Source: a virus. Taken from it: a DNA stretch of 64,000 nucleotides. Of this stretch, positions 1 through 64,000 are shown piece after piece. The first letter of the stretch is position 1. Each line of letters starts with the position of its first letter. The DNA is taken from the IMG/VR virus record IMGVR_UViG_3300045538_000426, positions 1 to 64,000 of that record; one strand, given 5' to 3'. The notes under the pieces were generated by a model. That model was not told where the DNA came from. It searched no databases and saw only the letters and a program-made list of their open reading frames with translations. A program made the position numbers and the translations under genes.

Positions 1-158
1 TCGAAAGACTCCACCGTTATAACTTCACAAAACACAATCTTGAGAAAAAATTGGATAAGTTCGATAAAACCTTAACCGAGTGGCAAAACATGCAACTTAA
101 TGGTTATGACCGGATTTGGGATTGTGGTCACAGTAAATGGGTCTTCTCCCCACAATAA
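1..158 (+). CDS. 3' end of a Hef-like/VSR-type free-standing homing endonuclease (partial)
   Basis: Frame 3 reads ERLHRYNFTKHNLEKKLDKFDKTLTEWQNMQLNGYDRIWDCGHSKWVFSPQ to TAA at 156-158. The HRxxFxK...TE..NM..NGYxRIWDCG..KW signature is recalled from C-terminal nuclease domains of jumbo-phage homing endonucleases. Confidence 0.65.
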   Translation, partial: ERLHRYNFTKHNLEKKLDKFDKTLTEWQNMQLNGYDRIWDCGHSKWVFSPQ

Positions 159-185
159 TTCCTCCTTAAAATCAAGTCTATGGTA

Positions 186-193
186 TATTTATA
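186..193 (+). promoter_or_regulatory. late-type promoter box TATTTATA
   Basis: TATTTATA lies 11 nt before the ATG at 205; the same box recurs before many other genes in the window. Confidence 0.6.
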
Positions 194-204
194 CCGTATA
201 AACT

Positions 205-2712
205 ATGGCCGATAAAGACACAACAAAAGAAGCAGAGAGGGCGTCACAGATTCAGGCCAAGTCTATAGATCAAATAAAAGAAAGTCGAGATCTCCAGAAG
301 GAACTCGCAAAAATACTTAAATCACAGGGAACATTATACGAAGAACATACAGATAGCATAGGATTGGCAGCAAAGAAACTCACTCAGATTGATGTCTTAA
401 ATGCCAAAATAAGAAATTCGACCGCGACTGCTAACTCCCTTTCCATGAGAGGCGTTGAGTTGTCGAAACAAATGACTAAACAGTCGGAGAAGGTAAATCA
501 GTTGCAAGAAAAAAGGATTGAACATCAACTGGAGTTGGCCGATCTAGCAGAAAAAATGAGAAATCATGTAAGCGGTGTTGCCGTTCTAGCAGATTTGGCC
601 GCTGTTAAAAGACTTGAACTTGCAATCAAAGATGAAAAACTGGAGATAAAAAAGGCCAAGGGAAGAGAAACATATCAGAGAAATAAGTTGTCGGGTATGG
701 ATAAGGAATTAAAGGCCACCCTTTCAATGAAAAAAAATGAGGAAGAGACTGTAGCTCTGAACAAAATCAAGATACTGATGTTGGAACAGTTAAACAAACT
801 GTCGGCAGTCACTTTATCGTTTTACAAGAAAATTTGGGAAATATTTAAACAGTTCGATGAGGGGATGTTTTCTCTCCGAAAACACTTCGGCCTTTTTAGA
901 AATGAAAGTGCGGTTATCGAGGATATGGCCAAGTCGATTGCTGTAGAATTTGCCGGACTTGGTGTGACAATAGAAATGTCTTCCGGAGCAATCAAAGCTA
1001 TCGGAGACAGTTTCGGCTTATTATCTTCCTTTACTAAGGAGATGGTTTCTGATATATCGCTTTTCTCCGCTTCCCTTGGGATATCGGAAAAAACCTCCGC
1101 TAGTGTATTACACACATTTGCTAGTATGTCCGGAAAAGTTTTAAAAGATTCAAATGAAGGAATGATGGGTTTTGCATCATCACTATCCGCCGCAGCAGGA
1201 ACAAATCTTAACGAAGTGATGTCGGATATAGCCCAATCCTCCGATTCCGTCAGATCGACCTTCCGTGGAAATACAATAGAGCTCATAAAGGCAACGGTTG
1301 AAGCTAGGCGAATGGGAATGAGTCTGGAGGGAATGGCAAAAACATCAGAAAGTCTCCTCGATTTTAATTCATCTGTGAACGCTGAGATGGAAGCGAGCGT
1401 TCTTCTAGGAAAGAATCTTAACTTTATAGAAGCTCGTAGAGCTGCGTTCGTGGGTGATTATAGGAAACAAAGTGAAGAAATCCTAAAAGTGGTTCAACGA
1501 GCCGGAGATTTTGACAAAATGAACATGATGCAGAGGCAAGCTCTAGCTAAAGCAGCAGGCATGTCGGTCGGAGAACTGCAAAAAATGGTTCAACGGAAAA
1601 AGGAAATTGATTACATAGAAAAATCAGGAACAGACGCACAGAAAGCTCAACTTAAACGAGAGAGAGAGATGTTGACGTTGGCTGAGGCCGAGGCCAAGGA
1701 TATTGGGAAGGTGTTTGATAAGAGGATGGCAATGGAATCAAATCAAACACGAATGAATAACCTCCAACAACAGTTTAATAAACTTATTTTGGATATCGGA
1801 AAGCCAATACTAGATGTGATAGAACCTTTGCTTAGACTTGCTGTAGAGATTTTGCCAAAAATAACTAATTTTTTCAAATCGCACCCAGTGATTTTGAAAG
1901 GAACTTTGATAACCATCACCGCGATATCCGTAGCCCTTTCTGCTGCCGTTACAACGATGACGGCGTTAGCTACAATTTCTACGATATTTGGAACGGGAAT
2001 CGCATTAACTTCAATTGCTGCTGCAAAAGCAGCAGCATCGGTTGCTTTGTTTGGGACTGCTATTGCTGCTGTGTGGGTTGCAGCAGCAGCAGCAGTGGGC
2101 GTGTTCTTCTATTATGTAGGAGGGGGAATTTATGATAGATTCACGGAACAGTTCGATGTTCTAGGAGACTGGCTAGTAGAGAAATGGGATATGATATGTG
2201 ATGATTTCTTAGGCGGCATAACATCTATAAACAAGGACATTTTATCCGCACTAACGTGGCCGTTTGAGTCGTTTTGGTCGTGGGTTAAGAATTTGGGAAT
2301 TTTAGGAAATTCCCCTTCCAAGTTAGGCCTAAGTATTGTAGATGGTATAATCTCTGTTGGAACAATGTTGTTAGACGCGTTGATGTATCCATTCAAATCA
2401 GCCTACACCTTCATCACAGAGTTGTTCGGTAAGATTCCAGAATTCATTTCCTCGGTGTTCAAACGTGGCATTGATTTTGCAATGAAACTCCCTGGTATGG
2501 GAGGTCTGATGAAGGTGATGGATAAGTTGACTGGATCCACATCAACCCCAACAGCCTCCGCTGAAACCAAGAATTCGACCAATTCAAAAGATACCGACCA
2601 ACTTGTTCTTGCTAAGTTGACGGAACTCGTTGATTTGATGCGTGCTGGTGGTATTGTTATCAACCTCGATGGACGTAAGGTAAGTGAAGCTCTCGCTCAC
2701 GCATCCCGATAA
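205..2712 (+). CDS. tail tape-measure-like protein
   Basis: 835 aa, mostly predicted helical/coiled-coil, with an Ala-rich hydrophobic stretch and a C-terminal VINLDGRKVSEAL motif typical of tape measures; first gene of a baseplate cluster. Confidence 0.75.
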   Translation: MADKDTTKEAERASQIQAKSIDQIKESRDLQKELAKILKSQGTLYEEHTDSIGLAAKKLTQIDVLNAKIRNSTATANSLSMRGVELSKQMTKQSEKVNQLQEKRIEHQLELADLAEKMRNHVSGVAVLADLAAVKRLELAIKDEKLEIKKAKGRETYQRNKLSGMDKELKATLSMKKNEEETVALNKIKILMLEQLNKLSAVTLSFYKKIWEIFKQFDEGMFSLRKHFGLFRNESAVIEDMAKSIAVEFAGLGVTIEMSSGAIKAIGDSFGLLSSFTKEMVSDISLFSASLGISEKTSASVLHTFASMSGKVLKDSNEGMMGFASSLSAAAGTNLNEVMSDIAQSSDSVRSTFRGNTIELIKATVEARRMGMSLEGMAKTSESLLDFNSSVNAEMEASVLLGKNLNFIEARRAAFVGDYRKQSEEILKVVQRAGDFDKMNMMQRQALAKAAGMSVGELQKMVQRKKEIDYIEKSGTDAQKAQLKREREMLTLAEAEAKDIGKVFDKRMAMESNQTRMNNLQQQFNKLILDIGKPILDVIEPLLRLAVEILPKITNFFKSHPVILKGTLITITAISVALSAAVTTMTALATISTIFGTGIALTSIAAAKAAASVALFGTAIAAVWVAAAAAVGVFFYYVGGGIYDRFTEQFDVLGDWLVEKWDMICDDFLGGITSINKDILSALTWPFESFWSWVKNLGILGNSPSKLGLSIVDGIISVGTMLLDALMYPFKSAYTFITELFGKIPEFISSVFKRGIDFAMKLPGMGGLMKVMDKLTGSTSTPTASAETKNSTNSKDTDQLVLAKLTELVDLMRAGGIVINLDGRKVSEALAHASR

Positions 2713-2721
2713 TCATAATTT

Positions 2722-4878
2722 ATGGCAATACCAACTCGTTCACCTGTAGGAAAAATACAACAGCTGTATGCTGCTAACAACAAGTCGTTATACACGAGGA
2801 TTTCTCCATACACCGAAAACTCCGGTCTTCTTTCATTTGGTCCAAGGCAGCCGTATGTGACGTCCAATCCGAATCAAGGCAGAAGCGGAATAAATGCTAT
2901 CAGAAGATTCGACAGTCGAGTGTTTCCAATCGGAAGCAGTCTGTTAGACACCCAACGCGTTGCTAAGTTCATGGTATCTGGAAACGGAATAATATTTCTA
3001 GCCAAACAGATTCTTCTACAGAAGTCACAACCGTTCAACGAAACCAGGATTTACAACCCACTAAGTCCACTACTAGCGGTATCAACTAGAATAAACCCAT
3101 TCTCTGATAAAAACCCACTTAGGTTCATTGATACTACCGGAGGTGCATTGGGAGCTTTATCATCCCTCGTTGGAATTTCTATAAATAACACACCAACTGC
3201 TCCAAAAGGAACGGTTGGTGAAGATGCAATGCCCCTTAAAAGCCCAGCGAATTCCAAGGGATTGTTAAGAGCACAAACCGCAATCAGTGGGTATAATAGA
3301 CTGACCAAAGTGTCGGGTGGAGAAAAAAAATTGTCCGATGGTTTAAAGTCCATGGCAAAGAGCTTATTCGGCGGGTTCGGTGTTCAAAAACAACCGGATA
3401 ATACAAACTTCCGCGCCGATGAGGGTGGATATGGAATACAACTGTCGCCGATTCCGTCGAACGAGGCCTCTAAGTTTGATTACTATGATAAAAACGGAGC
3501 GATTGTAAAGTGGGGAAAAGATTACTTCATGCGATTTGAAGCTGGTAAAAACAATGGGAACGCAAAAGAAAACATAAAGAAAAAGGGAGAGGAATCCATC
3601 ACGACGGCGGATAAACTGGTGACTATATTCAGTCGAAAAGTCCCAAAGACATCGAAATACTTTGATGAACCGCTGGGATATGATCCAAAAACAACCGCTG
3701 ACGGTTACATTAGATACGGAGACAACTTAGGACACTTGCGGGCGGAATTGGAGAATTCTCCATTCAAGTTCTCTGAGATGTTATCGATTTACAAGGTATA
3801 CACCGACACAACTTCACTTGATAGAGTAAGGACCGAAAGCAAGTTTAACGATAGAAACAAAAAATCAGTAAAAGACGTTGAGGATAGTCTCAATCGTGTC
3901 ATGCGGTCAATAAAAAACGCAGGATATGATTACGTTACCAAAAATGGTTACGACAAGTCAGTGAAACAATTCTCAGATGGTGGGTTTGTCGGGTTAGATG
4001 AGATCACTTACAGAACAAAGCACGCACAACATACGGGACTTGGTCCGGAAAACTATCTGGGGTCTTACGGAATATCAGTAAAAGATAATCCACATCACAT
4101 AGATAAAGTGAAGGGATTTGCTGGCCATGCACGTGCAGACAAGATAAACACACTGACCATTCTGAGTAAGAAAGTGGGTGAATCCGTTCTCACCAATGAA
4201 GACGGTATACAGAAACTCAACCCATACACGGAAGACCAGATAGCCTTTTTCTTCCACGATTTAGTGAACGACCGATATATACCATTCCGTTGCACCGTAA
4301 AGGGAGTAAACGAGTCTCTCACCGCCAACTGGTCAGATGTGTCTTATATAGGACGGGCTGATAAATTATACAACTACACCGGATTTGGTCGTGAATTGAA
4401 CTTTAGCTTCACCGTGGCTGCTATGAGTATCAAAGAACTTCTGCCGATGTGGACGCGGATAAATTATCTCGCTGGACTTGTAAAGCCGGCAAAATATACC
4501 GAGTCTAATTATACTGTGGAGAAAAACATAATCAACAACAGCAGTTTCATAATTCCACCGTTAGTGGCGATAACAATCGGTGATTTGTATAAAGAACAAC
4601 CTCTCGTATTGAAATCGATAGGAATACAAATACCAGAAGGCGCTTTGTGGGAAACGATATCCGAAAACAGACCGGGAAATGAAGACTGGAAGTATTTGAA
4701 TGATAAGATAGTTTACACCGATTCTAAAGAATTGGGAAAATTTGCCCAATTTCCCCGTGAATGTGAGATAAGTATTAACGGATCGCTGTTGGAGAAGCAA
4801 CGTCCTATGGTCGGTTTGAACAACTTCGGTGGTGTATCTGATGGCGGAAAGTTCTCAAGTAACTTAACACGCGTATGA
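2722..4878 (+). CDS. baseplate/tail tube initiator-like structural protein
   Basis: C-terminal YIPFRCTVKGVNESLTANWSDVSYIGRADKLYNYTGFGRELNFSF resembles contractile-system tube-initiator domains; located between the tape measure and the LysM-like gene. Confidence 0.6.
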   Translation: MAIPTRSPVGKIQQLYAANNKSLYTRISPYTENSGLLSFGPRQPYVTSNPNQGRSGINAIRRFDSRVFPIGSSLLDTQRVAKFMVSGNGIIFLAKQILLQKSQPFNETRIYNPLSPLLAVSTRINPFSDKNPLRFIDTTGGALGALSSLVGISINNTPTAPKGTVGEDAMPLKSPANSKGLLRAQTAISGYNRLTKVSGGEKKLSDGLKSMAKSLFGGFGVQKQPDNTNFRADEGGYGIQLSPIPSNEASKFDYYDKNGAIVKWGKDYFMRFEAGKNNGNAKENIKKKGEESITTADKLVTIFSRKVPKTSKYFDEPLGYDPKTTADGYIRYGDNLGHLRAELENSPFKFSEMLSIYKVYTDTTSLDRVRTESKFNDRNKKSVKDVEDSLNRVMRSIKNAGYDYVTKNGYDKSVKQFSDGGFVGLDEITYRTKHAQHTGLGPENYLGSYGISVKDNPHHIDKVKGFAGHARADKINTLTILSKKVGESVLTNEDGIQKLNPYTEDQIAFFFHDLVNDRYIPFRCTVKGVNESLTANWSDVSYIGRADKLYNYTGFGRELNFSFTVAAMSIKELLPMWTRINYLAGLVKPAKYTESNYTVEKNIINNSSFIIPPLVAITIGDLYKEQPLVLKSIGIQIPEGALWETISENRPGNEDWKYLNDKIVYTDSKELGKFAQFPRECEISINGSLLEKQRPMVGLNNFGGVSDGGKFSSNLTRV

Positions 4879-5174
4879 CTCGTTACGATATAAACAAAAA
4901 CATTAAGACAAGGTTTGATGGAAGGCGTTTTTTTGGAACACGATTGTGTCCAAACATCGCCGAGTCAGACAGTGACATCATCTATATAACTAAGGAAACG
5001 GATTATTTGGATTCGCTCGCACATCGTTTCTATAAAGACAAAACTCTATGGTGGGTGATTGCTGCTGCCAACAATATGGGGAACGGCCGGTTGAGTGTAG
5101 AACCGGGTCTTCAGATAAGAATTCCAATGAGAATCGAACAAATTCTTGCGGGATACAATAAAATAAATAGTTGA
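4875..5174 (+). CDS. LysM/gpX-like baseplate protein
   Basis: DYLDSLAHRFYKDKTLWWVIAAANN...PGLQIRIP is the LysM-like tail protein X pattern; ATGA overlap with the upstream gene. Confidence 0.75.
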   Translation: MTRYDINKNIKTRFDGRRFFGTRLCPNIAESDSDIIYITKETDYLDSLAHRFYKDKTLWWVIAAANNMGNGRLSVEPGLQIRIPMRIEQILAGYNKINS

Positions 5175-5175
5175 T

Positions 5176-7548
5176 ATGGCAATTCAATTGTTACCACCAT
5201 ACGCATCAGTCCCAATTAGCGGATACATGCGCAGCGAATTTAAACGACGACGAGACACGTATGGGATGAAATATGTCGGCAACAGTTCGTATGGGACCCA
5301 AGGACCGGATATACCTAGAATGGCTGATTATCGAGGTCCGATGTCATCGTGGATTCGTGTTGTTTCCAATGGAATAACCAACGAACATGGCACTGGTTTT
5401 GTTTTGAAAGGTGGCGACGGATTCGACGCATCCTATGGGTATGGGATAAACGGAAGTAAGAAATCAGTTATTGGATATACTCACAACGGCACCCCACACG
5501 TCATTGACAATTCCCGTGCAGAAACATTACAGAAACACCGCCCGATACCCGGTATAGAGAGCATCGAGGTCGATATCAGAAAAGATGTTTATAGACTGGC
5601 GTTCATAAAGTGGAAGTGTTATTCCGTGGAACAGTTGAATTACATGATGCCTTATATGTTCACTCCGTATACCACGGTGTTATTGGAGTGGGGGTGGAAT
5701 AACTACAATCCACAAAGCTTAATAGATATATCCAAACCAGGTGAACCCACCGAGTTCGTCGAAAATGAAACGGAAATAAAAAAACCAGGGTCAGGGATGT
5801 TGGGGGCTTACATGAACCCGGGGTTAATTGAAGATGGACTTAGAATATCAGAAGGACGATACGATGGCATGATAGGTCACATCGTTAATTTCGACTTCAC
5901 ATTCAATCCATCAGAAATGTGTTTTAATTGCACAACTGAGATTGCTTCTAACAGCAGATTTTATTTTGGATTGATCGCTGATTCGACTTCTGCGGAAATA
6001 GAACAAACCCATTTACTAAACAATTTATCAAAAGCGACAAAATTGGATTTCTTTTCCACAACTGTACCCGCGTTTCTGAACGACTATCTAGCCAATTTCT
6101 CAGTCGAGGGACAGTCAAAAGCTAAAGCTGGCCATGAAGATAAAAACCCGTATCTTAAATTAATAAAAGGAAGGATTTTCTCTCCGAACTATTATCTCTC
6201 GACACTGAATGGCAATAAGACTCAGTCGGCAGGACACATTTACGTGTCGTTTGGATTGTTAGTGGATATACTGAATAAGGAATTCGCCAATCCTACAAAT
6301 CAAATAAACATCAAAATTGAAAATCAGAAAATCGGAGGTCATCCGAATTTGGTTTCCTGTTCTGATAAATTTTTGATACCGAATGCGTCGGCGCCATATT
6401 TCAACCCAAGTACATTATCTGATTCAGTGTCTCCTGGTTATGCCGATGAGCCGGTTTTATACGAGTCTTCAGCTGGAAATGAAAATCAAACGTCGGATAA
6501 ACTTCTCAAGAAAATACTTTTCACAAAAAAACGTCAAAATTTAGATAAAGTTATAAACTATTTGAAAGTGGAGCCGGTGGAAACACAATTTCCATCTTCG
6601 GCTAACCACTATGAGGGAATGTTGAAGAATATTTATTTGAGTTTTGATTTTTTGAAAGAACAAATCAGTTCCACCCCTGATCTAAGAAGTTTTCTAAAAT
6701 CCATATGTGAGATGTTAAATGATAACGTTCCCGTGTGGAGACTTGAAGTCATTGAATGGGAAAACAACATATCAATACGGGACATTAACTACCTTGACGT
6801 GGAAATCCTTACTAAGAAAAAAGCATCATTTGGCATAGACAATGGAGATCCTGCTATCTATATGTTTGACGCTTTTTCACGGAATTCGTTTTTCAAAGAA
6901 TTTGGCTTCAATGTCAAATTATCAGACGCGATAGCTAATGCTGTTGTAAATCAAGTAAACAATCAGATTGTTTCTGATAAGAAAGGTGAACCGGAGAGTT
7001 CTACTGGAAACGTGACGAACCGACTATATGTATTTCCTGTAGTAAACGACGTTTTGCTTAAAGGAATGCCGACACGTAAAGCAGGTTCTATCGAGGGCAT
7101 ACCGAATACACCACTCTCCTCAACGATTGCGGCGAGCTTGGCCGCGATTGTGAAACGTGAAGCCGATGAGTTAACGAACATCGACCACGCGACAATTTCC
7201 TTTAGAAAAAGTATAAAAGTCGACGGAAAGCCGACCACGGGCGTAATCAGACTCGTAATGCCGGGTGAATCCGGTAAGGCTAAGCTAAAACAATTATTGG
7301 ATGACAATAGCGTGGAGTTTTCTAGTATAAGCACCATGCCGATTCCCGGTGTGAAGGTGGAATTTTCAATCTTAGGAATATCCGGGTTCAGAATGTTTCA
7401 GATATTTGGTGTAAACAACTTACCGAAACCATATGACAACGTTTTCTTCCAGATAACGGAGTTGAGACATAGCGTCTCCGATGATGGTTGGATAACACGA
7501 GTCACCGCTGCCGTCCGTCCGAGGGGGTCTATATTATCTTTGATATAA
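5176..7548 (+). CDS. baseplate hub-like protein (gp27/late control D-like)
   Basis: 790 aa; C-terminal EFSILGISGFRMFQIF...FFQITELRHSVSDDGWITRVTA matches hub C-terminal barrels; synteny with the preceding tail genes. Confidence 0.6.
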   Translation: MAIQLLPPYASVPISGYMRSEFKRRRDTYGMKYVGNSSYGTQGPDIPRMADYRGPMSSWIRVVSNGITNEHGTGFVLKGGDGFDASYGYGINGSKKSVIGYTHNGTPHVIDNSRAETLQKHRPIPGIESIEVDIRKDVYRLAFIKWKCYSVEQLNYMMPYMFTPYTTVLLEWGWNNYNPQSLIDISKPGEPTEFVENETEIKKPGSGMLGAYMNPGLIEDGLRISEGRYDGMIGHIVNFDFTFNPSEMCFNCTTEIASNSRFYFGLIADSTSAEIEQTHLLNNLSKATKLDFFSTTVPAFLNDYLANFSVEGQSKAKAGHEDKNPYLKLIKGRIFSPNYYLSTLNGNKTQSAGHIYVSFGLLVDILNKEFANPTNQINIKIENQKIGGHPNLVSCSDKFLIPNASAPYFNPSTLSDSVSPGYADEPVLYESSAGNENQTSDKLLKKILFTKKRQNLDKVINYLKVEPVETQFPSSANHYEGMLKNIYLSFDFLKEQISSTPDLRSFLKSICEMLNDNVPVWRLEVIEWENNISIRDINYLDVEILTKKKASFGIDNGDPAIYMFDAFSRNSFFKEFGFNVKLSDAIANAVVNQVNNQIVSDKKGEPESSTGNVTNRLYVFPVVNDVLLKGMPTRKAGSIEGIPNTPLSSTIAASLAAIVKREADELTNIDHATISFRKSIKVDGKPTTGVIRLVMPGESGKAKLKQLLDDNSVEFSSISTMPIPGVKVEFSILGISGFRMFQIFGVNNLPKPYDNVFFQITELRHSVSDDGWITRVTAAVRPRGSILSLI

Positions 7549-7928
7549 TGAAAAACATTCTCGTTCAGTATTCTAAATTAAGTCCGATTTCGTTGAATTT
7601 CGTGTATGCCGAGGAGTTTCTCCCATCTCCGAGTAAATCGGATTATGACGAAGGTGTAATCACACGATATTTCGTAAGAAAAGTAAACGACCCCGCTATT
7701 ATTGAGGTAGATTTGGCAAATTACGAATCTGTGTCAAGCGCACTGTATAGTAGAGTTGATTTGGAATGGGTAATTTCCGGCCCCAAAAACAACGTATATT
7801 TTGAAGGAAAGATTCAACTATCCGGTGCGTCGGAAAAGAATGCCAAATCCGTGACCGCTGCTGCCAAGTCAATGAACGGAATCGAAAACAAACTGATAAA
7901 TTTTTCTCAGTTTTTCCGAAGCAAATAG
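7548..7928 (+). CDS. hypothetical protein, probably structural
   Basis: ATG at 7548 overlaps the TAA of the hub gene; PSPSKSDYDEGVITRYFVRKVND motif. Confidence 0.55.
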   Translation: MKNILVQYSKLSPISLNFVYAEEFLPSPSKSDYDEGVITRYFVRKVNDPAIIEVDLANYESVSSALYSRVDLEWVISGPKNNVYFEGKIQLSGASEKNAKSVTAAAKSMNGIENKLINFSQFFRSK

Positions 7929-7929
7929 A

Positions 7930-7958
7930 TTGACAATCGACTATGGGTGGTATAAGAT
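7930..7958 (+). promoter_or_regulatory. sigma70-type promoter before the PolA-like gene
   Basis: TTGACA at 7930-7935, then TGG-TATAAG at 7948-7956 (or TAAGAT with a 17 nt spacer). Confidence 0.6.
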
Positions 7959-7967
7959 ATCACCGAT

Positions 7968-9338
7968 ATGGAAGTTGTCGATTCACTATCTTACAAATCA
8001 TTTATAAGTGGGATACACTCACAAGATGTGTTTGTGGATTATGTCCTATCCAAGAATGGAATCCACACCGCTGACAACACCGTGATGTCATTGTTCGTTA
8101 AGAATATCAAAAGTGGTAAAACTTACGTGGTTAACGTGAATCACCAAGACATCGCTCCTACGGGAATAGAAATTCAAAAATTGGTAGGATTGGTCGTGGA
8201 TATTGCAGGTCGTGTTTTTGTCGTCGACAAAAAGAGATTTGTCAATCTGTTCAAAAAATCAAACGTCAATGATATATTGATATTCGAGTTCCAACAGGGT
8301 TACGAGTTGACCGACCTCCTCGAACTTAGGACGGATTATCACGTTCTTATAGAAAGGGAGTTGGGTGAATCGTATGTCGGCCTTAACCACGTCATTCCAC
8401 TTGCAAAACACATTGAACGGTTCGAAAAAACATTCTGTCACTTTAAAGAAAGTTTGGTTGAGTTTGAATCCGATTATTCATTTGAGAAGGTCAATGGAGT
8501 TATAACCGAGACTTTAAGCGACGTTGAGTCGAACGGCATATGCATTGACGTGGATATATTTAACCAACATTTCTCAGATAGAGGGGTGGTGGAGAGGTCA
8601 CCGATGGTCTATTCTGAATACAACCTATTTACATCTACCGGTCGACCGAGCAATCGATTTGCTAAAGTAAATTATGCTGCTTTGAATAAAGACGATGGCA
8701 GTAGGTCGTCATTCATCTCTAGGTTTGGTTCGGATGGGGTTTTGGTGTGTATAGACTATAGTGCATACCACCCACATATAGTGGCGAATCTAATCAATTT
8801 TAAATTAGACCCTACCACGAATGTCTATGCGTTCCTAGGCAAGTCATTCTTTAATAAGGAAGAATTGACTACTGAAGAGATTAAATCGTCAAAAAACATC
8901 ACATTCCAGAATTTCTACGGAGGAATTCGGTCGGAATATATGGGAGTGGAGTTCTTCAAAAAGACCGCTGAATACATCGAACACCGTTGGAATTTCTTTT
9001 TAAAGAATGGGTATGTGGAAACTCCGGTGTTCAAACGTCGGATAACGAACCACCATATTTCCGACCCAAATCCCAACAAGCTGTTCAATTATCTTCTACA
9101 AGCAGCGGAAACGGAATTTTCTATACAAAACATCGCACGGGTGAATGATTTTCTGAAAACCAAACAATCCAAAGTGGTTCTGTATACATACGACTCCATC
9201 CTTGTAGATGCGTCGAAGGAAGATGGTAAGGAAACCCTCATCCGAATCAGGGATATTATGGTGGATAACCAGTTCCCCGTAAAGTGTCACGTTGGAAAAA
9301 ATTATAACGATTTGTGTGAAATTGAACTCAAACATTGA
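7968..9338 (+). CDS. divergent family A DNA polymerase (Klenow-like, no 5'-3' exonuclease)
   Basis: TSTGRPSN, motif A IDYSAYHPH, motif B KNITFQNFYGG, YLLQAAETE, motif C LYTYDSILVD; both catalytic Asp retained. Confidence 0.8.
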   Translation: MEVVDSLSYKSFISGIHSQDVFVDYVLSKNGIHTADNTVMSLFVKNIKSGKTYVVNVNHQDIAPTGIEIQKLVGLVVDIAGRVFVVDKKRFVNLFKKSNVNDILIFEFQQGYELTDLLELRTDYHVLIERELGESYVGLNHVIPLAKHIERFEKTFCHFKESLVEFESDYSFEKVNGVITETLSDVESNGICIDVDIFNQHFSDRGVVERSPMVYSEYNLFTSTGRPSNRFAKVNYAALNKDDGSRSSFISRFGSDGVLVCIDYSAYHPHIVANLINFKLDPTTNVYAFLGKSFFNKEELTTEEIKSSKNITFQNFYGGIRSEYMGVEFFKKTAEYIEHRWNFFLKNGYVETPVFKRRITNHHISDPNPNKLFNYLLQAAETEFSIQNIARVNDFLKTKQSKVVLYTYDSILVDASKEDGKETLIRIRDIMVDNQFPVKCHVGKNYNDLCEIELKH

Positions 9339-9353
9339 TATTTATGACACATA

Positions 9354-10940
9354 ATGGCGTCAGATACATTTACAGATTTGGTTTTGTCGGAATGGAGCAA
9401 AATGTCTCCGTCTGGAATCATAGATAAAAACAACATAGACGAACTCCACCGGGTTCTCTCAGAGAAGAACTTCCCGGTAGAATTGATTGTTGAATTTCTT
9501 TCAAATTACGAATCCATTTTAAACAAATTGACTATACGAGATACAACTGATAGAGACATGGTGTTGACGGTAAAACAATCCTTTGTGGATAAACTGTCAA
9601 AGCTGAACGCCGAGTGGGGGGCCTTGGTTTCCAATGGCGACGAGATCGTCCGACAGTCTACAACCGTAGAAGACGGTGATAAGGTTGAGATGAATCCATC
9701 GTCTCTACGACTGGTCGAAAAACCAGGAGACACTTCTTGGAAAATCAAAAATTTGCCAAATGTAGTTTTTTATGCGTCCATCGGCGACAATATGAATGGA
9801 ATGTTGAAGCGATCAGCGGCCAAGACTTCGAGGTTACAATCAACCGACACTGAGGCTTTGCACGAGTGTTTCTTTGTGATTTCAATGGCGGCTCAAATCG
9901 ATACAGCAGGTACTTCGGCGGGGGTGATGAATGTCACAGATATCGCTGGGATAAATGCATTGATAGATTCGACTAGAATATCCATTTTAAACAAGGAAAA
10001 AATTCGTGGTGTGTTTTCGTCGATTCTCTCCAATGGAGAAAAAATTCCCTCGGATGTGAATGATAGAAAAGTCGACGCACATCGTTGTGCCGTAGCCGCT
10101 TATAGAAAATTGGAATCTGAATATGGGAATGAATCTTTCGAGTATGTTACCCGTGTGTTTGATGGTGTGAAGGGAAGGAAAGTTGTAGCTGACATATTGG
10201 TTAAGGTCGGTGGCGAGGAGATGATAATTTCGTTGAAATACAAGAAGGGTCAATTGAATAACTTGAACTGTAACACTGTGATAAAGAACTTGTTTGGTAT
10301 AGAACCCACGCAAATTTCTTTTATGGATGCGTTGTATGAGTTTTCTCCCGAACCGATTGATAATCTACTACGATACTTTATCAACGGCATCAACCAAATA
10401 AACCCTCCCAAGAACAAGTCTTTCTATGTAGATGGTTCCACGGTAACTTATCCCGATTTCAAGAAAATAATTTCGTCGAATCCATATTATCCACTATCCT
10501 ACACTACAATCTCGGGGGAGATAGTAAAGAACGACCCGAAGGCGAAGGATTTTGTGAACGAATATAAAAGACTCAAAACGGCCAATTTGGTCAAAACCAT
10601 AGAGGATTATATTTTTTCAAAACAGACACCGAACACAAACTTTGTGAAATTTTTGTCATATGTGCTCAGATGTGAACCGAGTAAGAGTTATATGTATGTA
10701 GGAGATTCGGGTCGTGCGGTATATACGATACCATCTATCGATAGCATGATGGAACGGGAGATTTTGATAACAACCGAACCAAAGTTGAACGTGACAGATT
10801 ATTCGGCGTTCGTTTCGGTATTTGTGGATGGAAACCGAGCCTTTGATTTCGACGTGAATTTCAGGTGGACAAAATCACAGTGGGTGGGCGACATGAGTCA
10901 AGTTGGAAAAAATTTAAAGGTGTATAAGATAAACTGGTAA
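9354..10940 (+). CDS. putative PD-(D/E)XK restriction-like nuclease
   Basis: TEALHECF...KVVADILVKVGGEEMIISLKY resembles the E...AD...SLK variant active site; TATTTATG box at 9341-9348. Confidence 0.45.
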   Translation: MASDTFTDLVLSEWSKMSPSGIIDKNNIDELHRVLSEKNFPVELIVEFLSNYESILNKLTIRDTTDRDMVLTVKQSFVDKLSKLNAEWGALVSNGDEIVRQSTTVEDGDKVEMNPSSLRLVEKPGDTSWKIKNLPNVVFYASIGDNMNGMLKRSAAKTSRLQSTDTEALHECFFVISMAAQIDTAGTSAGVMNVTDIAGINALIDSTRISILNKEKIRGVFSSILSNGEKIPSDVNDRKVDAHRCAVAAYRKLESEYGNESFEYVTRVFDGVKGRKVVADILVKVGGEEMIISLKYKKGQLNNLNCNTVIKNLFGIEPTQISFMDALYEFSPEPIDNLLRYFINGINQINPPKNKSFYVDGSTVTYPDFKKIISSNPYYPLSYTTISGEIVKNDPKAKDFVNEYKRLKTANLVKTIEDYIFSKQTPNTNFVKFLSYVLRCEPSKSYMYVGDSGRAVYTIPSIDSMMEREILITTEPKLNVTDYSAFVSVFVDGNRAFDFDVNFRWTKSQWVGDMSQVGKNLKVYKINW

Positions 10941-10945
10941 CCAAT

Positions 10946-11674
10946 ATGAATACTATAGAAAATTTTATCAATCAAATGTCAGCAGACGGCCGTATAACCG
11001 ACGGTATCTTTAACGCTGAAAACGAGGAACATTTGAATGTGTTCCAGGAACATCTCGAAAAGATGGGAGCCACGGCGGAAGAGTCGATTGAGGCTAGGAA
11101 TAAAATGACAGAAGGCAAGTATCCTGACAGACAAGCTTACAATGCAAATGGGATATTGGTAACGTTTCCTACACCTGACTATAAACAAAGGGCATTACAG
11201 AGGGGAACGCATTTTGAAAAGAATCCGAAACAGAAGGCTCCTAATGTAACATTTGGCGATGCGCCTGCCAAACCCCAGCAACCCGAACCATCACCAACAC
11301 CAGCGCCTAAGGCAGATGCACCTCCATCGGAGCCAGAACCAAAGCCGGAACCAAAACCAGAGCCAAAGCCGGAACCAGTTGCTCCACCCGAACCTCCGAA
11401 ACCAACGACTCCGCCGCCTCAAATAGGAATTCCGGTGTTGGTTTTGCCTCCGGGCGAACTAAAGAGGAGGGAAGATGCTATAGTTCATAAAGCACAAGAG
11501 GAATATGTTGAGAAGATACTCTCAACTGAATCAGTGAAGAAAAAATTCACAATAGCAGAAGCCATGCAATTGAATTTCTATAACAAGGGAATGAATTGGT
11601 ATAATTCTGACGGTGATTATGTTGGGATATCCTGTTATGATCCCGTAACGTCTACGTGCTTTCTAATAGGATGA
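10946..11674 (+). CDS. hypothetical protein with a proline-rich linker
   Basis: 242 aa ORF containing a (PEPK)n low-complexity segment. Confidence 0.7.
   Translation: MNTIENFINQMSADGRITDGIFNAENEEHLNVFQEHLEKMGATAEESIEARNKMTEGKYPDRQAYNANGILVTFPTPDYKQRALQRGTHFEKNPKQKAPNVTFGDAPAKPQQPEPSPTPAPKADAPPSEPEPKPEPKPEPKPEPVAPPEPPKPTTPPPQIGIPVLVLPPGELKRREDAIVHKAQEEYVEKILSTESVKKKFTIAEAMQLNFYNKGMNWYNSDGDYVGISCYDPVTSTCFLIG
11330..11377 (+). repeat. 4 x 12-bp imperfect coding repeat (EPEP/KPEP)
   Basis: gagccagaacca aagccggaacca aaaccagagcca aagccggaacca. Confidence 0.85.
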
Positions 11675-11675
11675 T

Positions 11676-12068
11676 ATGAAAACTCAACTTCTTTGTACGT
11701 TCGCCGAGAAGTTGACATGTTCGGATGTAACTAATCGGATAAGAGAATTCTACAATCTCTCGGATCCGAGAATTTTCGTATTTGAGGTTCGTAATGACGA
11801 CTGTTCAATTGTGATAACGTATAACGTTTTTATCACAGATGAATCTCTGAAAAAATTACCATCCACAATATCCATTCATAGGAAGAAAAAAACAGGAACT
11901 CTCTATACTCTGAATGCCATGAATAAGATAATAGAAGAGGAAAATGGAGGTGTCTTGGATAGGAAATTTAATATCGATTGGGAGTTATACAAGAACTGTC
12001 TTATCGTCACATCTCCCAGTGGCTATCGTATAGTTGAACTTCAATTAATTGACGTGATTTCTCGCTGA
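11676..12068 (+). CDS. hypothetical protein upstream of SSB
   Basis: 130 aa, MKTQLLCTF...TLYTLNAMNKII; 1 nt spacing from the previous gene. Confidence 0.75.
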   Translation: MKTQLLCTFAEKLTCSDVTNRIREFYNLSDPRIFVFEVRNDDCSIVITYNVFITDESLKKLPSTISIHRKKKTGTLYTLNAMNKIIEEENGGVLDRKFNIDWELYKNCLIVTSPSGYRIVELQLIDVISR

Positions 12069-12199
12069 ATTATTCTAAGTTAAAACAACTTTCCTTTGTT
12101 GTTTTTGGGTGTATAGTGATACTTATATTAGGTGATAGGAAAAGAGTTAACTACGTTAGTTATCTATTAACTTATTTACTAATTAACAACTGATAAATT

Positions 12200-13048
12200 A
12201 TGGCACTAAACCTAGATAGAATCAAACAGCGTTTGGGATCTCTCTCAAACTCAAAGTCAAAAACCGCCCTCATTTGGAAACCGAATCCCGGTAAACAAGT
12301 GATTCGAATCGTTCCTTATAAGTTCAACATCGAGAATCCATTCATTGAATTGAAGTTCCATTATGGACTCGGTGGAAAGACTTATCTGTCACCAGACAGT
12401 TTCAATCGACCTGACCCGATTGTAGAATTCAGCAACAAACTGAAGAAATCGGGAAACAAAGACGAGTGGAATTACGGACGGAAGATGGAACCAAAGATGA
12501 GAACCTTTGTTCCTGTAATTGTCCGCGGTGAAGAGTCAATGGGAGTTAGGTTCTGGGGATTCGGAAAGGGAGTATATCAAGAACTTCTCTCAATCATCTC
12601 CGATCCAGATTACGGTGATATCACTGATGTTGTGAACGGACGTGACGTCGTAGTTGAGTTTAAGACGGCGGAAGACTGTGGAAAACAGTATCCAGAGACT
12701 TCGATCCGAGTGAAGCCAAGCGCGACCAATGCGGTCGATCCAAAGGATAAGGACTTGATTTCCAAGTTGTCTAATCAAACCGACATTTTGGAATTGTTCC
12801 CAGAACTATCATACGACGAACTCCGTGGTGTGATGGAGGCATCCCTCCAGAATGGAACGGAAGAAGAAATTCCTCCGGTTTCGGGAAATAATACTCCAAT
12901 TGCGGAATCAACTCCGTCCGTGGATGAACCAAGTCAGGTTGAAAAGCCGGCTGCCCAAACGGCGAAACCAAAGTCACCGTCCGCTGTCGCTTCAAAGTCT
13001 AATACAGATGATGTTGCTAAGGCATTCGACAATCTGTTCAACTCCTAA
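12200..13048 (+). CDS. single-stranded DNA-binding protein (T4 gp32-like)
   Basis: WKP...IRIVPY...PFIELKFHY...YLSP...DPI...RFWGFGK...DYGDITD...GRD core; acidic/flexible tail ending AFDNLFNS; adjacent to recA. Confidence 0.85.
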   Translation: MALNLDRIKQRLGSLSNSKSKTALIWKPNPGKQVIRIVPYKFNIENPFIELKFHYGLGGKTYLSPDSFNRPDPIVEFSNKLKKSGNKDEWNYGRKMEPKMRTFVPVIVRGEESMGVRFWGFGKGVYQELLSIISDPDYGDITDVVNGRDVVVEFKTAEDCGKQYPETSIRVKPSATNAVDPKDKDLISKLSNQTDILELFPELSYDELRGVMEASLQNGTEEEIPPVSGNNTPIAESTPSVDEPSQVEKPAAQTAKPKSPSAVASKSNTDDVAKAFDNLFNS

Positions 13049-13056
13049 CCAAAAGT

Positions 13057-13096
13057 GAGAAAATCGGGGAGGGGAATTCTCCCCTCCCCATTCTCT
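13057..13096 (+). terminator. strong hairpin between ssb and recA (attenuator, stabiliser or processing site)
   Basis: GGGGAGGGGA-ATTC-TCCCCTCCCC at 13066-13089, extendable by GAGAA/TTCTC; no good U-tract. Confidence 0.55.
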
Positions 13097-13115
13097 TATA
13101 TCATACGGCATTACT

Positions 13116-14279
13116 ATGGCTAAATCTAAAAGCACAACAAAAGTAGAATTCGACGCTAAAGGCAAACGAGATGATTTGCTGACCGACCTACAATCTGAAA
13201 TAAATAAATCATCCAAGGATGGAAAACGGGCATTCTTCCTCGATGAACAAGACGATCCATCCACTGTAAGCGATTGGATTTCAACTGGTTCTTCTATGTT
13301 AGACCTTGCAATTAGCAATCGTCCAAACGGAGGACTTCCAGTGGGGCGCATGGTTGAGTTTAACGGTTTGGAGGGAACGGGTAAGAGCCTCATTTCCGCA
13401 CACATCGTCGCTGACACACAGAAAAAGGGTGGCATCGCAGTCGTAATTGACACGGAAAATGCTGCTGCTCCTGAGTTTTGGGCGAGTCTCGGTGTAGATC
13501 TAAAAAATCTGTTATACATTCAATCGGACACTGTAGAAGATGTGTTTGAGAAGATGGAGAATATCATTGCGATTGTAAGGAAGTCGAGTAAGAAAAGAAT
13601 CCTAACAATCATCGTTGACTCAGTCGCAGGCGTTTCTACCAAAGCTGAGTTGGAATCTGACCACGGCAAGGATGGTTGGTCGACTGGAAAGGCTATTATC
13701 ATCGGAAAAGCGATGAGAAAGATAACCAGTATGGTAGGTCGTCAGGAGGTTCTTATCGTATTCACCAACCAACTGAGACAGAATCTAAACGCGGCAATGT
13801 TCGGTGATAAGTGGATTGTCTCCGGCGGAAAGGCATTAGCATTCCACTGTTCCGTCCGAGTCCGACTGGCAAATGCTGGTATGTTAAAGCGAGGTGATAT
13901 GGTGATAGGAAATAAATGTAAAGCCAAGGTTGTGAAGAACCGAATGGGTCCACCACAACGACAGGCATCATTTGATATCTATCACGACAGCGGAATCGCT
14001 GATTATGGAAGTTGGTTGGAAGTGATGAAGACCCACGATATAGTCAAATATAGCGCTCCTAATTACACGTATCATCAAGACGCAGGAGAACCGGTGAAGT
14101 TCACTGCTAAGGATTTTCCACGTCTTATGTCGGAAACTCCTTCGTTAAAAGCGGAGATTTATGGTAAGATATGTAATGCTGCCATAATGAAATATAAAGA
14201 TCCGAACTCGAGCATCTTGGAGGATGTGACCGTGGATGAAGACGAAGACGGTGTTGTGTCAGACGATTCACAGGATTAA
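13116..14279 (+). CDS. recA: RecA/UvsX recombinase
   Basis: ISTGSSMLDLAI...GGLPVGR, Walker A GLEGTGKS, IIVDSVA, FTNQLR, GGKALAFHCSVRVRL, KNRMGPP. Confidence 0.95.
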   Translation: MAKSKSTTKVEFDAKGKRDDLLTDLQSEINKSSKDGKRAFFLDEQDDPSTVSDWISTGSSMLDLAISNRPNGGLPVGRMVEFNGLEGTGKSLISAHIVADTQKKGGIAVVIDTENAAAPEFWASLGVDLKNLLYIQSDTVEDVFEKMENIIAIVRKSSKKRILTIIVDSVAGVSTKAELESDHGKDGWSTGKAIIIGKAMRKITSMVGRQEVLIVFTNQLRQNLNAAMFGDKWIVSGGKALAFHCSVRVRLANAGMLKRGDMVIGNKCKAKVVKNRMGPPQRQASFDIYHDSGIADYGSWLEVMKTHDIVKYSAPNYTYHQDAGEPVKFTAKDFPRLMSETPSLKAEIYGKICNAAIMKYKDPNSSILEDVTVDEDEDGVVSDDSQD

Positions 14280-14281
14280 TT

Positions 14282-15352
14282 ATGGATCTTAATACCGACG
14301 AGAAGAAGAAGTTATTCTCATTGTTCTCTAACATAAAGAATGACGCTAAGGTGGATGGGTTGAACACAGTCCAGTCATCGGATGTTCTCGTTATAGACGC
14401 ACTTAACATGTTTATAAGATGTTGGAGTGTAAGTCCATTTATGAACGAAGATGGTGTTCACACAGGAGGAGTGTCTGGATTTTTAAAGAGCTTAGGCTCT
14501 GTGGTGCGATTGTTTTCTCCAACCCGATGTATCCTTGTATTCGATGGTTCCGGCGGGAGCCAGAAAAGACGAAAGATTTATCCGGAATATAAGAATAAAA
14601 GACGGATTAAAGTTCGATTAAACAGAACCTATGTGGATAATTCTACTCCTGATGGCGAGGAGTTGAATTTAAAAAAACAATTAATGCGGACGGTAAATTA
14701 CCTCGATTATCTTCCATTGACCACGGTAGCTATAGATAACGTGGAAGCGGACGATGTCATTGCATATCTGGCAGTAGACAAATTTAAAGACAGTAATGTA
14801 ACCATAGTGTCATCTGACAAGGATTTCCTACAACTAGCTAGCAGTAAAATAAAGATATGGAGTCCTACGAAGAAGAAGTTGTATGGTTGTGCTGAACTCT
14901 TGATGGAATACGGTATAAGTTGTAAGAACTTCATAAATTATCGAATACTAGAAGGCGACACCAGCGACAACATACCGGGAATAAACGGCGCGGGACTCAA
15001 GACCATAAAGAAATGTTTCCCTATCTTCACCGATGACAAACAGTATTCGGTGGATGAAATTATAAACTACTGTGATACTCACAAAGGTAAATACAAGCTC
15101 TATGACACGATATTGGATAATCGAGCGACGTTGGAACGAAACTACCAATTGATGCAGTTGAACACAAGTGAGATGCAGTCGTTCACTCAATTACGTGTAA
15201 ATGATTTGATGGACGAAAACGTCCAACGACTCAATCGGTTTGAAATTTCGAAATTGATAACGGAAGACAAGATATGGAACAATCTTCCCAATTACCAAAT
15301 CTGGTTATCCGAGAACTTCGGCAAGTTGGACAATTTTGTAAAAAAGTCATGA
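14282..15352 (+). CDS. 5'-3' exonuclease (T4 RNase H/FEN-like)
   Basis: LVIDALNMF, VFDG.GGS..R...YPEYK..R, EADDVIAY, IVSSDKDFLQL, GDTSDNIPGING.G.KT. Confidence 0.92.
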   Translation: MDLNTDEKKKLFSLFSNIKNDAKVDGLNTVQSSDVLVIDALNMFIRCWSVSPFMNEDGVHTGGVSGFLKSLGSVVRLFSPTRCILVFDGSGGSQKRRKIYPEYKNKRRIKVRLNRTYVDNSTPDGEELNLKKQLMRTVNYLDYLPLTTVAIDNVEADDVIAYLAVDKFKDSNVTIVSSDKDFLQLASSKIKIWSPTKKKLYGCAELLMEYGISCKNFINYRILEGDTSDNIPGINGAGLKTIKKCFPIFTDDKQYSVDEIINYCDTHKGKYKLYDTILDNRATLERNYQLMQLNTSEMQSFTQLRVNDLMDENVQRLNRFEISKLITEDKIWNNLPNYQIWLSENFGKLDNFVKKS

Positions 15353-15410
15353 TGTAAACTAGAAGTTTCCTATTTATACTCAGAGGCTATACAACTCATC
15401 GGTAAAGCAG

Positions 15411-15442
15411 AAGGCCCGCTCTTTTACAGCGGGCCTTTTGTT
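15411..15442. terminator. bidirectional intrinsic terminator
   Basis: AAGGCCCGCT-CTTTTAC-AGCGGGCCTT followed by TTGTT, between convergent genes. Confidence 0.85.
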
Positions 15443-15456
15443 ATTCACATTTGATG

Positions 15457-16320
15457 TTAAGCGACCCATCCTTTCGGTGGTTTAGCGTAACGTGGAAAAC
15501 TCTTTGGAAACGACACCTGTGTGGTGTTTTGGACTATGACGCCCATCTCTAATAGAGAATCCCTCGAAGCATAATAAATATCTGTCGTCATGAGAAGCAA
15601 TCCACGAACGAACTCCGTATCCACCACCTTGCTATCCTTCGATTTTCCCCAACCGGTTCCCATGTCAAAATCTAGGGCAGGTGAAGATGACCTCAAAACA
15701 GAATTGAGAGAAGTTGCGTTCACGGTTTTTATCGCATCGGAACTATAGACAGTATAATCAGCGCTCGATGCATTCCCAGCCGACGTGGTGATAGTCATGT
15801 TGTCGAGCGTGGTGACGGTGGTGCCGCTGTCGTAGAATGCTGAGTTCGGACCGTCCGCAATAGGTATCCACGTTCTGTGTATCGGTGTATTAAAGGGCGA
15901 AATATTACCGGGTGGTGTCCAAGTTTGAGTGGGAACATCTTCTCCGTAAATAGCTACGCCAATAATACCGCAATTTGATTCTGAACCATCATGCTTAGAT
16001 TTTGCGTAGGATTTGGATTTCTTTGAGAACTTAAATGCACCCACCTTATCGTTGTTATATCTGAACCCTTTTATTTTACAGTTCGAATAACCACTCACAA
16101 CGTATCCACTGTCCTCGGTGGATGCTGATTCGCCGGTCAACACATTTAATCCATCCACACTGGCAACAACCAAAGCCCGACCTCCGGCGTTGTTTTTGAT
16201 GAGGATTTCGTATTCGCTGCCTTCCTTGGCTTCGATATATGTTTTTCCGTCTTTGAAGTGGGTTTTGACGGAGTTCCCATTTACGAGGATTGAAACCTCA
16301 CATGCTGCATAATTTAACAT
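15457..16320 (-). CDS. hypothetical protein (beta-rich N-terminal domain)
   Basis: 287 aa; YIEAKEGSEYEILIKN...VVASVDGLNVLTG...GYVV...IKGFR...FKF...GIIGVAIYGE; has its own GAAAGG RBS and a TACTTATA box at 16372-16379 on the minus strand. Confidence 0.8.
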   Translation of the reverse strand: MLNYAACEVSILVNGNSVKTHFKDGKTYIEAKEGSEYEILIKNNAGGRALVVASVDGLNVLTGESASTEDSGYVVSGYSNCKIKGFRYNNDKVGAFKFSKKSKSYAKSKHDGSESNCGIIGVAIYGEDVPTQTWTPPGNISPFNTPIHRTWIPIADGPNSAFYDSGTTVTTLDNMTITTSAGNASSADYTVYSSDAIKTVNATSLNSVLRSSSPALDFDMGTGWGKSKDSKVVDTEFVRGLLLMTTDIYYASRDSLLEMGVIVQNTTQVSFPKSFPRYAKPPKGWVA

Positions 16321-16437
16321 AGTTTTTTTACCTTTCTTTTTCTGAAGGCTGGCCTTACACCAGATTTCAAGTATAAGTAGTTGTACACATCGAAAAGATG
16401 TTGTGATTTATTTCTTATATCGGTAACATGATTGAAA

Positions 16438-17820
16438 ATGGAAACAAAAATAATCGATCAACTGAAAAAATTTGGAAATGAGTTCCAATTAAAGTGCATC
16501 TCAAGTCTTCTAAGCGACAAGTCTTTCTTAGAAAGAATCTCTGATATAGTAGATCCCACGAGTTACGAAACCGACGCCCACCAGTGGATAGTCAAGACGA
16601 TCCTTGCCTATTTTATGAAATACAAAGACCTTCCTACGTTGAACGTCTTTAAGATTCAAGTGGATACTATCGAATCGGAACTCCTCAAGAGGGCGGTCAT
16701 TGACCAGTTAAAAGTCGTCTATCAGAAAATTAGCGACAGTGATATCAACTTCGTCAAAGAACAGTATTTGGAATTCTGTAAGAATCAGAAGATGAAGGGA
16801 GCGATTCTTGATAGTGTGGATTTGATCAAGAACGGTCAATATGATAAAATCTCTCACATCGTCCAAGATGCTTTGAAGGCCGGTATGGAACGGAACGTAG
16901 GTCACACTTACATGTCTGATGTTGATTCCAGAATGAGTGTCATGGCAAGAAATACTCTCAAGACAAATTGGGTTGAAGTAGATTCCGTCATGGATGGTGG
17001 TTTGGCTCCGGGAGAACTCGGAGTGATTACCGCTTGTGCTGGTGCTGGTAAGAGTTGGGTATTGGCCAGAATTGGCGCAGAGGCGATGAGACAAGGAAAG
17101 AATGTTGTTCATTTTACACTTGAACTCAATGAAAATTACGTTGGTCTTAGATATGACGCTTGTTTCACTGGAATTGATTTCCAAAATGTTCGTAAGAATA
17201 TTGAAATCGTCAAAGCTAAGATAGCTGCTATACCTGGGAAATTAATCATAAAGTATTTCCCAATCAAGACAGTGTCGGCTCATAGTATAAAACTCCACGT
17301 CGAGCGAATCCAGATGTTGGGAACGAAGGTGGATTTGATAATCATCGATTACGCTGATATCCTACGTCCTAGTTCTTCTGACAAGAACGGAAACAGTTAC
17401 AGCGAGGCTGGTGGAATTTATGAAGAAATCCGAGGTGTCTCCGGTGAAATGCAGATACCGATATGGACGGCTTCACAAAGCAATCGATCTGCCCTTGACG
17501 AAGACATCATTCAGGCAAATAACATATCGGACTCCTATAGAAAAATCATGACCGCTGATTTCGTCATGAGTCTATCGCGTAAGGTTACCGATAAAGTCAG
17601 CAACACGGCCCGTTTCCACGTCATTAAGAATCGATTCGGACCGGATGGAATGACATTCCCAAGTAGAATGAATGCTGGGTGTGGTGACATCCAGATTTTC
17701 TCTGAAAATTCACGCGAAGGCGCAGCTGCTACGAGTGAAATGAGTGAGGGCGAAAATATGGTCAAAAAAATGATTTCTAACAAGTGGAAGACTCATATGA
17801 ACAGTGAAGACGCTGAATAA
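16438..17820 (+). CDS. dnaB: replicative DnaB/gp41-like helicase
   Basis: GGLAPGELGVITACAGAGKS Walker A, HFTLEL, IIIDYAD, IWTASQSNR, KNRFGPDG; ATG at 16438 preferred over TTG at 16432. Confidence 0.92.
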   Translation: METKIIDQLKKFGNEFQLKCISSLLSDKSFLERISDIVDPTSYETDAHQWIVKTILAYFMKYKDLPTLNVFKIQVDTIESELLKRAVIDQLKVVYQKISDSDINFVKEQYLEFCKNQKMKGAILDSVDLIKNGQYDKISHIVQDALKAGMERNVGHTYMSDVDSRMSVMARNTLKTNWVEVDSVMDGGLAPGELGVITACAGAGKSWVLARIGAEAMRQGKNVVHFTLELNENYVGLRYDACFTGIDFQNVRKNIEIVKAKIAAIPGKLIIKYFPIKTVSAHSIKLHVERIQMLGTKVDLIIIDYADILRPSSSDKNGNSYSEAGGIYEEIRGVSGEMQIPIWTASQSNRSALDEDIIQANNISDSYRKIMTADFVMSLSRKVTDKVSNTARFHVIKNRFGPDGMTFPSRMNAGCGDIQIFSENSREGAAATSEMSEGENMVKKMISNKWKTHMNSEDAE

Positions 17821-17940
17821 CCCCACTATCAAACAACATTCAAAAAACACAAAACTTTTTTGCCGAAATTTTCCGACAAATGAATGGTTTCACTGGGTCA
17901 AAGGATAATTATTCCCACGGAAATTAGTTACCAGATTTTT

Positions 17941-19911
17941 ATGACAGATATTATTACAGCAGCATTTTTAGAAAAGTACAAAAACAAACAACCAAATTGG
18001 GGATTCGGAGAATTGGGATATGTCGTCTACAAACGAACATATTCAAGAACCAAAGAAAACGGTGAATCGGAGGAGTGGTTCGAGACGGTGGCTAGATGTA
18101 TAAACGGTGCTCAGAAAATAGGAGCATCTTATACAAAGGCTGAGGCCGAACGTCTGTATGATTTGGTATTCAACCTGAAATGTAATTTCGCCGGGAGGAT
18201 GCTATGGCAGCTAGGAACGTCCACCGTTGACAGATTTGGAGCCAACAGTCTGCTCAATTGTTGGTATGTGAGTATGAATGAACCCAAAGCGTTCACATTC
18301 CTATTTGAGAATCTTATGTTAGGGGGCGGCGTGGGATACAGCATTCGTCGGGAAGATGTCCACGAATTGCCAAAGGTGCTGAAATCAGTATCGGTGGAAC
18401 ATATCAACACAAAGGACGCTGATTTCATCGTTCCCGATACAAGGGAGGGTTGGGTTAAACTTCTTGAGTATACGTTGAATTCCTTTTATGTTAACGGCAA
18501 ATCGTTCACCTATTCTACTATTCTGGTCAGAGGCGCCGGTGAAAAAATCAATGGATTTGGTGGAAAGGCTAGTGGGCCTGCCATTTTGGTTGAGGGTATA
18601 ACAAAAATATCCAAGATATTTCAATCTCGTGAGGGAAAGAAATTAAGAAGTGTGGATGTATTGGATGTATGTAATATCATAGGAAGCGTAGTGGTAGCTG
18701 GAAACGTCCGACGTTCCGCTGAGATTGCTCTTGGAGATCCAGATGACATACTTTATCTCCGAGCTAAGAATTGGAACACCGGTGACATCCCGAACTGGAG
18801 ATCGATGTCAAATAACACTATTTACGTTGATGATTTCGAACATATCATGCAGGAGGTATGGGAGAATGGATACATTATAAACAAGGAGACTGGACAGGCA
18901 AACGGAGAACCGTATGGGTTTTTCAACCAACCGCTTTCTCAGAAATATGGAAGAATCGGCGACGGCCCGATGAAGAATTCCAATATTTATCCGACCGATT
19001 TTGATAACGTAGTTGGAACGAATCCATGTGGAGAAATTTCGCTGGCCAACTATGAGTGTTGTAATCTATGTGAATTACACCTGAATAACATCACGGACGA
19101 AAATGAACTATATGACGCTGCTAGATTGTTATACAAGTCACAGAAAGCGATAGCGTCACTTCCGTTTATCCACGATGAAACCACTAAAATCGTTCACAAG
19201 AACATGCGACTTGGACTCGGAGTGACGGGAGTATGTCAGTCATTGGATAAGATAAAATGGCTGGATGCATGTTATGTGAAGTTGCGTAAGTTCGATCGTG
19301 AATGGAGTAAGGAAAAGAATTATCCAGAAAGCATAAAACTTACCACAATCAAACCATCCGGCACACTTTCCATATTGGGAGGTTCTACGCCTGGAATACA
19401 TCCCGCTTACAGCAAGTATTACATGAGAACCATTCGTGTTGCTAGTTCCGACAAATTAGCGAAGGCTTGTAAAGATGCTGGGTATAGATGTGAATATCTC
19501 CTTAAATACGACGGCACCGAACAACACGACACTGTTGTAATATATTTTCCATGTATGACTCCCGACGGAGCTGTCTTGGCGAAGGATATGGATGTGATTA
19601 AACAACTTGAGATGGTAAAGTTGTTGCAGAGTTCATGGAGCGATAATGCGGTGAGTGTCACTGCTTACTATAAAGAGGAAGAATTGGAGACTCTCAAGTC
19701 TTGGCTCAAGGAAAATTACGAGAAGAATATTAAAAGTGTAAGCTTCCTACTTCACAAGGAACATGGGTTCAAACAGGCCCCATATATAGAAATAACCGAG
19801 AACGAATACACTGAAGCTCGTTCTAAGATAAAGAAGATAGTGATAGTAAACGATGAACCTAGTATGATTCAAGGAATCGAATGTGAGGGTGGAGCGTGCC
19901 CTATACGATAA
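17941..19911 (+). CDS. nrdJ: class II (adenosylcobalamin-dependent) ribonucleotide reductase
   Basis: VYKRTYSR, GRMLWQLG, GNVRRSAEI, GTNPCGEISL..YECCNL.E, TTIKPSGTLS, C-terminal CEGGACPIR; no intein-sized insertion. Confidence 0.92.
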   Translation: MTDIITAAFLEKYKNKQPNWGFGELGYVVYKRTYSRTKENGESEEWFETVARCINGAQKIGASYTKAEAERLYDLVFNLKCNFAGRMLWQLGTSTVDRFGANSLLNCWYVSMNEPKAFTFLFENLMLGGGVGYSIRREDVHELPKVLKSVSVEHINTKDADFIVPDTREGWVKLLEYTLNSFYVNGKSFTYSTILVRGAGEKINGFGGKASGPAILVEGITKISKIFQSREGKKLRSVDVLDVCNIIGSVVVAGNVRRSAEIALGDPDDILYLRAKNWNTGDIPNWRSMSNNTIYVDDFEHIMQEVWENGYIINKETGQANGEPYGFFNQPLSQKYGRIGDGPMKNSNIYPTDFDNVVGTNPCGEISLANYECCNLCELHLNNITDENELYDAARLLYKSQKAIASLPFIHDETTKIVHKNMRLGLGVTGVCQSLDKIKWLDACYVKLRKFDREWSKEKNYPESIKLTTIKPSGTLSILGGSTPGIHPAYSKYYMRTIRVASSDKLAKACKDAGYRCEYLLKYDGTEQHDTVVIYFPCMTPDGAVLAKDMDVIKQLEMVKLLQSSWSDNAVSVTAYYKEEELETLKSWLKENYEKNIKSVSFLLHKEHGFKQAPYIEITENEYTEARSKIKKIVIVNDEPSMIQGIECEGGACPIR

Positions 19912-19997
19912 TCATTTGTATCTTTTTATAAAATGGATGATATTTATTGGGAAACCTATGTTACGTGCGTTAACTGGTAAATAGAAAATCTCCGTGT

Positions 19998-20330
19998 ATG
20001 TCAGACGAATCCGAACTACAAAAAGAATGGCGGGACATTGTTATAAAGAAGCTCAATAGTATTGAAGCTGAACAGAAAACAATGCAAATCTCACTATCTG
20101 GTAACGTAGTCATAGCAAATGACGTAGCTGGTATTATTGCGAAAGCTAAAGTCGTGGACGAGGATATAAAGGCTCTACGGATAGAAGTCAAACACGATAG
20201 GGAGGAAGCTGACCGAAAATATGTGTCAAAACAAGAATTTACGTTGGTCGAAAAAATAGTTTACGGAGCATCGGGTCTGATTCTTCTTGCTGTATTCGGT
20301 GCTCTCATTACACTTGTCATAAGAAAATGA
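19998..20330 (+). CDS. coiled-coil protein with one C-terminal TM helix (holin/XhlA-like)
   Basis: YVSKQEFTLVEKIVYGASGLILLAVFGALITLVIRK tail; TATTTATT box at 19941-19948. Confidence 0.5.
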   Translation: MSDESELQKEWRDIVIKKLNSIEAEQKTMQISLSGNVVIANDVAGIIAKAKVVDEDIKALRIEVKHDREEADRKYVSKQEFTLVEKIVYGASGLILLAVFGALITLVIRK

Positions 20331-20812
20331 ACCGAAACATCAATGTTGTCACTGACGAGTTGAATAAGATAGAAGAGAGACGAAAGCTGGCTCTCTCAGC
20401 TACGAATACTGGAATTTGGGATTGGGACATAATAAAAGACACTCTGACATGGGATGAGGCTATGTTGGATATCTATGGACTTACAGCTAAACAATTCGGC
20501 GGCCGGTATGAGGCGTGGACGAGTCTTTTGCACCCAGATGATTTGAAGCACACTACCGGAGCGTTACACCGTTGCTTAAGCGACCCATCTAAGGCTTATT
20601 TTTACCGTTTTAGAATAAACAGGTTGGGGGAGACGCGAGTGGTATCCGGGTTCGGAAATTGTATTCGTGATAAAGATGGGAAGCCTATTAGGATGGTTGG
20701 CATAAATATCCTAGAACCACCACATTGCGTTGAACACGATGAACGGGCCAAACGAAATGACCCATGCGACATTTGTCCGTCTCGTTTCATGAAAATGTAT
20801 GAGACGGTGTGA
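20327..20812 (+). CDS. stand-alone PAS (PAS_3-type) domain protein
   Basis: LALSATNTGIWDWDI...WDEAMLDIYG...W.SLLHPDDL...RFRI...IRDKDGKPIRMVGIN is a canonical PAS_3/PAC pattern; ATGA overlap with the TM gene. Confidence 0.88.
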   Translation: MNRNINVVTDELNKIEERRKLALSATNTGIWDWDIIKDTLTWDEAMLDIYGLTAKQFGGRYEAWTSLLHPDDLKHTTGALHRCLSDPSKAYFYRFRINRLGETRVVSGFGNCIRDKDGKPIRMVGINILEPPHCVEHDERAKRNDPCDICPSRFMKMYETV

Positions 20813-20857
20813 GTAAAAGAAATTGATTATAGGTCAGTTCCGATTTACACTTCCACG

Positions 20858-21628
20858 GTGGAATCTCCATGTAATACGACAAAAGTCTATCTTAGGCAAA
20901 TCAATAAGAGTATCGCCAAGGATATAATAGTAAAAAATCACTACAGCCACAAATGGACATTGTGTCAGGTAGCTTATGGAGTGTTTTTTAGGACTGATTC
21001 ACCGAACGATTTTTTTGACGAAAGTGAAGATAAATTAATTGGATGCCTCATTTACGGTCAACCGGTTGGTAGGAGTGCAGCTGCTTCTCTGTCGGATCTA
21101 TTGAAAATAGATGAAGTCTTTGAACTCACCCGTCTTTTCATTTTTGATGGATATGGTAGAAACATCGAGAGTTACTCCATAGCACAGTCATTCAAACTTT
21201 TAAATCGGGATTTTCCACGAATAAAAGCAGTATTGAGTTACGCGGATGGTGAACAAGGACATAACGGTGTGATATATCAAGCCACTGGTTTTCATTATCA
21301 AGGGAATTCCTCACTTGCTCTCATGCCTAACTTTAGTCTAAGTCTCGTCGGACCCCCAAATTACGAGTGGATGCACAGTCGGTCAGTTACGTCTAGGTGG
21401 AAAAGTTGCAACGTAGACCATCTGAAAAGATGTATAGGAAAAACCTTTTATAGAAAGAAAGAATCTACCAAACATAGGTATATAATCTTCATCGGAAGTC
21501 GAGTGGAGAAGAAAAAACTCCTAAAATCCCTAAAACATCCCGTTCTTCCATATCCAAAGTCGTCTCATCACGTCGATGAAATCGAGGAGATAATTGTTTC
21601 CACCACTAAATCGTCTGAGTTTTTTTAA
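20858..21628 (+). CDS. Mom-like GNAT-fold adenine-modification protein
   Basis: IVKNHYSH, LIGCLIYGQP, FELTRL, VLSYADGEQGHNGVIYQATGFHYQG match the Mom family as recalled; C-terminus KSSEFF. Confidence 0.8.
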   Translation: MESPCNTTKVYLRQINKSIAKDIIVKNHYSHKWTLCQVAYGVFFRTDSPNDFFDESEDKLIGCLIYGQPVGRSAAASLSDLLKIDEVFELTRLFIFDGYGRNIESYSIAQSFKLLNRDFPRIKAVLSYADGEQGHNGVIYQATGFHYQGNSSLALMPNFSLSLVGPPNYEWMHSRSVTSRWKSCNVDHLKRCIGKTFYRKKESTKHRYIIFIGSRVEKKKLLKSLKHPVLPYPKSSHHVDEIEEIIVSTTKSSEFF

Positions 21629-22430
21629 TATACAAAACCCAATCTTTATGAGACGGCCTGATGCCTTTAGTTAATCGATTTACATTTGGTTGGTTCAATG
21701 TGTATTTTTTTATAAAATCGTATTGTGTTCCTGTATACTCTTCTAAAGTTTTACGATTCTTAAATGTGTAGATCGATTTATCTTGCAATAATTTATTAGG
21801 TCTTCCTCTTAATACATCACTCAATTTTTTCTTAGTATCACTGCTTAGAGATTTTCCATAATTAAATCCGTTTTTTCCTGACAACGACTTACGAATTTTA
21901 TCCTTAGTTTTCTCGGAAAGAATTTTTCCGGTTTGACTCACAGACATTTTTTGTCGAGATTCTAATGTGTGGTTCCTCCCCAACATAGGGTGTTTGTGTT
22001 TGGTGTACCTTTTCCTTAAAGATCTGCCAATGGTTTTTTTCATTTCCTCTGTCATTTCTACTCTCCCCGACAAAAACTGTTGGTTATACGAGGAATATTG
22101 TTCGTTTTTTGCAATGTCCAAATATTTTTGTTCAACATTAACAACATCGTCAGATACCTCTATTATCGAAAATAAAAAAGAACTTTCTCCGTAATTATCC
22201 CAAGACCTTTGTAAGTGGATATTATCGTGTTGATGATGTCTTAATTCATAGACGTGATTATACCACCTATTTATAATATTTTTTGATCCACCGACGTAAT
22301 ACTTCCCATTAACGTTGTTAGTTATCTTGTAGACTCCGCTTATTTTTCCAATACCTTTCCATTCGTTTATTGCAAATTTCCTGTTTATTAGATATATAAT
22401 ATCGTTTGGATCTGTTGTTAGATTGTTCAT
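21606..22430 (-). mobile_element. free-standing GIY-YIG homing endonuclease with NUMOD3-like repeats
   Basis: SGVYKITNNVNGKYYVGGS.NI..RW..H, HDNIHLQRSW, and repeats HTLESRQKMS/LSEKTKDKIR/LSSDTKKKLS; ATG at 22430; TACTTATT box at 22474-22481 on the minus strand. Confidence 0.9.
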
Positions 22431-22560
22431 CGAGTTCTTTCTTGGTTCGGTTGAGTTTTTTTCTTCCCATGTCAATAAGTATTGAGTGATAACATAAAAC
22501 GTGAGAACTTTCAGTCTAAATAATGCCATTGAAACCTTTTTCTGACCATATTTATAGGAT

Positions 22561-23625
22561 ATGAAACAATTTGAACTCAAGAATCTCGTCCGTACATTGG
22601 TGGCCGAGGCCATAGCCGGTCACGAATCACACGACGAAATTCCTGACATAGAACCTTCCGGTGATGCCAAGAAAAAAGTCGAGGGGTTGTTTAATGGCAG
22701 CATGGTGGTATCTTTCACCGACATAGAGGAGATTGCATATAGTTATGTGAAAGATGTGGATCAAGCGGAATCTCTCCGTGAAGAACTTATTGAGTATGCC
22801 AAGACAATTTCCGAACCTCTCGGATATCTACCCGATTCACGGGGTGAATTTTTCATCCGTAGGCCAACTCACGGAGATCTCCAACGTCAATATGGCGATA
22901 AGCTCAAAAATCCAGCTCAGAAGGAATCGGAAGTCGATGAGATCAGAACATTGAATGAATCTAATTTAAATGCGTTCAAAAAGCTGATACGAGAAGTTGT
23001 GGAGGAAGTGAAATCGGAAAATGACAAATCCATCGAAGACGATATGCTTTCTGTGTTGAAGATGTTAAAGGAACACAATAAGAAATTCTCTTTCCGAAAG
23101 AACAAGATGGGAAATTATGACGTGGTGGGATGTTCTCCTACACAGATAGAAGTCAGGCCTATGTATATGGGATCGTATGATGTTATATTCATGGTTGATG
23201 GGACGGATAGGGAAAAGAAGTTGAGTTTGGATCTGAAGGGCGTGAAGGAGTTTATAAAGGGGAAACTCACCTCCAAGTCAGAAAATTATACAAAGACCGC
23301 ATTTAACAAAACGGCAAGTACCACGGAAGATGTTACAAAGAAAACCGCTGGATTGCCGGAAACTAAGCAGAACGACATTAAAAAAGTCGGCGACACTAAA
23401 AACGAAAACAAAGATCATAACGAAGCTGAAGTGAAGAAGGAAGAGGATATGCCGGATAAACCTCTACGTGAAGTCGGTGACGTGAAGAAACAGGATTCCC
23501 ATGACGATGACTCTGGTGCAAAATACAAATTTCCAAAACAAGACAAGGATGAAAAGAAACACGTTGTCAAGGGTGGTAAGGGAAAAGAACTAAAACTGTC
23601 TGCTAAAAAAATAGCCAAGAAGTAA
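22561..23625 (+). CDS. hypothetical late protein, highly charged
   Basis: 354 aa; TATTTATA box 4 nt before the ATG; LxE-type motifs (TLNES, LIREVVEE). Confidence 0.75.
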   Translation: MKQFELKNLVRTLVAEAIAGHESHDEIPDIEPSGDAKKKVEGLFNGSMVVSFTDIEEIAYSYVKDVDQAESLREELIEYAKTISEPLGYLPDSRGEFFIRRPTHGDLQRQYGDKLKNPAQKESEVDEIRTLNESNLNAFKKLIREVVEEVKSENDKSIEDDMLSVLKMLKEHNKKFSFRKNKMGNYDVVGCSPTQIEVRPMYMGSYDVIFMVDGTDREKKLSLDLKGVKEFIKGKLTSKSENYTKTAFNKTASTTEDVTKKTAGLPETKQNDIKKVGDTKNENKDHNEAEVKKEEDMPDKPLREVGDVKKQDSHDDDSGAKYKFPKQDKDEKKHVVKGGKGKELKLSAKKIAKK

Positions 23626-23645
23626 TTGGATTATTTTAATTTCGA

Positions 23646-23673
23646 TTGACGTATCCGATCCATGTGATATGAT
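23646..23673 (+). promoter_or_regulatory. sigma70-type promoter with extended -10
   Basis: TTGACG (23646-23651), 16 nt spacer, TG-a-TATGAT (23668-23673). Confidence 0.7.
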
Positions 23674-23681
23674 TGGTTGAG

Positions 23682-24641
23682 ATGAAAAAAACAATATCCG
23701 GTGATATACGTTCTAATCTAAAGTCGTGTAACCGACTTAAGCCTAAGTCTTTGGTTATAGACGACTTGAAATGGAAATACTTGTGTAGAAGTGTCCTCCG
23801 GGGAAAAAATACATTGTTGGTCGGTCCAACTGGATGTGGAAAAACTCTAGCTGCTCAATCCGTCGCTGATGTTTACGCTGAGGATTCTTCTTTCTTTTAT
23901 TTCAATTTGGGAAGCACACAGGATGCACGCAGCTCTTTGATTGGAAATACAAATTTCAACAAAGAATCCGGCACAATTTTCAATGAATCCACGTTTGTCA
24001 CTGCGATACGGAAAACTGGTTCAATAATTCTATTAGATGAGATAAGTCGAGCACATCCGGACGCGTGGAATATATTGATGTCGGTACTCGACCCCATTCA
24101 GAGATATTTACGGCTCGATGAAAAGCGGGATAGTGAAGTTGTCAAAGTAGCTGATAGAGTGACCTTTCTAGCTACCGCCAACGTTGGGAATGAATACACT
24201 TCCACTAAAATCATGGATAGAGCGTTAATGAATCGTTTCAGTGTAAAGATAGAGATGAATCCACTTGATAAAGAAAATGAATTGAAATTTCTTTTGGATA
24301 AATTTGGTATCTCCGACCCTACTGAAATTTCAATTTTAACATCATTGGTGGAAATTGCAGACCACACGAGGAAGTCGGTGAAACAAGAGGATACGTGCCT
24401 TTCGAACTTTTTATCGACTAGAGATAGCGTTGAAATGGCCGAACTTGTTATCGATGGTTTTTCTTTAACTGAAATTGCGGAGAATGTAATTTATCCTAAT
24501 TTTACTTCGGATGGTGGGACTGAAAGTGAAAGGACTTATATCAAACAGTTGGTACAGAAGTATGTTGTAGATACATCTCTACCAAGTCAACTGTTTGATA
24601 AGAAAGATATCAAAACTCCGAAGTCAGATGTACCATTTTAA
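23682..24641 (+). CDS. MoxR/CbbQ/CobS-like AAA+ ATPase
   Basis: GPTGCGKT, ILLDEISR, FLATAN, MDRALMNRF; ends SDVPF; ATG at 23682 preferred over TTG at 23673. Confidence 0.88.
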   Translation: MKKTISGDIRSNLKSCNRLKPKSLVIDDLKWKYLCRSVLRGKNTLLVGPTGCGKTLAAQSVADVYAEDSSFFYFNLGSTQDARSSLIGNTNFNKESGTIFNESTFVTAIRKTGSIILLDEISRAHPDAWNILMSVLDPIQRYLRLDEKRDSEVVKVADRVTFLATANVGNEYTSTKIMDRALMNRFSVKIEMNPLDKENELKFLLDKFGISDPTEISILTSLVEIADHTRKSVKQEDTCLSNFLSTRDSVEMAELVIDGFSLTEIAENVIYPNFTSDGGTESERTYIKQLVQKYVVDTSLPSQLFDKKDIKTPKSDVPF

Positions 24642-26765
24642 ATGAAAAAGCCGGTTTATTCCGATTTCTGGATGGGCGACGAGGGCGTTCATCAGGACGA
24701 ATCCGTTGAATATATTGAGTTGATACGGATGGCCCAATACAAGCGTGCCATAAGTAATTTCGTTAACATACTGACCGAACGTCGTATTCCTGTCTTGTTT
24801 AACACAGACAGCAAGAACGCCACTGATGGCGAGGTTGTCTATCTGTCGCCGAACATCAATAAGAAAAAAGACTTTGATATCGCCGTCGGACTTGCACTTC
24901 ACGAAGGAGCGCACATAGTTTATAGTGATTTTGTTATCTTACAGACGTTATGGCAGAGAACTCCCCGTGAACTCTATGACGTGGGTATTCGAAAGAATAT
25001 AGACAAGGCCAGAATTGTAAAATTGGTAAAAACCATGTTAAATTACGTGGAGGACCGTTACATTGACTCGTTGGTATATTCTTCTGCTCCTGGATACCGT
25101 GGATATTATATCTCTCTATACGATGCCTATTTTAATGTCAAAAACAATGAAAAGGTATTGAAGTCGAAGGTTTATAGATTCCCCAGTTTCGACGCGTATG
25201 AATTTCGTATCATAAATTTTACAAACGCGGGAACCGATTTAGACGCTCTACCTGATTTGAGAAACATTTATGATCTAATTGACATACCAACGGTTTTGAG
25301 GTTAAAAACTGCAGAAGACAGGCTCTCAGTTGCAATTAAAGTGTGTAAGTTAATACTGAAAAATATAGGAAAGCAACCAACTGATACTGGAGGAAATAAT
25401 AAAGGCAGTGCAAGCGGAACGTCGTCTCCAAAACAAAGTTCATCTGGTTCCACGGCGAAGATGGATTCCGACGAAGAACCTTCCGTTGAAAAGAACGAAC
25501 CGACCGGATCATTGAATCCTCCCGATGAACAAGGTGTGTCGGGTGAGGATGTGATTGGTGGAAATGACGTAGATACTGAGGTAGAACCGGAGGAAAAACC
25601 GAGTTCTTCCGATCCCGTCGACGAGGAAACTGGCAAGGGAGATACAAGCGAATTTACTGATGCTGAGGTGAAGGAAATGGAGAAAAATTTCAAACGCCAA
25701 CGCCGATTTGTGGATGGTGACGTGAAACGGGGAAAACTCTCTCATAGGCAAGCCGCTTCGGTTGACGCTATCGAAAGAAGCGGCATGGTTTTGGTGAGGG
25801 TAGGTAAGGAACTATCGGATAAGCCAGATTTTCGAGGCATCGAGTGTGTGGTTGTAAATAAACTCACAAATGAACTTATCGCAGACCCCGATTTCCCCCT
25901 TAGTAGAGGAATTCCATTAGCCATCGGGAAAGACGAGTCTCCGGTAGCTAAAGCCGTTCGTGATGGAATAGTGAAGGGTAGGATGTTGGGCCGTAGACTT
26001 CAACTGAGAGACGATGTAAGGGTCACTCGATACATGAGACAGCCAGTTGGAAAAATCGACCGCCGACTCATATCTGAACTCGGTTATGACGTAGCCAATG
26101 TATTTTATACATCTCATACGGACAAATTCAATGAGGTATTTTTACATATAAGCGTAGACGCTAGTTCATCCATGTCGGGGGTTAAGTGGGTTCGTGCTAT
26201 AACAACGGTTGTTGCCATTTGTAAGGCGGCTTCAATGATTTCTAATATAAGGGTATCTGTGAGTTTCAGAACCACTGTTCCGTCAGCTTTCACGGGACCG
26301 TCACCGTATGTCGTAATGGCTTACGATTCCAAGGTAGATTCGTTTAATAAGATAATTAGTCAATTCAAATATCTGGTGCCGAATAACACTACACCCGAGG
26401 GATTGACGTTTGAGGCTATCATGGAACATTTGCCGCCGAAGGTTTTTGGTGAAGATCGTTACTTTTTAAATTTATCTGATGGACAACCTTGTTATTCCTA
26501 TAGATCAAAAGAAAACGATGGAAACGCTGTGGATTACATCGGTGAAGTTGGCGTGGAACATACTCGTAAACAAGTGAATAAAATACGAGATATGGGATAT
26601 ACGATATTATCGTATTTCATCGAACAACCTAACACAGAATCAACTACCGTTCAACGCGTAGATTTTAAGAGAATGTATGGGAAATCGGCCTCTTTCATAA
26701 ATGTGGATAATGTCGTTAAGATCTCGAATACGTTGAATGCTATGTTTTTGGAAAAAAACGATTGA
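24642..26765 (+). CDS. vWA-domain partner with N-terminal HExxH metallopeptidase-like domain
   Basis: GLALHEGAH and NYVEDRYID; acidic linker; MIDAS motif SVDASSSMSG...TPEG...LSDGQP; starts immediately after the AAA gene. Confidence 0.85.
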   Translation: MKKPVYSDFWMGDEGVHQDESVEYIELIRMAQYKRAISNFVNILTERRIPVLFNTDSKNATDGEVVYLSPNINKKKDFDIAVGLALHEGAHIVYSDFVILQTLWQRTPRELYDVGIRKNIDKARIVKLVKTMLNYVEDRYIDSLVYSSAPGYRGYYISLYDAYFNVKNNEKVLKSKVYRFPSFDAYEFRIINFTNAGTDLDALPDLRNIYDLIDIPTVLRLKTAEDRLSVAIKVCKLILKNIGKQPTDTGGNNKGSASGTSSPKQSSSGSTAKMDSDEEPSVEKNEPTGSLNPPDEQGVSGEDVIGGNDVDTEVEPEEKPSSSDPVDEETGKGDTSEFTDAEVKEMEKNFKRQRRFVDGDVKRGKLSHRQAASVDAIERSGMVLVRVGKELSDKPDFRGIECVVVNKLTNELIADPDFPLSRGIPLAIGKDESPVAKAVRDGIVKGRMLGRRLQLRDDVRVTRYMRQPVGKIDRRLISELGYDVANVFYTSHTDKFNEVFLHISVDASSSMSGVKWVRAITTVVAICKAASMISNIRVSVSFRTTVPSAFTGPSPYVVMAYDSKVDSFNKIISQFKYLVPNNTTPEGLTFEAIMEHLPPKVFGEDRYFLNLSDGQPCYSYRSKENDGNAVDYIGEVGVEHTRKQVNKIRDMGYTILSYFIEQPNTESTTVQRVDFKRMYGKSASFINVDNVVKISNTLNAMFLEKND

Positions 26766-26772
26766 AAAAGTG

Positions 26773-26800
26773 TTGACAATGTATAAAACCCTGTTAGGAT
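26773..26800 (+). promoter_or_regulatory. sigma70-type promoter with extended -10
   Basis: TTGACA (26773-26778), 16 nt spacer, TG-t-TAGGAT (26795-26800). Confidence 0.7.
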
Positions 26801-26819
26801 TATAAAGTAAGTAAAAAAT

Positions 26820-27245
26820 ATGAAAACTGATAACAAAACAAACCAAACATCCGCCACTCCGACTCAAACGACTCCGGTGGCCACACCGTCTACAAAAACC
26901 GGCCGCCGAAATAAGACTCGGTTGGAGTTGAAGTTGCCTGCCTCGGGGACTTATACCATTGAGGAATTGTGTAGTTCCAATCCGGAGTTCGTAGAAATCA
27001 CTCTCCGTGTTCGACTCAAGAAGCTCGTGAGTGATGGCAAAGTAGTTGAATTGGGAACTCTCCACATGGCCAAGGGACGTCCTAAGATGGTCTGTGCTAC
27101 CTCACCGGTATCCGAGTCAACGTTGGCTGCCGCACGAGACGCTGGCGTCTCCTTCAATGAGAAGTTTAACATGCCTATTCTGTCTATTAAGGATGGTGAT
27201 AAAATCACATCTGTTGCTATAGCCGACGCCGTCGTCACGGCTTAA
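26820..27245 (+). CDS. small winged-helix DNA-binding protein
   Basis: YTIEELCSSNPEFVEITLRVRLKKLVSDGKVVELGTLHMAKGRPK fits a wHTH with a GRP wing; monocistronic with its own promoter and terminator. Confidence 0.6.
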   Translation: MKTDNKTNQTSATPTQTTPVATPSTKTGRRNKTRLELKLPASGTYTIEELCSSNPEFVEITLRVRLKKLVSDGKVVELGTLHMAKGRPKMVCATSPVSESTLAAARDAGVSFNEKFNMPILSIKDGDKITSVAIADAVVTA

Positions 27246-27267
27246 TTCGGATAAAATTACGTAAGTC

Positions 27268-27292
27268 AAGGCCGCTCAGCGGCCTTTTCTTT
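27268..27292. terminator. bidirectional intrinsic terminator
   Basis: AAGGCCGC-TCA-GCGGCCTT followed by TTCTTT; contains the stop codon of the convergent minus-strand ORF. Confidence 0.85.
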
Positions 27293-27509
27293 TGTCATAA
27301 ATCTTGTCTATTTTTATAAACTGTTCTCCGTTCTTGTAGTAGTTTATCCTCACCGCTGGATTTAGATTTTTTATTACGGAGCCGACCCTGTTTTTACTTC
27401 CTCTTATTATCGGATAATCCAACTCCGAATCAAATAACACATACGTAGATGTGTCTATTTCTATATAATGAAACACGGTTTCTTTTACATTGATTTTTTT
27501 GAATGTCAT
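27276..27509 (-). CDS. hypothetical protein
   Basis: 77 aa; TATTTATG box (27515-27522, minus strand) 5 nt before the ATG. Confidence 0.65.
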   Translation of the reverse strand: MTFKKINVKETVFHYIEIDTSTYVLFDSELDYPIIRGSKNRVGSVIKNLNPAVRINYYKNGEQFIKIDKIYDKRKGR

Positions 27510-27525
27510 GGTAGCATAAATAAGT

Positions 27526-28710
27526 ATGAGTTCACCTAGCGATTTTTTTGATGTAGTGGAGTTTGATTACGATCTTGAGAAAAAGAAATTCATAGACAAT
27601 CTCAATTTCTTAAAAAACATGGATGTTCACGAACAGACATTCTATAAGAAGTGGTATGAATTACAATCTTATAATTCACTAATTTCAAATTCTACGTTGA
27701 CGAAGGCCAGTGTATGGAACGCATCTGATATTTTGGACGAAAAATCTACCATATCCGAGATTGAGGCTATGAATCCCACCATCGAACTTGTAAAAACAAA
27801 AGCTGATGAAAATCACTGGCTCATGCTTAGGTTGTTTTGTCACACGATGGAATTCAGTCAGACGCCCGGTAGATTTCTGAAATTTCTGATACACGACGGT
27901 TCGCCTGAGAAAAAGTATCTAGGTGGTATATCTGTGTCCAGTGATGTTATAGCTATAACCGACAGAGACAATTACATCGGATGGTCTTCTGAAAATCGAC
28001 TTAAGGGAAACAAAAGAATAAATAACAGTTCGATAGGTAGTTGTATAATGTCGACGCAACCGTTTGGTTATAATTTCTTAGGTGGTAAGTTGGGTGCGTG
28101 TCTTGTGACTACGGATGTTGTTCGTGAAACGTGGAAATCACAATATGACGCGGTGTTAGCCGGGATGACCACGACAAGTTTATACGGCAGTTTCAGTATG
28201 TATAATAGTCTAAAATGGTGGTATAAATGTGGGACTAGTGCTGGAAAAATCTCGATAAAGCCAGATGATTCTGTTTACGAAATTTGGCATCATTGGATTC
28301 AGAAGAACAAGCCAGCGGAATATGCAAAAATGATGACGCAGAAAGAGGGTGTATCAGGACCTGTCACAGGAGCAAAACAAAGAGTAATATCAACGGTGTT
28401 TAGTCAACTTGGAATAAAAGCGTCCGATTACGTTCACGGATTCCAACGTGGAACGTATTACAGCTCATTTTATGAAAATACTAGGGATTTTCTATGTGAC
28501 AAGATAACGGAAAATGAACTGGTTATGAAACCACTGTTCGCCGGCGACAAGAATTTGATTTTGGAATGGTGGAGGCCTCGTGCGATTGAGCGGTATAAGA
28601 AACTCCGTTCCGAGGGGAAGTTAAAAAGTGACGTTCTTTATTACAATGACATGATTGGAATGGAATACAACGAAGCAAAGGAGAGATATTTAAATGAAGT
28701 TGGAAGATAG
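27526..28710 (+). CDS. DUF4338/DruA-like GNAT-fold protein
   Basis: TPGRFLKFLI...YLGGISVSSDVIAITDRDNYIGW...STQPFGYNFLGGKL...TTTSLYG..SMYN; N-terminus SDFFD. Confidence 0.7.
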   Translation: MSSPSDFFDVVEFDYDLEKKKFIDNLNFLKNMDVHEQTFYKKWYELQSYNSLISNSTLTKASVWNASDILDEKSTISEIEAMNPTIELVKTKADENHWLMLRLFCHTMEFSQTPGRFLKFLIHDGSPEKKYLGGISVSSDVIAITDRDNYIGWSSENRLKGNKRINNSSIGSCIMSTQPFGYNFLGGKLGACLVTTDVVRETWKSQYDAVLAGMTTTSLYGSFSMYNSLKWWYKCGTSAGKISIKPDDSVYEIWHHWIQKNKPAEYAKMMTQKEGVSGPVTGAKQRVISTVFSQLGIKASDYVHGFQRGTYYSSFYENTRDFLCDKITENELVMKPLFAGDKNLILEWWRPRAIERYKKLRSEGKLKSDVLYYNDMIGMEYNEAKERYLNEVGR

Positions 28711-29098
28711 AAAATTAATCCAAATTGGAGAGGTCGGTAATGAATTTACGAGGTTCATTTCGTCAGCTGGGTTATCTATGGCCACCGGATACAATAGAAT
28801 CGTGTTCGGTGCTAGGGGACCATATATAGAATTCGATCCATCTCATATCATACATACAAACATCCATATACCCGAGAACCAATTGTTTAGGATAAGCGAC
28901 CCACGTATTTACTATATAGAATTTCGTAGTTGTGACGTGGCTGCTGTTAAGGTGTATTATCAGATGAGAACAGTCGCTTATGCTGACTATAAGATAGGAA
29001 TGTTCTACATATCTCCATTGGAACTACAATTAATGGGTGGAGAAAATGTTCTGAAACTTACCTCTGAAAACGAAAAGAGTAGAGAATTTTTTGAATAA
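28694..29098 (+). CDS. hypothetical protein with C-terminal KSREFFE motif
   Basis: RIVFGARGPYIEF...KVYYQMRTVAYADYKIGMFYISP; overlaps the end of the DUF4338 gene. Confidence 0.75.
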   Translation: MKLEDRKLIQIGEVGNEFTRFISSAGLSMATGYNRIVFGARGPYIEFDPSHIIHTNIHIPENQLFRISDPRIYYIEFRSCDVAAVKVYYQMRTVAYADYKIGMFYISPLELQLMGGENVLKLTSENEKSREFFE

Positions 29099-29102
29099 AT
29101 TT

Positions 29103-29957
29103 ATGAAAACCATTGATCTACAACCTAAAGAAATTGTTCCGATTATGGATCAGTTGAAACAACATAGTAAAGACGGTCTTGTGTTGTGTTTTGTCGGTGT
29201 CGGCAGCGCGTGGAGCAAGAGGAATGTCAATACAAGTTTAATTGTTGCAAAAAATGGGATAACAATCTTAGTTGATATCGGAAGAAACATCCCAGAGGAG
29301 TTAGCTAAGATGGGTGTGGATATGCTTGATTTTGACTACTACCATTTTACACACAGCCATTGTGACCACGTCGGCGGCGCGGAACAACTACTACTCCAGC
29401 TTCGTTATATCAAAAAGAAAAAGGCCAAGGTAATCATAACCAATGAATACCAACAGGTTCTTTGGAACGAAACCCTAAAGGGAGGGTGTGAGATAAATGA
29501 GGACGGTTTGCTTCGGTTTACTGATTTTGTTGAAGTCATTAGGCCGGATTGGATGGCCGGTCAACCTCGTGAAAAATATCACATCAAATTAGACGGTGTC
29601 TTGGAATTTGATATTTTTAGAACCTTTCATGTTCCTGGAAATGTAAATAGTTGGGAGAAGGCATTCTGGTCAACTGGTCTTATTTTGGATAAAAAAGCAA
29701 TATTCACCGCTGACACCAGGTTCGATCTTTCTATATTCGAACATCTTGAATTTGACGGAGTGGAGGCAATATATCACGATTGTCAGTTATCCGGCCCAGG
29801 TTCAGTTCACGCTACATACGAGGAACTCACTCGTCTCATGCCGTCATATAAAGAGAGGATGTTTCTCACTCATTACGGAGACAATTTCGAAAAATTCGAC
29901 CCACAGTCAGATGGCTTCCGTGGGTTTGCAAAGCCGTGGGTGGTATATAAATTCTAA
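29103..29957 (+). CDS. apyc1: Apyc1-like metallo-beta-lactamase-fold cyclic nucleotide phosphodiesterase (anti-Pycsar candidate)
   Basis: GVGSAWSKR, THSHCDHVGG, LWNETLKGG, TADTRFD, HDCQL...VHATYEEL and FLTHYGDN parallel the Apyc1 motifs as recalled (GTGSAFSKK, THTHADHIGG, LWNDSLKGG, HDCQL..GVHAS..EL, FLMHYGDN). Confidence 0.75.
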   Translation: MKTIDLQPKEIVPIMDQLKQHSKDGLVLCFVGVGSAWSKRNVNTSLIVAKNGITILVDIGRNIPEELAKMGVDMLDFDYYHFTHSHCDHVGGAEQLLLQLRYIKKKKAKVIITNEYQQVLWNETLKGGCEINEDGLLRFTDFVEVIRPDWMAGQPREKYHIKLDGVLEFDIFRTFHVPGNVNSWEKAFWSTGLILDKKAIFTADTRFDLSIFEHLEFDGVEAIYHDCQLSGPGSVHATYEELTRLMPSYKERMFLTHYGDNFEKFDPQSDGFRGFAKPWVVYKF

Positions 29958-29985
29958 TATAACAAACAAATCATACGAAATGATG

Positions 29986-30013
29986 TTGACTGTTGTACGA
30001 TAGGTGGTAGTAT
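29986..30013 (+). promoter_or_regulatory. sigma70-type promoter with extended -10
   Basis: TTGACT (29986-29991), 16 nt spacer, TG-g-TAGTAT (30008-30013). Confidence 0.7.
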
Positions 30014-30075
30014 TTAATTACAAATTCGGATTGACTCTGTTGTTAATCTGAAAACAAAACAAAAAACAAAATAGT

Positions 30076-30282
30076 ATGATAACCCGAAAAAACAAGAAAA
30101 ACCGCACAGCGTTTGTATATGACAACCGTGGCAATTTCGAAGCATTTTTGTCCCAGACTTTCACTGGTGCAAAGCAAGCGAGTCGATTGACTCTTAGGAC
30201 TCCTACCCATAGAGTCGACCTCACCGGCGCTGATTTGAGAGTCCTCCGTCGAGTGCTAAATCGAGCGGCTAAGTTGGTCTAA
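30076..30282 (+). CDS. small basic hypothetical protein
   Basis: 68 aa, Arg/Lys-rich, first gene after the promoter. Confidence 0.65.
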   Translation: MITRKNKKNRTAFVYDNRGNFEAFLSQTFTGAKQASRLTLRTPTHRVDLTGADLRVLRRVLNRAAKLV

Positions 30283-30293
30283 TCTACCGGAAG

Positions 30294-30734
30294 TTGAAAC
30301 TGTTGATTTCAATTTTAGTTGGGTTGGTATGTTGGTTTCCTAAATGTATTCCGTTAGTCGCAGGACTGGCGGTTTACTTCATTTTGCGCCAGAAGTCTCG
30401 GATGGAAACTAATCTCTTAAATCAAGATGAGAACAATGTTAGATTTAGGTCTGACATTGACACTATCGCAACTAATCAATCAAAGTTAAACGACTCTTTA
30501 CGGACAGTCTCAGCGAAATCACACGATTCTAATGTCCGGCTCAAAGAAGATATAAGTTGTTTGAGAAACGAACTCCGTGTGTTAGAGTCTTCGTTGAAAC
30601 GAGTTAACTCAGATACCAATCATGGCACGACCAAAGAAGACATCCTCGGAAGACAGCGGCGATTCCTCAAAAGTATTGAAGGCAAAAACCCTGTTCGACC
30701 ACATCAATCAGATAAGAAACGTCAAATCACCTGA
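30294..30734 (+). CDS. putative membrane-anchored coiled-coil protein
   Basis: TTG start, hydrophobic N-terminus, coiled-coil; the 3' end overlaps the next gene by 113 nt, so boundaries are uncertain. Confidence 0.4.
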   Translation: MKLLISILVGLVCWFPKCIPLVAGLAVYFILRQKSRMETNLLNQDENNVRFRSDIDTIATNQSKLNDSLRTVSAKSHDSNVRLKEDISCLRNELRVLESSLKRVNSDTNHGTTKEDILGRQRRFLKSIEGKNPVRPHQSDKKRQIT

Positions 30735-31119
30735 TTATTTTGAGAAGTTAACCGACGGTGATAAAAAGAGTTTCAATCACTACATGATATGTAGGTTCTT
30801 GAGTATGGATCCTTCTTGTATATATGAAGCGTCGTACTTGAGTAAGGTATTTGATAAGATGGATAGCAAGTCGTTTTACAAAGTCTGTTGTGCGATTATT
30901 CCAAATGCTAGATATACACCGTATATAAAGAGTTCTCGTAAGAAGATAAATTCTGAATTGGTGGGATATATTGTTTCTAGGTTCAATGTAGGTAGTCATG
31001 AAGCGGAAGACTATTACAGAGTCTTGATTAACTTACCGACTGGATTAGAAACACTCGGGGAGATATGTAAGGGATATGGTAAGACGGATAAGGAGATAGA
31101 TAAAATTTTAAATGAATAA
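30622..31119 (+). CDS. clamp loader small subunit (T4 gp62-like)
   Basis: TLFDHINQI...KSFNHYMICRFLSM...YTPYIK...SHEAEDY pattern; clamp and gp44-like genes are present at 61-63 kb. Confidence 0.7.
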   Translation: MARPKKTSSEDSGDSSKVLKAKTLFDHINQIRNVKSPDYFEKLTDGDKKSFNHYMICRFLSMDPSCIYEASYLSKVFDKMDSKSFYKVCCAIIPNARYTPYIKSSRKKINSELVGYIVSRFNVGSHEAEDYYRVLINLPTGLETLGEICKGYGKTDKEIDKILNE

Positions 31120-31729
31120 CCGTAATAAATACATCGGAGTGTCGGGAGTAGCGAGGGTCGGGAAGAACCTCTTCTGTGATATTGCTAGTGACATATTGAG
31201 AGAAGAATACAACCTGACTTCGGAAACCTTTGCGTTAGCCACTTATTTAAAACGTGACGGTGAAATATTTTTGAGAGAAAAGTTGGGATTGAATGTTTGG
31301 TCGGAAGTAACCGAAGAAAAGTCTATATTTCGACCTTTCCTGATATGGTACGGTGGCGTCAAACGGAATCGTTCAAAGGGTAGGTGTTGGATAAACATGT
31401 TAGATCCGGAGATTCGTGCCAGTAAAGCTGATGTATGTTTCGTAAGCGATGTTCGGTTTGCTACATATGCCGACGACGAAGCACATTGGATTCAAACGGA
31501 ACTGTCGGGAAAACTAATCCACTTGTCTCGGTATAAATTTAACTCCGATGGTCAGTTCGAAGTAACCCCGCCGGCGTCGGACGATGAGGAAAGAAACGAC
31601 CCGATGTTGAATCGAATATCAGATGCATCATTGCAATGGAAGGATTCCGGCTGCAAAACACATGAAGATGCCAGAAAAAACCTAATTCTCAGAGAGAATG
31701 TCCGTCAGATATTATACAAGGTGATGTGA
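31112..31729 (+). CDS. deoxynucleoside monophosphate kinase-like P-loop protein
   Basis: IGVSGVARVGKN Walker A, FALATYLK, RPFLIWYG, FVSDVRF. Confidence 0.75.
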   Translation: MNNRNKYIGVSGVARVGKNLFCDIASDILREEYNLTSETFALATYLKRDGEIFLREKLGLNVWSEVTEEKSIFRPFLIWYGGVKRNRSKGRCWINMLDPEIRASKADVCFVSDVRFATYADDEAHWIQTELSGKLIHLSRYKFNSDGQFEVTPPASDDEERNDPMLNRISDASLQWKDSGCKTHEDARKNLILRENVRQILYKVM

Positions 31730-32490
31730 AGGATAATTTATACAATAACGGTGATGTGTTTTTTGACATAGAGAAGTCTAAATTACAAATCCAACTTATA
31801 CAGTGCACGACACCCGTGCAAAATAAGCTATTTCGTGATACCATAGATAAACATCATTCTTATGTAAAATATAAGGATTCTCCCACTCGGAATATACGGT
31901 ATCTAGTTTACGAGGGAGTGAGCGGGAACCACATAGGAGCAGTCGGCCTCAGCAGTGCTACAATTGCTGTCGCTTGTAGAGATGCTTTCATGGGGTGGGA
32001 TAATGAAACAAAGATGCTCCATCTCAACAAACTGGCAAACAACAGTCGGTTTTGTTTGATACGTGATAACATAACGGTGAGAAATGCTGCCAGTATGTGT
32101 CTAAAACAACTCCGTATAGAAGGCGCTCTTGATTGGAAGAAGAGATACGGCGACGAGTTAATTTTATTAGAGACATTTGTTCAACCTGACCGTGACGAGG
32201 AATTGGATGGTCAGAAAAGCAGAAATGGGTGTTGTTATAGAAGCGACAATTGGATTCCGGTGGGAATGACCTCCGGTGCAAGCATACAAAAATCCCCACT
32301 CCTTCTATGGGCTAAGGAAAAAGGAGAACGAGGTCGACTTGCGAGAGAGGATAAGGCCGAGTGTCTGAGAATCTACGGAAAGTATTTGGGAGAACACAAT
32401 GGAAGTGGATATAAAGTCACTGAGAGTAAGAAAAAAATTGTGTTTGTTAAACCATTGGTTCATAATTGGAAAACCATAATATCAAAATGA
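31726..32490 (+). CDS. DUF4338/DruA-like GNAT-fold protein
   Basis: IDKHHSYV...RNIRYLV...IGAVGLSS...RDAFMGW...LANNSRFCL...DWKKRYG..LILLETFV...GCCYRSDNW..VG.TSG; N-terminal VFFD. Confidence 0.8.
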   Translation: MKDNLYNNGDVFFDIEKSKLQIQLIQCTTPVQNKLFRDTIDKHHSYVKYKDSPTRNIRYLVYEGVSGNHIGAVGLSSATIAVACRDAFMGWDNETKMLHLNKLANNSRFCLIRDNITVRNAASMCLKQLRIEGALDWKKRYGDELILLETFVQPDRDEELDGQKSRNGCCYRSDNWIPVGMTSGASIQKSPLLLWAKEKGERGRLAREDKAECLRIYGKYLGEHNGSGYKVTESKKKIVFVKPLVHNWKTIISK

Positions 32491-33815
32491 ATGAATTTTT
32501 CGAATACGCTTCGCCTGAAATAGAATGTAAGTATAGAATACTTGTTTGGCCAAACATAACCTATTCGGAGGATTTGGAAAAGGATTCATATGTCGTCGTG
32601 TTATCTAATGTGATACGGGAGGTAAATAAAATCGTTCCGGGTGTATTCTGGACGATTGTTACACCGAAGGAAGTCAACAGTCTCAAGTTTCAAAATACTG
32701 AACAGATTATTTACGACTTTCCAACGTATCCAAATTCCATGAGAATCCACTTCGATTTCCGAAAGGTAATGAATCTCATAGATTGGAAAAGAAACGACTA
32801 TGATATAGTTTACAGTCATTTACCGGAACATACTCTCCAGTTATCGAACCTGTTCAATAACCAAACCAATATACGTCCGAAGTTCATAGGATATTGTCAT
32901 TGGTATGAAGTCGAGGAAAATACCGCTTATCTCAAGAATGTATTTATGAACAATATCGCCGGAACACTTGAGATGCAAGAGTGTGGGGTGAATTCTAAAT
33001 GGCTTAAATCTTTGGTATTAGAGAGGGCTGCCAAGTATTACTCAAAAAATGTCTTGGAAGATTTGGAGAAGATAATACAACCTCATTATCTTGGGACAGA
33101 TGCTGACGTGGGAGATAACACAAACATCGTCCAGAAGTCTATTTTATTTAATCACAGACCCAATCAGTATACAGGTTGGAACGAATTCCTATCGACTATG
33201 GACAACCTGTATAAAGTAAGACAGGATTTCACTGTATATGTCACGTTGGCTGAAGAGGAACGACCATATATAAAGAAGGTGTGTCTCGATAGGAAGGGAT
33301 ATTCTAACTTTCTGAAACAGATGCAAGTCGGCGTCGGATTCTTTAAAAGTTACAGTGCGTGGTCAATTTCCGCCACGGACGGTATGAGCCGCGGGCTCCC
33401 GTATTTGTTGCCAAAGAAGTTGTGCTATCCCGAAATGGTCGGTGACGATTATCCTCTATTTTTTAGCAATACAGACCAGTTTTTAATAAAGTTGGAGAAA
33501 GCACTTGATAACCCGGATTTCAGAAAAGACAATTCCGAGAGTTTATTGAAAGTGGTAAATAATTTGACGTGGGAAAATACCGTTCCAAAGTGGTTCAACA
33601 AGTGGAATGTATTTGAATTCGACAAATTAACAAAAGACACCCCGCGGTATAACGATATATTGGAATTGATAAAAACTAAGGGTACTGTTTCCAAGGAAAC
33701 TCTCATGGACTTTTTGGGGTGGGGAGTCAATATTTCCATGTCACCTTATAGAAATAGACTTAGGGATGAAACGGGAATTACATTCTTGAAAAATACCTAC
33801 CAATATAAGAATTGA
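32487..33815 (+). CDS. GT-B glycosyltransferase with C-terminal winged helix (candidate DNA glycosyltransferase)
   Basis: ATG at 32487 overlaps the upstream TGA; DIVYSHLPE, LFNHR, WSISATDGMSRGLPYL GT-B motifs; tail RYNDILELIKTKGTVSKETLMDFLGW...SPYRNRLR; starts MNEFFE. Confidence 0.75.
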   Translation: MNEFFEYASPEIECKYRILVWPNITYSEDLEKDSYVVVLSNVIREVNKIVPGVFWTIVTPKEVNSLKFQNTEQIIYDFPTYPNSMRIHFDFRKVMNLIDWKRNDYDIVYSHLPEHTLQLSNLFNNQTNIRPKFIGYCHWYEVEENTAYLKNVFMNNIAGTLEMQECGVNSKWLKSLVLERAAKYYSKNVLEDLEKIIQPHYLGTDADVGDNTNIVQKSILFNHRPNQYTGWNEFLSTMDNLYKVRQDFTVYVTLAEEERPYIKKVCLDRKGYSNFLKQMQVGVGFFKSYSAWSISATDGMSRGLPYLLPKKLCYPEMVGDDYPLFFSNTDQFLIKLEKALDNPDFRKDNSESLLKVVNNLTWENTVPKWFNKWNVFEFDKLTKDTPRYNDILELIKTKGTVSKETLMDFLGWGVNISMSPYRNRLRDETGITFLKNTYQYKN

Positions 33816-33816
33816 G

Positions 33817-33843
33817 TTCTAATGTTTTCTAATTTTTTCTAAT
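33817..33843 (+). repeat. three TTCTAAT direct repeats at exact 10-bp period (candidate operator)
   Basis: TTCTAAT at 33817, 33827 and 33837, just before a TATGTATG box (33854-33861) and an RHH gene. Confidence 0.6.
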
Positions 33844-33865
33844 ATCGTTCTCATATGTATGGGAA

Positions 33866-34045
33866 ATGGTTGATGAAAAAGATAACACCTCGATCCAAAT
33901 CTCGGTAAGAATACGTGATTTGCTTCGGGATTTTTGCGATGAACGCGGATTCAAAATGAGCCGGTTTGTCGAAATCGCTATCCTACAATCAATCTCAGGA
34001 AGTTATTCAGTACAAAATTATGAAAATGACAAAAGCACAAGCTGA
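33866..34045 (+). CDS. ribbon-helix-helix (Arc/MetJ-type) protein, absent from the ORF track
   Basis: 59 aa MVDEKDNTSIQISVRIRDLLRDFCDERGFKMSRFVEIAILQSI...; TSIQIS strand followed by two helices joined by G. Confidence 0.7.
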   Translation: MVDEKDNTSIQISVRIRDLLRDFCDERGFKMSRFVEIAILQSISGSYSVQNYENDKSTS

Positions 34046-34208
34046 AGCAAAGGTCTACACCCTCACCGAATCTCTATTAGCAACGAAGCGAGACCAGAAG
34101 GATGTAAATGCGGGATATAAGGAAAAAATCAAGGATGTGGAATCTGAGATAAAGGCGATTATAGAAGACTACAATTCCGCCGGTTCCGTGCCTGCTACGA
34201 CGGTCTAA
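34020..34208 (+). CDS. small coiled-coil hypothetical protein
   Basis: MKMTKAQAEAKVY...GYKEKIKDVESEIKAII; ATG at 34020 preferred. Confidence 0.6.
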   Translation: MKMTKAQAEAKVYTLTESLLATKRDQKDVNAGYKEKIKDVESEIKAIIEDYNSAGSVPATTV

Positions 34209-34229
34209 TCAAACCTACGAACAAGTTGT

Positions 34230-34772
34230 ATGGAAAAGAAAAAGATATTGTTGGCAAGTGATGATCTTAGGATGTTCAGTGGAGTTGCCTGTCAGTCAAG
34301 GGAACTTGTCATAAATACACTACATCATTACGACTGGGTTCAGATCGCGGGCTCAATTAAACATCCGGAGGCAGGAAAGGTGGTTGATATGTGTCAAGCC
34401 GCCAGAGAACAATCGGGCGTGAAAGATGCTTATCTAAAGTTGTATCCGGCAGATGGTTACGGTAACGAAGATATGCTGCTTTCTATCATGGATATTGAGA
34501 AGCCGGATGCAATTATGCATTTTACCGACCCTCGTTTTTGGGGATGGTTGTATCAAATCGAAAGAAAGATCCGACAAACCATTCCGCTTACGTATCTCAA
34601 TATTTGGGATGATATTCCATATCCAATGTGGAATCGTCCGTTTTATGAGAGCTGTGATGCTCTTTTTAGTATCAGCAAACAGACGATGAACATTAACAAG
34701 TGGGTTCTCGGTCCGGAAAATTGCACGAGTGTCGGTGGAGATTATGACAGCGACGGTAATGTTATCATATGA
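34230..34772 (+). CDS. GT-B glycosyltransferase, N-terminal half of a split gene
   Basis: KILLASDDLRMFSGVA...EKPDAIMHFTDPRFW...YLNIWDD..YP..N...YESCDAL..ISKQ; ends before the last strand of the N-terminal domain. Confidence 0.8.
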   Translation: MEKKKILLASDDLRMFSGVACQSRELVINTLHHYDWVQIAGSIKHPEAGKVVDMCQAAREQSGVKDAYLKLYPADGYGNEDMLLSIMDIEKPDAIMHFTDPRFWGWLYQIERKIRQTIPLTYLNIWDDIPYPMWNRPFYESCDALFSISKQTMNINKWVLGPENCTSVGGDYDSDGNVII

Positions 34773-34831
34773 CACTCACGCCCGATGAACAGGAAAAGGT
34801 CGTTGTGGACGAATTAATAAATTTTAACTAG
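34769..34831 (+). CDS. 20-aa mini-ORF between the two glycosyltransferase halves
   Basis: ATG overlaps the upstream TGA (ATGA); MTLTPDEQEKVVVDELINFN then TAG. Confidence 0.3.
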   Translation: MTLTPDEQEKVVVDELINFN

Positions 34832-34841
34832 ATAAAAACAT

Positions 34842-35831
34842 ATGCCAGTAAAAGGAAAACACCTACTTCACTACGTCCCACATGGGATCAACTCCACTGT
34901 ATTTAAACCAGTCGACGCTACGTCGCCCGAACTCGTCAAGTTTCGTAAGAACTTATTTAAAAACGGAGAATATGATTTCGTATTCTTCTATAACAGCCGC
35001 AACATCAATCGCAAGCGGACAGCGAACATCATGTTGGCGTTTCGAACATTCTGTGATAATTTGCCCAAAGAGAAGTCATCCAAGTGCATTCTCGTTCTTC
35101 ACACTGAGAAAATCCTCGACGCTGGAACGGATTTGAACGCAGTTGGAGAAGCGTTTCTACAGGGACTTAACTATCTTGTATTGGAGAGTAGATATTCTCC
35201 GGAAGAAATGAATCTTCTTTACAATCTATCCGATGTTACGGTCAATGTGAGTTCAAACGAGGGATTTGGATTGAGCGTCGCTGAATCAATCGTATCAGGA
35301 ACCCCCGTCATTGTAAATGTTACTGGTGGATTACAAGACCAGATAGGCCAGTTGGATGACGATGGAAAGCCGGTGGAATTTTCACGAGATTTTGGTTCAA
35401 ACAATGTTAAAAAATATACGAAACATGGTATCTGGGCTAAGCCGGTTTGGCCCGTGACTCGCGTCATTCAAGGTTCACCGCCGACTCCTTATATATTCGA
35501 CGATTTGTGTAAGTGGGAAGATGTAGCCGAGGCTATGATGTATTGGTATGTTCTCGGTAAAGAAAAGTGTGAATCGTGTGGAGCCGAGGGTCGCAGGTGG
35601 GCTCTAAATGAGGGCGGGTTGAATCATAAGAATCTCGCCGAACAGTTCATAAAGGCTATGGATTTCACCTTGGAGAACTTCACTCCACGGTCTAGGTTCA
35701 GCCTCCACGGAGACACTGAATATGTTGGGAATAGGATGCCGCAAAACAGTATGGGGTTTGATATTCCAAAGATAGATGTGGAAAAAATGAGGAGTGAAAT
35801 AGTTCACGTCAATCAAACAAACTCTCTATAA
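34842..35831 (+). CDS. GT-B glycosyltransferase, C-terminal half of a split gene
   Basis: LLHYVPHGIN, FFYNSRNINRK, SSNEGFGLSVAESIVSGTPVIVNVTGGLQDQ (GT4 EGFG..E motif). Confidence 0.85.
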   Translation: MPVKGKHLLHYVPHGINSTVFKPVDATSPELVKFRKNLFKNGEYDFVFFYNSRNINRKRTANIMLAFRTFCDNLPKEKSSKCILVLHTEKILDAGTDLNAVGEAFLQGLNYLVLESRYSPEEMNLLYNLSDVTVNVSSNEGFGLSVAESIVSGTPVIVNVTGGLQDQIGQLDDDGKPVEFSRDFGSNNVKKYTKHGIWAKPVWPVTRVIQGSPPTPYIFDDLCKWEDVAEAMMYWYVLGKEKCESCGAEGRRWALNEGGLNHKNLAEQFIKAMDFTLENFTPRSRFSLHGDTEYVGNRMPQNSMGFDIPKIDVEKMRSEIVHVNQTNSL

Positions 35832-35870
35832 TAGATTGATTAGTTGGATGTGATGTGAGAATATACCGAT

Positions 35871-36560
35871 ATGGAAATACAACTTCTAAAGAACGAATAT
35901 TTTGACGATGATTCTAAGTTGCCTAAACATGCCACGGAACGGGCAACCGGTTTCGACATAAAAGCAATCTCCGATCCGGAAATCATAGGAACGAAAGCCG
36001 CAACTTCTGACACTCTCTGGGATTCCATAGATTACATTCAGTATCGGACTGGAATTTTCATAGCAACTCAAGACGAACGGAAATACGATGCTATGTCTTG
36101 TGTTTCAATAAAATCATACGACGTATTGATATGCCCAAGGTCATCTGTGTCAAAATACAATTTGACCTTGGCAAACTCGGTGGGATTGATAGACGCTGAT
36201 TATAGGGGAGAAATTCTTCTTCGATTCAAGTATAACTGGCAGCCAATGGATTTTATTTACGTTCCGACAGCGGACGGCAACGTCACTGCTATAAGTTCGA
36301 GAATCGTTGGAAAACCTAATTTAGACAAGATTTACAAAAAAGGAGATGCCATAGGACAATTGAAAATCACGGTTAACGAACCGGTGAAGTTCAAATTGGT
36401 AGATCAGTTGGATGTCACCGAGCGGAATGATGGTGGATTTGGAAGTACCGATGTCCGTGTAACCTTACCGTCGGTCATAACCGACCTATATCAAAAAGAC
36501 AACATTTCACCGACGCCCAAGAAATACATAGATTTGATTAAAGAAAGAGATTCTAAATAA
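35871..36560 (+). CDS. dut: trimeric dUTPase
   Basis: ATGFDI, PRSS, NSVGLIDADYRGEI, AIGQL, RNDGGFGST (motifs 1-5). Confidence 0.92.
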   Translation: MEIQLLKNEYFDDDSKLPKHATERATGFDIKAISDPEIIGTKAATSDTLWDSIDYIQYRTGIFIATQDERKYDAMSCVSIKSYDVLICPRSSVSKYNLTLANSVGLIDADYRGEILLRFKYNWQPMDFIYVPTADGNVTAISSRIVGKPNLDKIYKKGDAIGQLKITVNEPVKFKLVDQLDVTERNDGGFGSTDVRVTLPSVITDLYQKDNISPTPKKYIDLIKERDSK

Positions 36561-36561
36561 T

Positions 36562-37887
36562 ATGACAAAACCGGTTTGCATTCTACAGTCCCCATTATTC
36601 ACTCGCTCAGGCTACGGAGAGTGGTCAATGGCCATGGCAAAGTCGTTACTTCGTTATGATAAATTTGACTTGAAAATAGTCCCTACTCGATGGGGCGGCT
36701 GTCCGTCAAAGTCTTCCTTTAAAGATATCACCGACCCGATGGAACAGGAACTGTTCAACAGAATCCTCCGTCAACCGCTGGGAGCTCAACCGGATGTATT
36801 CATTCAGATGACCATTCCAAGTGAGTTTCAATCCCCCGCTAAGTTTAACATCGGAATGACTGCGGGAATAGAGACGACAGTTCCTCCCGGAGATTGGATC
36901 GAGGGAATGAATCGAATGTCCGTAAACTTCGTTCTGTCTGATTTCGTTAAGAAAGTTTTTTCACAAGCATCGTTTGTCAAACAACATCCAGATGGAAAGA
37001 AAGAAGATTTGAAACTGAGAAAGCCAATCGAGGTCGTTCGGTGGGGAGCTGATACTTCGATATACAAAAGAACGTCTGAAAAAAATGAAGCGGTTGATTT
37101 AGCATTGTCGGGAGTGAAAGAAAACTTCTGTTTCTTGTTCGTAGGTCAGTGGACTCATAGTAATGGGTTATATAGTGACCGTAAGGATATTGGAATGTTA
37201 ATCAAGACGTTCTGTGAGGCTTTCGCTGGCGTCAAAGATAAGCCAGCGCTGATTCTGAAGACAAGTGGTGTTTCTTTTTCAAATGTCGATAAAGCAGACT
37301 GTTTGAATCGGATTAATAAAATCAAACAGTCGGTTGGTGGGGATTTGCCTAACGTATATCTTCTCCACGGTGAGTTGAGTGATGTAGAGATGAATGCTCT
37401 GTTCAATCACGAGAAGGTAAAAACTCACATTAGCTTCACTCACGGTGAGGGATATGGACATCCACTATTGTTGGCCGGTCTAAGCGGTAAACCGGTAATG
37501 GCGTCGGATTGGAGTGGACATTTGGATTTCCTAAATTCTGAGAATTCATATCCAATCAAAGGTGAATTGAAACAAGTGAGGGGAGATTCCGCCAATCAGT
37601 GGATTATGAAGGAATCCGCTTGGTTTAACGTTAATTATGAAAAGGCAAAGGAGAAATTACGTGGAATGGTGACAAACTACGATTCTCTGACCGAGAAGTC
37701 TATTCTCGGATGTGTAGGACTGGCCGAGAAGTTTAGCACGTCAATGATAGACAAACAGTTTCATGGTATGCTTGATAAGTATGTCCCAGAGTTTCCGACC
37801 GAGCAGAAGATAGTTTTGCCTAAGTTGAAAAAATTGGAATTGCCGTCACTGAAGAAGGTAGAGCTTCCGACACTAAAGAAGGTATAA
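36562..37887 (+). CDS. GT-B (GT4-like) glycosyltransferase
   Basis: TRSGYG, FLFVGQW...RKDIG.LIKTF, THGEGYGHPLL...SGKPV..SDWSGHLDFL; C-terminal LPxLKK repeats. Confidence 0.88.
   Translation: MTKPVCILQSPLFTRSGYGEWSMAMAKSLLRYDKFDLKIVPTRWGGCPSKSSFKDITDPMEQELFNRILRQPLGAQPDVFIQMTIPSEFQSPAKFNIGMTAGIETTVPPGDWIEGMNRMSVNFVLSDFVKKVFSQASFVKQHPDGKKEDLKLRKPIEVVRWGADTSIYKRTSEKNEAVDLALSGVKENFCFLFVGQWTHSNGLYSDRKDIGMLIKTFCEAFAGVKDKPALILKTSGVSFSNVDKADCLNRINKIKQSVGGDLPNVYLLHGELSDVEMNALFNHEKVKTHISFTHGEGYGHPLLLAGLSGKPVMASDWSGHLDFLNSENSYPIKGELKQVRGDSANQWIMKESAWFNVNYEKAKEKLRGMVTNYDSLTEKSILGCVGLAEKFSTSMIDKQFHGMLDKYVPEFPTEQKIVLPKLKKLELPSLKKVELPTLKKV
37816..37884 (+). repeat. three tandem LP[KST]LKK[LV] peptide repeats at a GT C-terminus
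   Basis: LPKLKKL-E-LPSLKKV-E-LPTLKKV, 24-nt period. Confidence 0.8.
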
Positions 37888-38573
37888 TGTCAACCGTTCC
37901 AAAAATAAGCTATCTCGTTACTTGTAAAAATGAAGGAAAGCAACTTTCCGAATTGGTCGAGTATCTTGCAGAATTTTCGTTGCCAGTCCACGACGAAATA
38001 GTTATCATAGACGACTATTCCACCGAAGTACAGACGTGTAAATATTTGACCGATTGGGATTGGTTCGAAAAGGGAAACATAAACATCCATAAACATGAGT
38101 TAAACAAAAACTACTCTGAACACAAGAATTATGGAAAATCAAAATGTTCCGGTGATTGGATATTTCAAATAGACGCGGATGAGATGCCGGCTGAGACTCT
38201 CATGACTAACCTACATGAGATATTATCTTCCAATGAGAACGTAGAATTGTTTTGGGTTCCCCGTATAAATGTATTTAATGGTGTTACAGCGGAACATGCA
38301 GCGCAGTGGGGATGGGATATAAATAACCCTAACAAGTGGGTGAATTGGAACAGCGGAGATTACCAGGGAAGAATTTTCAAGAATCTCCCACATCTTCGAT
38401 GGGAACGCCCTCTTCACGAACGGATAGAGGGATATAAAGTTTCTTCCAAATTCCCAAAGGAAGAGGAATTCGCGTTAATTCATACCAAAACGATAGAAAA
38501 ACAAATCCAAACTAACATTAGATACAACACGGATTTCAGTGAGGCCATGAATAGAGGACATAAGATACCGTGA
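37887..38573 (+). CDS. GT2 family glycosyltransferase
   Basis: ISYLVTCKNE, EIVIIDDYS, WIFQIDADE, DYQGRIF, PLHERI. Confidence 0.88.
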   Translation: MSTVPKISYLVTCKNEGKQLSELVEYLAEFSLPVHDEIVIIDDYSTEVQTCKYLTDWDWFEKGNINIHKHELNKNYSEHKNYGKSKCSGDWIFQIDADEMPAETLMTNLHEILSSNENVELFWVPRINVFNGVTAEHAAQWGWDINNPNKWVNWNSGDYQGRIFKNLPHLRWERPLHERIEGYKVSSKFPKEEEFALIHTKTIEKQIQTNIRYNTDFSEAMNRGHKIP

Positions 38574-39040
38574 ATGAGAAGCGAATTAAATACCTCCGTT
38601 ACATTCGGAATCACGTAGTATCCGTTCAAAAGAGTTTAAATTCATTTGCTTCTGAACTAATAGAACGTGGACGAATCCACGACGCATCGAAGTTTTCTGA
38701 CCCTGAATTATCGGGGTTCGCAGAAAATGTCGATAATGCATCTGACATCGTCTATGGAAGCGATGAACACAGTAAGAAGATGAATGAGATGCGGGTCATC
38801 ATCGACATTCATCATACAAATAATCGTCATCACCCCGAGCACTGGGGAGACGGTGTGAACGAAATGACTTTGTTGGATATACTTGAGATGCTTGCTGATT
38901 GGAAAACCGCATCAGCACAGTATAAAGACGGTGATTTGCTCAAATCCGTTGAGATAAATTGTAAGAAATATAAAGTAGACGACCAACTTAAACGGATTAT
39001 ACTTAACACGATAAGCGACCACATGAACGATTCCAAGTGA
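38570..39040 (+). CDS. HD-like metal-dependent hydrolase (DUF5662-like)
   Basis: H..SV...RGRIHDASKF...HHTNNRHHPEHW...MTLLDILEMLADW. Confidence 0.65.
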   Translation: MNEKRIKYLRYIRNHVVSVQKSLNSFASELIERGRIHDASKFSDPELSGFAENVDNASDIVYGSDEHSKKMNEMRVIIDIHHTNNRHHPEHWGDGVNEMTLLDILEMLADWKTASAQYKDGDLLKSVEINCKKYKVDDQLKRIILNTISDHMNDSK

Positions 39041-39783
39041 AAACTTTGATATATACAACAGCGGTAGATTCTGATACATCGAAGTTCAAAAATTCTTTGT
39101 ATAGCCAGTATTGTATATTGAGCTGGGAGAAGTGGTGTAATAAAAATGGAATCGACTTTCTTGTTATACGAGACAATGACCCTAGATATAAGTTTCCTGT
39201 ATGGAACAAGGATAGGATTTTCGAACTCGTTGGAAATACATATGAAAAGATAGGATATGTCGACTCCGATACAATTGTTAGGTGGGATTGTCCAAATCCA
39301 TTCGATTTGTATACTGACGAATTCTGTGGAGTGAAGGAGATAAGTTCATTGAGATGGATATATAACTCAATTTCAACTTACGGTCATTTCTATCCAAACG
39401 TAACACTTTCACTGGATGAATATATAAACAGCGGCGTGGTTTTCTTTACCAGAGATCATAAATATATTTATGATGAATTGATTGAATTGTATGTGAAGAA
39501 TCAATCTGAATTGGATACTATAAAAGGGGTCGGTAAGGTACAAACTCTCCTAAATCTTTCGCTTAAAAAGAACCGTGTCAAACAGAAGTATTTCGATGAT
39601 AGGTGGAACCTATTTTCCATTCATAAGAAAAACATGTTCGTTCATAACTGGCAATTAAATGAGGATAAGACTCCTTTCTTTGTAAAATACGCCTACGTCT
39701 GGCATTTCACTGGGTTTCCAATTGAAAGTCGGACTGATGTCATGAAGAATGTATGGGAGTCGGTAAAGCATCTATATGAATAA
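39037..39783 (+). CDS. GT-A glycosyltransferase (GT8/GT34-like)
   Basis: SWEKWC, YVDSDTIV DxD motif, YINSGVVF, WHFTG. Confidence 0.78.
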   Translation: MKTLIYTTAVDSDTSKFKNSLYSQYCILSWEKWCNKNGIDFLVIRDNDPRYKFPVWNKDRIFELVGNTYEKIGYVDSDTIVRWDCPNPFDLYTDEFCGVKEISSLRWIYNSISTYGHFYPNVTLSLDEYINSGVVFFTRDHKYIYDELIELYVKNQSELDTIKGVGKVQTLLNLSLKKNRVKQKYFDDRWNLFSIHKKNMFVHNWQLNEDKTPFFVKYAYVWHFTGFPIESRTDVMKNVWESVKHLYE

Positions 39784-40531
39784 CATAGTATTCATCATAA
39801 ACGTGAAGAAGGATGGCCAATCGAAGCCAGAGTATGACTTTTCTATAAAGAGTTGGAAGCACTTTTGTCAGTCAAATGGACATGAATTGTTTGTCTTAGA
39901 CACCCCAATCGTAGAACAGTCGGAAATGGGAATCATCTGGCAGAGATACTTTCTGTTTGATTTGTTGGATCACAATCAGATAAAATACAATCAGATATTG
40001 ATAGTTGACGCTGACACCATAGTTCACCCGAATTGTCCGGACATATTTTCATTAACTGATAATAAATACACCCTCGTTCGGGATGACGGTGATTACGATT
40101 GGATTCTGCGGTCAATGGAAAACTACAGAAAGTTCATCTTTAAGGATGAACCGATGTTCGATTGGTGGACGTATTATAATAGTGGATTTCAAGTTGTGAA
40201 TGGAACTCACCGTAATTTTTTTGATACGATGCGTAACTTCTACATATCAAATAGAGAGGAAATAAAATGGTGTCAGAAAACTTTTGGAGTGGGAACTGAT
40301 CAGACCCCACTGAACTTTTTATTGCGACGGGAGAAGATTGAAATAAAGGAACTGTCATATAAATACAATTGTGTTTGTCTTAACAAGAAAGAGGTGTTAG
40401 ACTCCGACATGTTACATACAAAAGTAGCGAATGTAATGCATTTCAATGGGTTGCCGGATAAAGATAAGAGTGTGCCTTATTGGATGGAGACGACATATAA
40501 GAATCTGTATGAGAATAGGGATAATAGGTAG
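39776..40531 (+). CDS. GT-A glycosyltransferase (GT8/GT34-like), tandem paralog
   Basis: SWKHFC, IVDADTIV, YYNSGFQV, DQTPLNF, MHFNG. Confidence 0.8.
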   Translation: MNNIVFIINVKKDGQSKPEYDFSIKSWKHFCQSNGHELFVLDTPIVEQSEMGIIWQRYFLFDLLDHNQIKYNQILIVDADTIVHPNCPDIFSLTDNKYTLVRDDGDYDWILRSMENYRKFIFKDEPMFDWWTYYNSGFQVVNGTHRNFFDTMRNFYISNREEIKWCQKTFGVGTDQTPLNFLLRREKIEIKELSYKYNCVCLNKKEVLDSDMLHTKVANVMHFNGLPDKDKSVPYWMETTYKNLYENRDNR

Positions 40532-42314
40532 AGGATACTTCGGAACGAAGATTTATGAGGTGGTAAAGGACAGTCATGAGATTGTGTTTTTTACTGGTCG
40601 TGACATGATGGTTAGTTACGATGTAGATTGGGTGATAATCGCCAGCAGCACCCCTTCACATGGAGAGTTGGTCAAAACTTTCCTTTTTAAAGGAATAAAC
40701 GTTTTCTGTGAAAAGCCACTGACTTCAAATTTCAGCGAATCGCTGATTCTGATGGAACTCGCCGATAGGCTCGGTGTGAAGTTATACATCGACGATGTTT
40801 TTCTTTTCAACTCCGAATATATAAGACGAAAAGATGAATTCCGCGACTCAAATTCTTTGGTTTTTTCGTGGAACAAATTCGGATCATTTGGCGATAACAT
40901 AGTAAATAACCTCGTTTACCACGACATTTATTTGTTATTGGATATATTAGGCCCTCAGCGAATATCTAATTTTTCCACTGCCCGGAATAGAATAAACGAA
41001 AAGCAATATGGTTTTATATTTGGCAACGTTCCGGTTTACTTGTCATATGACAGACTCTCACAAGGAGCGGCCAGAAAAACTATAACGTCTTTGGATTTCG
41101 CTTCATCAACTTCGTCTGAGATAAACCTTTCTTCGCCCGAAAACAATCCCCTACGTGATATGATGGAACGGGTTCTGAACGGTGGTGTGGATTTCAAACA
41201 GAACACGGAACGTCACCGTGAAGTCGAACGCATACTACAATGTCATTTTAAAAATAACAAACCAAGAGTAGCTATCGTAGGCGCTGGTGTCTTCGGTGTA
41301 AGTGCTGCGATGGAACTAAAGGACGACTTCTCTCCGACTATCTTTGAGTCGGAGATGGACATTTTAACCAAAGCGAGTTCGATAAATCAGTATAGGATTC
41401 ATCGGGGATACCATTACCCACGGAGCGCGGACACCGCTTTCGCATCAAAGAGTGGAAATGATTCTTTTCAAAAGACATTTGACTGTAAATCGAATTTAGA
41501 AGTCAAGAGTTATTATTGTATCGCAAAGGATGGTTCGAGGACATCCGTGGGTGATTATGTGTCTTTTTTGGAAAAGACAGGATTGGAATTTGAAGTCACT
41601 GACAACGACAGACTAAAATCGGAAAATTTGGGCATTATTTTGAAGGTGGATGAAAAATTGTTTGACCCGACGAAACTGAAAACTGACGTGTGGAAGAAAA
41701 TAGAAGAACATGGTTTATCGGTTATATTGGGGCGACGATTTGAACGGACGATGGTTTATGAATACGATTACGTCGTCAATTGTTCTTACGCAAATATAAA
41801 TCATATCCTATCTGACAGCCAACGGTTTGATTGTCAATTTGAATTGTGTGAAAAACCAGTGGTCAAACTACCTGACTCATATAAGAACATGAGCGTGGTC
41901 ATTATGGATGGTCCATTTATGTGCATCGACCCGTTTGGTTCAACGGGATATCATGTGATGGGCAATGTAGTTCATGCTATACACGCCACCAATGTCGGAA
42001 AGTTTCCAGAAATACCTAAAAAATACGTTCCCCATATGAACATCGGAGTCGTTCCGGCGGACAAGTTGAAGGATGTTACTAACGTGGATAGGTTCGTCAA
42101 GTCAGCCTCTGTCTTTTTTAAAGATATGGATGCTATGGAACACATAGGATCGATGTTCACGGTCAGAACCGTGTTGCCTGAGAGGGACCATGATGATGCA
42201 CGTCCTAGCTTTATTAAACAACACAATGATAAGGTATACTCGGTCTTTTCTGGAAAAATAACTTCCTGTGTCGATTGTGCTAAAAATTTGAAAGAAATGT
42301 TGTTAAAATCTTAA
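40509..42314 (+). CDS. fusion of a Gfo/Idh/MocA NAD oxidoreductase and a FAD-dependent oxidoreductase
   Basis: MRIGIIGRGYFG...FCEKP (N-terminal) and VAIVGAGVFG...SSINQYRIHRGYHYPRS...MDGPF (C-terminal). Confidence 0.85.
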   Translation: MRIGIIGRGYFGTKIYEVVKDSHEIVFFTGRDMMVSYDVDWVIIASSTPSHGELVKTFLFKGINVFCEKPLTSNFSESLILMELADRLGVKLYIDDVFLFNSEYIRRKDEFRDSNSLVFSWNKFGSFGDNIVNNLVYHDIYLLLDILGPQRISNFSTARNRINEKQYGFIFGNVPVYLSYDRLSQGAARKTITSLDFASSTSSEINLSSPENNPLRDMMERVLNGGVDFKQNTERHREVERILQCHFKNNKPRVAIVGAGVFGVSAAMELKDDFSPTIFESEMDILTKASSINQYRIHRGYHYPRSADTAFASKSGNDSFQKTFDCKSNLEVKSYYCIAKDGSRTSVGDYVSFLEKTGLEFEVTDNDRLKSENLGIILKVDEKLFDPTKLKTDVWKKIEEHGLSVILGRRFERTMVYEYDYVVNCSYANINHILSDSQRFDCQFELCEKPVVKLPDSYKNMSVVIMDGPFMCIDPFGSTGYHVMGNVVHAIHATNVGKFPEIPKKYVPHMNIGVVPADKLKDVTNVDRFVKSASVFFKDMDAMEHIGSMFTVRTVLPERDHDDARPSFIKQHNDKVYSVFSGKITSCVDCAKNLKEMLLKS

Positions 42315-42317
42315 AAT

Positions 42318-42887
42318 ATGGAACTAAACGAATTGCTTGCTCTGGTACCGGATAAATCCAAAGACCGAACCACTACCTCACATCGGTTTAAAACCGATCT
42401 GTATAATTTCTTCAAGAAACCTGAATTTGAAGATAAGACGTGCCTTGAGATAGGTTGTAAGAGTGGATACACCACTATCTTCTTGACGTGTGTATTTAAA
42501 TTGGTCTATGGAATAAATTACGATACCGTTGTTGCCCCTGATAATTTTTTGAAGTCACATGGGAGATCGAATTACGAGTTGTTTGCACAAGATGTCTACA
42601 AGCTCGGGCTGCCGGTTAAATCAGCAGACGTTATTTTCGTGGACGCGGTTCATACATACGATGCGGTTATCATGGATGTATCAAACTCATTAAAATTGAC
42701 TTCTTCTGGTAAGAAATATTTTGTGTTTGATGATATAGGATTGTACCCAGAGGTAAAATCGGCTGTTGATGTTCTTATAGGAAATAACATATTGAAAATG
42801 GAGACTAAAATAGGATATAGTCCATTTGAAACGGGATTTGTAGGATTCCTCAACGATTATGAGGGAGTCATTTGTTCCGAAGTATGA
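42318..42887 (+). CDS. class I SAM-dependent methyltransferase
   Basis: CLEIGCKSGYTT, DVIFVDAVHTY, FVFDD. Confidence 0.85.
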   Translation: MELNELLALVPDKSKDRTTTSHRFKTDLYNFFKKPEFEDKTCLEIGCKSGYTTIFLTCVFKLVYGINYDTVVAPDNFLKSHGRSNYELFAQDVYKLGLPVKSADVIFVDAVHTYDAVIMDVSNSLKLTSSGKKYFVFDDIGLYPEVKSAVDVLIGNNILKMETKIGYSPFETGFVGFLNDYEGVICSEV

Positions 42888-43900
42888 AGATACATATAGC
42901 GGAAATAAACAAACACAGAAACGAGACTACGTTTAGACCCTATCTAGCGGCAGCCGATGAGTTGGCGCGGCACGGTATTCAGTTCGTTAATGACGAATCC
43001 GAAGCGGACGTTGTGTTTGTCGGACAAGCGTCAATTATAGATAAGAAGAAGTCATTGGAGGAATCTGCTCGAAACGGACTTGCGTTTCTGAAAAACATAA
43101 ATCGACCGTTCGTGGTGTTCGATGGACAAGATTCTTCTAGTTTGATAGGAACGTGGGATGTATGTAAAAACTATTCTGGTTTGAAGTTAGTAAAAAACGT
43201 CATCTTGAATTCTACAGAGGACTATAAGAACAAATATGAAAACGGACGATGGTTTTGGGGAAAATCGGAATGTGGTAACGGTGGATATGGAATAGATGAT
43301 GTAGAATCTCTGAAAGACTCGTTAATTTTAAGTGGAGTTAATTGGTTAAATACATACGGAAATGGATTTTCATTTAACGGCGTCAATAAACAGAAGAAAT
43401 ACGACGTTGCGATAATGATAGGAATATCACCTGAGAATCACGAACATGGGATCAGAACGGATGACCTTTATAACGAATCTCGAAAAAACCTATTTGGTGC
43501 GGCTAAGGACTTAAAGTGTCGGGTGGTTACGACTGAGAAGACCGGTAAGTTGAACAGAAACGAATATTTGGATGTATTACACAACAGCAAATTTTGTATC
43601 TCTCCATTTGGCTACGGTGAGGTTAACATACGTGAGATAGAAGCTCTCATGACGGGAACGGTAATAATTAAGCCGTCAATTTCAAATGTAATGACGAAAC
43701 CTTGGATTTACGGTGATGGAATGTCATTGACTTGTAAACCTGATTATTCGGATTTGGCTGAGATGGTGGAGACTTATTTGCCGGATTACTATAACTTTGC
43801 CGAGGGAATGTTGTATGAACAACACAAGAGGTTTCAAATGGACGCATCCAATGAGGCTGTGGCGGAACACTTAATTGTAAAAGTTCTTTCTAATCTATGA
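42884..43900 (+). CDS. glycosyltransferase-like protein (GT-B/exostosin-like C-terminal motif)
   Basis: SKFCISPFGYGEVNIREIEALMTGTVIIKP. Confidence 0.7.
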   Translation: MKIHIAEINKHRNETTFRPYLAAADELARHGIQFVNDESEADVVFVGQASIIDKKKSLEESARNGLAFLKNINRPFVVFDGQDSSSLIGTWDVCKNYSGLKLVKNVILNSTEDYKNKYENGRWFWGKSECGNGGYGIDDVESLKDSLILSGVNWLNTYGNGFSFNGVNKQKKYDVAIMIGISPENHEHGIRTDDLYNESRKNLFGAAKDLKCRVVTTEKTGKLNRNEYLDVLHNSKFCISPFGYGEVNIREIEALMTGTVIIKPSISNVMTKPWIYGDGMSLTCKPDYSDLAEMVETYLPDYYNFAEGMLYEQHKRFQMDASNEAVAEHLIVKVLSNL

Positions 43901-44892
43901 AAGTAATTAACAAATTTTCTATAGGAACACATGTGATGTTCTATGAAATCGAGATGTTCTCGGATTTCATCGACGGAATGATTAATTTAATGGAGTCGGT
44001 AGATAACAAGGAGAACATCCACATTGATATAGCATTCAATGTTTCACAGTTCTTTGAGAAGATTGATGCTTCTAAGATAGACAAGCGTGGTTTGATAGAG
44101 AAGTTCGAGTCACAATTGTGCCGACTTATTCCATATGTCGATCCTACTACTTTATATTCCAGAATAATTGACGACGACTTGAGTTTTTATACACAAACTG
44201 ATTATCGTAGAGAATACAATTCAAAGTTTTGTAAGATGGTGGACTTTGTCATGTGGGGAGAAACTGATAGTTTTTTTCCAAAACAAGCATTTCAAGCACT
44301 TGATGTTCTTTCCGACTATGCTCGTGAGAACGGGGTAAATCGTTACGTTGCATGCTTTGCCGACCGCAAAATGTGGGATTCTAGTTGGGATGCTACCGTC
44401 CATCCAAAATATCTTAATCATGTATTTGTGGAATCTGATTTTGAGAATGTAAATCAAGCAAAATCGAAAATGTCGGTCGCTGACATGAATAATGTAAACG
44501 ATGACAGTGGTCCGATTGAACTAGCCCACATCAATTATCCAAAGATTGACGGATCGTGTTTGGTTATGAGCAGTGACTTCTTACGTTCCGGTATAAACAT
44601 ACCACCGTGTTTTATTCACAATGACGATGAGAGTCTATCGTTGGTCGCCAAACAGATGATGGGAGATGGTTACTGCCAATTCATTTTTAAGAATATATTG
44701 AAAGTTCACGCTAGGAGACACCCGAACAAGAGAACCTACGTCTCAAATGAAGACAACCCAAATGGATTCTGTAACGAGAAAAAGGGTGAGTGGTGGAGTC
44801 GGTTCATAAAAATGTCCCAGTATAACATTGGTATATTAATAAAGAACCAGGGAAAGTTTTTAACCTTTGAAGATTTCAAAAATAACACATGA
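43897..44892 (+). CDS. putative GT-A-like glycosyltransferase
   Basis: DYRREYN...DFVMWGETDSFF...HNDDES; locus context. Confidence 0.45.
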   Translation: MKVINKFSIGTHVMFYEIEMFSDFIDGMINLMESVDNKENIHIDIAFNVSQFFEKIDASKIDKRGLIEKFESQLCRLIPYVDPTTLYSRIIDDDLSFYTQTDYRREYNSKFCKMVDFVMWGETDSFFPKQAFQALDVLSDYARENGVNRYVACFADRKMWDSSWDATVHPKYLNHVFVESDFENVNQAKSKMSVADMNNVNDDSGPIELAHINYPKIDGSCLVMSSDFLRSGINIPPCFIHNDDESLSLVAKQMMGDGYCQFIFKNILKVHARRHPNKRTYVSNEDNPNGFCNEKKGEWWSRFIKMSQYNIGILIKNQGKFLTFEDFKNNT

Positions 44893-45566
44893 ATGATCTA
44901 AATGTTGTAATATGTATCGACGATGTTCATCCACAAAAAGAATGGATGATACGGGGCGACAAAACCGAGGCTTATCTAAATTCTCTCAATGAAGAATTTG
45001 GTGCTAAGTTTAGTTTATTCATTCCGTCATATTATCATTCACTTACCGCGATAAGTTTGAATAAGGAATGGATTCAATGGCTTAATCACCGAGGTTATTT
45101 TGAACTCTGTGCACATGGTCACTACCACGATTGTAAGAATAAAATGTTGGGTGAACAGGAATTCTTGGAATTGGATTATGCTGATGCGAAAGACAGAGTG
45201 GAACTTATTCTCAGTGAGTGGGACAAAGTGGGTCTTACGCCAAGGGGATTCCGTATGCCGGGCTGGGGATGTTCACAGGGTAGCGCCGAAGCCGTCGGTG
45301 AATCATTTGACTTTGTAGCGGCGCACCGTGACATAAATTTCAACATAAATTTTCCCACGAAGACTTTTTATGGATGTAATGGTATCCACGAAAATTCTGA
45401 GATAAACATACAGAAAGGAAATCTCGTGGTATTTCAGTCTCATATTTGTGGTGACTGGAATAAGAATACTTGGACTGATTCTACATACGAAAACTTCAGA
45501 CTTGTCCTTGACTATATCAAAAACGAGTATACAGTTAACTTTACCACGTTCGAAAAATTGTTGTGA
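44889..45566 (+). CDS. polysaccharide deacetylase (CE4/NodB-like)
   Basis: ICIDDVHP, ELCAHGHYH, RGFRMPGW. Confidence 0.8.
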   Translation: MNDLNVVICIDDVHPQKEWMIRGDKTEAYLNSLNEEFGAKFSLFIPSYYHSLTAISLNKEWIQWLNHRGYFELCAHGHYHDCKNKMLGEQEFLELDYADAKDRVELILSEWDKVGLTPRGFRMPGWGCSQGSAEAVGESFDFVAAHRDINFNINFPTKTFYGCNGIHENSEINIQKGNLVVFQSHICGDWNKNTWTDSTYENFRLVLDYIKNEYTVNFTTFEKLL

Positions 45567-46495
45567 ATATAGCGTTTGTCACAGAGATGGGTTTTGTTGG
45601 AAAAATTCCCCGAGAGCACCTTAACATGCGAGTCGAATTCGCGTGGATGTGTGCGCTTGGTGCTGACCACTATCCCCACAACGTAACTCCACATAAAAAG
45701 TATGACATGATTGTGGTTATCCTTCCAAAAAAGGGATTGGATGTGTGGATTGAGTCAGAGGTGTTGCAGAACTTACGAGGTCACTGTTCGAAGCTCGCGA
45801 TAATGCAAGAGGGGCCACATTGGTATTTTCAAGATTACGATGTAAGGGCGCAGTTTTGGTTTCACTCGGCCATGTCTTCGGTAGACGTTATTTTCGTCCA
45901 TAACCAATTGGACAAGAAATATTATAGTGGAATTTTGGAAAATCAGACGATTCATGTTTTGCCGTCACTTATGATAGAGGATTCGGTTAGGAATTTCACA
46001 GTAGATGGTAGAGACGGAGTTATGGTGGGTGGGAATTTCTGTCAGTGGTATGGGGGATTTGATTCTTATATTGTAGCCCGTCAACAAACTGGACCGATAC
46101 GATGTCCGAGCATGGGAAGAAAACAACCACAAGAAGATTCTATACCAGATATTCAATATCTTCCATACCTGACGTGGTCAGCTTGGGTAATGGAGTTGTC
46201 TAACAGTAAAATCGGAGTTCACCTCATGCGAACACATGCGGCTGGAACATTCGCTTTGAACTGTGCGTATCTTGGAATACCGTGTATAGGATACGCTGGA
46301 TTGGATACACAAGAGACGTGTCACCCCGACACGACAGTTGCGTTAGCAGACATACCGACGGCTAAGAAATTGATGCAACGATTGTCGGACCCGGGAGAAT
46401 ACGAAATGTTGGCGAGAAAATCAAGGACATTGTATGAAAAGAACTATAGAGAAACTGTTTTTTTACAATACATGAAAAACATTCTAGGGGAGTAA
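45563..46495 (+). CDS. GT-B-like glycosyltransferase
   Basis: AIMQEGP, GGFDSY, AAGTFALNCAYLGIPCIGY; locus context. Confidence 0.6.
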   Translation: MNIAFVTEMGFVGKIPREHLNMRVEFAWMCALGADHYPHNVTPHKKYDMIVVILPKKGLDVWIESEVLQNLRGHCSKLAIMQEGPHWYFQDYDVRAQFWFHSAMSSVDVIFVHNQLDKKYYSGILENQTIHVLPSLMIEDSVRNFTVDGRDGVMVGGNFCQWYGGFDSYIVARQQTGPIRCPSMGRKQPQEDSIPDIQYLPYLTWSAWVMELSNSKIGVHLMRTHAAGTFALNCAYLGIPCIGYAGLDTQETCHPDTTVALADIPTAKKLMQRLSDPGEYEMLARKSRTLYEKNYRETVFLQYMKNILGE

Positions 46496-46544
46496 ATTAA
46501 AACAAATTCAATGGAAAAAATATAGGTATTTATTTGAGATTACT

Positions 46545-47408
46545 ATGAAATATACATTCAAAGACAAACTTTTTTTGGTCACTGGCGGCAGCGGATTTCT
46601 AGGAAAACCACTGGTTGCTAGGTTATTGGCCGACGGTGCAATGGTTCGTGTGTTGGCTAGAGACGAGGGCAAGCTCATCGAACTAAAACAATTATATCCA
46701 TCAGTTGAGATATTGACGGGCGACGTTTCGGATGAATTTGAAGTACGACAAGCCATGTTGGGCGTAAACGGTGTGTTTCACCTCGCTGCGTCAAAGCACA
46801 TAGGAATTGCTGAGAAGCAAGTAAGAGAGTGTATAAAATCAAATACGATAGGTTCGATGAATATACTGGCTGAATCTCTTAGAAACCCGGTGGAATTCGT
46901 CATCGGTATAAGCACGGATAAGACAGCGAAGGTATCGGGTGTTTACGGTGCGTCTAAGTTTTTGATGGAGAGATTGTTCAAACAATATGAACAATTGAAT
47001 ACTAAATGTGATTATCGAATAGTGAGATATGGAAATGTGATATACTCCACTGGATCGGTGTTGTGTAAGTGGAGGGAGGCAATTCTAAAGAACCAACAAA
47101 TCACGGTGACGGATTTAGACGCAACTCGTTTCTTTTGGACAGTAGACCAGGCAATAAACCTAATTTATGAATGTCTGGCTAGTGCTAAAGATTCTACTCC
47201 TTTTGTTCCTGAGATGAAAGGTATGAGTCTTAGAAACCTATTGATTGCTATGGAAGAGAAGTATTCTACTACGCCCGCTGTCAGGCCAGACTGGAACATA
47301 ATCGGATTACAGCCGGGAGAAAACCTACATGAGAAAATTGTATCGGATGGACCGGATTCGAGTCAGGTTCAACAATACGAGATCGATGAAATTAAAAACT
47401 TGATATGA
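46545..47408 (+). CDS. NDP-sugar 4,6-dehydratase (PseB/CapD-like)
   Basis: LVTGGSGFLG, VFHLAASKHI, ISTDK, YGASKFLME, VRYGNVIYSTGSV, TRFFW, GLQPGENLHE; TATTTATT box at 46527-46534. Confidence 0.9.
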   Translation: MKYTFKDKLFLVTGGSGFLGKPLVARLLADGAMVRVLARDEGKLIELKQLYPSVEILTGDVSDEFEVRQAMLGVNGVFHLAASKHIGIAEKQVRECIKSNTIGSMNILAESLRNPVEFVIGISTDKTAKVSGVYGASKFLMERLFKQYEQLNTKCDYRIVRYGNVIYSTGSVLCKWREAILKNQQITVTDLDATRFFWTVDQAINLIYECLASAKDSTPFVPEMKGMSLRNLLIAMEEKYSTTPAVRPDWNIIGLQPGENLHEKIVSDGPDSSQVQQYEIDEIKNLI

Positions 47409-48271
47409 AATTCCTTATATTGGGCGGAAATAGATTCGTTGGGAAGAAATTAGCAACCAGATTGGTTTCCAAGGGACATCAAGTAACCGTCTTGAATCGT
47501 TCGGGAACCGGCCCAACCGGATGTGAGATAATAAAACACGACCGCAATCTTGGGTTTTCCGACCCAAAATTCGATGATTGGAATCGTCCTTTGGGGGAAT
47601 CTCCGAGGTTCGATGATGTAATAGATTTCTGTCTTTTTAAACCAGAACAAGCGGTAAGTCTGATTACAAAGTTTTCTCCACAACAGAAATACACATTTAT
47701 CAGCAGCGCCGCTGCTTATGCTGATTCTCATTCTCAATTGTATACCGAGTATATGCCTATCGGCGGTAGGAGCGCTTTTGGAGAGTATGGAAAAGAAAAA
47801 TCTCTATGTGAGTATGTTATTGAAAAGAATAATGTCAATTATGTGGTATTCCGTCCGTCTTATATAGTCGGCAACGATTGTCCAAGACCAAGATTGAGGT
47901 ATTACATTAACAGCATTTTGTCGGAGGGAAAAGCATTTGTGCCGGGTGATGGAAAAGCGTTATTTAGTTTAGTTTGGGTAGATGACGTAGTCGACACGAT
48001 ATACAACTACGTGACAAACGTCGACCGAGTGTATTCTGGACGAAGAGATAGATTTAATATCACCGGTTATGATGTATACAGTCACATCGGGTTGGTGACT
48101 GAGATTTCGGAGTTCTTAAAAAAGAAAGTGGATATTGTGTATGAGTCAAAAGACACACCGTTTCTAAACGAGAATTTTATTATCTCCCCCGCTAAACTCG
48201 GAGAGAGGTTCGTGCCAATAAAATATAGACTAATGGAATTTTGCGATTACAATGGGATTAGATATGAATAA
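47405..48271 (+). CDS. NAD-dependent epimerase/dehydratase family protein
   Basis: ILGGNRFVG, FISS, YGKEK, FRPSYIVG, VWVDDV. Confidence 0.85.
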   Translation: MKFLILGGNRFVGKKLATRLVSKGHQVTVLNRSGTGPTGCEIIKHDRNLGFSDPKFDDWNRPLGESPRFDDVIDFCLFKPEQAVSLITKFSPQQKYTFISSAAAYADSHSQLYTEYMPIGGRSAFGEYGKEKSLCEYVIEKNNVNYVVFRPSYIVGNDCPRPRLRYYINSILSEGKAFVPGDGKALFSLVWVDDVVDTIYNYVTNVDRVYSGRRDRFNITGYDVYSHIGLVTEISEFLKKKVDIVYESKDTPFLNENFIISPAKLGERFVPIKYRLMEFCDYNGIRYE

Positions 48272-49409
48272 ACTATTAAGATCAAAACCGTATATTCCAG
48301 AAGCAGACATTCCCGCTATTGTAAAAAATCTCGAAGAAGTAGTCAGAAGCGGAATGTTCATACAGGGAAAATACGTCGGTCAATTGGAAAAATCATTTGC
48401 TGAATACTGTGGAACTAAGTTTGCTGTTGCTACCAACTCCGGTGCTACTGCGCTTGAGGTTGCTTTGAGAGCAACAGGAGTCGAAAATAAAAAGATAATC
48501 GTCCCAACCCAAACGTTTGTAGCCTCGGTCAGTGCCATAATACGGTCAAATAACATTCCGGTGATTGTTGACGTCGAGGAAGATACACAGAGCCTCAGTG
48601 CACGGATTATACGTGAAAACGTTGACAATGATGTATTCGCGGTAATGTGGGTTCATATGGCGGGCTTCATAAGTCCTGATTACTACAATATAAAGAAACT
48701 ATGTGACAGTCTGGGTATTCTTTTGATAGAAGATGCGTCGCATGCGGTAGGAGCATCAATCGACGGTATAAAAGCAGGTAACTTGGGATTTGCTGGTTGT
48801 TTTTCTCTGTTTGCTACGAAGATTATAACGAGTGGTGAGGGTGGGATTATAACCACAAATGATGCCGATTTTGCTGAGAGATGTAGGGTGATAAGAAATC
48901 ACGGATGTATCCGTAATCCAGCTCCTTATGAGGGAATTGATTTCGGAGTCAATTGCACGTATGCATCCTCGAATTATAGAATGCCGGAATTGTCGGCGGT
49001 AATCGGTGCGAGCCAGATGCCGAGAATAGACCTATTCGTGTTAAAGCGAAATGTCCTCGCCCTCGCCTATGATTTACACATCACAAATCCACGTATCACA
49101 AAACCATCCATACCGGATAACACAACTATGACTTGGTGGCAATACATCGTTTCTCTTCCGGAGGGAACTACATTGGAAGCCAGAACGGAATTATGCACGA
49201 CGTTGTTGAGGGATCATGGAATATCCACTGCGAATGCTTATTGGCCTCCGTGTCATGAACAACCGGCATTCAAGAAATACGTCGCTGCTGGTCAGAAATA
49301 TGAAGTAGCCGATAGTCTCCTTAAACGTCACCTTGCTCTTCCGTTATACGTTGAAATGGATTTGGAACAGGTGAGATTCGTTTCCGACGTAATCAATAAA
49401 ATTGTATGA
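48264..49409 (+). CDS. DegT/DnrJ/EryC1/StrS PLP-dependent sugar aminotransferase
   Basis: TNSGATAL, IEDASHAVGA, FSLFATKIITSGEGG, SNYRMPELSA, LALPL; the in-frame ATG at 48252 is an alternative start. Confidence 0.93.
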   Translation: MNKLLRSKPYIPEADIPAIVKNLEEVVRSGMFIQGKYVGQLEKSFAEYCGTKFAVATNSGATALEVALRATGVENKKIIVPTQTFVASVSAIIRSNNIPVIVDVEEDTQSLSARIIRENVDNDVFAVMWVHMAGFISPDYYNIKKLCDSLGILLIEDASHAVGASIDGIKAGNLGFAGCFSLFATKIITSGEGGIITTNDADFAERCRVIRNHGCIRNPAPYEGIDFGVNCTYASSNYRMPELSAVIGASQMPRIDLFVLKRNVLALAYDLHITNPRITKPSIPDNTTMTWWQYIVSLPEGTTLEARTELCTTLLRDHGISTANAYWPPCHEQPAFKKYVAAGQKYEVADSLLKRHLALPLYVEMDLEQVRFVSDVINKIV

Positions 49410-50101
49410 AGACTATAAGTATTCATCAACCTAACTATCTACCGTGGTTGGGCTTCTTCGATAAGGTAGCCAAGAGTGACACGTTCGTTGTCTTCGATAA
49501 CGTTCAATTCCCGCGTGGAAAACAACACTTCGGGCATAGAAATTTGATAAAATCACCCAATGGAGAAGGTAGGTGGTTAACGGTCCCTCTTATTGGAAAG
49601 AGTGATATGAAAAACTTCAATGAGATTGAAATCAATCACAATGGATGGAACCTAGATCACTTAAATCTAATCAAATCCTTTTACTCCAAATCGACGTATT
49701 TCAGCAAATATTATCCAGAGTTGGAGACTATTTTAAAGAAACCCCACGTCACTTTGTCCGATTTAAATGTGGAATTGATAAAGTTTCTACTGGCTTCATT
49801 GCATATTGACGTGGAAGTGGTTCTATGTTCTGAGGTATGTGGGACGGACGTGTCTGGTGCTGACAGAATCATGTTCCTATTAAAGAAATTGAATGCGACG
49901 CATTATATATCAGGAACAGGCCCAGGGTCAGTGAAATATATCAACGAACAGGAATTCAAGGATAATGGAATAGAATTAATATGGCAGAACTATTCACATC
50001 CTATGTATAAGCAGTTATACGGCGATTTTGTATCAAATTTATCTGTGATTGATTTGTTGTTCAATCACGGTCCATATTGCCGTGACATTTTAGAAAATTA
50101 A
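49406..50101 (+). CDS. WbqC-family protein
   Basis: SIHQPNYLPWLGFFDK, FVVFDNVQF, WLTVP, YISG.G...Y, LSVIDLLFNHG. Confidence 0.92.
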   Translation: MKTISIHQPNYLPWLGFFDKVAKSDTFVVFDNVQFPRGKQHFGHRNLIKSPNGEGRWLTVPLIGKSDMKNFNEIEINHNGWNLDHLNLIKSFYSKSTYFSKYYPELETILKKPHVTLSDLNVELIKFLLASLHIDVEVVLCSEVCGTDVSGADRIMFLLKKLNATHYISGTGPGSVKYINEQEFKDNGIELIWQNYSHPMYKQLYGDFVSNLSVIDLLFNHGPYCRDILEN

Positions 50102-50102
50102 C

Positions 50103-50759
50103 ATGGCTAGAAAAATAATGGCAATAGGGGCACATCCTGATGATGTGGAATTCGGTTGTTCTGGTACTCTCGTTCGACATAAAGCTGACGGTGACTTCGT
50201 TTCATATGTGTGTATGACGGATACCGAATCCAAGGACGGTACGACTGGTGAACTTCTACGGACGTTGGAACAGAACCGAGAAGAGACATTGGCTGCCGCG
50301 TCGGTGATTGGTTGTGATTTTGTGGATTTTCTCCCGTTTAAAGATCTTCACGTTCCATTCTCATTTGACTCGGTGAGTATGCTTGAGAAGCTCATAAAAA
50401 AATATGACATAGATATGATTTATACTCACTGGGCCGGTGATGCAAATCAAGATCATATTTCTACATTTAGAACGACGATGGCCGCTGCTAGGTATGTTCC
50501 CGATGTGGTCTGTTATGAACAGATTCCCATAGCAAGGATGTCGGAAAATCAAATGGAAACGACGTATTACGTGAATATAACCGACCAATTTTCAACAAAG
50601 ATTTCGGCTTCCATGAAACACAAGAGTCAGATAGAGAAATACGAAAAACATGGTTTGGACGTTAGAGAGAATTTGGAAACGTTGGCTAAATTTAGAGGTA
50701 TACAAGCAAGATGTAAGTATGCAGAAGCATTTCACATCATTAAAATGGTGAAATCATAA
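50103..50759 (+). CDS. PIG-L family N-deacetylase
   Basis: IGAHPDDVEFGCSG, IYTHW.GD.NQDH, EAF. Confidence 0.92.
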   Translation: MARKIMAIGAHPDDVEFGCSGTLVRHKADGDFVSYVCMTDTESKDGTTGELLRTLEQNREETLAAASVIGCDFVDFLPFKDLHVPFSFDSVSMLEKLIKKYDIDMIYTHWAGDANQDHISTFRTTMAAARYVPDVVCYEQIPIARMSENQMETTYYVNITDQFSTKISASMKHKSQIEKYEKHGLDVRENLETLAKFRGIQARCKYAEAFHIIKMVKS

Positions 50760-50760
50760 T

Positions 50761-51840
50761 ATGAATATAGAATTCGACGTCACATTAAACTGCAATTTCA
50801 GTTGTTTGAATTGTAATCGACATAGCAATTTCAATTCGCTTGAAAATCCACACGACCACACCAAGTCAGCTGGCCTCAATTATTACGACAATACAAACGT
50901 ATCAATGAACGCGGTAGATAAGTTAATTTCCGACGTTAAGTTACATGGTGGTATAAAAAGAATCCATGTTATAGGTGGGGAACCGTTGACACATCCCGAG
51001 ATAGACAAGATAGTGGACAAGCTTCGTGATGAATTGTTGGGGTTGTATGTTCCCGATATTGTCATTATTTCAAATCTTCACCCGAAAATGATAAAAGCGG
51101 GAACATTGGATACCCCAAAACAAATTGTTCAAAACTTTCCATTTGATAGAATCGACACTATACAATGGGGATATACACCGTCGTTCTTGCCTGCTTTAAT
51201 GAAAGCTTTGGCTGATTTGTTGAAATCTACGGGGATGACAACCGATGTTTTATCTGATAAATTATCGGAGTTAGTCGTTCAAGAAGACCCAAATAAAAAG
51301 ACAACTGCACATGATATACTGTCTACTGTAAAGATGTTCAGGGGGATGCTAGTTTCTAACTTCACGATGTTAGCTGATAAATCAGACGTTCACAGATGTT
51401 CCCTTGTATCTCCATATGACTCTGGTCAAGAAATGATTCCACTGTGTAACATACCAAATAAATGTGGGACAAATTATTCATTCGATGGATACTGGCCGTG
51501 TTCGCAAGGTGCCGCGATAGCTAGGATGTTCAATCTCACTCAATATAATCGAAAAGACATACCGATGAAGTTTGAGGATTGGGGAGATGTTGATTCTAAA
51601 GGAAATGCTATTGTAAACTCGAAGTCAAATATGTGGGAATTGTGCAAACACTGTCAACTGTCTGCAAAAACCAAGATGTTAGAGAAAGACCATGGTAGAC
51701 CGATATCCATAAGTTATAGGAAGGCATTGGGTATAGAGGGAGATTCAAAGCCATCGTCTCCCCACGTTGTTCCAAGTCATAAGAAAAATCTAGCCACGTC
51801 GATATACTTAGAAAAGTGTGAAACTGAATGTAAATCCTGA
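50761..51840 (+). CDS. radical SAM protein
   Basis: CNFSCLNC (CxxxCxxC), IGGEPLTHP, additional C-terminal cysteines (CNIPNKCG, WPCSQG, LCKHC). Confidence 0.85.
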   Translation: MNIEFDVTLNCNFSCLNCNRHSNFNSLENPHDHTKSAGLNYYDNTNVSMNAVDKLISDVKLHGGIKRIHVIGGEPLTHPEIDKIVDKLRDELLGLYVPDIVIISNLHPKMIKAGTLDTPKQIVQNFPFDRIDTIQWGYTPSFLPALMKALADLLKSTGMTTDVLSDKLSELVVQEDPNKKTTAHDILSTVKMFRGMLVSNFTMLADKSDVHRCSLVSPYDSGQEMIPLCNIPNKCGTNYSFDGYWPCSQGAAIARMFNLTQYNRKDIPMKFEDWGDVDSKGNAIVNSKSNMWELCKHCQLSAKTKMLEKDHGRPISISYRKALGIEGDSKPSSPHVVPSHKKNLATSIYLEKCETECKS

Positions 51841-52762
51841 GTTCGGAATAGAACTAGCCCTAGCAGTTCCTTACGCTTACTGGTTACACCTAAACGGTGA
51901 ACTTGAATCTGTAACGACGTCCCGTGGAATGCGTCCCTTCTATTACTTCTGCAATGACGTCCGGGAAGATTATCAGACGAGAAGCATTGATAACGTAGCC
52001 GCATTGCAGAATGTGCCGAATCAGTGGATACACCACAATGCTATGGCTATAACAGGAAAAGATTATAGTGACATGACCTCCGAAGAACAGTCATCGGTGA
52101 ATGGCGTCCTAGATTATTCCAAGTGGTCACCCGTTCCATTCCGAGAACATTACAAAAACGAGGAGTTTAAGTTTAAGAAACCGACTGTTTTTATAACCAA
52201 TAAGTTCAACATAGAACACGGCGAACCTCCGATGGGATATTTTGATATAGAGTGTTTATATGAGATGTTCAAATATCTCACTGAGAAGGGATATACCGTC
52301 GTTTATAAAAGAGCCACGAATCGTGAGAAGGAGTTTTCTTTAGATTCAAATGAGGAGATGTCTCTCAGAGACGGTTACTTAGATATACAAGCTGATGTAG
52401 ACGGAGTCGGTGTTATGACGGATTTCCAATTAACAAAACACTTTGACGATGTTATTTTGGTGGATGACTTGGTCAGTAAATCTAAGTTATCATATAACGA
52501 AACTCAACTTAGAATAATGGCAAACTGTGATAAATTCATAAGTGTTTGTGGTGGGAATTCAATTTTGTCTTCCATGTTTGGTGGAACTGTGATAAGTTAC
52601 ATCCACAAAGGTAAGGAATTGAGAAAAAATTACTTTGGTGAGAACAGTTATTTCCGAAAGTTATCCGGAGCAAATGTCATCCCCGTAATAGATCCGGACG
52701 TTATGAAAACCGGCATTCACAATTACTCAAGCCTTAAATCCGCTATACTAACTAATTTCTAA
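51818..52762 (+). CDS. hypothetical protein, possibly glycosyltransferase-like
   Basis: EFGIELALAVPYAY...FISVCGGNSILSSMFG; locus context only. Confidence 0.45.
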   Translation: MKLNVNPEFGIELALAVPYAYWLHLNGELESVTTSRGMRPFYYFCNDVREDYQTRSIDNVAALQNVPNQWIHHNAMAITGKDYSDMTSEEQSSVNGVLDYSKWSPVPFREHYKNEEFKFKKPTVFITNKFNIEHGEPPMGYFDIECLYEMFKYLTEKGYTVVYKRATNREKEFSLDSNEEMSLRDGYLDIQADVDGVGVMTDFQLTKHFDDVILVDDLVSKSKLSYNETQLRIMANCDKFISVCGGNSILSSMFGGTVISYIHKGKELRKNYFGENSYFRKLSGANVIPVIDPDVMKTGIHNYSSLKSAILTNF

Positions 52763-52763
52763 T

Positions 52764-53936
52764 ATGAATATAAGCTTCATTCAACCCTCCCGTGATAATC
52801 TGAAATACCTGAAGTGGTCATACGCTTCTATACGAAAGAATCTCGCCAATAAGGAACATGAGATATGCGTCGCCGACGACTTCAGCCACGATGGCACAGA
52901 GGAATGGTGCAAAGAAATGGTCAAGTCAGACCCGTATTTTAAGTTTATACGAAATAATGGACCTACTCGATTGGGTCACACGATATTGTATGACAGACTG
53001 ATTAATGACGTTGCAACCAATGATGTTGTTATGATTTGGCACGCTGACATGTATGCGTGTCCCGGGTTGGATACGCAAATAGAGAACCATATCAAACCAG
53101 GTGTGGTCGTTAGCCTAACGAGGATCGAACCTCCTCTCCATCCACCGGGTCCAGAAAAGATAACCGCTGCCTTCGGAGAGGAACCGGAAGATTTTGACGA
53201 AGAAAAATTTCTAAAATGGTTTAAATTAGCAGTAACATCCTATAAAGATAAGACCACCGAAGGTATATTTGCGCCTTGGGCTATATACAAGAAGGACTTC
53301 CAATCTATCGGTGGGCACGATTCACTCTTCGCCCCACAATCCAAGGAGGATAGTGACATATTCAATCGATTTCTATTAAATGGATACAAGTTCATCCAAA
53401 CCTGGGAAGGATGTGTATATCACATGACATGTCGGGGAAGCAGATTTAACCCTACTCTCACGGAGGTTGGAAAGGAAAGTCAAGAGTGGTTGAAGCAGAA
53501 TAACCGAAGTGCTAGGAATTTTATAAGAAAGTGGGGGCACTTCGTTAAACACGACTCTTATATGAAGCCCATCGTTCCGAAACTATACAAAGTAGGGTTT
53601 GTGATACGTAATATAAACGACCCGATGTTATCTGTGCTCGAACCTTGGTGTGGAACTTTATATTCCGATGTTAATTATGACAAATATATAGAATCGGAAC
53701 AGCCTAATACCAAATTTGACTTGCGCTCCAAGTTAAAGAAGTTATCGGAAGTCGGAGATGATGATGTAACTGTGGAGTTTGATGCTAGGGAATTTACGAA
53801 CAATCATTTCAATTTAATATCAAACTTGTCGGATGTTGTAACCGAGACTGGTGAGCCAGGCACATTTGAGTTCTCCATATTTAAAATAACTATCAATTCC
53901 ACAACTTCTCGCGAACTGAGTCTCATAAAGTTATGA
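52764..53936 (+). CDS. GT2 family glycosyltransferase
   Basis: ISFIQPSRDN, CVADDFSHDGT, WHADMY, SIGGHD..F.PQ..EDSD, YHMTCRGSR. Confidence 0.88.
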   Translation: MNISFIQPSRDNLKYLKWSYASIRKNLANKEHEICVADDFSHDGTEEWCKEMVKSDPYFKFIRNNGPTRLGHTILYDRLINDVATNDVVMIWHADMYACPGLDTQIENHIKPGVVVSLTRIEPPLHPPGPEKITAAFGEEPEDFDEEKFLKWFKLAVTSYKDKTTEGIFAPWAIYKKDFQSIGGHDSLFAPQSKEDSDIFNRFLLNGYKFIQTWEGCVYHMTCRGSRFNPTLTEVGKESQEWLKQNNRSARNFIRKWGHFVKHDSYMKPIVPKLYKVGFVIRNINDPMLSVLEPWCGTLYSDVNYDKYIESEQPNTKFDLRSKLKKLSEVGDDDVTVEFDAREFTNNHFNLISNLSDVVTETGEPGTFEFSIFKITINSTTSRELSLIKL

Positions 53937-54097
53937 GGGGATTTAAGAAACTGTTGATTAAGTGCTTTGACTCCAATGAAAATGGGAAATTGGAGTGGGG
54001 TGAGATAATATACCCGTTGACAGCGTTATTTATTTTCGAATTGTTATCAGGAATCATCGCAAACTTTCTATATGATATCATAAAGGGGGCTCGGTGA
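53933..54097 (+). CDS. 54-aa membrane microprotein with an EF-hand loop, absent from the ORF track
   Basis: MRGFKKLLIKCF-DSNENGKLEWGE-IIYPLTALFIFELLSGIIANFLYDIIKGAR; start and stop overlap both neighbours. Confidence 0.7.
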   Translation: MRGFKKLLIKCFDSNENGKLEWGEIIYPLTALFIFELLSGIIANFLYDIIKGAR

Positions 54098-54432
54098 GTA
54101 TACACTGGGGGTTTATTTCCATCCACGTATTGGCGTTGCTGATATGGTTGAGAACCGAAGCGGTGGTTGAATATGGAAGAATTTTGGGATTATCAAAATT
54201 TCTAAAAATTGACGATTATGATGAGAAACGTCTTTCCAATTTTGAGTTGGATTACATACTTTACCTAAGAACATTCCACGACAGTTTCATCATTAGACTC
54301 ATCACATGTCCAATCTGTCTCATGTGTTGGCTGACCTCGCCGGCTATAGTTTTATATGGCTTGTCCTCATATTCCGCAGATGTGTTGATTACCTTATTCT
54401 TTTACTATTTATTAGTAAAAGTAATGAGATGA
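54094..54432 (+). CDS. membrane protein with a CxxCxxxW motif (DUF1360-like)
   Basis: Hydrophobic segments and LITCPICLMCW. Confidence 0.55.
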   Translation: MSIHWGFISIHVLALLIWLRTEAVVEYGRILGLSKFLKIDDYDEKRLSNFELDYILYLRTFHDSFIIRLITCPICLMCWLTSPAIVLYGLSSYSADVLITLFFYYLLVKVMR

Positions 54433-54719
54433 ATAACATCAAGATCAACCACTTCACTGACTTATTTAACCTGATTAACTCGGTGGGATTGTCAAACGTT
54501 CATCCATTTGATAATTTTGATAAGACTGTAAGACGTTACGTAGCATTATGTGGATGTGATAGGGCAGCGGAGAAACAACAGGCCGGTAAAGATGCGTCGA
54601 AATTGTATTCGTCTTTGATACGCAACGAAATATCACAACATATTCAGTTGATTAAATCAAAGAAGCAAGCGATATCTATCAGTTTTTTTGAAGACGGTAA
54701 GCTAGCAGTCAAGTATTAA
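54429..54719 (+). CDS. hypothetical protein
   Basis: ATG at 54429 overlaps the upstream TGA; 96 aa with a CGC motif. Confidence 0.6.
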   Translation: MNNIKINHFTDLFNLINSVGLSNVHPFDNFDKTVRRYVALCGCDRAAEKQQAGKDASKLYSSLIRNEISQHIQLIKSKKQAISISFFEDGKLAVKY

Positions 54720-55609
54720 TCCTCCTTAGCATCACAGACGACCTTTTTATGTGGACAATACTTGCAGTTCTTCTTTCCTTTGCCGGGAACTTTAGGAAAC
54801 GAACCGTCTACTTTAAAAGATCCATCTTCAACAAAGCATTCTTCCACAAACGAAGTGAATCCTTTTAGAGAGTCGACTACCGCTGGTCTATTGCTGCACG
54901 GTGAGAACAATTGAATACGACTTTGTGGAAATTTCACATCGCTGAATAATTTCCGTTTTAGGATGAAAAATTCTACTTCAATGTCTTCCAGAGGTACCTG
55001 AAGTTTCTTACTGTAAAAGGCCTTGTAGATTATCAATTGACTGTATTTACTCTCATCCTCTTTCATGTAACTATTCCATCCACTCGATGAGGTTTTGAAG
55101 TCTATGATTTTGTATTTTCCCGTGGATTTGTCTCTGAGAACTATATCCAAAAATCCTACGAATTGGACATTATACTTAATGTCTATCTCAAGGGGAACTT
55201 CAGCTCCTATGAATTCATATTTCTTACTGGGAAAATTCTTCAGTCGGTTAGATGGTTTTGAGAACTCACCCAAGACGTCCTGCGCGTCAAAACAGAATTC
55301 GGTATACTCATCCTCTGTATATTTCAGTGTCTTGGTGGAACCATCTAACAATTCTCTGTCAAATGCGGTCTTGAAAATATCAAATAATTTTATCGAATCG
55401 GCCTCAACGTGACCTTTTGTGTAGAGAACTTCGAGGTATAACTGAAGAGCCTCGTGAATTGCAGTTCCGAAACATGTATTTACCGATCCCTCAAATTTAC
55501 GAAGATTCTGCAGATAATCATGTTTCCACTTAGCAGGGCAACGAAACCATGTCGCATACTGTGAATAACTCACTCTCTTCTTTTTTATAACGGGAACGGA
55601 TTCGTCCAT
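54716..55609 (-). CDS. Cas4/AddB-like PD-(D/E)XK exonuclease with predicted Fe-S cluster
   Basis: SYSQY..W.RCP, GTAIHEALQ, AEVPL, GFLDIV...IIDFKTS, QLIIY, CKYCPHKKVVC; ATG at 55609 preferred. Confidence 0.85.
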   Translation of the reverse strand: MDESVPVIKKKRVSYSQYATWFRCPAKWKHDYLQNLRKFEGSVNTCFGTAIHEALQLYLEVLYTKGHVEADSIKLFDIFKTAFDRELLDGSTKTLKYTEDEYTEFCFDAQDVLGEFSKPSNRLKNFPSKKYEFIGAEVPLEIDIKYNVQFVGFLDIVLRDKSTGKYKIIDFKTSSSGWNSYMKEDESKYSQLIIYKAFYSKKLQVPLEDIEVEFFILKRKLFSDVKFPQSRIQLFSPCSNRPAVVDSLKGFTSFVEECFVEDGSFKVDGSFPKVPGKGKKNCKYCPHKKVVCDAKED

Positions 55610-55656
55610 ATACCCCACTATAAGTGGTTTTTGACGAAAGTCCACTACTTATACCC
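55610..55656. promoter_or_regulatory. compact divergent promoter region
   Basis: CACTTATA on the minus strand (55619-55626) and TACTTATA on the plus strand (55646-55653), each within 10 nt of its ATG. Confidence 0.55.
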
Positions 55657-56421
55657 ATGAGATGTATTATACTATTTGTTCTGTTGTTTTTTACTTATCT
55701 TGGTGTCGCTGACGAGATACCATCACCATCGTATATTCTAAAGACGGTGGGTAAGGTAGATAGAGTCGTTTTTTACGATAGTGGAAAAATCGAAACCAAC
55801 AACCTCGTCGTAGGTTCGACGTATCAAGTTAAAGATGCACAGTCGGATTACATCACGGGAACAAATTCATCCGTGGTCTTTTCCATTTCCGATGATGTTG
55901 TGTTACATGTAGAAGAAAACAGCGAATTTAAGATACATACGTCAACCGCTGAACTCGCTGCTTCGTCAATTCCAATGAAAGCGAAGTTTTCGAATAAGAA
56001 CCATGTAATGTCATTGATGAACGGTACAGTCGACATAATAAACTTTTCTACAAACGGAACGTTTTTGTTACAAACTCCACGGGTATCACTTACAATTAAA
56101 CAGGGAAAATACCGAGTGATTGTGCAAGGAAAGACAACCATTGTTGCGACGATTGAAGGCATCGCCATATTACATAAGTTGGTGGATATTAAAACGGGAA
56201 ATGTGGACGCGGGTAAGTTTGCACACATCACTACATATTACAGTCTTCTCGGGAAAGGAATGGACCTGGCAAACAACGGAAAAGCGACCGCTTCCATTGG
56301 ATCGATTGAGCCAGATGATATGAAGAAAATGTCGGATTCGTTCGACGGAGTCGTGAAACTTCATGGTTCTTTTATTTATATAGTAGATGGTGGAAAAATC
56401 CTCGGTGTTAAAATTCATTGA
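55657..56421 (+). CDS. secreted FecR-domain protein
   Basis: Signal peptide MRCIILFVLLFFTYLGVA; ITGTNSSVVF...VLHVEENSEF...LMNGTV...LQTPRVSLTIKQGKYRV...TIVATIEG resembles the FecR beta domain. Confidence 0.7.
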   Translation: MRCIILFVLLFFTYLGVADEIPSPSYILKTVGKVDRVVFYDSGKIETNNLVVGSTYQVKDAQSDYITGTNSSVVFSISDDVVLHVEENSEFKIHTSTAELAASSIPMKAKFSNKNHVMSLMNGTVDIINFSTNGTFLLQTPRVSLTIKQGKYRVIVQGKTTIVATIEGIAILHKLVDIKTGNVDAGKFAHITTYYSLLGKGMDLANNGKATASIGSIEPDDMKKMSDSFDGVVKLHGSFIYIVDGGKILGVKIH

Positions 56422-56445
56422 CTTTCAACGGTGATTTGTTATCAT
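56418..56445 (+). promoter_or_regulatory. sigma70-type promoter for the PolB operon
   Basis: TTGACT (56418-56423), 16 nt spacer, TG-t-TATCAT (56440-56445). Confidence 0.7.
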
Positions 56446-56452
56446 ATGTTTC

Positions 56453-56680
56453 GTGAGCACCGAAACACTTAGAGAACTTACACCGGAAGAACTTGATCTG
56501 TTACTTTCTATAGTAAATACAACCACGCCCAAATTGACATCGTATGATTTACATCCGATGGATCTCCGACTCATACATGGTTGGAAACTCAAAGAGATTT
56601 TCGGAAAAGCCGAGTCAAAATTGAAGGATGAGGAAAAAGTTGTGGTAAAATCCATCATCGGTAAGTTAGGAATGTCATAA
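56453..56680 (+). CDS. hypothetical protein
   Basis: 75 aa, GTG start 7 nt after the -10 box. Confidence 0.6.
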   Translation: MSTETLRELTPEELDLLLSIVNTTTPKLTSYDLHPMDLRLIHGWKLKEIFGKAESKLKDEEKVVVKSIIGKLGMS

Positions 56681-56682
56681 TC

Positions 56683-59211
56683 ATGTATCAAAACATTTTC
56701 GTAGATAAAAAGAGTGAGACGGTTTTCATATGGGATGATAAATTGGGTCTTATTCAAATTCCAGTCGACCAAGCAACTTACGCCTATCGTAGGTGTTCCG
56801 GCGGACGTTACCGTTCTCTATACGGCGATGAATTGGAAAAGATTTCTAAGTTTTCTCCACGGGATCCATCTCTATTTGAATCCGATGTCCCATTAACCAC
56901 TCGTGTTTTAATAGATGCATATGAGGATTCAGATGAACCATCAACCGGCCACACGACGCTTTTCTTGGATATAGAAATAGATGTCACCGACGGATTCTCT
57001 ACACCGGAGGATGCTGGAAACGAGATAACGGCTATTGCTATATATGACGACATCACGGCGAAATATACGGCGATGATTCTTGATAAACAGATGCGGGTTA
57101 CCGACTCCCAAAAAGACGGTGTCTCTGTTCTTCGATTCGACAATGAAGAGTCGCTTCTCTCTCATTTTTTGACAAAGATAGAGGAAATCAGACCAACGAT
57201 AATAACCGGTTGGAACGTGGCTCAATATGATATGCCATATCTGTTCAACCGAATTACTACTGTTTTGGGGCGGAGAAGTGCTCAACGGTTATCTCCCATT
57301 AATATCGCTTATGTAAACCCCCGTGAAGGAGAAGTTGTTCTCGCTGGCGTGTCGGTTCTCGATTATTTGATTCTATATAAGAAATTCATCGGTAGAAATG
57401 AATCGAATTACACACTCGGTGCCATTGGAAAACGAGTGGTTAAGATGGAAAAGATAAGTTACAGTGGAAATTTACAAGACTTGTTCAATTCCGATATTAA
57501 TCGTTACATTGAATACAACCTAAACGACGTTCAGATAGTGGTTGCGTTGGATAAGAAGTTGAAATTTATAGATTTGGCTAGAAACGTGTGTCATACGGGA
57601 CATGTTCCATATGAATATTTCGGTATGTCAAGTCGTTATATCGAAGGTGCGATGTTACTTTATTTGAGAAGGACCGGATTGGTCGCTACGAATAAGTCAT
57701 TGGAGGGACAGGCCGACTTTGCAAGACGAACTGAGGAGTCGGAAGAAGGGTTTGAAGGAGCATACGTCAAGGATCCTGTTCCGGGAAGATATGATTGGGT
57801 ATATGACTTGGATTTAACTTCCATGTATCCGAATATCATGATTAGTCTCAACATCAGCCCGGAGACGGTCATTTCCAAAGTAGAAGATTGGAATGTAGAA
57901 CGGTATTTGAAAGGTGACTACAAATCTGTGAAAATGGGTGGGTCTGAATACGACATTGTTGATTTCAAGAAAATGATGGATGAGAAAAAGTTCTCTATCG
58001 CTTCAAATGGTGTAATTTATAGAAACGATAAGCCGGGATTGATACCGGCCATCCTTATAAAATGGTTCGATGAACGAAAATCCCTCCGTAAGCTCGCTAA
58101 GAAATATGCGGAGGACGGTGATATGGAGAAACATGAATTTTACGACAACCGACAACGTGTTCAGAAAATTCTACTTAACAGTGCATACGGTGTGTTGGGA
58201 CTTGAGGTATTTCGTTTTTACAACAAAGATAACGCGGCAGCAGTAACACTTACGGGTCAGGATATAATCAAGACCACAAACAAAGCCATCAATCTATATT
58301 ACAAAAACATATTGAACGTAGACAATGATTATGTGGTGTATGTCGACACCGATTCCGTATTCGCTTCAGCCGTTCCAATCATTGAACATTCTATGCCGGA
58401 GGTAGATTTGAAAGACGATGTTCAGATGACCGCTGCTATTCTGAAAGTTGCTGGTGAAGTTCAATTATTCGTCAACAAGTTTTATGATGTGATGGCTAAG
58501 AAGTTCTTTAATATAAGCACTCATCGGTTTGATATCAAACAAGAGGTTATTTCAAAGACAAGTTTTTGGTTGGCGAAGAAACGATACTGTCAGTTGATTA
58601 TAAACAAGGGAGGTCTTCCCGTGGACGAACTTGAAGTTAAGGGGTTTGACGTCGTTCGGACAAGTTTCCCCCTCGTGTTCAGAAAGTTCATGAATACGTT
58701 TCTGATGGGTCTGCTTAATAAGGTAGAACAACGCGTGATAGATGATACCATCGTAAAGTTTCTGGAAGAGATAAACACGTTGTCTATTTTGGATATGGCA
58801 AAAAGCACATCCGTAAAGTTCGTGAGTCTTGATAAAACAAAGAACTATGACCCCACATCACGGATTCCGTTTAACACGGTATTGGGAACGCCCGCTCAAG
58901 TCAAAGCCGCGTTGATGTATAATGATTTGATTGATAAATGGGGATTGGAAAAACATACTCAAAAGATATTCAATGGTCAAAAAATCAAATGGGTGTATTT
59001 GAAACAGAATGAATACGGAATCGATGCTCTCGCGTTTAAGGCTGACGGAAATGATTCGAAAGAGATATTGAGTTTTATAGATACCTACATAGACAGATCA
59101 GCGATGTACGACCAAGAACTGAAGACCAAACTCCAGGACTTTTACGCTGTATTGAAGTGGCAGTATCCAAGTTTGGAGAGCCGTAAAGCAGAAGAGTTTT
59201 TTAGTTTTTGA
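56683..59211 (+). CDS. polB: family B DNA polymerase (T4 gp43-like) with 3'-5' exonuclease
   Basis: Exo motifs FLDIEID, GWNVAQYDMPY, YNLNDV; polymerase motifs DLTSMYPNI, KILLNSAYG, YVDTDS, KKRY; tail RKAEEFFSF. Confidence 0.96.
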   Translation: MYQNIFVDKKSETVFIWDDKLGLIQIPVDQATYAYRRCSGGRYRSLYGDELEKISKFSPRDPSLFESDVPLTTRVLIDAYEDSDEPSTGHTTLFLDIEIDVTDGFSTPEDAGNEITAIAIYDDITAKYTAMILDKQMRVTDSQKDGVSVLRFDNEESLLSHFLTKIEEIRPTIITGWNVAQYDMPYLFNRITTVLGRRSAQRLSPINIAYVNPREGEVVLAGVSVLDYLILYKKFIGRNESNYTLGAIGKRVVKMEKISYSGNLQDLFNSDINRYIEYNLNDVQIVVALDKKLKFIDLARNVCHTGHVPYEYFGMSSRYIEGAMLLYLRRTGLVATNKSLEGQADFARRTEESEEGFEGAYVKDPVPGRYDWVYDLDLTSMYPNIMISLNISPETVISKVEDWNVERYLKGDYKSVKMGGSEYDIVDFKKMMDEKKFSIASNGVIYRNDKPGLIPAILIKWFDERKSLRKLAKKYAEDGDMEKHEFYDNRQRVQKILLNSAYGVLGLEVFRFYNKDNAAAVTLTGQDIIKTTNKAINLYYKNILNVDNDYVVYVDTDSVFASAVPIIEHSMPEVDLKDDVQMTAAILKVAGEVQLFVNKFYDVMAKKFFNISTHRFDIKQEVISKTSFWLAKKRYCQLIINKGGLPVDELEVKGFDVVRTSFPLVFRKFMNTFLMGLLNKVEQRVIDDTIVKFLEEINTLSILDMAKSTSVKFVSLDKTKNYDPTSRIPFNTVLGTPAQVKAALMYNDLIDKWGLEKHTQKIFNGQKIKWVYLKQNEYGIDALAFKADGNDSKEILSFIDTYIDRSAMYDQELKTKLQDFYAVLKWQYPSLESRKAEEFFSF

Positions 59212-59252
59212 TTTATGTTATACTTCGAACGCAAAAACAACGATAAATAATT

Positions 59253-59510
59253 ATGAAATTCAGAACCCGCGCCGAAGATCCAGATTCACCGATGATTGAT
59301 ACCGACAATCTTCCTGACATGGACGCCTTGATTACGGAAAAAGTGATGGAACTCCGTAACTTATGTTATTCTGCTGGATACAGGTGTGTATTGACGGTAC
59401 AACAGAGATACAACGCCACTCTACGTAATGCTTGGTGCATCCATGATTTAGACGACGGTGAAAGTATATGTGACACTGTAAAGTCCGCCATGCAGGAAAG
59501 ACTGAAATAG
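59253..59510 (+). CDS. hypothetical protein
   Basis: 85 aa ORF in operon orientation. Confidence 0.6.
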   Translation: MKFRTRAEDPDSPMIDTDNLPDMDALITEKVMELRNLCYSAGYRCVLTVQQRYNATLRNAWCIHDLDDGESICDTVKSAMQERLK

Positions 59511-59515
59511 GATAA

Positions 59516-59881
59516 ATGATTATGAAAATGCCAAATGCAATTCTTATAAATAAGACCGATTCTTCCACTGGAAAAAGGTGGAATGTAGTTTACATAAAAA
59601 CCGGTGTGGAGACTTATACTCACGTTGGTTCGGAATATGTAAAGACAGATGACATCACAAACTTTGACCCATTTGTAAATTGGTTGGATTATATACCCGA
59701 TAAGGAATGGGTTCATCCTGTGGTAGCCACTCCGTCTAATAATGGAGGTTGGAATTTATGTGCATTCGATGGATTCCACAACGCCACTTACAATGGGAAA
59801 GATACTACATTGGATTTCTTGTATAGTAACAATCTTCTATTTAAAATGTTCGATAAACTTCTGAAATCGTATGAAAAGTGA
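59516..59881 (+). CDS. hypothetical protein
   Basis: 121 aa ORF in operon orientation. Confidence 0.6.
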   Translation: MIMKMPNAILINKTDSSTGKRWNVVYIKTGVETYTHVGSEYVKTDDITNFDPFVNWLDYIPDKEWVHPVVATPSNNGGWNLCAFDGFHNATYNGKDTTLDFLYSNNLLFKMFDKLLKSYEK

Positions 59882-60083
59882 CTTGCTGCATGCGTGTTTG
59901 CCACCTGATAGGGATGAAATTTATAGGTTATTAGATCTGTTTGAAAACGCCAAATACACGGAAAATTATATTGTTTCGTCGGTGATGAAACATTTTAGAG
60001 GAAGATGTAACCCTGTATTAGTGAGGGAGATTGTGTCGGAATATCTTGCTGCCCGCCCACGGCAGAAAATAAGAATAGTATGA
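59871..60083 (+). CDS. small protein resembling the GatB/YqeY C-terminal tail
   Basis: YIVSSVMKHFRGRCNPVLVREIVSEYL compared with the GatB pattern FFVGQVMK.TKGKANP..V.E.L. Confidence 0.5.
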   Translation: MKSDLLHACLPPDRDEIYRLLDLFENAKYTENYIVSSVMKHFRGRCNPVLVREIVSEYLAARPRQKIRIV

Positions 60084-60955
60084 ATTACAGAAAATTACTT
60101 CCGTTTCACGATGACGTTAAAGTCATGACGCAGTTTGGCATGCTTCCTCTTTCCGTGATGGAGTTTTCCAATGATGATAAATGGGACATGGCTTATTTTA
60201 AACAAGACGATTCCGAAAAGCGAAGAAGCGACGATTGTGAGTATCTTTCCGGATTGGGGATGAGCGAGTTTAGCAGTGCTATCTGTGAATTTATTGTAAA
60301 GTATTGGAGTTTGGAGAATGCCAACGTCGTTGACCCGTTCGCCGGGCGTTCAACTAGAGCCATAATAAGTTCAAAGTTGGGTAGGAATTACCAAGGTTAC
60401 GAAATTTCACCACACACTTTCAATCGTAGTTTGGAACAATACAAAGTCGCGGGGGTAAATCCATTGCTTCATTTGTCAGATGGTCGGTATATGTTAGAAA
60501 CCGAAAATGACTTCGCCCACCTCGTCATGACGTGTCCTCCGTATGGATCGATCGAAAAGTATGAGAGTGTCCCGGGACAATTAAGCGACATTAGAAAATA
60601 CGACGAGTTTCTCTCTAACATAAGTGTTTGTATATCCAATATATACAGAGTTTTAAAGCCAGGAGGGTTCTGTTGTTGGGTGGTAGCTGATTGGAGAGAT
60701 GGTCATGGATACCATCAGTTCAGTAACGACAGCATTCAATTGTTTAAAATGAACGGATTGATACCTCACGACACGGTTATTATAAAGAACAATTCTCCAT
60801 TTGCCGCACTTCAAGCGGGCAAGGCAGCTGCTAAACGGATAACCTCAAAGACACATGAATATCTATTGGTCTTCCGCAAGGAAGGTGAGCTGAATATAGA
60901 CGGATTAAAACTAACGGAAATAAACAAATCGGCAAATGCTTTTTTTGAATTATGA
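60080..60955 (+). CDS. DNA amino-methyltransferase-like protein (N4mC/N6mA fold)
   Basis: VVDPFAGRST (motif I), LVMTCPPY (motif IV variant), VLKPGGFCCWVVADWR, HEYLLVFRK; tail KSANAFFEL. Confidence 0.85.
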   Translation: MNYRKLLPFHDDVKVMTQFGMLPLSVMEFSNDDKWDMAYFKQDDSEKRRSDDCEYLSGLGMSEFSSAICEFIVKYWSLENANVVDPFAGRSTRAIISSKLGRNYQGYEISPHTFNRSLEQYKVAGVNPLLHLSDGRYMLETENDFAHLVMTCPPYGSIEKYESVPGQLSDIRKYDEFLSNISVCISNIYRVLKPGGFCCWVVADWRDGHGYHQFSNDSIQLFKMNGLIPHDTVIIKNNSPFAALQAGKAAAKRITSKTHEYLLVFRKEGELNIDGLKLTEINKSANAFFEL

Positions 60956-61107
60956 GAATGTCAGATACGATTTTACTTGAATGGGAGGATTTGGTACTAG
61001 ATTTTATAAAGATAGGATTTACCAGAGTTGAAGCAAGAATTTGTGCCACTGCAATAATGGAAGATAGGTATAAAAAATTTACAACCCTCGATGATGTGGT
61101 AGACTGA
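60952..61107 (+). CDS. 51-aa hypothetical protein, absent from the ORF track
   Basis: MRMSDTILLEWEDLVLDFIKIGFTRVEARICATAIMEDRYKKFTTLDDVVD; ATGA overlap fills the gap before the clamp gene. Confidence 0.55.
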   Translation: MRMSDTILLEWEDLVLDFIKIGFTRVEARICATAIMEDRYKKFTTLDDVVD

Positions 61108-61128
61108 TGGAGATATAAAACTAAAATC

Positions 61129-61872
61129 ATGAAAAAACAAACTGTAGAGACATTCATCAAGAAGTATTCACTTAACGGACTCGTTGACTCTGTCAAGTGG
61201 ACCGTTGATTCCGATAAAAAGACACTTACCACCAACGCTATCACGGAGGAAAAGAACGTCTTGATTGCTGTGGAGATTGCTAATTTCGACGCGATTGATG
61301 AGAAGTGTGAATTAGGAGTCTTCGAGACATCTCGTCTATCTAAGATGTTATCGGTTCTCTCCGATACGGTTACACTTTCTCTCAATAAGAAGGACGATAA
61401 GATTACTTCTGTTGGACTTTCTGACGACAATGACACCGTAGCACAATTCATCACATCCGACCTCGCGGTTATCCCATCCGCTCCGGCGTTGAAGAAACTC
61501 CCTGACTTCGGTGTGGAGATACTCTTGGACACCGACTTTGTCTCACGTTTCGTAAAAGCGAAGAATGCTCTTCCCGAAGTAGATACGTTTACTTTACTGA
61601 TGAACAAGAAGTCTAAGTTGGAGATGGTCTTAGGTCATTCCACTTTAAATAGCAATCGTATCACGTTGGGTGTAGATGCGGTCGATGGTAAGGACGTGGT
61701 CAAGAAAAGCGTTAGCTTTAATGCTAAGTATTTCAAGGAAATCTTAGTGGCCAACAGCGACTGCCCATCTGCCGTGTTGAGAGTAAGTGATGCGGGTTTG
61801 TCAACGGTGGAATTCATAAATTCCGATTTCAAGTCGACTTATTACATGGTCGAGGTTAAGATGGTTGACTAA
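61129..61872 (+). CDS. DNA polymerase sliding clamp (T4 gp45-like)
   Basis: 247 aa two-domain beta-rich protein (FVKAKNAL, FNAKYFKEIL, YYMVEV) directly upstream of the clamp loader. Confidence 0.8.
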   Translation: MKKQTVETFIKKYSLNGLVDSVKWTVDSDKKTLTTNAITEEKNVLIAVEIANFDAIDEKCELGVFETSRLSKMLSVLSDTVTLSLNKKDDKITSVGLSDDNDTVAQFITSDLAVIPSAPALKKLPDFGVEILLDTDFVSRFVKAKNALPEVDTFTLLMNKKSKLEMVLGHSTLNSNRITLGVDAVDGKDVVKKSVSFNAKYFKEILVANSDCPSAVLRVSDAGLSTVEFINSDFKSTYYMVEVKMVD

Positions 61873-61890
61873 GTTGACTAATAACAAGTT

Positions 61891-62847
61891 ATGAATTTTT
61901 CGTTTGAGGAAGAGGTTCCCAAATCTACGGTTGTAAATTCTCTATGGGTAGAGAAATACCGACCCGATAAATTGGATGGGTATATAGGAAATGACCAACT
62001 TAAACAGACGGTTTCATCCTTTATTACGCGAAATGACATACCACATCTACTGTTTTATGGAACGGCTGGCACAGGAAAGACGACTCTCGCTAAGTTGATA
62101 ACTAAGAACGTCGAATGTGATGTCCTTTATATTAACGCGAGTGATGAAAACTCCGTTGACACGGTCAGATCGAAGATTAAGGGGTTCGCTTCGACTACAG
62201 GATTTACATCGTTAAAGGTGATTATTCTGGATGAGTCAGACTTTTTGTCTCAGGAAGCTCAGGCGGCTCTACGAAATCTGATGGAGACATTCAGTCTCAC
62301 TACTCGGTTTATATTGACATGTAACTATCAGGAAAAGATTATCCCCGCGTTAATCTCCCGTTGTCAGACGTATCAAATAAATCCAATTAGTAAGAAAGAG
62401 GTGGCGATTCACCTCAAATCAATCTTCGAGAAGGAATCGGTCAAATTCTCGATGGAAGACTTGGGATATATAGTGAACACGTATTATCCCGATATCCGTA
62501 AGATATTGAATTTCTCCCAACAAAGTGTGTTGGACGGAACTATCAAAATCAATACTTACGATGCCGTAGGAACTGATTTGAAGAATAAGATAATAAGTTC
62601 ACTGTCAAATTCGAATAACATATCCACTACGTTCAACGAAATACGTCAGATAGTTGCTGATAATGACATTCGTTCGTTCGACGAGTATTATTCATTACTC
62701 TACGAAAGATGTTCGGATTACTCCAAGGGAAAGGATGTTCCTGTAATTATTACAATCGCTGAATACGTTCATCAAAGTAGTTTGGTGGTCGATAAGGAGA
62801 TTACATTCATGGCGTGTATCGCAGCGGTTCTAAAGTCAATAAAATGA
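61891..62847 (+). CDS. clamp loader ATPase subunit (gp44/RFC-small-like)
   Basis: LWVEKYRP, LLFYGTAGTGKTT, INASDE, IILDESD, AQAALRNLME, FILTCNY, SRC. Confidence 0.95.
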   Translation: MNFSFEEEVPKSTVVNSLWVEKYRPDKLDGYIGNDQLKQTVSSFITRNDIPHLLFYGTAGTGKTTLAKLITKNVECDVLYINASDENSVDTVRSKIKGFASTTGFTSLKVIILDESDFLSQEAQAALRNLMETFSLTTRFILTCNYQEKIIPALISRCQTYQINPISKKEVAIHLKSIFEKESVKFSMEDLGYIVNTYYPDIRKILNFSQQSVLDGTIKINTYDAVGTDLKNKIISSLSNSNNISTTFNEIRQIVADNDIRSFDEYYSLLYERCSDYSKGKDVPVIITIAEYVHQSSLVVDKEITFMACIAAVLKSIK

Positions 62848-62879
62848 GACAGTAGTAATCTTTATAAGAACTAACATGG

Positions 62880-62903
62880 AAACCGGCCTCTGGCCGGTTT
62901 TTT
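62880..62903 (+). terminator. intrinsic terminator
   Basis: AAACCGGCC-TCT-GGCCGGTTT followed by TTT. Confidence 0.88.
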
Positions 62904-62943
62904 AGTTTGTAGAAACGATAACTGATTGATATTTATAGGATAA

Positions 62944-63522
62944 ATGAAACAAAAACTACACGAAAACGACCTCGGTGATAGAATGGCTCTTGGGTTGCCG
63001 TATGGAACATCTGGTGTGGTCAATCCAGGAGCAGGCACATTTAGTTCACCTGACGCATCTCAGACTCCATCTAGTTTTTATCAAGATGGTCCTAACAAAG
63101 TAAGCTCTTATAACAACGATAAAGCAATCGGTATAAATAAAGACGATATTGCTTTGTTGAAGGGAAGAGTCACTCCCGATGAGATACTGTGTGGAATGGA
63201 GTATGAACTCAAGCGAATGGTCGACCGAAACAAAGGAAAGGCGAAGGAAATCGTAGTGGCGAATCTAAAGAGAGATCCTAAGTATTATTCTAGTCTCGGT
63301 ATGCTTATTCACGGAGACGAACGTATAAACGAGTCGGTTGACCCGGAAAAAATGGCTGCGGAAAAGAAGAAAGCATTTGAAGAGATATTCTCCGGTATGA
63401 TGGCTAGTCAAGGAAAGACCACGGTCAGAAACGTTGATGAGAGAGTGGTAAATGCATATAAGGAAACCGCTGCTCGTTCAAACGAACGTCGGAAGCCATT
63501 TGGAACGATTATAAAATTATGA
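62944..63522 (+). CDS. late hypothetical protein with a DUF5661-like segment
   Basis: TATTTATA box at 62930-62937; GMEYE...AKEIVVANLKRDPKYYSSL. Confidence 0.6.
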   Translation: MKQKLHENDLGDRMALGLPYGTSGVVNPGAGTFSSPDASQTPSSFYQDGPNKVSSYNNDKAIGINKDDIALLKGRVTPDEILCGMEYELKRMVDRNKGKAKEIVVANLKRDPKYYSSLGMLIHGDERINESVDPEKMAAEKKKAFEEIFSGMMASQGKTTVRNVDERVVNAYKETAARSNERRKPFGTIIKL

Positions 63523-64000
63523 GACTATTTGAGTTTTACCCCGATATATCAACTGACAAATTATCTGGCGGAAAGGGAGATGGCGCATTGCCGAGTCATA
63601 CGGACACCGCTGAACTTGCATTAGGCGTTCAGATAGAATCCGAACACACGGATGACCCCGACATAGCCACGGAAATTGCCACCGATCACCTCACTGAAGA
63701 CCCGAAGTATTACTCCAAACTTATATCTGCTGGACTTTCTGATGAATTTCCTTCGATGGTTAATTCTGGATTGGGTGATCCGAATGCACCATTGAATAAA
63801 GTATCCAAGATTGGTAATGACGTGACATATTGTAAGCCTGGGAATAATATAGGCAAAATTACTAAGACATCGGACGGTAATATACCCGGCAGATCAGACA
63901 AGCCCATCGTTGATAAGTCTATATCGGAGATAAAGTCGGATACGACATATGGTGATTATGCTAAGATAGCACAAAGAGTCATTGATGCTCTCATGGTTAT
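63519..64000 (+). CDS. DUF5661-like protein (partial, runs off the window)
   Basis: MRLFEF...ELALGVQIESEHTDDPDIATEIATDHLTEDPKYYSKL. Confidence 0.7.
   Translation, partial: MRLFEFYPDISTDKLSGGKGDGALPSHTDTAELALGVQIESEHTDDPDIATEIATDHLTEDPKYYSKLISAGLSDEFPSMVNSGLGDPNAPLNKVSKIGNDVTYCKPGNNIGKITKTSDGNIPGRSDKPIVDKSISEIKSDTTYGDYAKIAQRVIDALMV

Follow-up and report, generated by a model that had tools for sequence, protein, structure and literature searches.

The C-terminal tail of the T4/RB69 DNA polymerase gp43 is a PIP-box peptide bound to the sliding clamp gp45 (PDB 1b8h), and T4 RNase H contains a PIP motif at its N-terminus (PMC3012046). The T4 proteins gp33 and gp55 contain a C-terminal LDFL motif, and the partners of PCNA include DNMT1 and Lig1 (PMC9690074). 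T4 DNA ligase binds gp45 through an internal LDFLF loop (PMC6212786). One earlier claim placed a phage DNA-modifying enzyme on the clamp, namely T4 alpha-glucosyltransferase with gp45; the interaction came from an older in vitro report, was not reproduced in bioRxiv 10.64898/2025.12.06.692756 and is now disputed. Mom of phage Mu is a Gly-tRNA-dependent GNAT, which makes N6-carbamoylmethyl-adenine post-replicatively on double-stranded DNA; clamps are not mentioned in that paper (PMC13219725).

In our study, a window of 64,000 nucleotides from an uncultured T4-like phage (genome of 122,969 bp with 166 ORFs) was found to encode a terminal Phe-Phe motif on the following proteins.

20858–21628, plus strand: Mom-family GNAT DNA modifier (PF25680 at 5.9e-43, phrog_1384)
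27526–28710, plus strand: DruA/DUF4338-like (GNAT) protein 1 (PF14236 at 3.8e-26), N-terminal MSSPSDFFD
28694–29098, plus strand: 134-aa protein, family unassigned, ending in KSREFFE
31726–32490, plus strand: DruA/DUF4338-like (GNAT) protein 2 (PF14236 at 1.8e-22), N-terminal NGDVFFD
32487–33815, plus strand: GT4-type glycosyltransferase (Atlas feature matches of 0.99, viral Glycos_transf_1 clusters)
56683–59211, plus strand: T4-type family B DNA polymerase, PolB (PF00136, PF03104, phrog_262 at 4e-170)
60080–60955, plus strand: N6/N4 DNA methyltransferase, circularly permuted PF01555 (PF01555 at 1.2e-20)

The consensus K-[S/A]-x2-3-FF-x0-2 closed four of the ORFs, where Mom ended in TKSSEFF (FF at 21620–21625), the 134-aa protein in EKSREFFE (29087–29092), PolB in RKAEEFFSF (59197–59202) and the methyltransferase in NKSANAFFEL (60941–60946). 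The FF was N-terminal in DruA-like 1 (27544–27549), DruA-like 2 (31759–31764) and the glycosyltransferase, which begins with MNEFFE from the ATG at 32487 (FF at 32496–32501). All seven terminal sequences given in the first-pass annotation were re-read from the ORFs and found to be correct, and its family assignments of Mom, PolB, the methyltransferase and the DruA-like proteins were checked by profile matches. We consider that the motif is probably a PIP-like candidate docking peptide for the clamp, common to the polymerase and the DNA modifiers. The eukaryotic and archaeal PIP box (Qxxhxxaa) likewise has an aromatic-pair core, usually at the terminus of a disordered tail, and a PCNA-fold receptor. 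The Q and L/I/M that a canonical PIP box has at positions 1 and 4 were absent from the window motif, which contained K-[S/A] instead, so that it is PIP-like only in the aromatic pair.

The occurrence of terminal FF by chance was examined by comparing the observed counts with shuffles across all 166 ORFs of the whole genome. FF fell within the last 4 residues of five ORFs, where 1.14 were expected (P=0.005), and within the last 5 residues of six ORFs, where 1.52 were expected (P=0.0035), whereas FF in the first 15 residues was not enriched (5 against 4.8). The frequency check against a shuffled background that had been proposed earlier therefore came out in favour of the C-terminal motif and not of the N-terminal one. 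By count, N-terminal FF is thus no more frequent than chance predicts, and its case is upheld only by the conservation among homologous sequences. This chance-level count, the definition of the motif after it had been seen, and the non-significant raw counts of terminal FF in G003 (8 against 5.4) and Mel-JY01, both AT-rich relatives, speak for a reading without any common function, in which the motif is a chance or compositional coincidence, or each protein has simply inherited a structural element of its own family. The homologs of the carriers bear on this reading.

The C-terminal tail of Mom comprised 23 added residues (nucleotides 21560–21625). A profile of 26 Mom homologs matched Mu Mom (PDB 8bv8) and the family match extended across the whole core, whereas the Mu chain stops at YPK, which corresponds to residue 233 of the window protein, where the 23-residue tail starts; the motif is thus an addition to the domain. 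The FF or FY of the tail was kept in homologs with identities as low as about 50% (tails ETFF, NPFFG, NQFFG, TSFF and KFYE), with F255 invariant (alignment A2). Of ten records with a tailed Mom, eight also held a PolB of the window type. Of five records with an untailed Mom, one contained only a distant PolB of 29% identity and the other four, including two with a completeness of at least 94%, had no such PolB. This phyletic pattern supports the docking reading.

In the methyltransferase, the PF01555 profile segments were found in permuted order. Of 120 cluster representatives (51–93% identity), 116 had an aromatic pair among their last 8 residues, as FF in 64, WW in 27 and FW in 24. The type of pair did not strictly co-vary between methyltransferase and PolB, as methyltransferases ending in SKWW sit beside PolB proteins ending in ERFF, which counts against the docking reading. 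The start of the 134-aa ORF overlapped the end of the DruA-like 1 gene. No Pfam or PHROG match was found for its product, and nothing usable came from the Atlas search. The [D/E]FFE end was present in seven of eight relatives (54–84% identity), the eighth containing the motif followed by a read-on extension.

In DruA-like 1, the PF14236 match begins at residue 61, and an aromatic pair, preceded by a lead whose length varies, lay within the first 14 residues of 116 of 117 full-length homologs (62–100% identity). The orthologs of DruA-like 2 contained the N-termini GDTFFDI, SDNFFEI, MSNFFDF and MSVEVSFFDI. Residue 14 of DruA-like 2 aligns with residue 68 of DruA-like 1; the two FF pairs therefore lie at non-homologous positions, which again marks the motif as an addition to the domain. 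The N-terminus M[S/N][D/E]FFEY of the glycosyltransferase was kept in three relatives, but as all of these are 84–89% identical, this conservation is weak evidence. Across Mom, the methyltransferase, the 134-aa protein and the DruA-like proteins, the conservation check in homologs proposed in the first-pass annotation was borne out, the pair being kept and the linker ahead of it variable.

The relatives of PolB (44–79% identity) contained the tails EFFSF, EFFGF, QFFDFS, NFFDFGG, NFFNF, DQFFG and LERFF, and a tail of the FFxF or ERFF type was found on the PolB of at least 10 relatives; that of Microcystis phage Mel-JY01 was KFFNFK. The 365-kb relative G003, with a PolB 54% identical to that of the window, contained a second Mom subfamily ending in ENQFFG (25% identity with the window Mom), a PF01555 methyltransferase without BLAST similarity to that of the window ending in NRFFS, and an ATP-dependent DNA ligase with the N-terminus MSDFFDD. 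The domain of this methyltransferase stops 12 residues ahead of the NRFFS end, and here too the motif is an addition to the domain. The motif was present on four of the six PolB, Mom and PF01555 genes of G003 against a background of 1% (P=2e-7), and on two of the four when only non-orthologous genes were counted (P=7e-4). Judged from these sequences, and with the paralogs and unrelated enzymes of G003 counted in support, the motif appears to have been acquired independently. Several Mom and PF01555 paralogs in the relatives were without the tail.

The motif lies outside the catalytic domains of its carriers. This position, its recurrence in a distant relative on enzymes that are not orthologous, and the retention of the pair in the methyltransferase, DruA-like and Mom homologs while neighbours and linker lengths vary make the absence of a common function very unlikely. 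Another explanation is that FF at the termini tags the DNA enzymes for degradation or timing and limits their lifetime, for example through a phage ClpP and a host unfoldase. Short terminal motifs are typical degrons, and the genome does encode a homolog of ClpP (PF00574 at 8e-28; genome positions 79413–80090, minus strand). However, the motif is found at either terminus and on the replicative polymerase, which is required throughout replication; we know of no degron of FF-terminal form, and the set of carriers is better explained by the precedents of clamp clients, so that we regard a tag as highly improbable.

The reading as a clamp-docking peptide draws on a clamp and clamp loader encoded in the same window.

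61129–61872, plus strand: PCNA-fold sliding clamp of 247 aa, the proposed docking hub (AlphaFold2 and Foldseek)
61891–62847, plus strand: gp44-like AAA+ large clamp-loader subunit (phrog_168 at 1.1e-74; PF00004, PF13177)
30622–31119, plus strand: gp62-like small clamp-loader subunit (phrog_225 'clamp loader of DNA polymerase' at 9.4e-14; PF16790 weak)

The AlphaFold2 model of the clamp ORF (alignment A1, 41 sequences) had a pLDDT of 93.1 and a pTM of 0.90, and its top Foldseek matches were yeast and human PCNA (E about 2e-14, probability 1.0, TM 0.75), whereas no Pfam, PHROG or PDB-sequence match was found. The clamp had been called gp45-like; a PCNA-fold clamp is indeed predicted by structure, but it lacks a sequence-level family match and stands nearer to PCNA than to gp45 in the Foldseek ranking. 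The earlier statement that a clamp loader is encoded was confirmed by the PHROG matches of both subunits. The clamp gene lies between the methyltransferase and clamp-loader genes, an arrangement also present in Mel-JY01. The gene of the small subunit is embedded in the Mom/DruA module, and is located between two DruA-like genes in G003 too.

Since the polymerase tail is of the same kind and the phage encodes a PCNA-fold clamp and loader, we infer that the clamp is the receptor. A conserved common terminal motif would fit any common receptor equally well, such as an ssDNA-binding protein, the clamp loader, a helicase/primase or a replication-compartment scaffold, and the missing canonical Q and L positions of the PIP box leave room for such a hub. 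We consider it unlikely, as the motif of PolB is exactly where T4/RB69 gp43 has its clamp-binding tail, the carriers in relatives, including DNA ligase, are classic clamp clients, and the gene of the PCNA-fold clamp is beside those of PolB and the methyltransferase.

The putative clients resemble those of T4/RB69 gp45 in having, at one terminus or the other, a flexible extension with a short peptide of hydrophobic or aromatic character. In both cases this peptide is found not only on the tail of the family B polymerase but also on further DNA enzymes of that phage, which encodes a trimeric-type clamp of its own with a gp44/62-like loader. The clients differ in the peptide, which is LDFLF or LFDMFDF in T4/RB69, whereas the window has FF behind an acidic or polar residue at the extreme end; moreover, Mom, the methyltransferase, the DruA-like GNATs and GT4 are not among the accepted T4 clients. 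The idea of a phage DNA-modifying transferase riding the clamp during replication is common to T4 alpha-glucosyltransferase, but that case has no common terminal motif, whereas the present one is sequence-based, with a conserved motif on the polymerase and several enzyme families. Phage Mu is without a clamp of its own, unlike the window phage.

The first-pass annotation had taken 20858–60955 as a single clamp-tethered modification system. Clamp tethering agreed with the C-terminal enrichment, the conservation, the PolB-type peptide and the clamp and loader, but the single system was overstated, because a 20-kb glycosyltransferase island is motif-free and the tail is missing from some paralogs of Mom and the methyltransferase in relatives. 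Only one glycosyltransferase (32487–33815) bore the motif; no terminal FF was found in any ORF of 34230–53936, as had been noted for the remaining glycosyltransferases, and nothing ties this nucleotide-sugar/glycosyltransferase island to DNA.

In the proposed mechanism, the terminal Phe-Phe and the acidic or polar residue ahead of it would form a short linear motif for docking, of the PIP-box or gp45-binding kind, at the tip of a flexible extension. This extension is C-terminal in PolB, Mom, the 134-aa protein and the PF01555 methyltransferase, and N-terminal in the two DruA-like GNATs and the GT4 glycosyltransferase. The aromatic pair would plug into a hydrophobic pocket of the clamp, which would be loaded by the gp44-like and gp62-like subunits, and the clamps remaining on the new duplex would carry or recruit the modifying enzymes. 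Docking may in this way couple modification to replication, with Mom adenine acylation, methylation and the DruA-like activity, the presumed chemical products, applied directly behind the fork. PCNA clients include the DNA methyltransferase DNMT1 and DNA ligase I with its N-terminal PIP box, a replication-coupled methylation in cellular systems, whereas in this bacteriophage the modifications would serve anti-restriction and not epigenetic inheritance, and would precede the encounter of host nucleases with unmodified DNA.

The window forms the initial 64 kb of a single viral contig of 122,969 bp; its G+C content is ~40% and nearly every gene lies on the plus strand. A megablast search of the window against 50,697 phage records found no nucleotide-level match. 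The PolB was found to be a T4-type family B polymerase, whose closest cultured relative is Microcystis phage Mel-JY01 (PP395634.1; 43.6% identity), followed by the T4-like cyanophages (~29%). Mel-JY01 is also the nearest isolate to the clade bearing Mom and DruA, which has no cultured member. Seven ORFs of the window contained a phenylalanine pair (FF) near one terminus, and translation reproduced exactly all seven ends quoted in the first-pass annotation. Its family calls also held, for Mom (PF25680), PolB (PF00136 and PF03104), the methyltransferase (PF01555), both DruA-like proteins (PF14236) and the large clamp loader (phrog_168).

Proteins of the window with a terminal FF pair (translated ORFs)
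20858-21628: Mom; C-terminus ...TKSSEFF
28694-29098: 134-aa ORF (hyp134); C-terminus ...EKSREFFE
56683-59211: PolB; C-terminus ...RKAEEFFSF
60080-60955: methyltransferase; C-terminus ...NKSANAFFEL
27526-28710: DruA-like 1; N-terminus MSSPSDFFD...
31726-32490: DruA-like 2; N-terminus ...NGDVFFD...
ATG at 32487: glycosyltransferase (GT4); N-terminus MNEFFE...

All 166 ORFs of the complete genome were compared with shuffled sequences. The shuffles predict 1.14 ORFs with an FF pair inside the last four residues and 1.52 with one inside the last five; the genome has 5 (P=0.005) and 6 (P=0.0035), respectively. Among the first 15 residues the pair was present at chance level (5 against 4.8). The C-terminal pair is therefore enriched and the N-terminal pair is not. 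Two additional ORFs with a C-terminal FF were found, both beyond the window. One encodes 497 aa (genome 117622-119115, minus strand; locus L003:13622-15115), ends ...NYVDFF and matches phrog_2319 (function unknown) and no Pfam family; it is a possible further carrier, with a single distant relative and no close ones found. The other, of 187 aa, ends SVFFWKL; this tail is kept in the related genome G016 but is hydrophobic, and probably represents a different motif.

Conservation in homologs is the strongest evidence for the motif. The aromatic pair was kept as FF, FY, FW or WW in the homologs of Mom, the methyltransferase, hyp134, PolB and the DruA-like proteins. The Mom homologs in IMG/VR, down to ~50% identity, terminate in ETFF, NPFFG, NQFFG, TSFF, KFYE or RFYG, and those at ~40% identity or lower are devoid of the pair. 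In the 26-sequence Mom alignment, the linker ahead of the pair varied in both sequence and length, with indels, and F255 was invariant. The methyltransferase was compared across 120 cluster representatives (51-93% identity); in 116 of them the last 8 residues include an aromatic pair (FF in 64, WW in 27, FW in 24 and YF in 1), preceded by polar or acidic residues. Seven of the eight hyp134 relatives end in [D/E]FFE, and the remaining one has a read-on extension after the motif. The DruA-like 1 pair was present in the first 14 residues of 116 of 117 full-length homologs (62-100% identity), with a lead of 1-6 residues. The N-terminus of the glycosyltransferase was kept in three relatives, which says little because these are 84-89% identical. 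A co-variation of pair type between the methyltransferase and PolB was looked for, and no strict one was found; methyltransferases ending SKWW occur beside polymerases ending ERFF.

The genomes of relatives contained the motif on the same kinds of protein. G003 (IMG/VR; 365 kb, completeness rated at 100%) has a PolB 54% identical to that of the window. Its hydrophilic C-terminal FF ends were found on PolB, on the Mom ortholog (ENQFFG), on a second Mom subfamily that shares only 25% identity with the window Mom (likewise ENQFFG) and on a PF01555 methyltransferase (NRFFS) for which BLAST gave no similarity to that of the window. The N-terminal pair was present in both DruA-like proteins and in an ATP-dependent DNA ligase starting MSDFFDD. 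In G003 the motif occurs on 4 of 6 PolB, Mom and PF01555 genes against a background of 1.05% (P=1.8e-7), and on 2 of 4 when only the non-orthologous ones are counted (P=6.6e-4). The related genomes G016 and G018 have the same carriers as G003, and G018 has a second, divergent Mom that ends RQFFDI, its gene lying between those of PolB and the clamp. A window-type PolB is also present in eight of the ten records with a tailed Mom. The Mom is untailed in five records: four are without a window-type PolB (at least 94% complete in two cases), and in the fifth the only PolB is a distant one (29% identity).

The picture is not uniform across paralogs and more distant phages. The tail was found on 2 of 3 Mom and 1 of 2 PF01555 proteins in G003, on 2 of 4 Mom in G018 and on 1 of 3 in the related genome G006, the remainder being untailed. 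Raw terminal-FF counts were not significant in the AT-rich G003 (8 against 5.4) or in Mel-JY01 (4 against 2.4), and were marginal in G016, G018 and G006 (P=0.025 to 0.07). In Mel-JY01 a polymerase-like tail was present only on PolB (KFFNFK) and on a 171-aa hypothetical protein (111496-112011; ...DLFNFFNCH), and none of its annotated DNA-modifying enzymes, the DNA methylase included, contained the motif. The distant PF01555 relatives in cultured phages mostly have no terminal pair, and phiCTP1, CWou-2020b, phage G and HCTV-2 have no terminal motif. The counts in G003 and Mel-JY01, together with the chance-level N-terminal number, would fit terminal FF pairs that have no shared function; beside the conservation in homologs and the recurrence on non-orthologous genes in G003, such a reading is very improbable. 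A G006 GT2 homolog ending NKFYDTI was taken as chance, because the window ortholog is without such an end. A weak lead, from a single case, comes from Flavobacterium phage VK58 (KY979247.1; locus L246, CDS ending at 1521): one of its large proteins, with a region distantly related to PF01555, terminates in ...ATLTLF, similar to a bacterial beta-clamp-binding pentapeptide.

The pair lies outside the recognised domains. The window Mom scored 147.3 bits against a PF25680 cut-off of 27.1, covering residues 10-234. The profile of the Mom alignment matched Mu Mom (PDB 8bv8, E 6e-16), whose 232-residue chain ends ...YPK at the equivalent of window residue 233; the last 23 residues of the window Mom are therefore an add-on. 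The methyltransferase (60080-60955) scored 74.9 bits against a PF01555 cut-off of 26.7 with a permuted profile order (positions 143-216 ahead of 2-110), and its permutation class differs from that of the tailed G003 enzyme, in which the match spans the entire profile and stops 12 residues short of the NRFFS end. The two DruA-like proteins scored 92.4 and 80.3 bits against a PF14236 cut-off of 27. In DruA-like 1 the Pfam match begins at residue 61, beyond the FF; residue 14 of DruA-like 2 aligns with residue 68 of DruA-like 1, so the two pairs are alike only in their nearness to the N-terminus and not in domain position. As in PIP boxes, the motif sits on a flexible stretch, terminal or loop, that is not part of the catalytic domain; its aromatic pair is conserved, and the genome's own replicative polymerase also carries it (EEFFSF). 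The Q at position 1 and the L/I/M at position 4 of the canonical Qxxhxxaa were absent in S-R-K-A-E-E-F-F, T-T-K-S-S-E-F-F and N-E-K-S-R-E-F-F, and the motif is therefore PIP-like rather than a canonical PIP box.

The polymerase tail provides the comparison with known clamp binding. PolB of the relatives (44-79% identity) ends in EFFSF, EFFGF, QFFDFS, NFFDFGG, NFFNF, DQFFG or LERFF, and that of Mel-JY01 in KFFNFK. The window tail corresponds to the C-terminal clamp-binding tail of T4/RB69 gp43, a PIP-box peptide held in a hydrophobic pocket of gp45 (PDB 1b8h; PMC3012046). Other T4 proteins bear related motifs elsewhere: at the N-terminus of RNase H (PMC3012046), as a C-terminal LDFL in gp33 and gp55 (PMC9690074) and in an internal LDFLF loop of the ligase (PMC6212786), whose peptide binds gp45 with micromolar affinity. 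Alongside this correspondence, the idea that the terminal FF is a degron is very improbable. In other lineages, proteins of 135-140 aa and of unknown family beside PolB (L101:9144-9566, L102:6756-7172 and L123:777-1184 (minus strand)) end ...KEFFDFETK or ...SEFFQFS, a polymerase-type tail.

The proposed docking hub, ORF 61129-61872, had been called a gp45-like clamp. It matched no Pfam or PHROG family, and a search of PDB sequences gave nothing meaningful even with a 41-sequence profile, so it belongs to no curated clamp family by sequence. At least 392 homologs of this clamp family were found. An AlphaFold2 model from the single sequence was useless (pLDDT 37), and the alignment-based model with 41 homologs was used instead (pLDDT 93.1, pTM 0.90). 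Foldseek matched this model to yeast and human PCNA (E ~2e-14, probability 1.0, TM 0.75), and two repeated beta-alpha-beta domains with the PCNA fold are predicted. The gene is located between the methyltransferase and the gp44-like AAA+ loader, as in Mel-JY01. The gp62-like small loader subunit (30622-31119; phrog_225 at 9e-14) was found within the Mom/DruA module; it lies ~30 kb from the gp44-like gene, and in G003 it occupies the same place in the module.

A PIP-like clamp-docking peptide common to the polymerase and several DNA-modifying enzymes is the best explanation of these comparisons, and probably the correct one; replication-coupled modification would be implied. All links of the motif to the clamp are comparative. 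Another shared hub could act as the receptor of the terminal FF, and the conserved tails would suit it as well; given the gp43-like polymerase tail and the PCNA-like model, this alternative appears unlikely.

The genes after Mom are, in order, the GIY-YIG/NUMOD3 gene, a MoxR-type AAA+ gene with a 707-aa partner, DruA-like 1, hyp134, the Apyc1-like phosphodiesterase, the gp62-like loader, a dNMP-kinase-like gene, DruA-like 2 and GT4. This order is largely kept in G003, where the AAA+ ATPase and its partner are 52% and 40% identical.

Genes neighbouring the carriers, and nucleotide-metabolism genes
21606-22613, minus strand: GIY-YIG and NUMOD3 homing-type endonuclease, convergent with Mom; its 3' end overlaps the codons for the Mom tail (21606-21628)
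23673-26765: MoxR/CbbQ-type AAA+ ATPase (PF07728), with a 707-aa partner that matched no family, between Mom and DruA-like 1
29091-29957: Apyc1-like anti-Pycsar MBL phosphodiesterase (PF23023 at 1.5e-32), directly downstream of hyp134
31112-31729: dNMP-kinase-like protein (phrog_139)
35871-36560: dUTPase-fold protein (PF00692)
genome 90559-91743, minus strand: 394-aa thymidylate-synthase-family protein

The Atlas search with hyp134 gave only sub-threshold matches. DUF4338 has been termed a GNAT domain (PMC10853773). Mom is a Gly-tRNA-dependent GNAT acting on dsDNA, and N6-adenine acylation has been demonstrated with Mu Mom and with two homologs found by mining (PMC13219725). In the thymidylate-synthase-family protein, a 266-position profile match extends over ~390 residues, which indicates a large insertion; this gene, the dNMP-kinase-like gene and the dUTPase-fold gene could supply non-canonical nucleotides. 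Elsewhere in the genome, a ClpP protease homolog was found at 79413-80090 (minus strand; L001:15413-16090; PF00574 at 8e-28), and an NMNAT/Nudix bifunctional-type protein with a nicotinamide phosphoribosyltransferase (PF04095, PF18127) at 120457-122942 (L003:16457-18942), a phage NAD+ salvage pair.

The first-pass annotation had proposed one clamp-tethered hypermodification system across 20858-60955, a span that takes in the glycosyltransferase island. The shared, conserved terminal motif on PolB and the modifying enzymes stands, and this interpretation of it is supported in part; the single system is overstated. The island (34230-53936) contained Polysacc_synt_2, Epimerase, DegT, WbqC, PIG-L, radical SAM, GT2, GT4 and GT8, which are ordinary families of nucleotide-sugar and glycan synthesis, and none of its ORFs had a terminal FF. 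It was left out of the feature because it has no terminal motif and nothing was found that ties it to DNA.

Clamp-binding peptides are well known, and the accepted phage clients are proteins of replication, repair and late transcription. The only earlier claim of a clamp-bound phage DNA-modifying enzyme, for T4 alpha-glucosyltransferase, is now disputed: a 2025 preprint (bioRxiv 10.64898/2025.12.06.692756) did not reproduce the older report of its binding to gp45, and the closest published precedent is therefore weak. In the literature searched, no clamp-binding tails were described on Mom, PF01555, DruA or other phage DNA-modification enzymes. A wider proposal, on which our judgement is evenly poised, is that a large uncultured clade of T4-related freshwater/marine phages has a terminal aromatic-pair 'clamp-client code', whose carriers would act on nascent DNA from the PCNA-like clamp.

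DruA is the signature protein of Druantia defence, where its role is unexplained. If the tails bind the clamp, the DruA-like GNATs, GT4 and the 134-aa protein would be marked as DNA-acting, with a testable lead on Druantia DruA, and the motif could serve to mine further clamp clients from metagenomes. Across a large phage clade, hypermodification and methylation would be tied physically to the replication fork. This would explain the protection of phage DNA from restriction from the moment of synthesis, and phages would have a counterpart of DNMT1 on PCNA. If the clamp-client code is true, the Mom acyltransferases, the two DruA/DUF4338 GNATs, GT4 and the familyless 134-aa protein would have a DNA-directed, replication-coupled role, and the motif would allow DNA-acting enzymes to be picked from sequence alone in phage dark matter.

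Follow-up and report, generated by a model that had tools for sequence, protein, structure and literature searches.

The T4 alpha-glucosyltransferase (PF11440), a GT-B DNA glucosyltransferase acting in a phage with 5-hydroxymethylcytosine (hmC) DNA, co-purifies with the sliding clamp gp45 (PMC13216743), and the gp45-binding motif of T4, LDFLF, is located at the C-terminus of gp43 (PMC6212786). Further GT-B enzymes belong to 5hmC and 5hoC clusters, namely the metavirome MT/5mYOX-GT clusters (Pyle et al. 2023, bioRxiv 10.1101/2023.12.21.572611) and the arabinosyl- and hexosyl-5hoC clusters of RB69, DLP3 and RL38J1 (Lee et al. 2026, PMC13326640); these enzymes resemble MshA, BshA and 7qsg-type GT4 proteins. 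The marker of such a cluster is either a TET-type dioxygenase or a ThyA homologue (N177D and L143D/E or D169N), and in RB69, DLP3 and RL38J1 a nucleotide kinase gene adjoins the glycosyltransferase (GT) gene (PMC13326640). In the searched text of the two papers, neither an HTH tail nor a GNAT partner is mentioned. Another point of comparison is Mom of phage Mu, a Gly-tRNA-using GNAT that modifies adenine N6 in double-stranded DNA and acts alone, without a GT.

Here we analyse a GT gene in a window of 64,000 nucleotides, positions 1 to 64,000 of the IMG/VR record IMGVR_UViG_3300045538_000426, to which all coordinates refer. The source is an uncultured marine T4-like jumbo phage, and its record comprises 122,969 bp (~123 kb) with a CheckV completeness of 41%. 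The open reading frame (ORF) of 442 residues ends with a stop codon at 33813–33815, and its ATG at 32487 shares the letters ATGA with the TGA of a short DruA-like gene upstream. A scan of positions 30000–34400 gave promoter-like matches comparable to those in shuffled sequence and listed no terminator-like site from the GT stop (33815) to the glycan island (34230). The gene, its parts and its upstream neighbours are as follows.

27526–28710, plus strand: full-length DruA/DUF4338-like gene, conserved partner of the GT (PF14236, E = 3.8e-26; PADLOC DruA, 2.2e-19)
31112–31729, plus strand: dNMP-kinase-like P-loop gene (phrog_139, E = 1.6e-7), overlapping the GTG of the next gene by 4 nt
31726–32490, plus strand: short DruA/DUF4338-like gene (PF14236, E = 1.8e-22; PADLOC DruA, 4.8e-5)
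32487–33815, plus strand: glycosyltransferase gene, 442 aa plus stop, placed by its ORF and the ATGA overlap
32487–32507, plus strand: N-terminal acidic-FF peptide (MNEFFEY), joined through a variable linker to the first core strand of the GT
32535–33041, plus strand: N-terminal GT-B half, approximately residues 17–185 (approximate bounds), with DS, HLPEH and GYCHWYE motifs
33042–33608, plus strand: C-terminal (donor-binding) GT-B half, residues ~186–374, with FNHR and YPE motifs and the 7qsg match
33639–33812, plus strand: basic, winged-helix-like C-terminal domain, residues ~385–442 (HMM, hhalign, charge and propensity profile)

The GT of the window, queried alone, matched nothing in Pfam, PHROGs, NCBIfam, PADLOC or the PDB sequences, and its family membership is for this reason drawn from a profile of 55 mostly full-length sequences, picked by hand from 270 listed homologues. 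This profile matched GT4 structures over residues 186–374 (7qsg, E = 1.4e-6; 5i45, 3.4e-4; 3qhp, 5.8e-3), and residues 1–185 were covered by no PDB match. Among the 55 members, Pfam detected Glycos_transf_1 (PF00534) in 22, Glyco_trans_1_2 in 12 and Glyco_trans_1_4 in 7, together with matches in the N-terminal domain to Glyco_transf_4 (4/55), Glyco_trans_4_2 (1/55) and QTMAN_N (1/55, E = 0.011); the ESM Atlas neighbours of the GT are viral Glycos_transf_1 clusters. Nearly invariant residues include D33, S34, D106, P113, E114, Y136, H138 and W139 in the N-terminal half and H223, R224 and E316 in the donor-binding half, where the YPE segment lines up with 7qsg at the PE of its GT4 motif. The 7qsg match and the Glycos_transf_1 assignments bear out the GT-B core of the original prediction, and the C-terminal Rossmann half places the family among GT4-type GT-B enzymes of the Glycos_transf_1 clan.

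As in the retaining GT4 enzymes that give the best profile matches (MshA, BshA, PimA and the 7qsg mannosyltransferase), Arg/Lys and Glu positions of the donor half are conserved. Unlike these enzymes, the query falls below every Pfam threshold, has N-half motifs of its own (HLPEH and GYCHWYE), carries an added tail and an end-peptide, and stands in a phage replication context. With the T4 alpha-glucosyltransferase it has in common the GT-B fold and a T4-like phage as its source; phage DNA, during or after replication, is the substrate that we propose here. In contrast to the T4 enzyme, it represents a GT4-like branch with an extra basic tail and a GNAT partner, and PF11440 was not among the Pfam matches of the query or the 55 members. 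By tblastn, no protein encoded in 50,697 GenBank (cultured) phage records was similar to it, and so none of the known DNA GTs. The family is large: of 4565 metagenomic candidates, 1466 were homologues at E ≤ 1e-3, clustering at 50% identity gave 384 groups and clustering at 90% left more than 1400 homologues, and two scans of IMG/VR returned 393 and 517 matches; for two distant single proteins (P0204 and P0222), a search for viral loci gave none.

The ~60-residue tail is conserved down to 22% overall identity, with W412, Y421 and R422 nearly invariant, and is retained in bacterial homologues as well as in phages. Its median net charge is +6 across 31 of the 55 tails, a set from which near-duplicates and very long extensions were left out. 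In a six-frame scan of the whole 122,969-bp record, a tail HMM found only the GT ORF (E = 1e-24; the next hit, at 0.028, was a 59-aa frame), and therefore no other GT in the record has this tail, just as had been claimed. The original prediction had also described the tail as a winged helix in the order helix-strand-helix-helix-hairpin. This order is consistent with a rough profile of amphipathicity and propensity, in which helices 2 and 3 are joined by an unusually long linker. Pfam assigned HTH_24 to 2 of the 31 tails (best E = 8.6e-5), HTH_45 to one (3.2e-5) and TFIIE_beta to one. Compared by hhalign with 19 bacterial HTH_24-containing domains, the tail scored 17.9 (P = 0.0037, probability 8.9%; maximum 10.3 in 60 column-shuffled controls), with helices 1–2 only aligned, in register. 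The best PDB matches, ribosomal proteins eL31 (E = 0.055) and S25 (0.17), were non-significant, and Atlas leads for the tail score 0.77–0.80. The appended, conserved basic domain is thus real; a winged-helix fold is compatible with these profiles, at weak HMM and hhalign scores.

We next consider the gene neighbourhood in two sets of related loci, the GT being only 33–38% identical in set 2. Among set-1 loci that have 5 kb or more of flank, 32 of 33 possess a DruA-like gene upstream of the GT and on its strand; in set 2, counting loci with 3.6 kb or more, 29 of 32 do. The DruA-GT pair, mostly placed among replication genes, occurs in three gene orders: that of the window, DruA-GT-HD-baseplate, and PolB-DruA-GT-UvsX-DnaB. 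The DUF4338 domain has been termed a GNAT domain (PMC10853773). Both DruA-like proteins of the window belong to PF14236 (80.3 and 92.4 bits, cut-off 27); the short one, which has a GTG start and is translationally coupled to the GT, begins ...GDVFFDIE. The DruA-like profile found nothing in the PDB at E ≤ 10, and its relationship to the Mom family, a model for what this partner may do, is marginal by hhalign (score 23.2, P = 0.029, null maximum 20.9). One DruA-like alignment comprised 16 sequences, the window's own protein and 15 of 18 listed ORFs; another, made of every third of 91 ORFs, was compared with a 226-aa neighbour of bacterial GT homologues, and at an hhalign probability of 0.1% we rejected this neighbour as DruA-like. 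It may resemble proteins with SLOG/LOG motifs. Distant bacterial homologues of the GT adjoin a CHAT protease and a metallophosphoesterase, without DNA-metabolism neighbours, and cultured pelagiphages and cyanophages have the DruA-like gene without this GT. The dNMP-kinase-like gene recalls the nucleotide kinase gene beside the GT in RB69, DLP3 and RL38J1 (PMC13326640). A literature search of main texts turned up no description of a DruA-GT pair or of a glycosyltransferase carrying a tail of this kind.

The N-terminal EFFE motif to which attention had been drawn proved to be real and conserved, M1 and F4 being invariant in 15 close homologues. It is missing in all six bacterial GT homologues, which begin at the first strand. 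Of the distinct N-terminal leaders of the GT, 31/55 and 39/47 show the pattern [LIFMY]F[DENTQS]; the corresponding figures for the N-termini of background ORFs are 92/897 and 20/584. These counts, like the end-peptide counts given below, are of distinct termini, with ORFs at locus edges skipped and, for the GT leaders, also ORFs without the core motif; ORF calling took the first ATG, GTG or TTG, and some GT N-termini were missed. The GT start, MNEFFEY, is like the end of the family-B DNA polymerase (PolB) of the same phage, ..AEEFFSF. Similar end-peptides, and the replication genes considered with them, are found at these positions.

20858–21628, plus strand: Mom-family GNAT, of the DNA adenine modifier family (PF25680, E = 5.9e-43), ending ...SSEFF
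28694–29098, plus strand: 134-aa protein ending ...SREFFE, with the motif in 4/5 distinct homologue C-termini
30622–31119, plus strand: gp62-like gene that may encode the small subunit of the clamp loader (PF16790 Phage_clamp_A, E = 3.3e-4, short of the curated threshold)
56683–59211, plus strand: PolB (Pfam DNA_pol_B), ending ...KAEEFFSF
60080–60955, plus strand: DNA methyltransferase (PDB 2zie modification methylase, E = 1.3e-16), ending ...NAFFEL
61129–61872, plus strand: candidate divergent sliding clamp, in the T4 gene 45 position between PolB and the clamp loader
61891–62847, plus strand: clamp-loader large subunit, RFC/gp44-like (PDB RFC5, E = 8.2e-45; T4 gp44, 1.5e-23)

Across the record, 8 of the 306 termini of 153 ORFs carry the end-peptide (9 with the GT taken from its ATG) against 1.56 expected, for a motif defined after it had been sighted. 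The carriers include PolB, Mom, the DNA methyltransferase (which also matches N4-cytosine methyltransferases), the 134-aa protein and the longer of the two DruA-like proteins; for two further carriers, searches yielded no identity. The long DruA-like protein begins MSSPSDFFD, and an N-terminal FF is found in 35 of 39 distinct set-1 homologues. In the short paralogue the peptide lies slightly further from the N-terminus, and its homologues have FF within the first 12 residues (6/6 distinct N-termini); none of 30 set-2 DruA-like N-termini has the end-peptide. PolB C-termini of related loci end in ..EDFFG, ..DEFFSF or ..KFFEF, the motif being present in 94% of 16 distinct set-2 C-termini. An unbiased family scan detected the end-peptide only in the DruA-like, GT and PolB families and in one 88-aa family (n = 5).

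In position and composition, the end-peptide resembles the T4 peptide that binds the gp45 clamp. It has the properties that would be expected of a gp45/PCNA-type peptide, being terminal and hydrophobic-aromatic, with an acidic flank and a flexible linker, and shared with the polymerase. The candidate clamp found no match in a PDB search, and the Pfam gp45 models matched nothing in the record. When seven homologues of the candidate were aligned by hhalign with the sliding clamp of Pelagibacter phage HTVC008M, 111 columns were collinear (P = 0.0014, probability 17%). The gp62-like gene sits two genes upstream of the GT cassette.

We then searched for a pathway that could provide an attachment point for a sugar on DNA. 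Neither an enzyme making a usual attachment point (hmC, hoC or hmU) nor a Tet/JBP protein or C5-methyltransferase was found in the 123-kb record, which is 41% complete; the phage differs in this respect from T4, where hmC DNA requires a dCMP hydroxymethylase, and likewise from the 5hmC and 5hoC clusters with their diagnostic ThyA homologue or TET-type dioxygenase. The sole ThyA homologue, 57 kb from the GT, scores as a thymidylate synthase (TIGR03284, 270 bits). Aligned to E. coli numbering, it presumably keeps Leu143, Asp169 and Asn177. This combination is the methylating, dUMP-using signature (PMC13326640), and the homologue looks canonical. A ThyA homologue is absent in one of four related large contigs (165 kb, 79% complete).

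Taken together, these data point to a replication-coupled DNA glycosyltransferase, a reading to which we assign a probability of about one half. Counting against it are the failure to find a hydroxymethylase or TET enzyme in the record, the canonical look of the ThyA homologue, the lack of similarity to known DNA GTs, the weak winged-helix matches of the tail, a sliding clamp known only as a candidate, the set-2 DruA-like N-termini that lack the end-peptide, the bacterial homologues next to genes outside DNA metabolism, and the cultured phages in which the DruA-like gene occurs without the GT. Because a basic tail of DNA-binding type is combined with the same end-peptide as that of PolB, the GT probably decorates the DNA of its own phage. 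The DNA target of the original prediction is accordingly plausible, with the DruA/GNAT partner, the placement among replication genes and the end-peptide shared with PolB, Mom and the methyltransferase all in its favour. The protein, a phage-specific GT4-type enzyme, would consist of three parts: an acidic-FF peptide on a flexible linker, a two-Rossmann core and the ~60-residue basic, winged-helix-like domain. Through its end-peptide the GT would attach to the replisome of the phage, with the sliding clamp as the likeliest docking site, just as PolB would do through its C-terminus, and the basic tail would grip duplex DNA. We infer that the catalytic core binds a nucleotide-sugar donor and moves its sugar onto an acceptor base of newly made phage DNA. 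The DruA/DUF4338 GNAT, with the same end-peptide, would partner the GT and may prepare the acceptor or modify it further. A more elaborate version, which we regard as unlikely, is a replisome-tethered two-enzyme DNA hypermodification that starts from no hydroxymethyl- or hydroxy-pyrimidine, in which the GNAT, like Mom, would acylate or aminoacylate a base in duplex DNA and the GT, held by its tail and the clamp, would then add a sugar there.

It seems unlikely that the GT is instead an ordinary transferase of the glycan island, making a virion-protein or cell-surface glycan and using its tail for protein contact or membrane association. In the window it does lie directly upstream of ~20 kb of GT and nucleotide-sugar genes; the usual acceptors of GT4 enzymes are sugars, lipids or small molecules, and the PDB sequences closest to the family profile are MshA-like, capsule and WlaC enzymes. 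However, homologues of the island accompany the GT in only about 6–9 of 80 set-1 loci, and island genes are absent from the 22 commonest set-2 neighbour families. This makes the GT genetically separable from the island GTs, from which it had been set apart at the outset. Most relatives place it amid DruA-like, HD phosphohydrolase and baseplate genes or in a PolB-UvsX-DnaB block, and the basic tail, along with an N-terminal peptide common to PolB, Mom and the DNA methyltransferase, also argues against an island role. The same peptide, like the location amid replication genes, favours DNA over RNA (such as a modified tRNA base), a nucleotide or another small molecule, acceptors with which the GNAT would complete a small-molecule pathway and which we consider quite unlikely. 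QTMAN is a GT4 enzyme that acts on queuosine, and mycothiol synthesis pairs a GT4 with a GNAT; in keeping with such acceptors are the single QTMAN_N match and the RNA-binding ribosomal proteins eL31 and S25 as best tail matches, both below significance, and a cytidylyltransferase-like gene between the DruA-like gene and the GT in 13 set-2 loci.

The end-peptide and the genomic context would equally suit a GT that is tethered to the replisome and glycosylates a protein there (the clamp, SSB, the polymerase or a host factor), its tail only steering it to DNA, and an acceptor other than DNA would fit with no recognisable pathway to a DNA handle having been found. We nevertheless judge this very unlikely, as we know of no precedent for a phage replisome-protein glycosyltransferase and as the co-carriers Mom and the methyltransferase are DNA-modifying enzymes. 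Least credible, and highly improbable in our estimate, is a transcription-factor-type winged helix by which the GT moonlights as a regulator, for example in autoregulation of the cassette, with an acceptor unrelated to nucleic acids: the HTH_24 and HTH_45 matches do stem from regulator families, but the tail is kept in every lineage whatever the neighbours, bacterial homologues included, and the N-terminal peptide would be left unexplained.

If the reading as a replication-coupled DNA glycosyltransferase is correct, a very abundant gene family of marine phages, absent from the 50,697 cultured-phage records, marks an undescribed decoration of phage DNA. The system would combine a GT4-type enzyme that has its own DNA-binding-type domain, a replisome docking like that of the T4 alpha-glucosyltransferase, and a DruA-type GNAT in place of a hydroxymethylase, and would thereby widen the chemistry of anti-restriction DNA modification. 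It would also offer a handle on DruA function, for which the two-enzyme pathway, if real, would be the first biochemical role in this family of the Druantia defence system, and would explain part of the resistance of marine viral DNA to sequencing and restriction. That one terminal peptide recurs in the GT, the DruA-like proteins, PolB, Mom and the methyltransferase suggests that a phage clamp may carry a 'tool-belt' of enzymes that modify DNA.

To judge from its gene content, the source virus is a distant T4-like phage, and it encodes UvsX, DnaB, RNR, a clamp loader of the RFC/gp44-like type and a family-B DNA polymerase (PolB) that is 43.6% identical to its counterpart in Microcystis phage Mel-JY01 and some 28% identical to the cyanomyophage enzymes. 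The record is 122,969 bp long (41% complete according to CheckV), and the window covers its first 64 kb. The glycosyltransferase (GT) gene runs from an ATG at 32487 to a stop at 33813–33815 and encodes 442 residues, its start codon sharing bases with the TGA of the preceding gene in an ATGA overlap. Taken alone, the protein had no match in Pfam, PHROGs, NCBIfam, PADLOC or PDB sequences, nor in 50,697 GenBank phage records; no description of this family was found in the literature searched. Its family is uncultured and very large: of 4565 candidates, 1466 proteins fall at E ≤ 1e-3, and at 50% identity there are 384 clusters, 55 of them at E ≤ 1e-30. Among 120 listed members, 118 are 441–455 residues long with query coverage of 92–100%, the two exceptions being truncated entries.

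The A2 profile, built from 55 members that are mostly full-length and reach down to 22% identity, matched GT4 structures over residues 186–374 (7qsg, 1.4e-6; 5i45, 3.4e-4; 3qhp, 5.8e-3). Scanned singly, members matched Glycos_transf_1 (22/55), Glyco_trans_1_2 (12/55), Glyco_trans_1_4 (7/55) and the N-domain family Glyco_transf_4 (4/55). H223 and R224 of an FNHR motif and E316 of a YPE motif are near-invariant, the YPE segment aligning to 7qsg at the PE of its GT4 motif. Together, the structure matches, the Pfam matches of single members and the motif alignment support, at the level of the family, the GT-B core of the original prediction.

All 55 members have an alignable C-terminal tail (residues ~385–442), in which W412, Y421 and R422 are near-invariant. 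An HMM of the tail, run over six frames of the record, found the GT reading frame alone (1e-24; next best 0.028), so the other GTs of the record lack this tail, just as had been proposed. Its net charge has a median of +6 (range −2 to +14, 31 tails). HTH_24 was matched by two of these 31 tails (8.6e-5) and HTH_45 by one (3.2e-5), as were TFIIE_beta, DUF7343 and DDRGK, each by one. Aligned by hhalign to 19 bacterial HTH_24-containing domains, the tail scored 17.9 (P 0.0037, probability only 8.9%) over 29 columns with helices 1–2 in register, above all 60 column-shuffled controls (maximum 10.3). Leads from the ESM Atlas were weak (0.77–0.80) and included winged-helix-turn-helix families, and the top PDB sequence matches, eL31 (0.055) and S25 (0.17), were non-significant. 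A crude secondary-structure profile shows two clear amphipathic helices, with a glycine break and a short hydrophobic strand between them, then a Gly-rich turn, an unusually long link, the segment YRNRLR and, at the C-terminal end, an alternating stretch. The helix-strand-helix-helix-hairpin pattern suggested earlier is compatible with this profile, and a winged-helix fold is a candidate with modest support from these sequence comparisons.

The N-terminal EFFE motif, also part of the original prediction, is kept in relatives of the GT and resembles the C-terminus of the same phage's PolB (MNEFFEY and ...KAEEFFSF, respectively). PolB C-termini in related loci read ..EDFFG, ..DEFFSF or ..KFFEF, and GT relatives begin with peptides such as MNLFD/EL, MNIFDF or MSKFFD, ahead of a variable linker. 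This short acidic-FF terminal motif, termed the end-peptide, occurs in 31/55 and 39/47 distinct GT leaders, compared to 92/897 and 20/584 other reading frames. Across the record, it is present at 8 of 306 termini of 153 non-overlapping reading frames (9 when the GT is counted from its ATG), where interior 9-mers predict 1.56 (P 2e-4 or 3.5e-5 for 8 or 9, for a motif chosen after the fact).

End-peptide carriers and the short DruA paralogue (whole-record positions)
20858–21628, Mom-family protein (PF25680, 5.9e-43), carrier
27526–28710, long DruA-like protein, carrier
28694–29098, 134-residue protein after the long DruA-like gene, carrier
31726–32490, short DruA paralogue, ..GDVFFDIE at residues 9–16
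56683–59211, PolB, carrier
60080–60955, DNA methyltransferase (2zie, 1.3e-16), carrier
63519–64154; 104224–104529 (−); 117622–119115 (−), three unassigned carriers

All six distinct homologue N-termini of the short DruA paralogue have the FF pair. In an unbiased scan of neighbour families, the motif was found in 63% of 38 distinct DruA-like N-termini and 94% of 16 distinct PolB C-termini, the other motif families being the GT and one small 88-residue family (n=5); the remaining families listed had it in 0–9%. It was seen in 0/30 DruA-like proteins of the second GT clade, and bacterial GT homologues are without any leader. In T4, according to PMC6212786, the gp45-binding motif LDFLF is found both at the very C-terminal end of gp43 and within a loop of the ligase, and T4 alpha-GT co-purifies with gp45 (PMC13216743). 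The distribution of the end-peptide suggests that a group of DNA-modifying enzymes share a docking motif. The gene located between those of PolB and the clamp loader is a candidate clamp:

61129–61872, 247 residues, candidate very divergent gp45-type sliding clamp

Against the HTVC008M clamp, hhalign gave P 0.0014 and a probability of 17%; no PDB match was obtained, and no clamp was detected by the Pfam gp45 models.

The steady neighbour of the GT is a homologue of the 394-residue DruA/DUF4338 protein at 27526 (PF14236, 92 bits), a domain described as GNAT in PMC10853773. We fetched 80 viral loci with GTs 45–97% identical (set 1; 393/436 pattern matches confirmed) and 80 with GTs 33–38% identical (set 2; 517/573 confirmed), all from one broad phage group. 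In set 1, 55/80 loci have the DruA-like gene upstream of the GT in the same orientation, as do 32/33 of those whose upstream flank is 5 kb or longer; a few have the two genes directly adjacent or overlapping. In set 2, it is present in 55/80 loci and in 29/32 where the flank is at least 3.6 kb. The window has the order MBL, clamp-loader-like gene, dNMP kinase, short DruA paralogue, GT and glycan island; the majority have DruA-like, GT, HD phosphohydrolase and small genes, followed by gp25 and genes of the baseplate wedge; and set 2 has PolB, DruA-like, an optional cytidylyltransferase-like gene and 411-residue protein, GT, UvsX and DnaB. Since the pairing outlasts three gene orders, it looks functional rather than merely inherited. 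Cultured pelagimyophages and cyanomyophages provide cases in which a DruA-like gene stands without the GT.

Several further genes were observed nearby. In locus L166 (6213–6605) and 12 other set-2 loci, the cytidylyltransferase-like gene (130 residues; PF01467, E 1.8e-16) separates the DruA-like gene from the GT, and in 19 loci the 411-residue protein, which has no Pfam match, is also encoded in that interval; this arrangement may provide a donor-activation step. In L064 (11306–12070) and 56 other set-1 loci, which have the majority order, the next gene after the GT encodes an HD-domain phosphohydrolase (phrog_28876, 8.7e-11), and the baseplate genes come after it. Two set-1 loci (L045, L057) have 2–3 Mom-family paralogues each, flanking the DruA-like, GT and clamp genes, and four loci have Mom-like reading frames no more than 1.4 kb from the GT. 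In the window, an MBL-fold hydrolase gene (29091–29957; weak RNase Z-like matches, 6.4e-9, far below cut-off) closes the run opened by the long DruA-like gene, and the first glycan-island GT consists of two in-frame reading frames (34230–34772 and 34842–35831), its C-terminal part matching Glycos_transf_1 and GT4-conflict.

Distant bacterial homologues (21–25% identity; eight loci in Acidobacteriota, Methylobacterium, Planctomycetota and others) keep the tail in all six full-length copies, as detected by an HMM partly built from their metagenomic kin. Their neighbours are a CHAT protease (3/3 tested), a metallophosphoesterase and a conserved 226-residue protein with an AGLGGRATEG motif:

L168 7998–13372, GT/CHAT/metallophosphoesterase/226-residue cluster; likewise in L169–L174

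The only PADLOC match in this cluster was that of the CHAT protein to BovA, and it was marginal (E 0.0026). The cluster may represent an undescribed conflict system, and its gene context tells little about the GT acceptor.

No Tet/JBP, C5-methyltransferase or other enzyme making an attachment point for a DNA sugar (hmC, hoC, hmU) was found in the 41%-complete record, which counts against a DNA acceptor. The sole ThyA homologue (whole-record 90562–91725, minus strand; also locus L082 1498–2682, minus strand; 394 residues) scores 270 bits against the thymidylate-synthase equivalog TIGR03284, above the cut-off of 108. Compared with the usual ThyA length, it has an insertion estimated at roughly 130 residues, and when aligned to E. 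coli numbering it keeps Leu143, Asp169 and Asn177. In PMC13326640, these residues are the methylating, dUMP-using pattern. Comparably long forms (378–403 residues) occur in three of four large related contigs, and no homologue was found in the fourth (79% complete).

Alternatively, the GT might build a glycan or act on a virion protein; it precedes a glycan island in the window, but homologues of the island GTs lie downstream in only about 6–9 of the 80 set-1 loci. A replisome protein as the acceptor would sit with the PolB-like end-peptide, and RNA or a small molecule, or a moonlighting regulatory role, are further rivals. Set beside these, a replication-coupled DNA glycosyltransferase working like T4 alpha-GT is the most economical explanation, to which we assign a confidence of about 0.5. 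Unlike T4 alpha-GT, it would come from another GT-B branch, carry its own basic domain of DNA-binding type and be partnered with a DruA-type GNAT.
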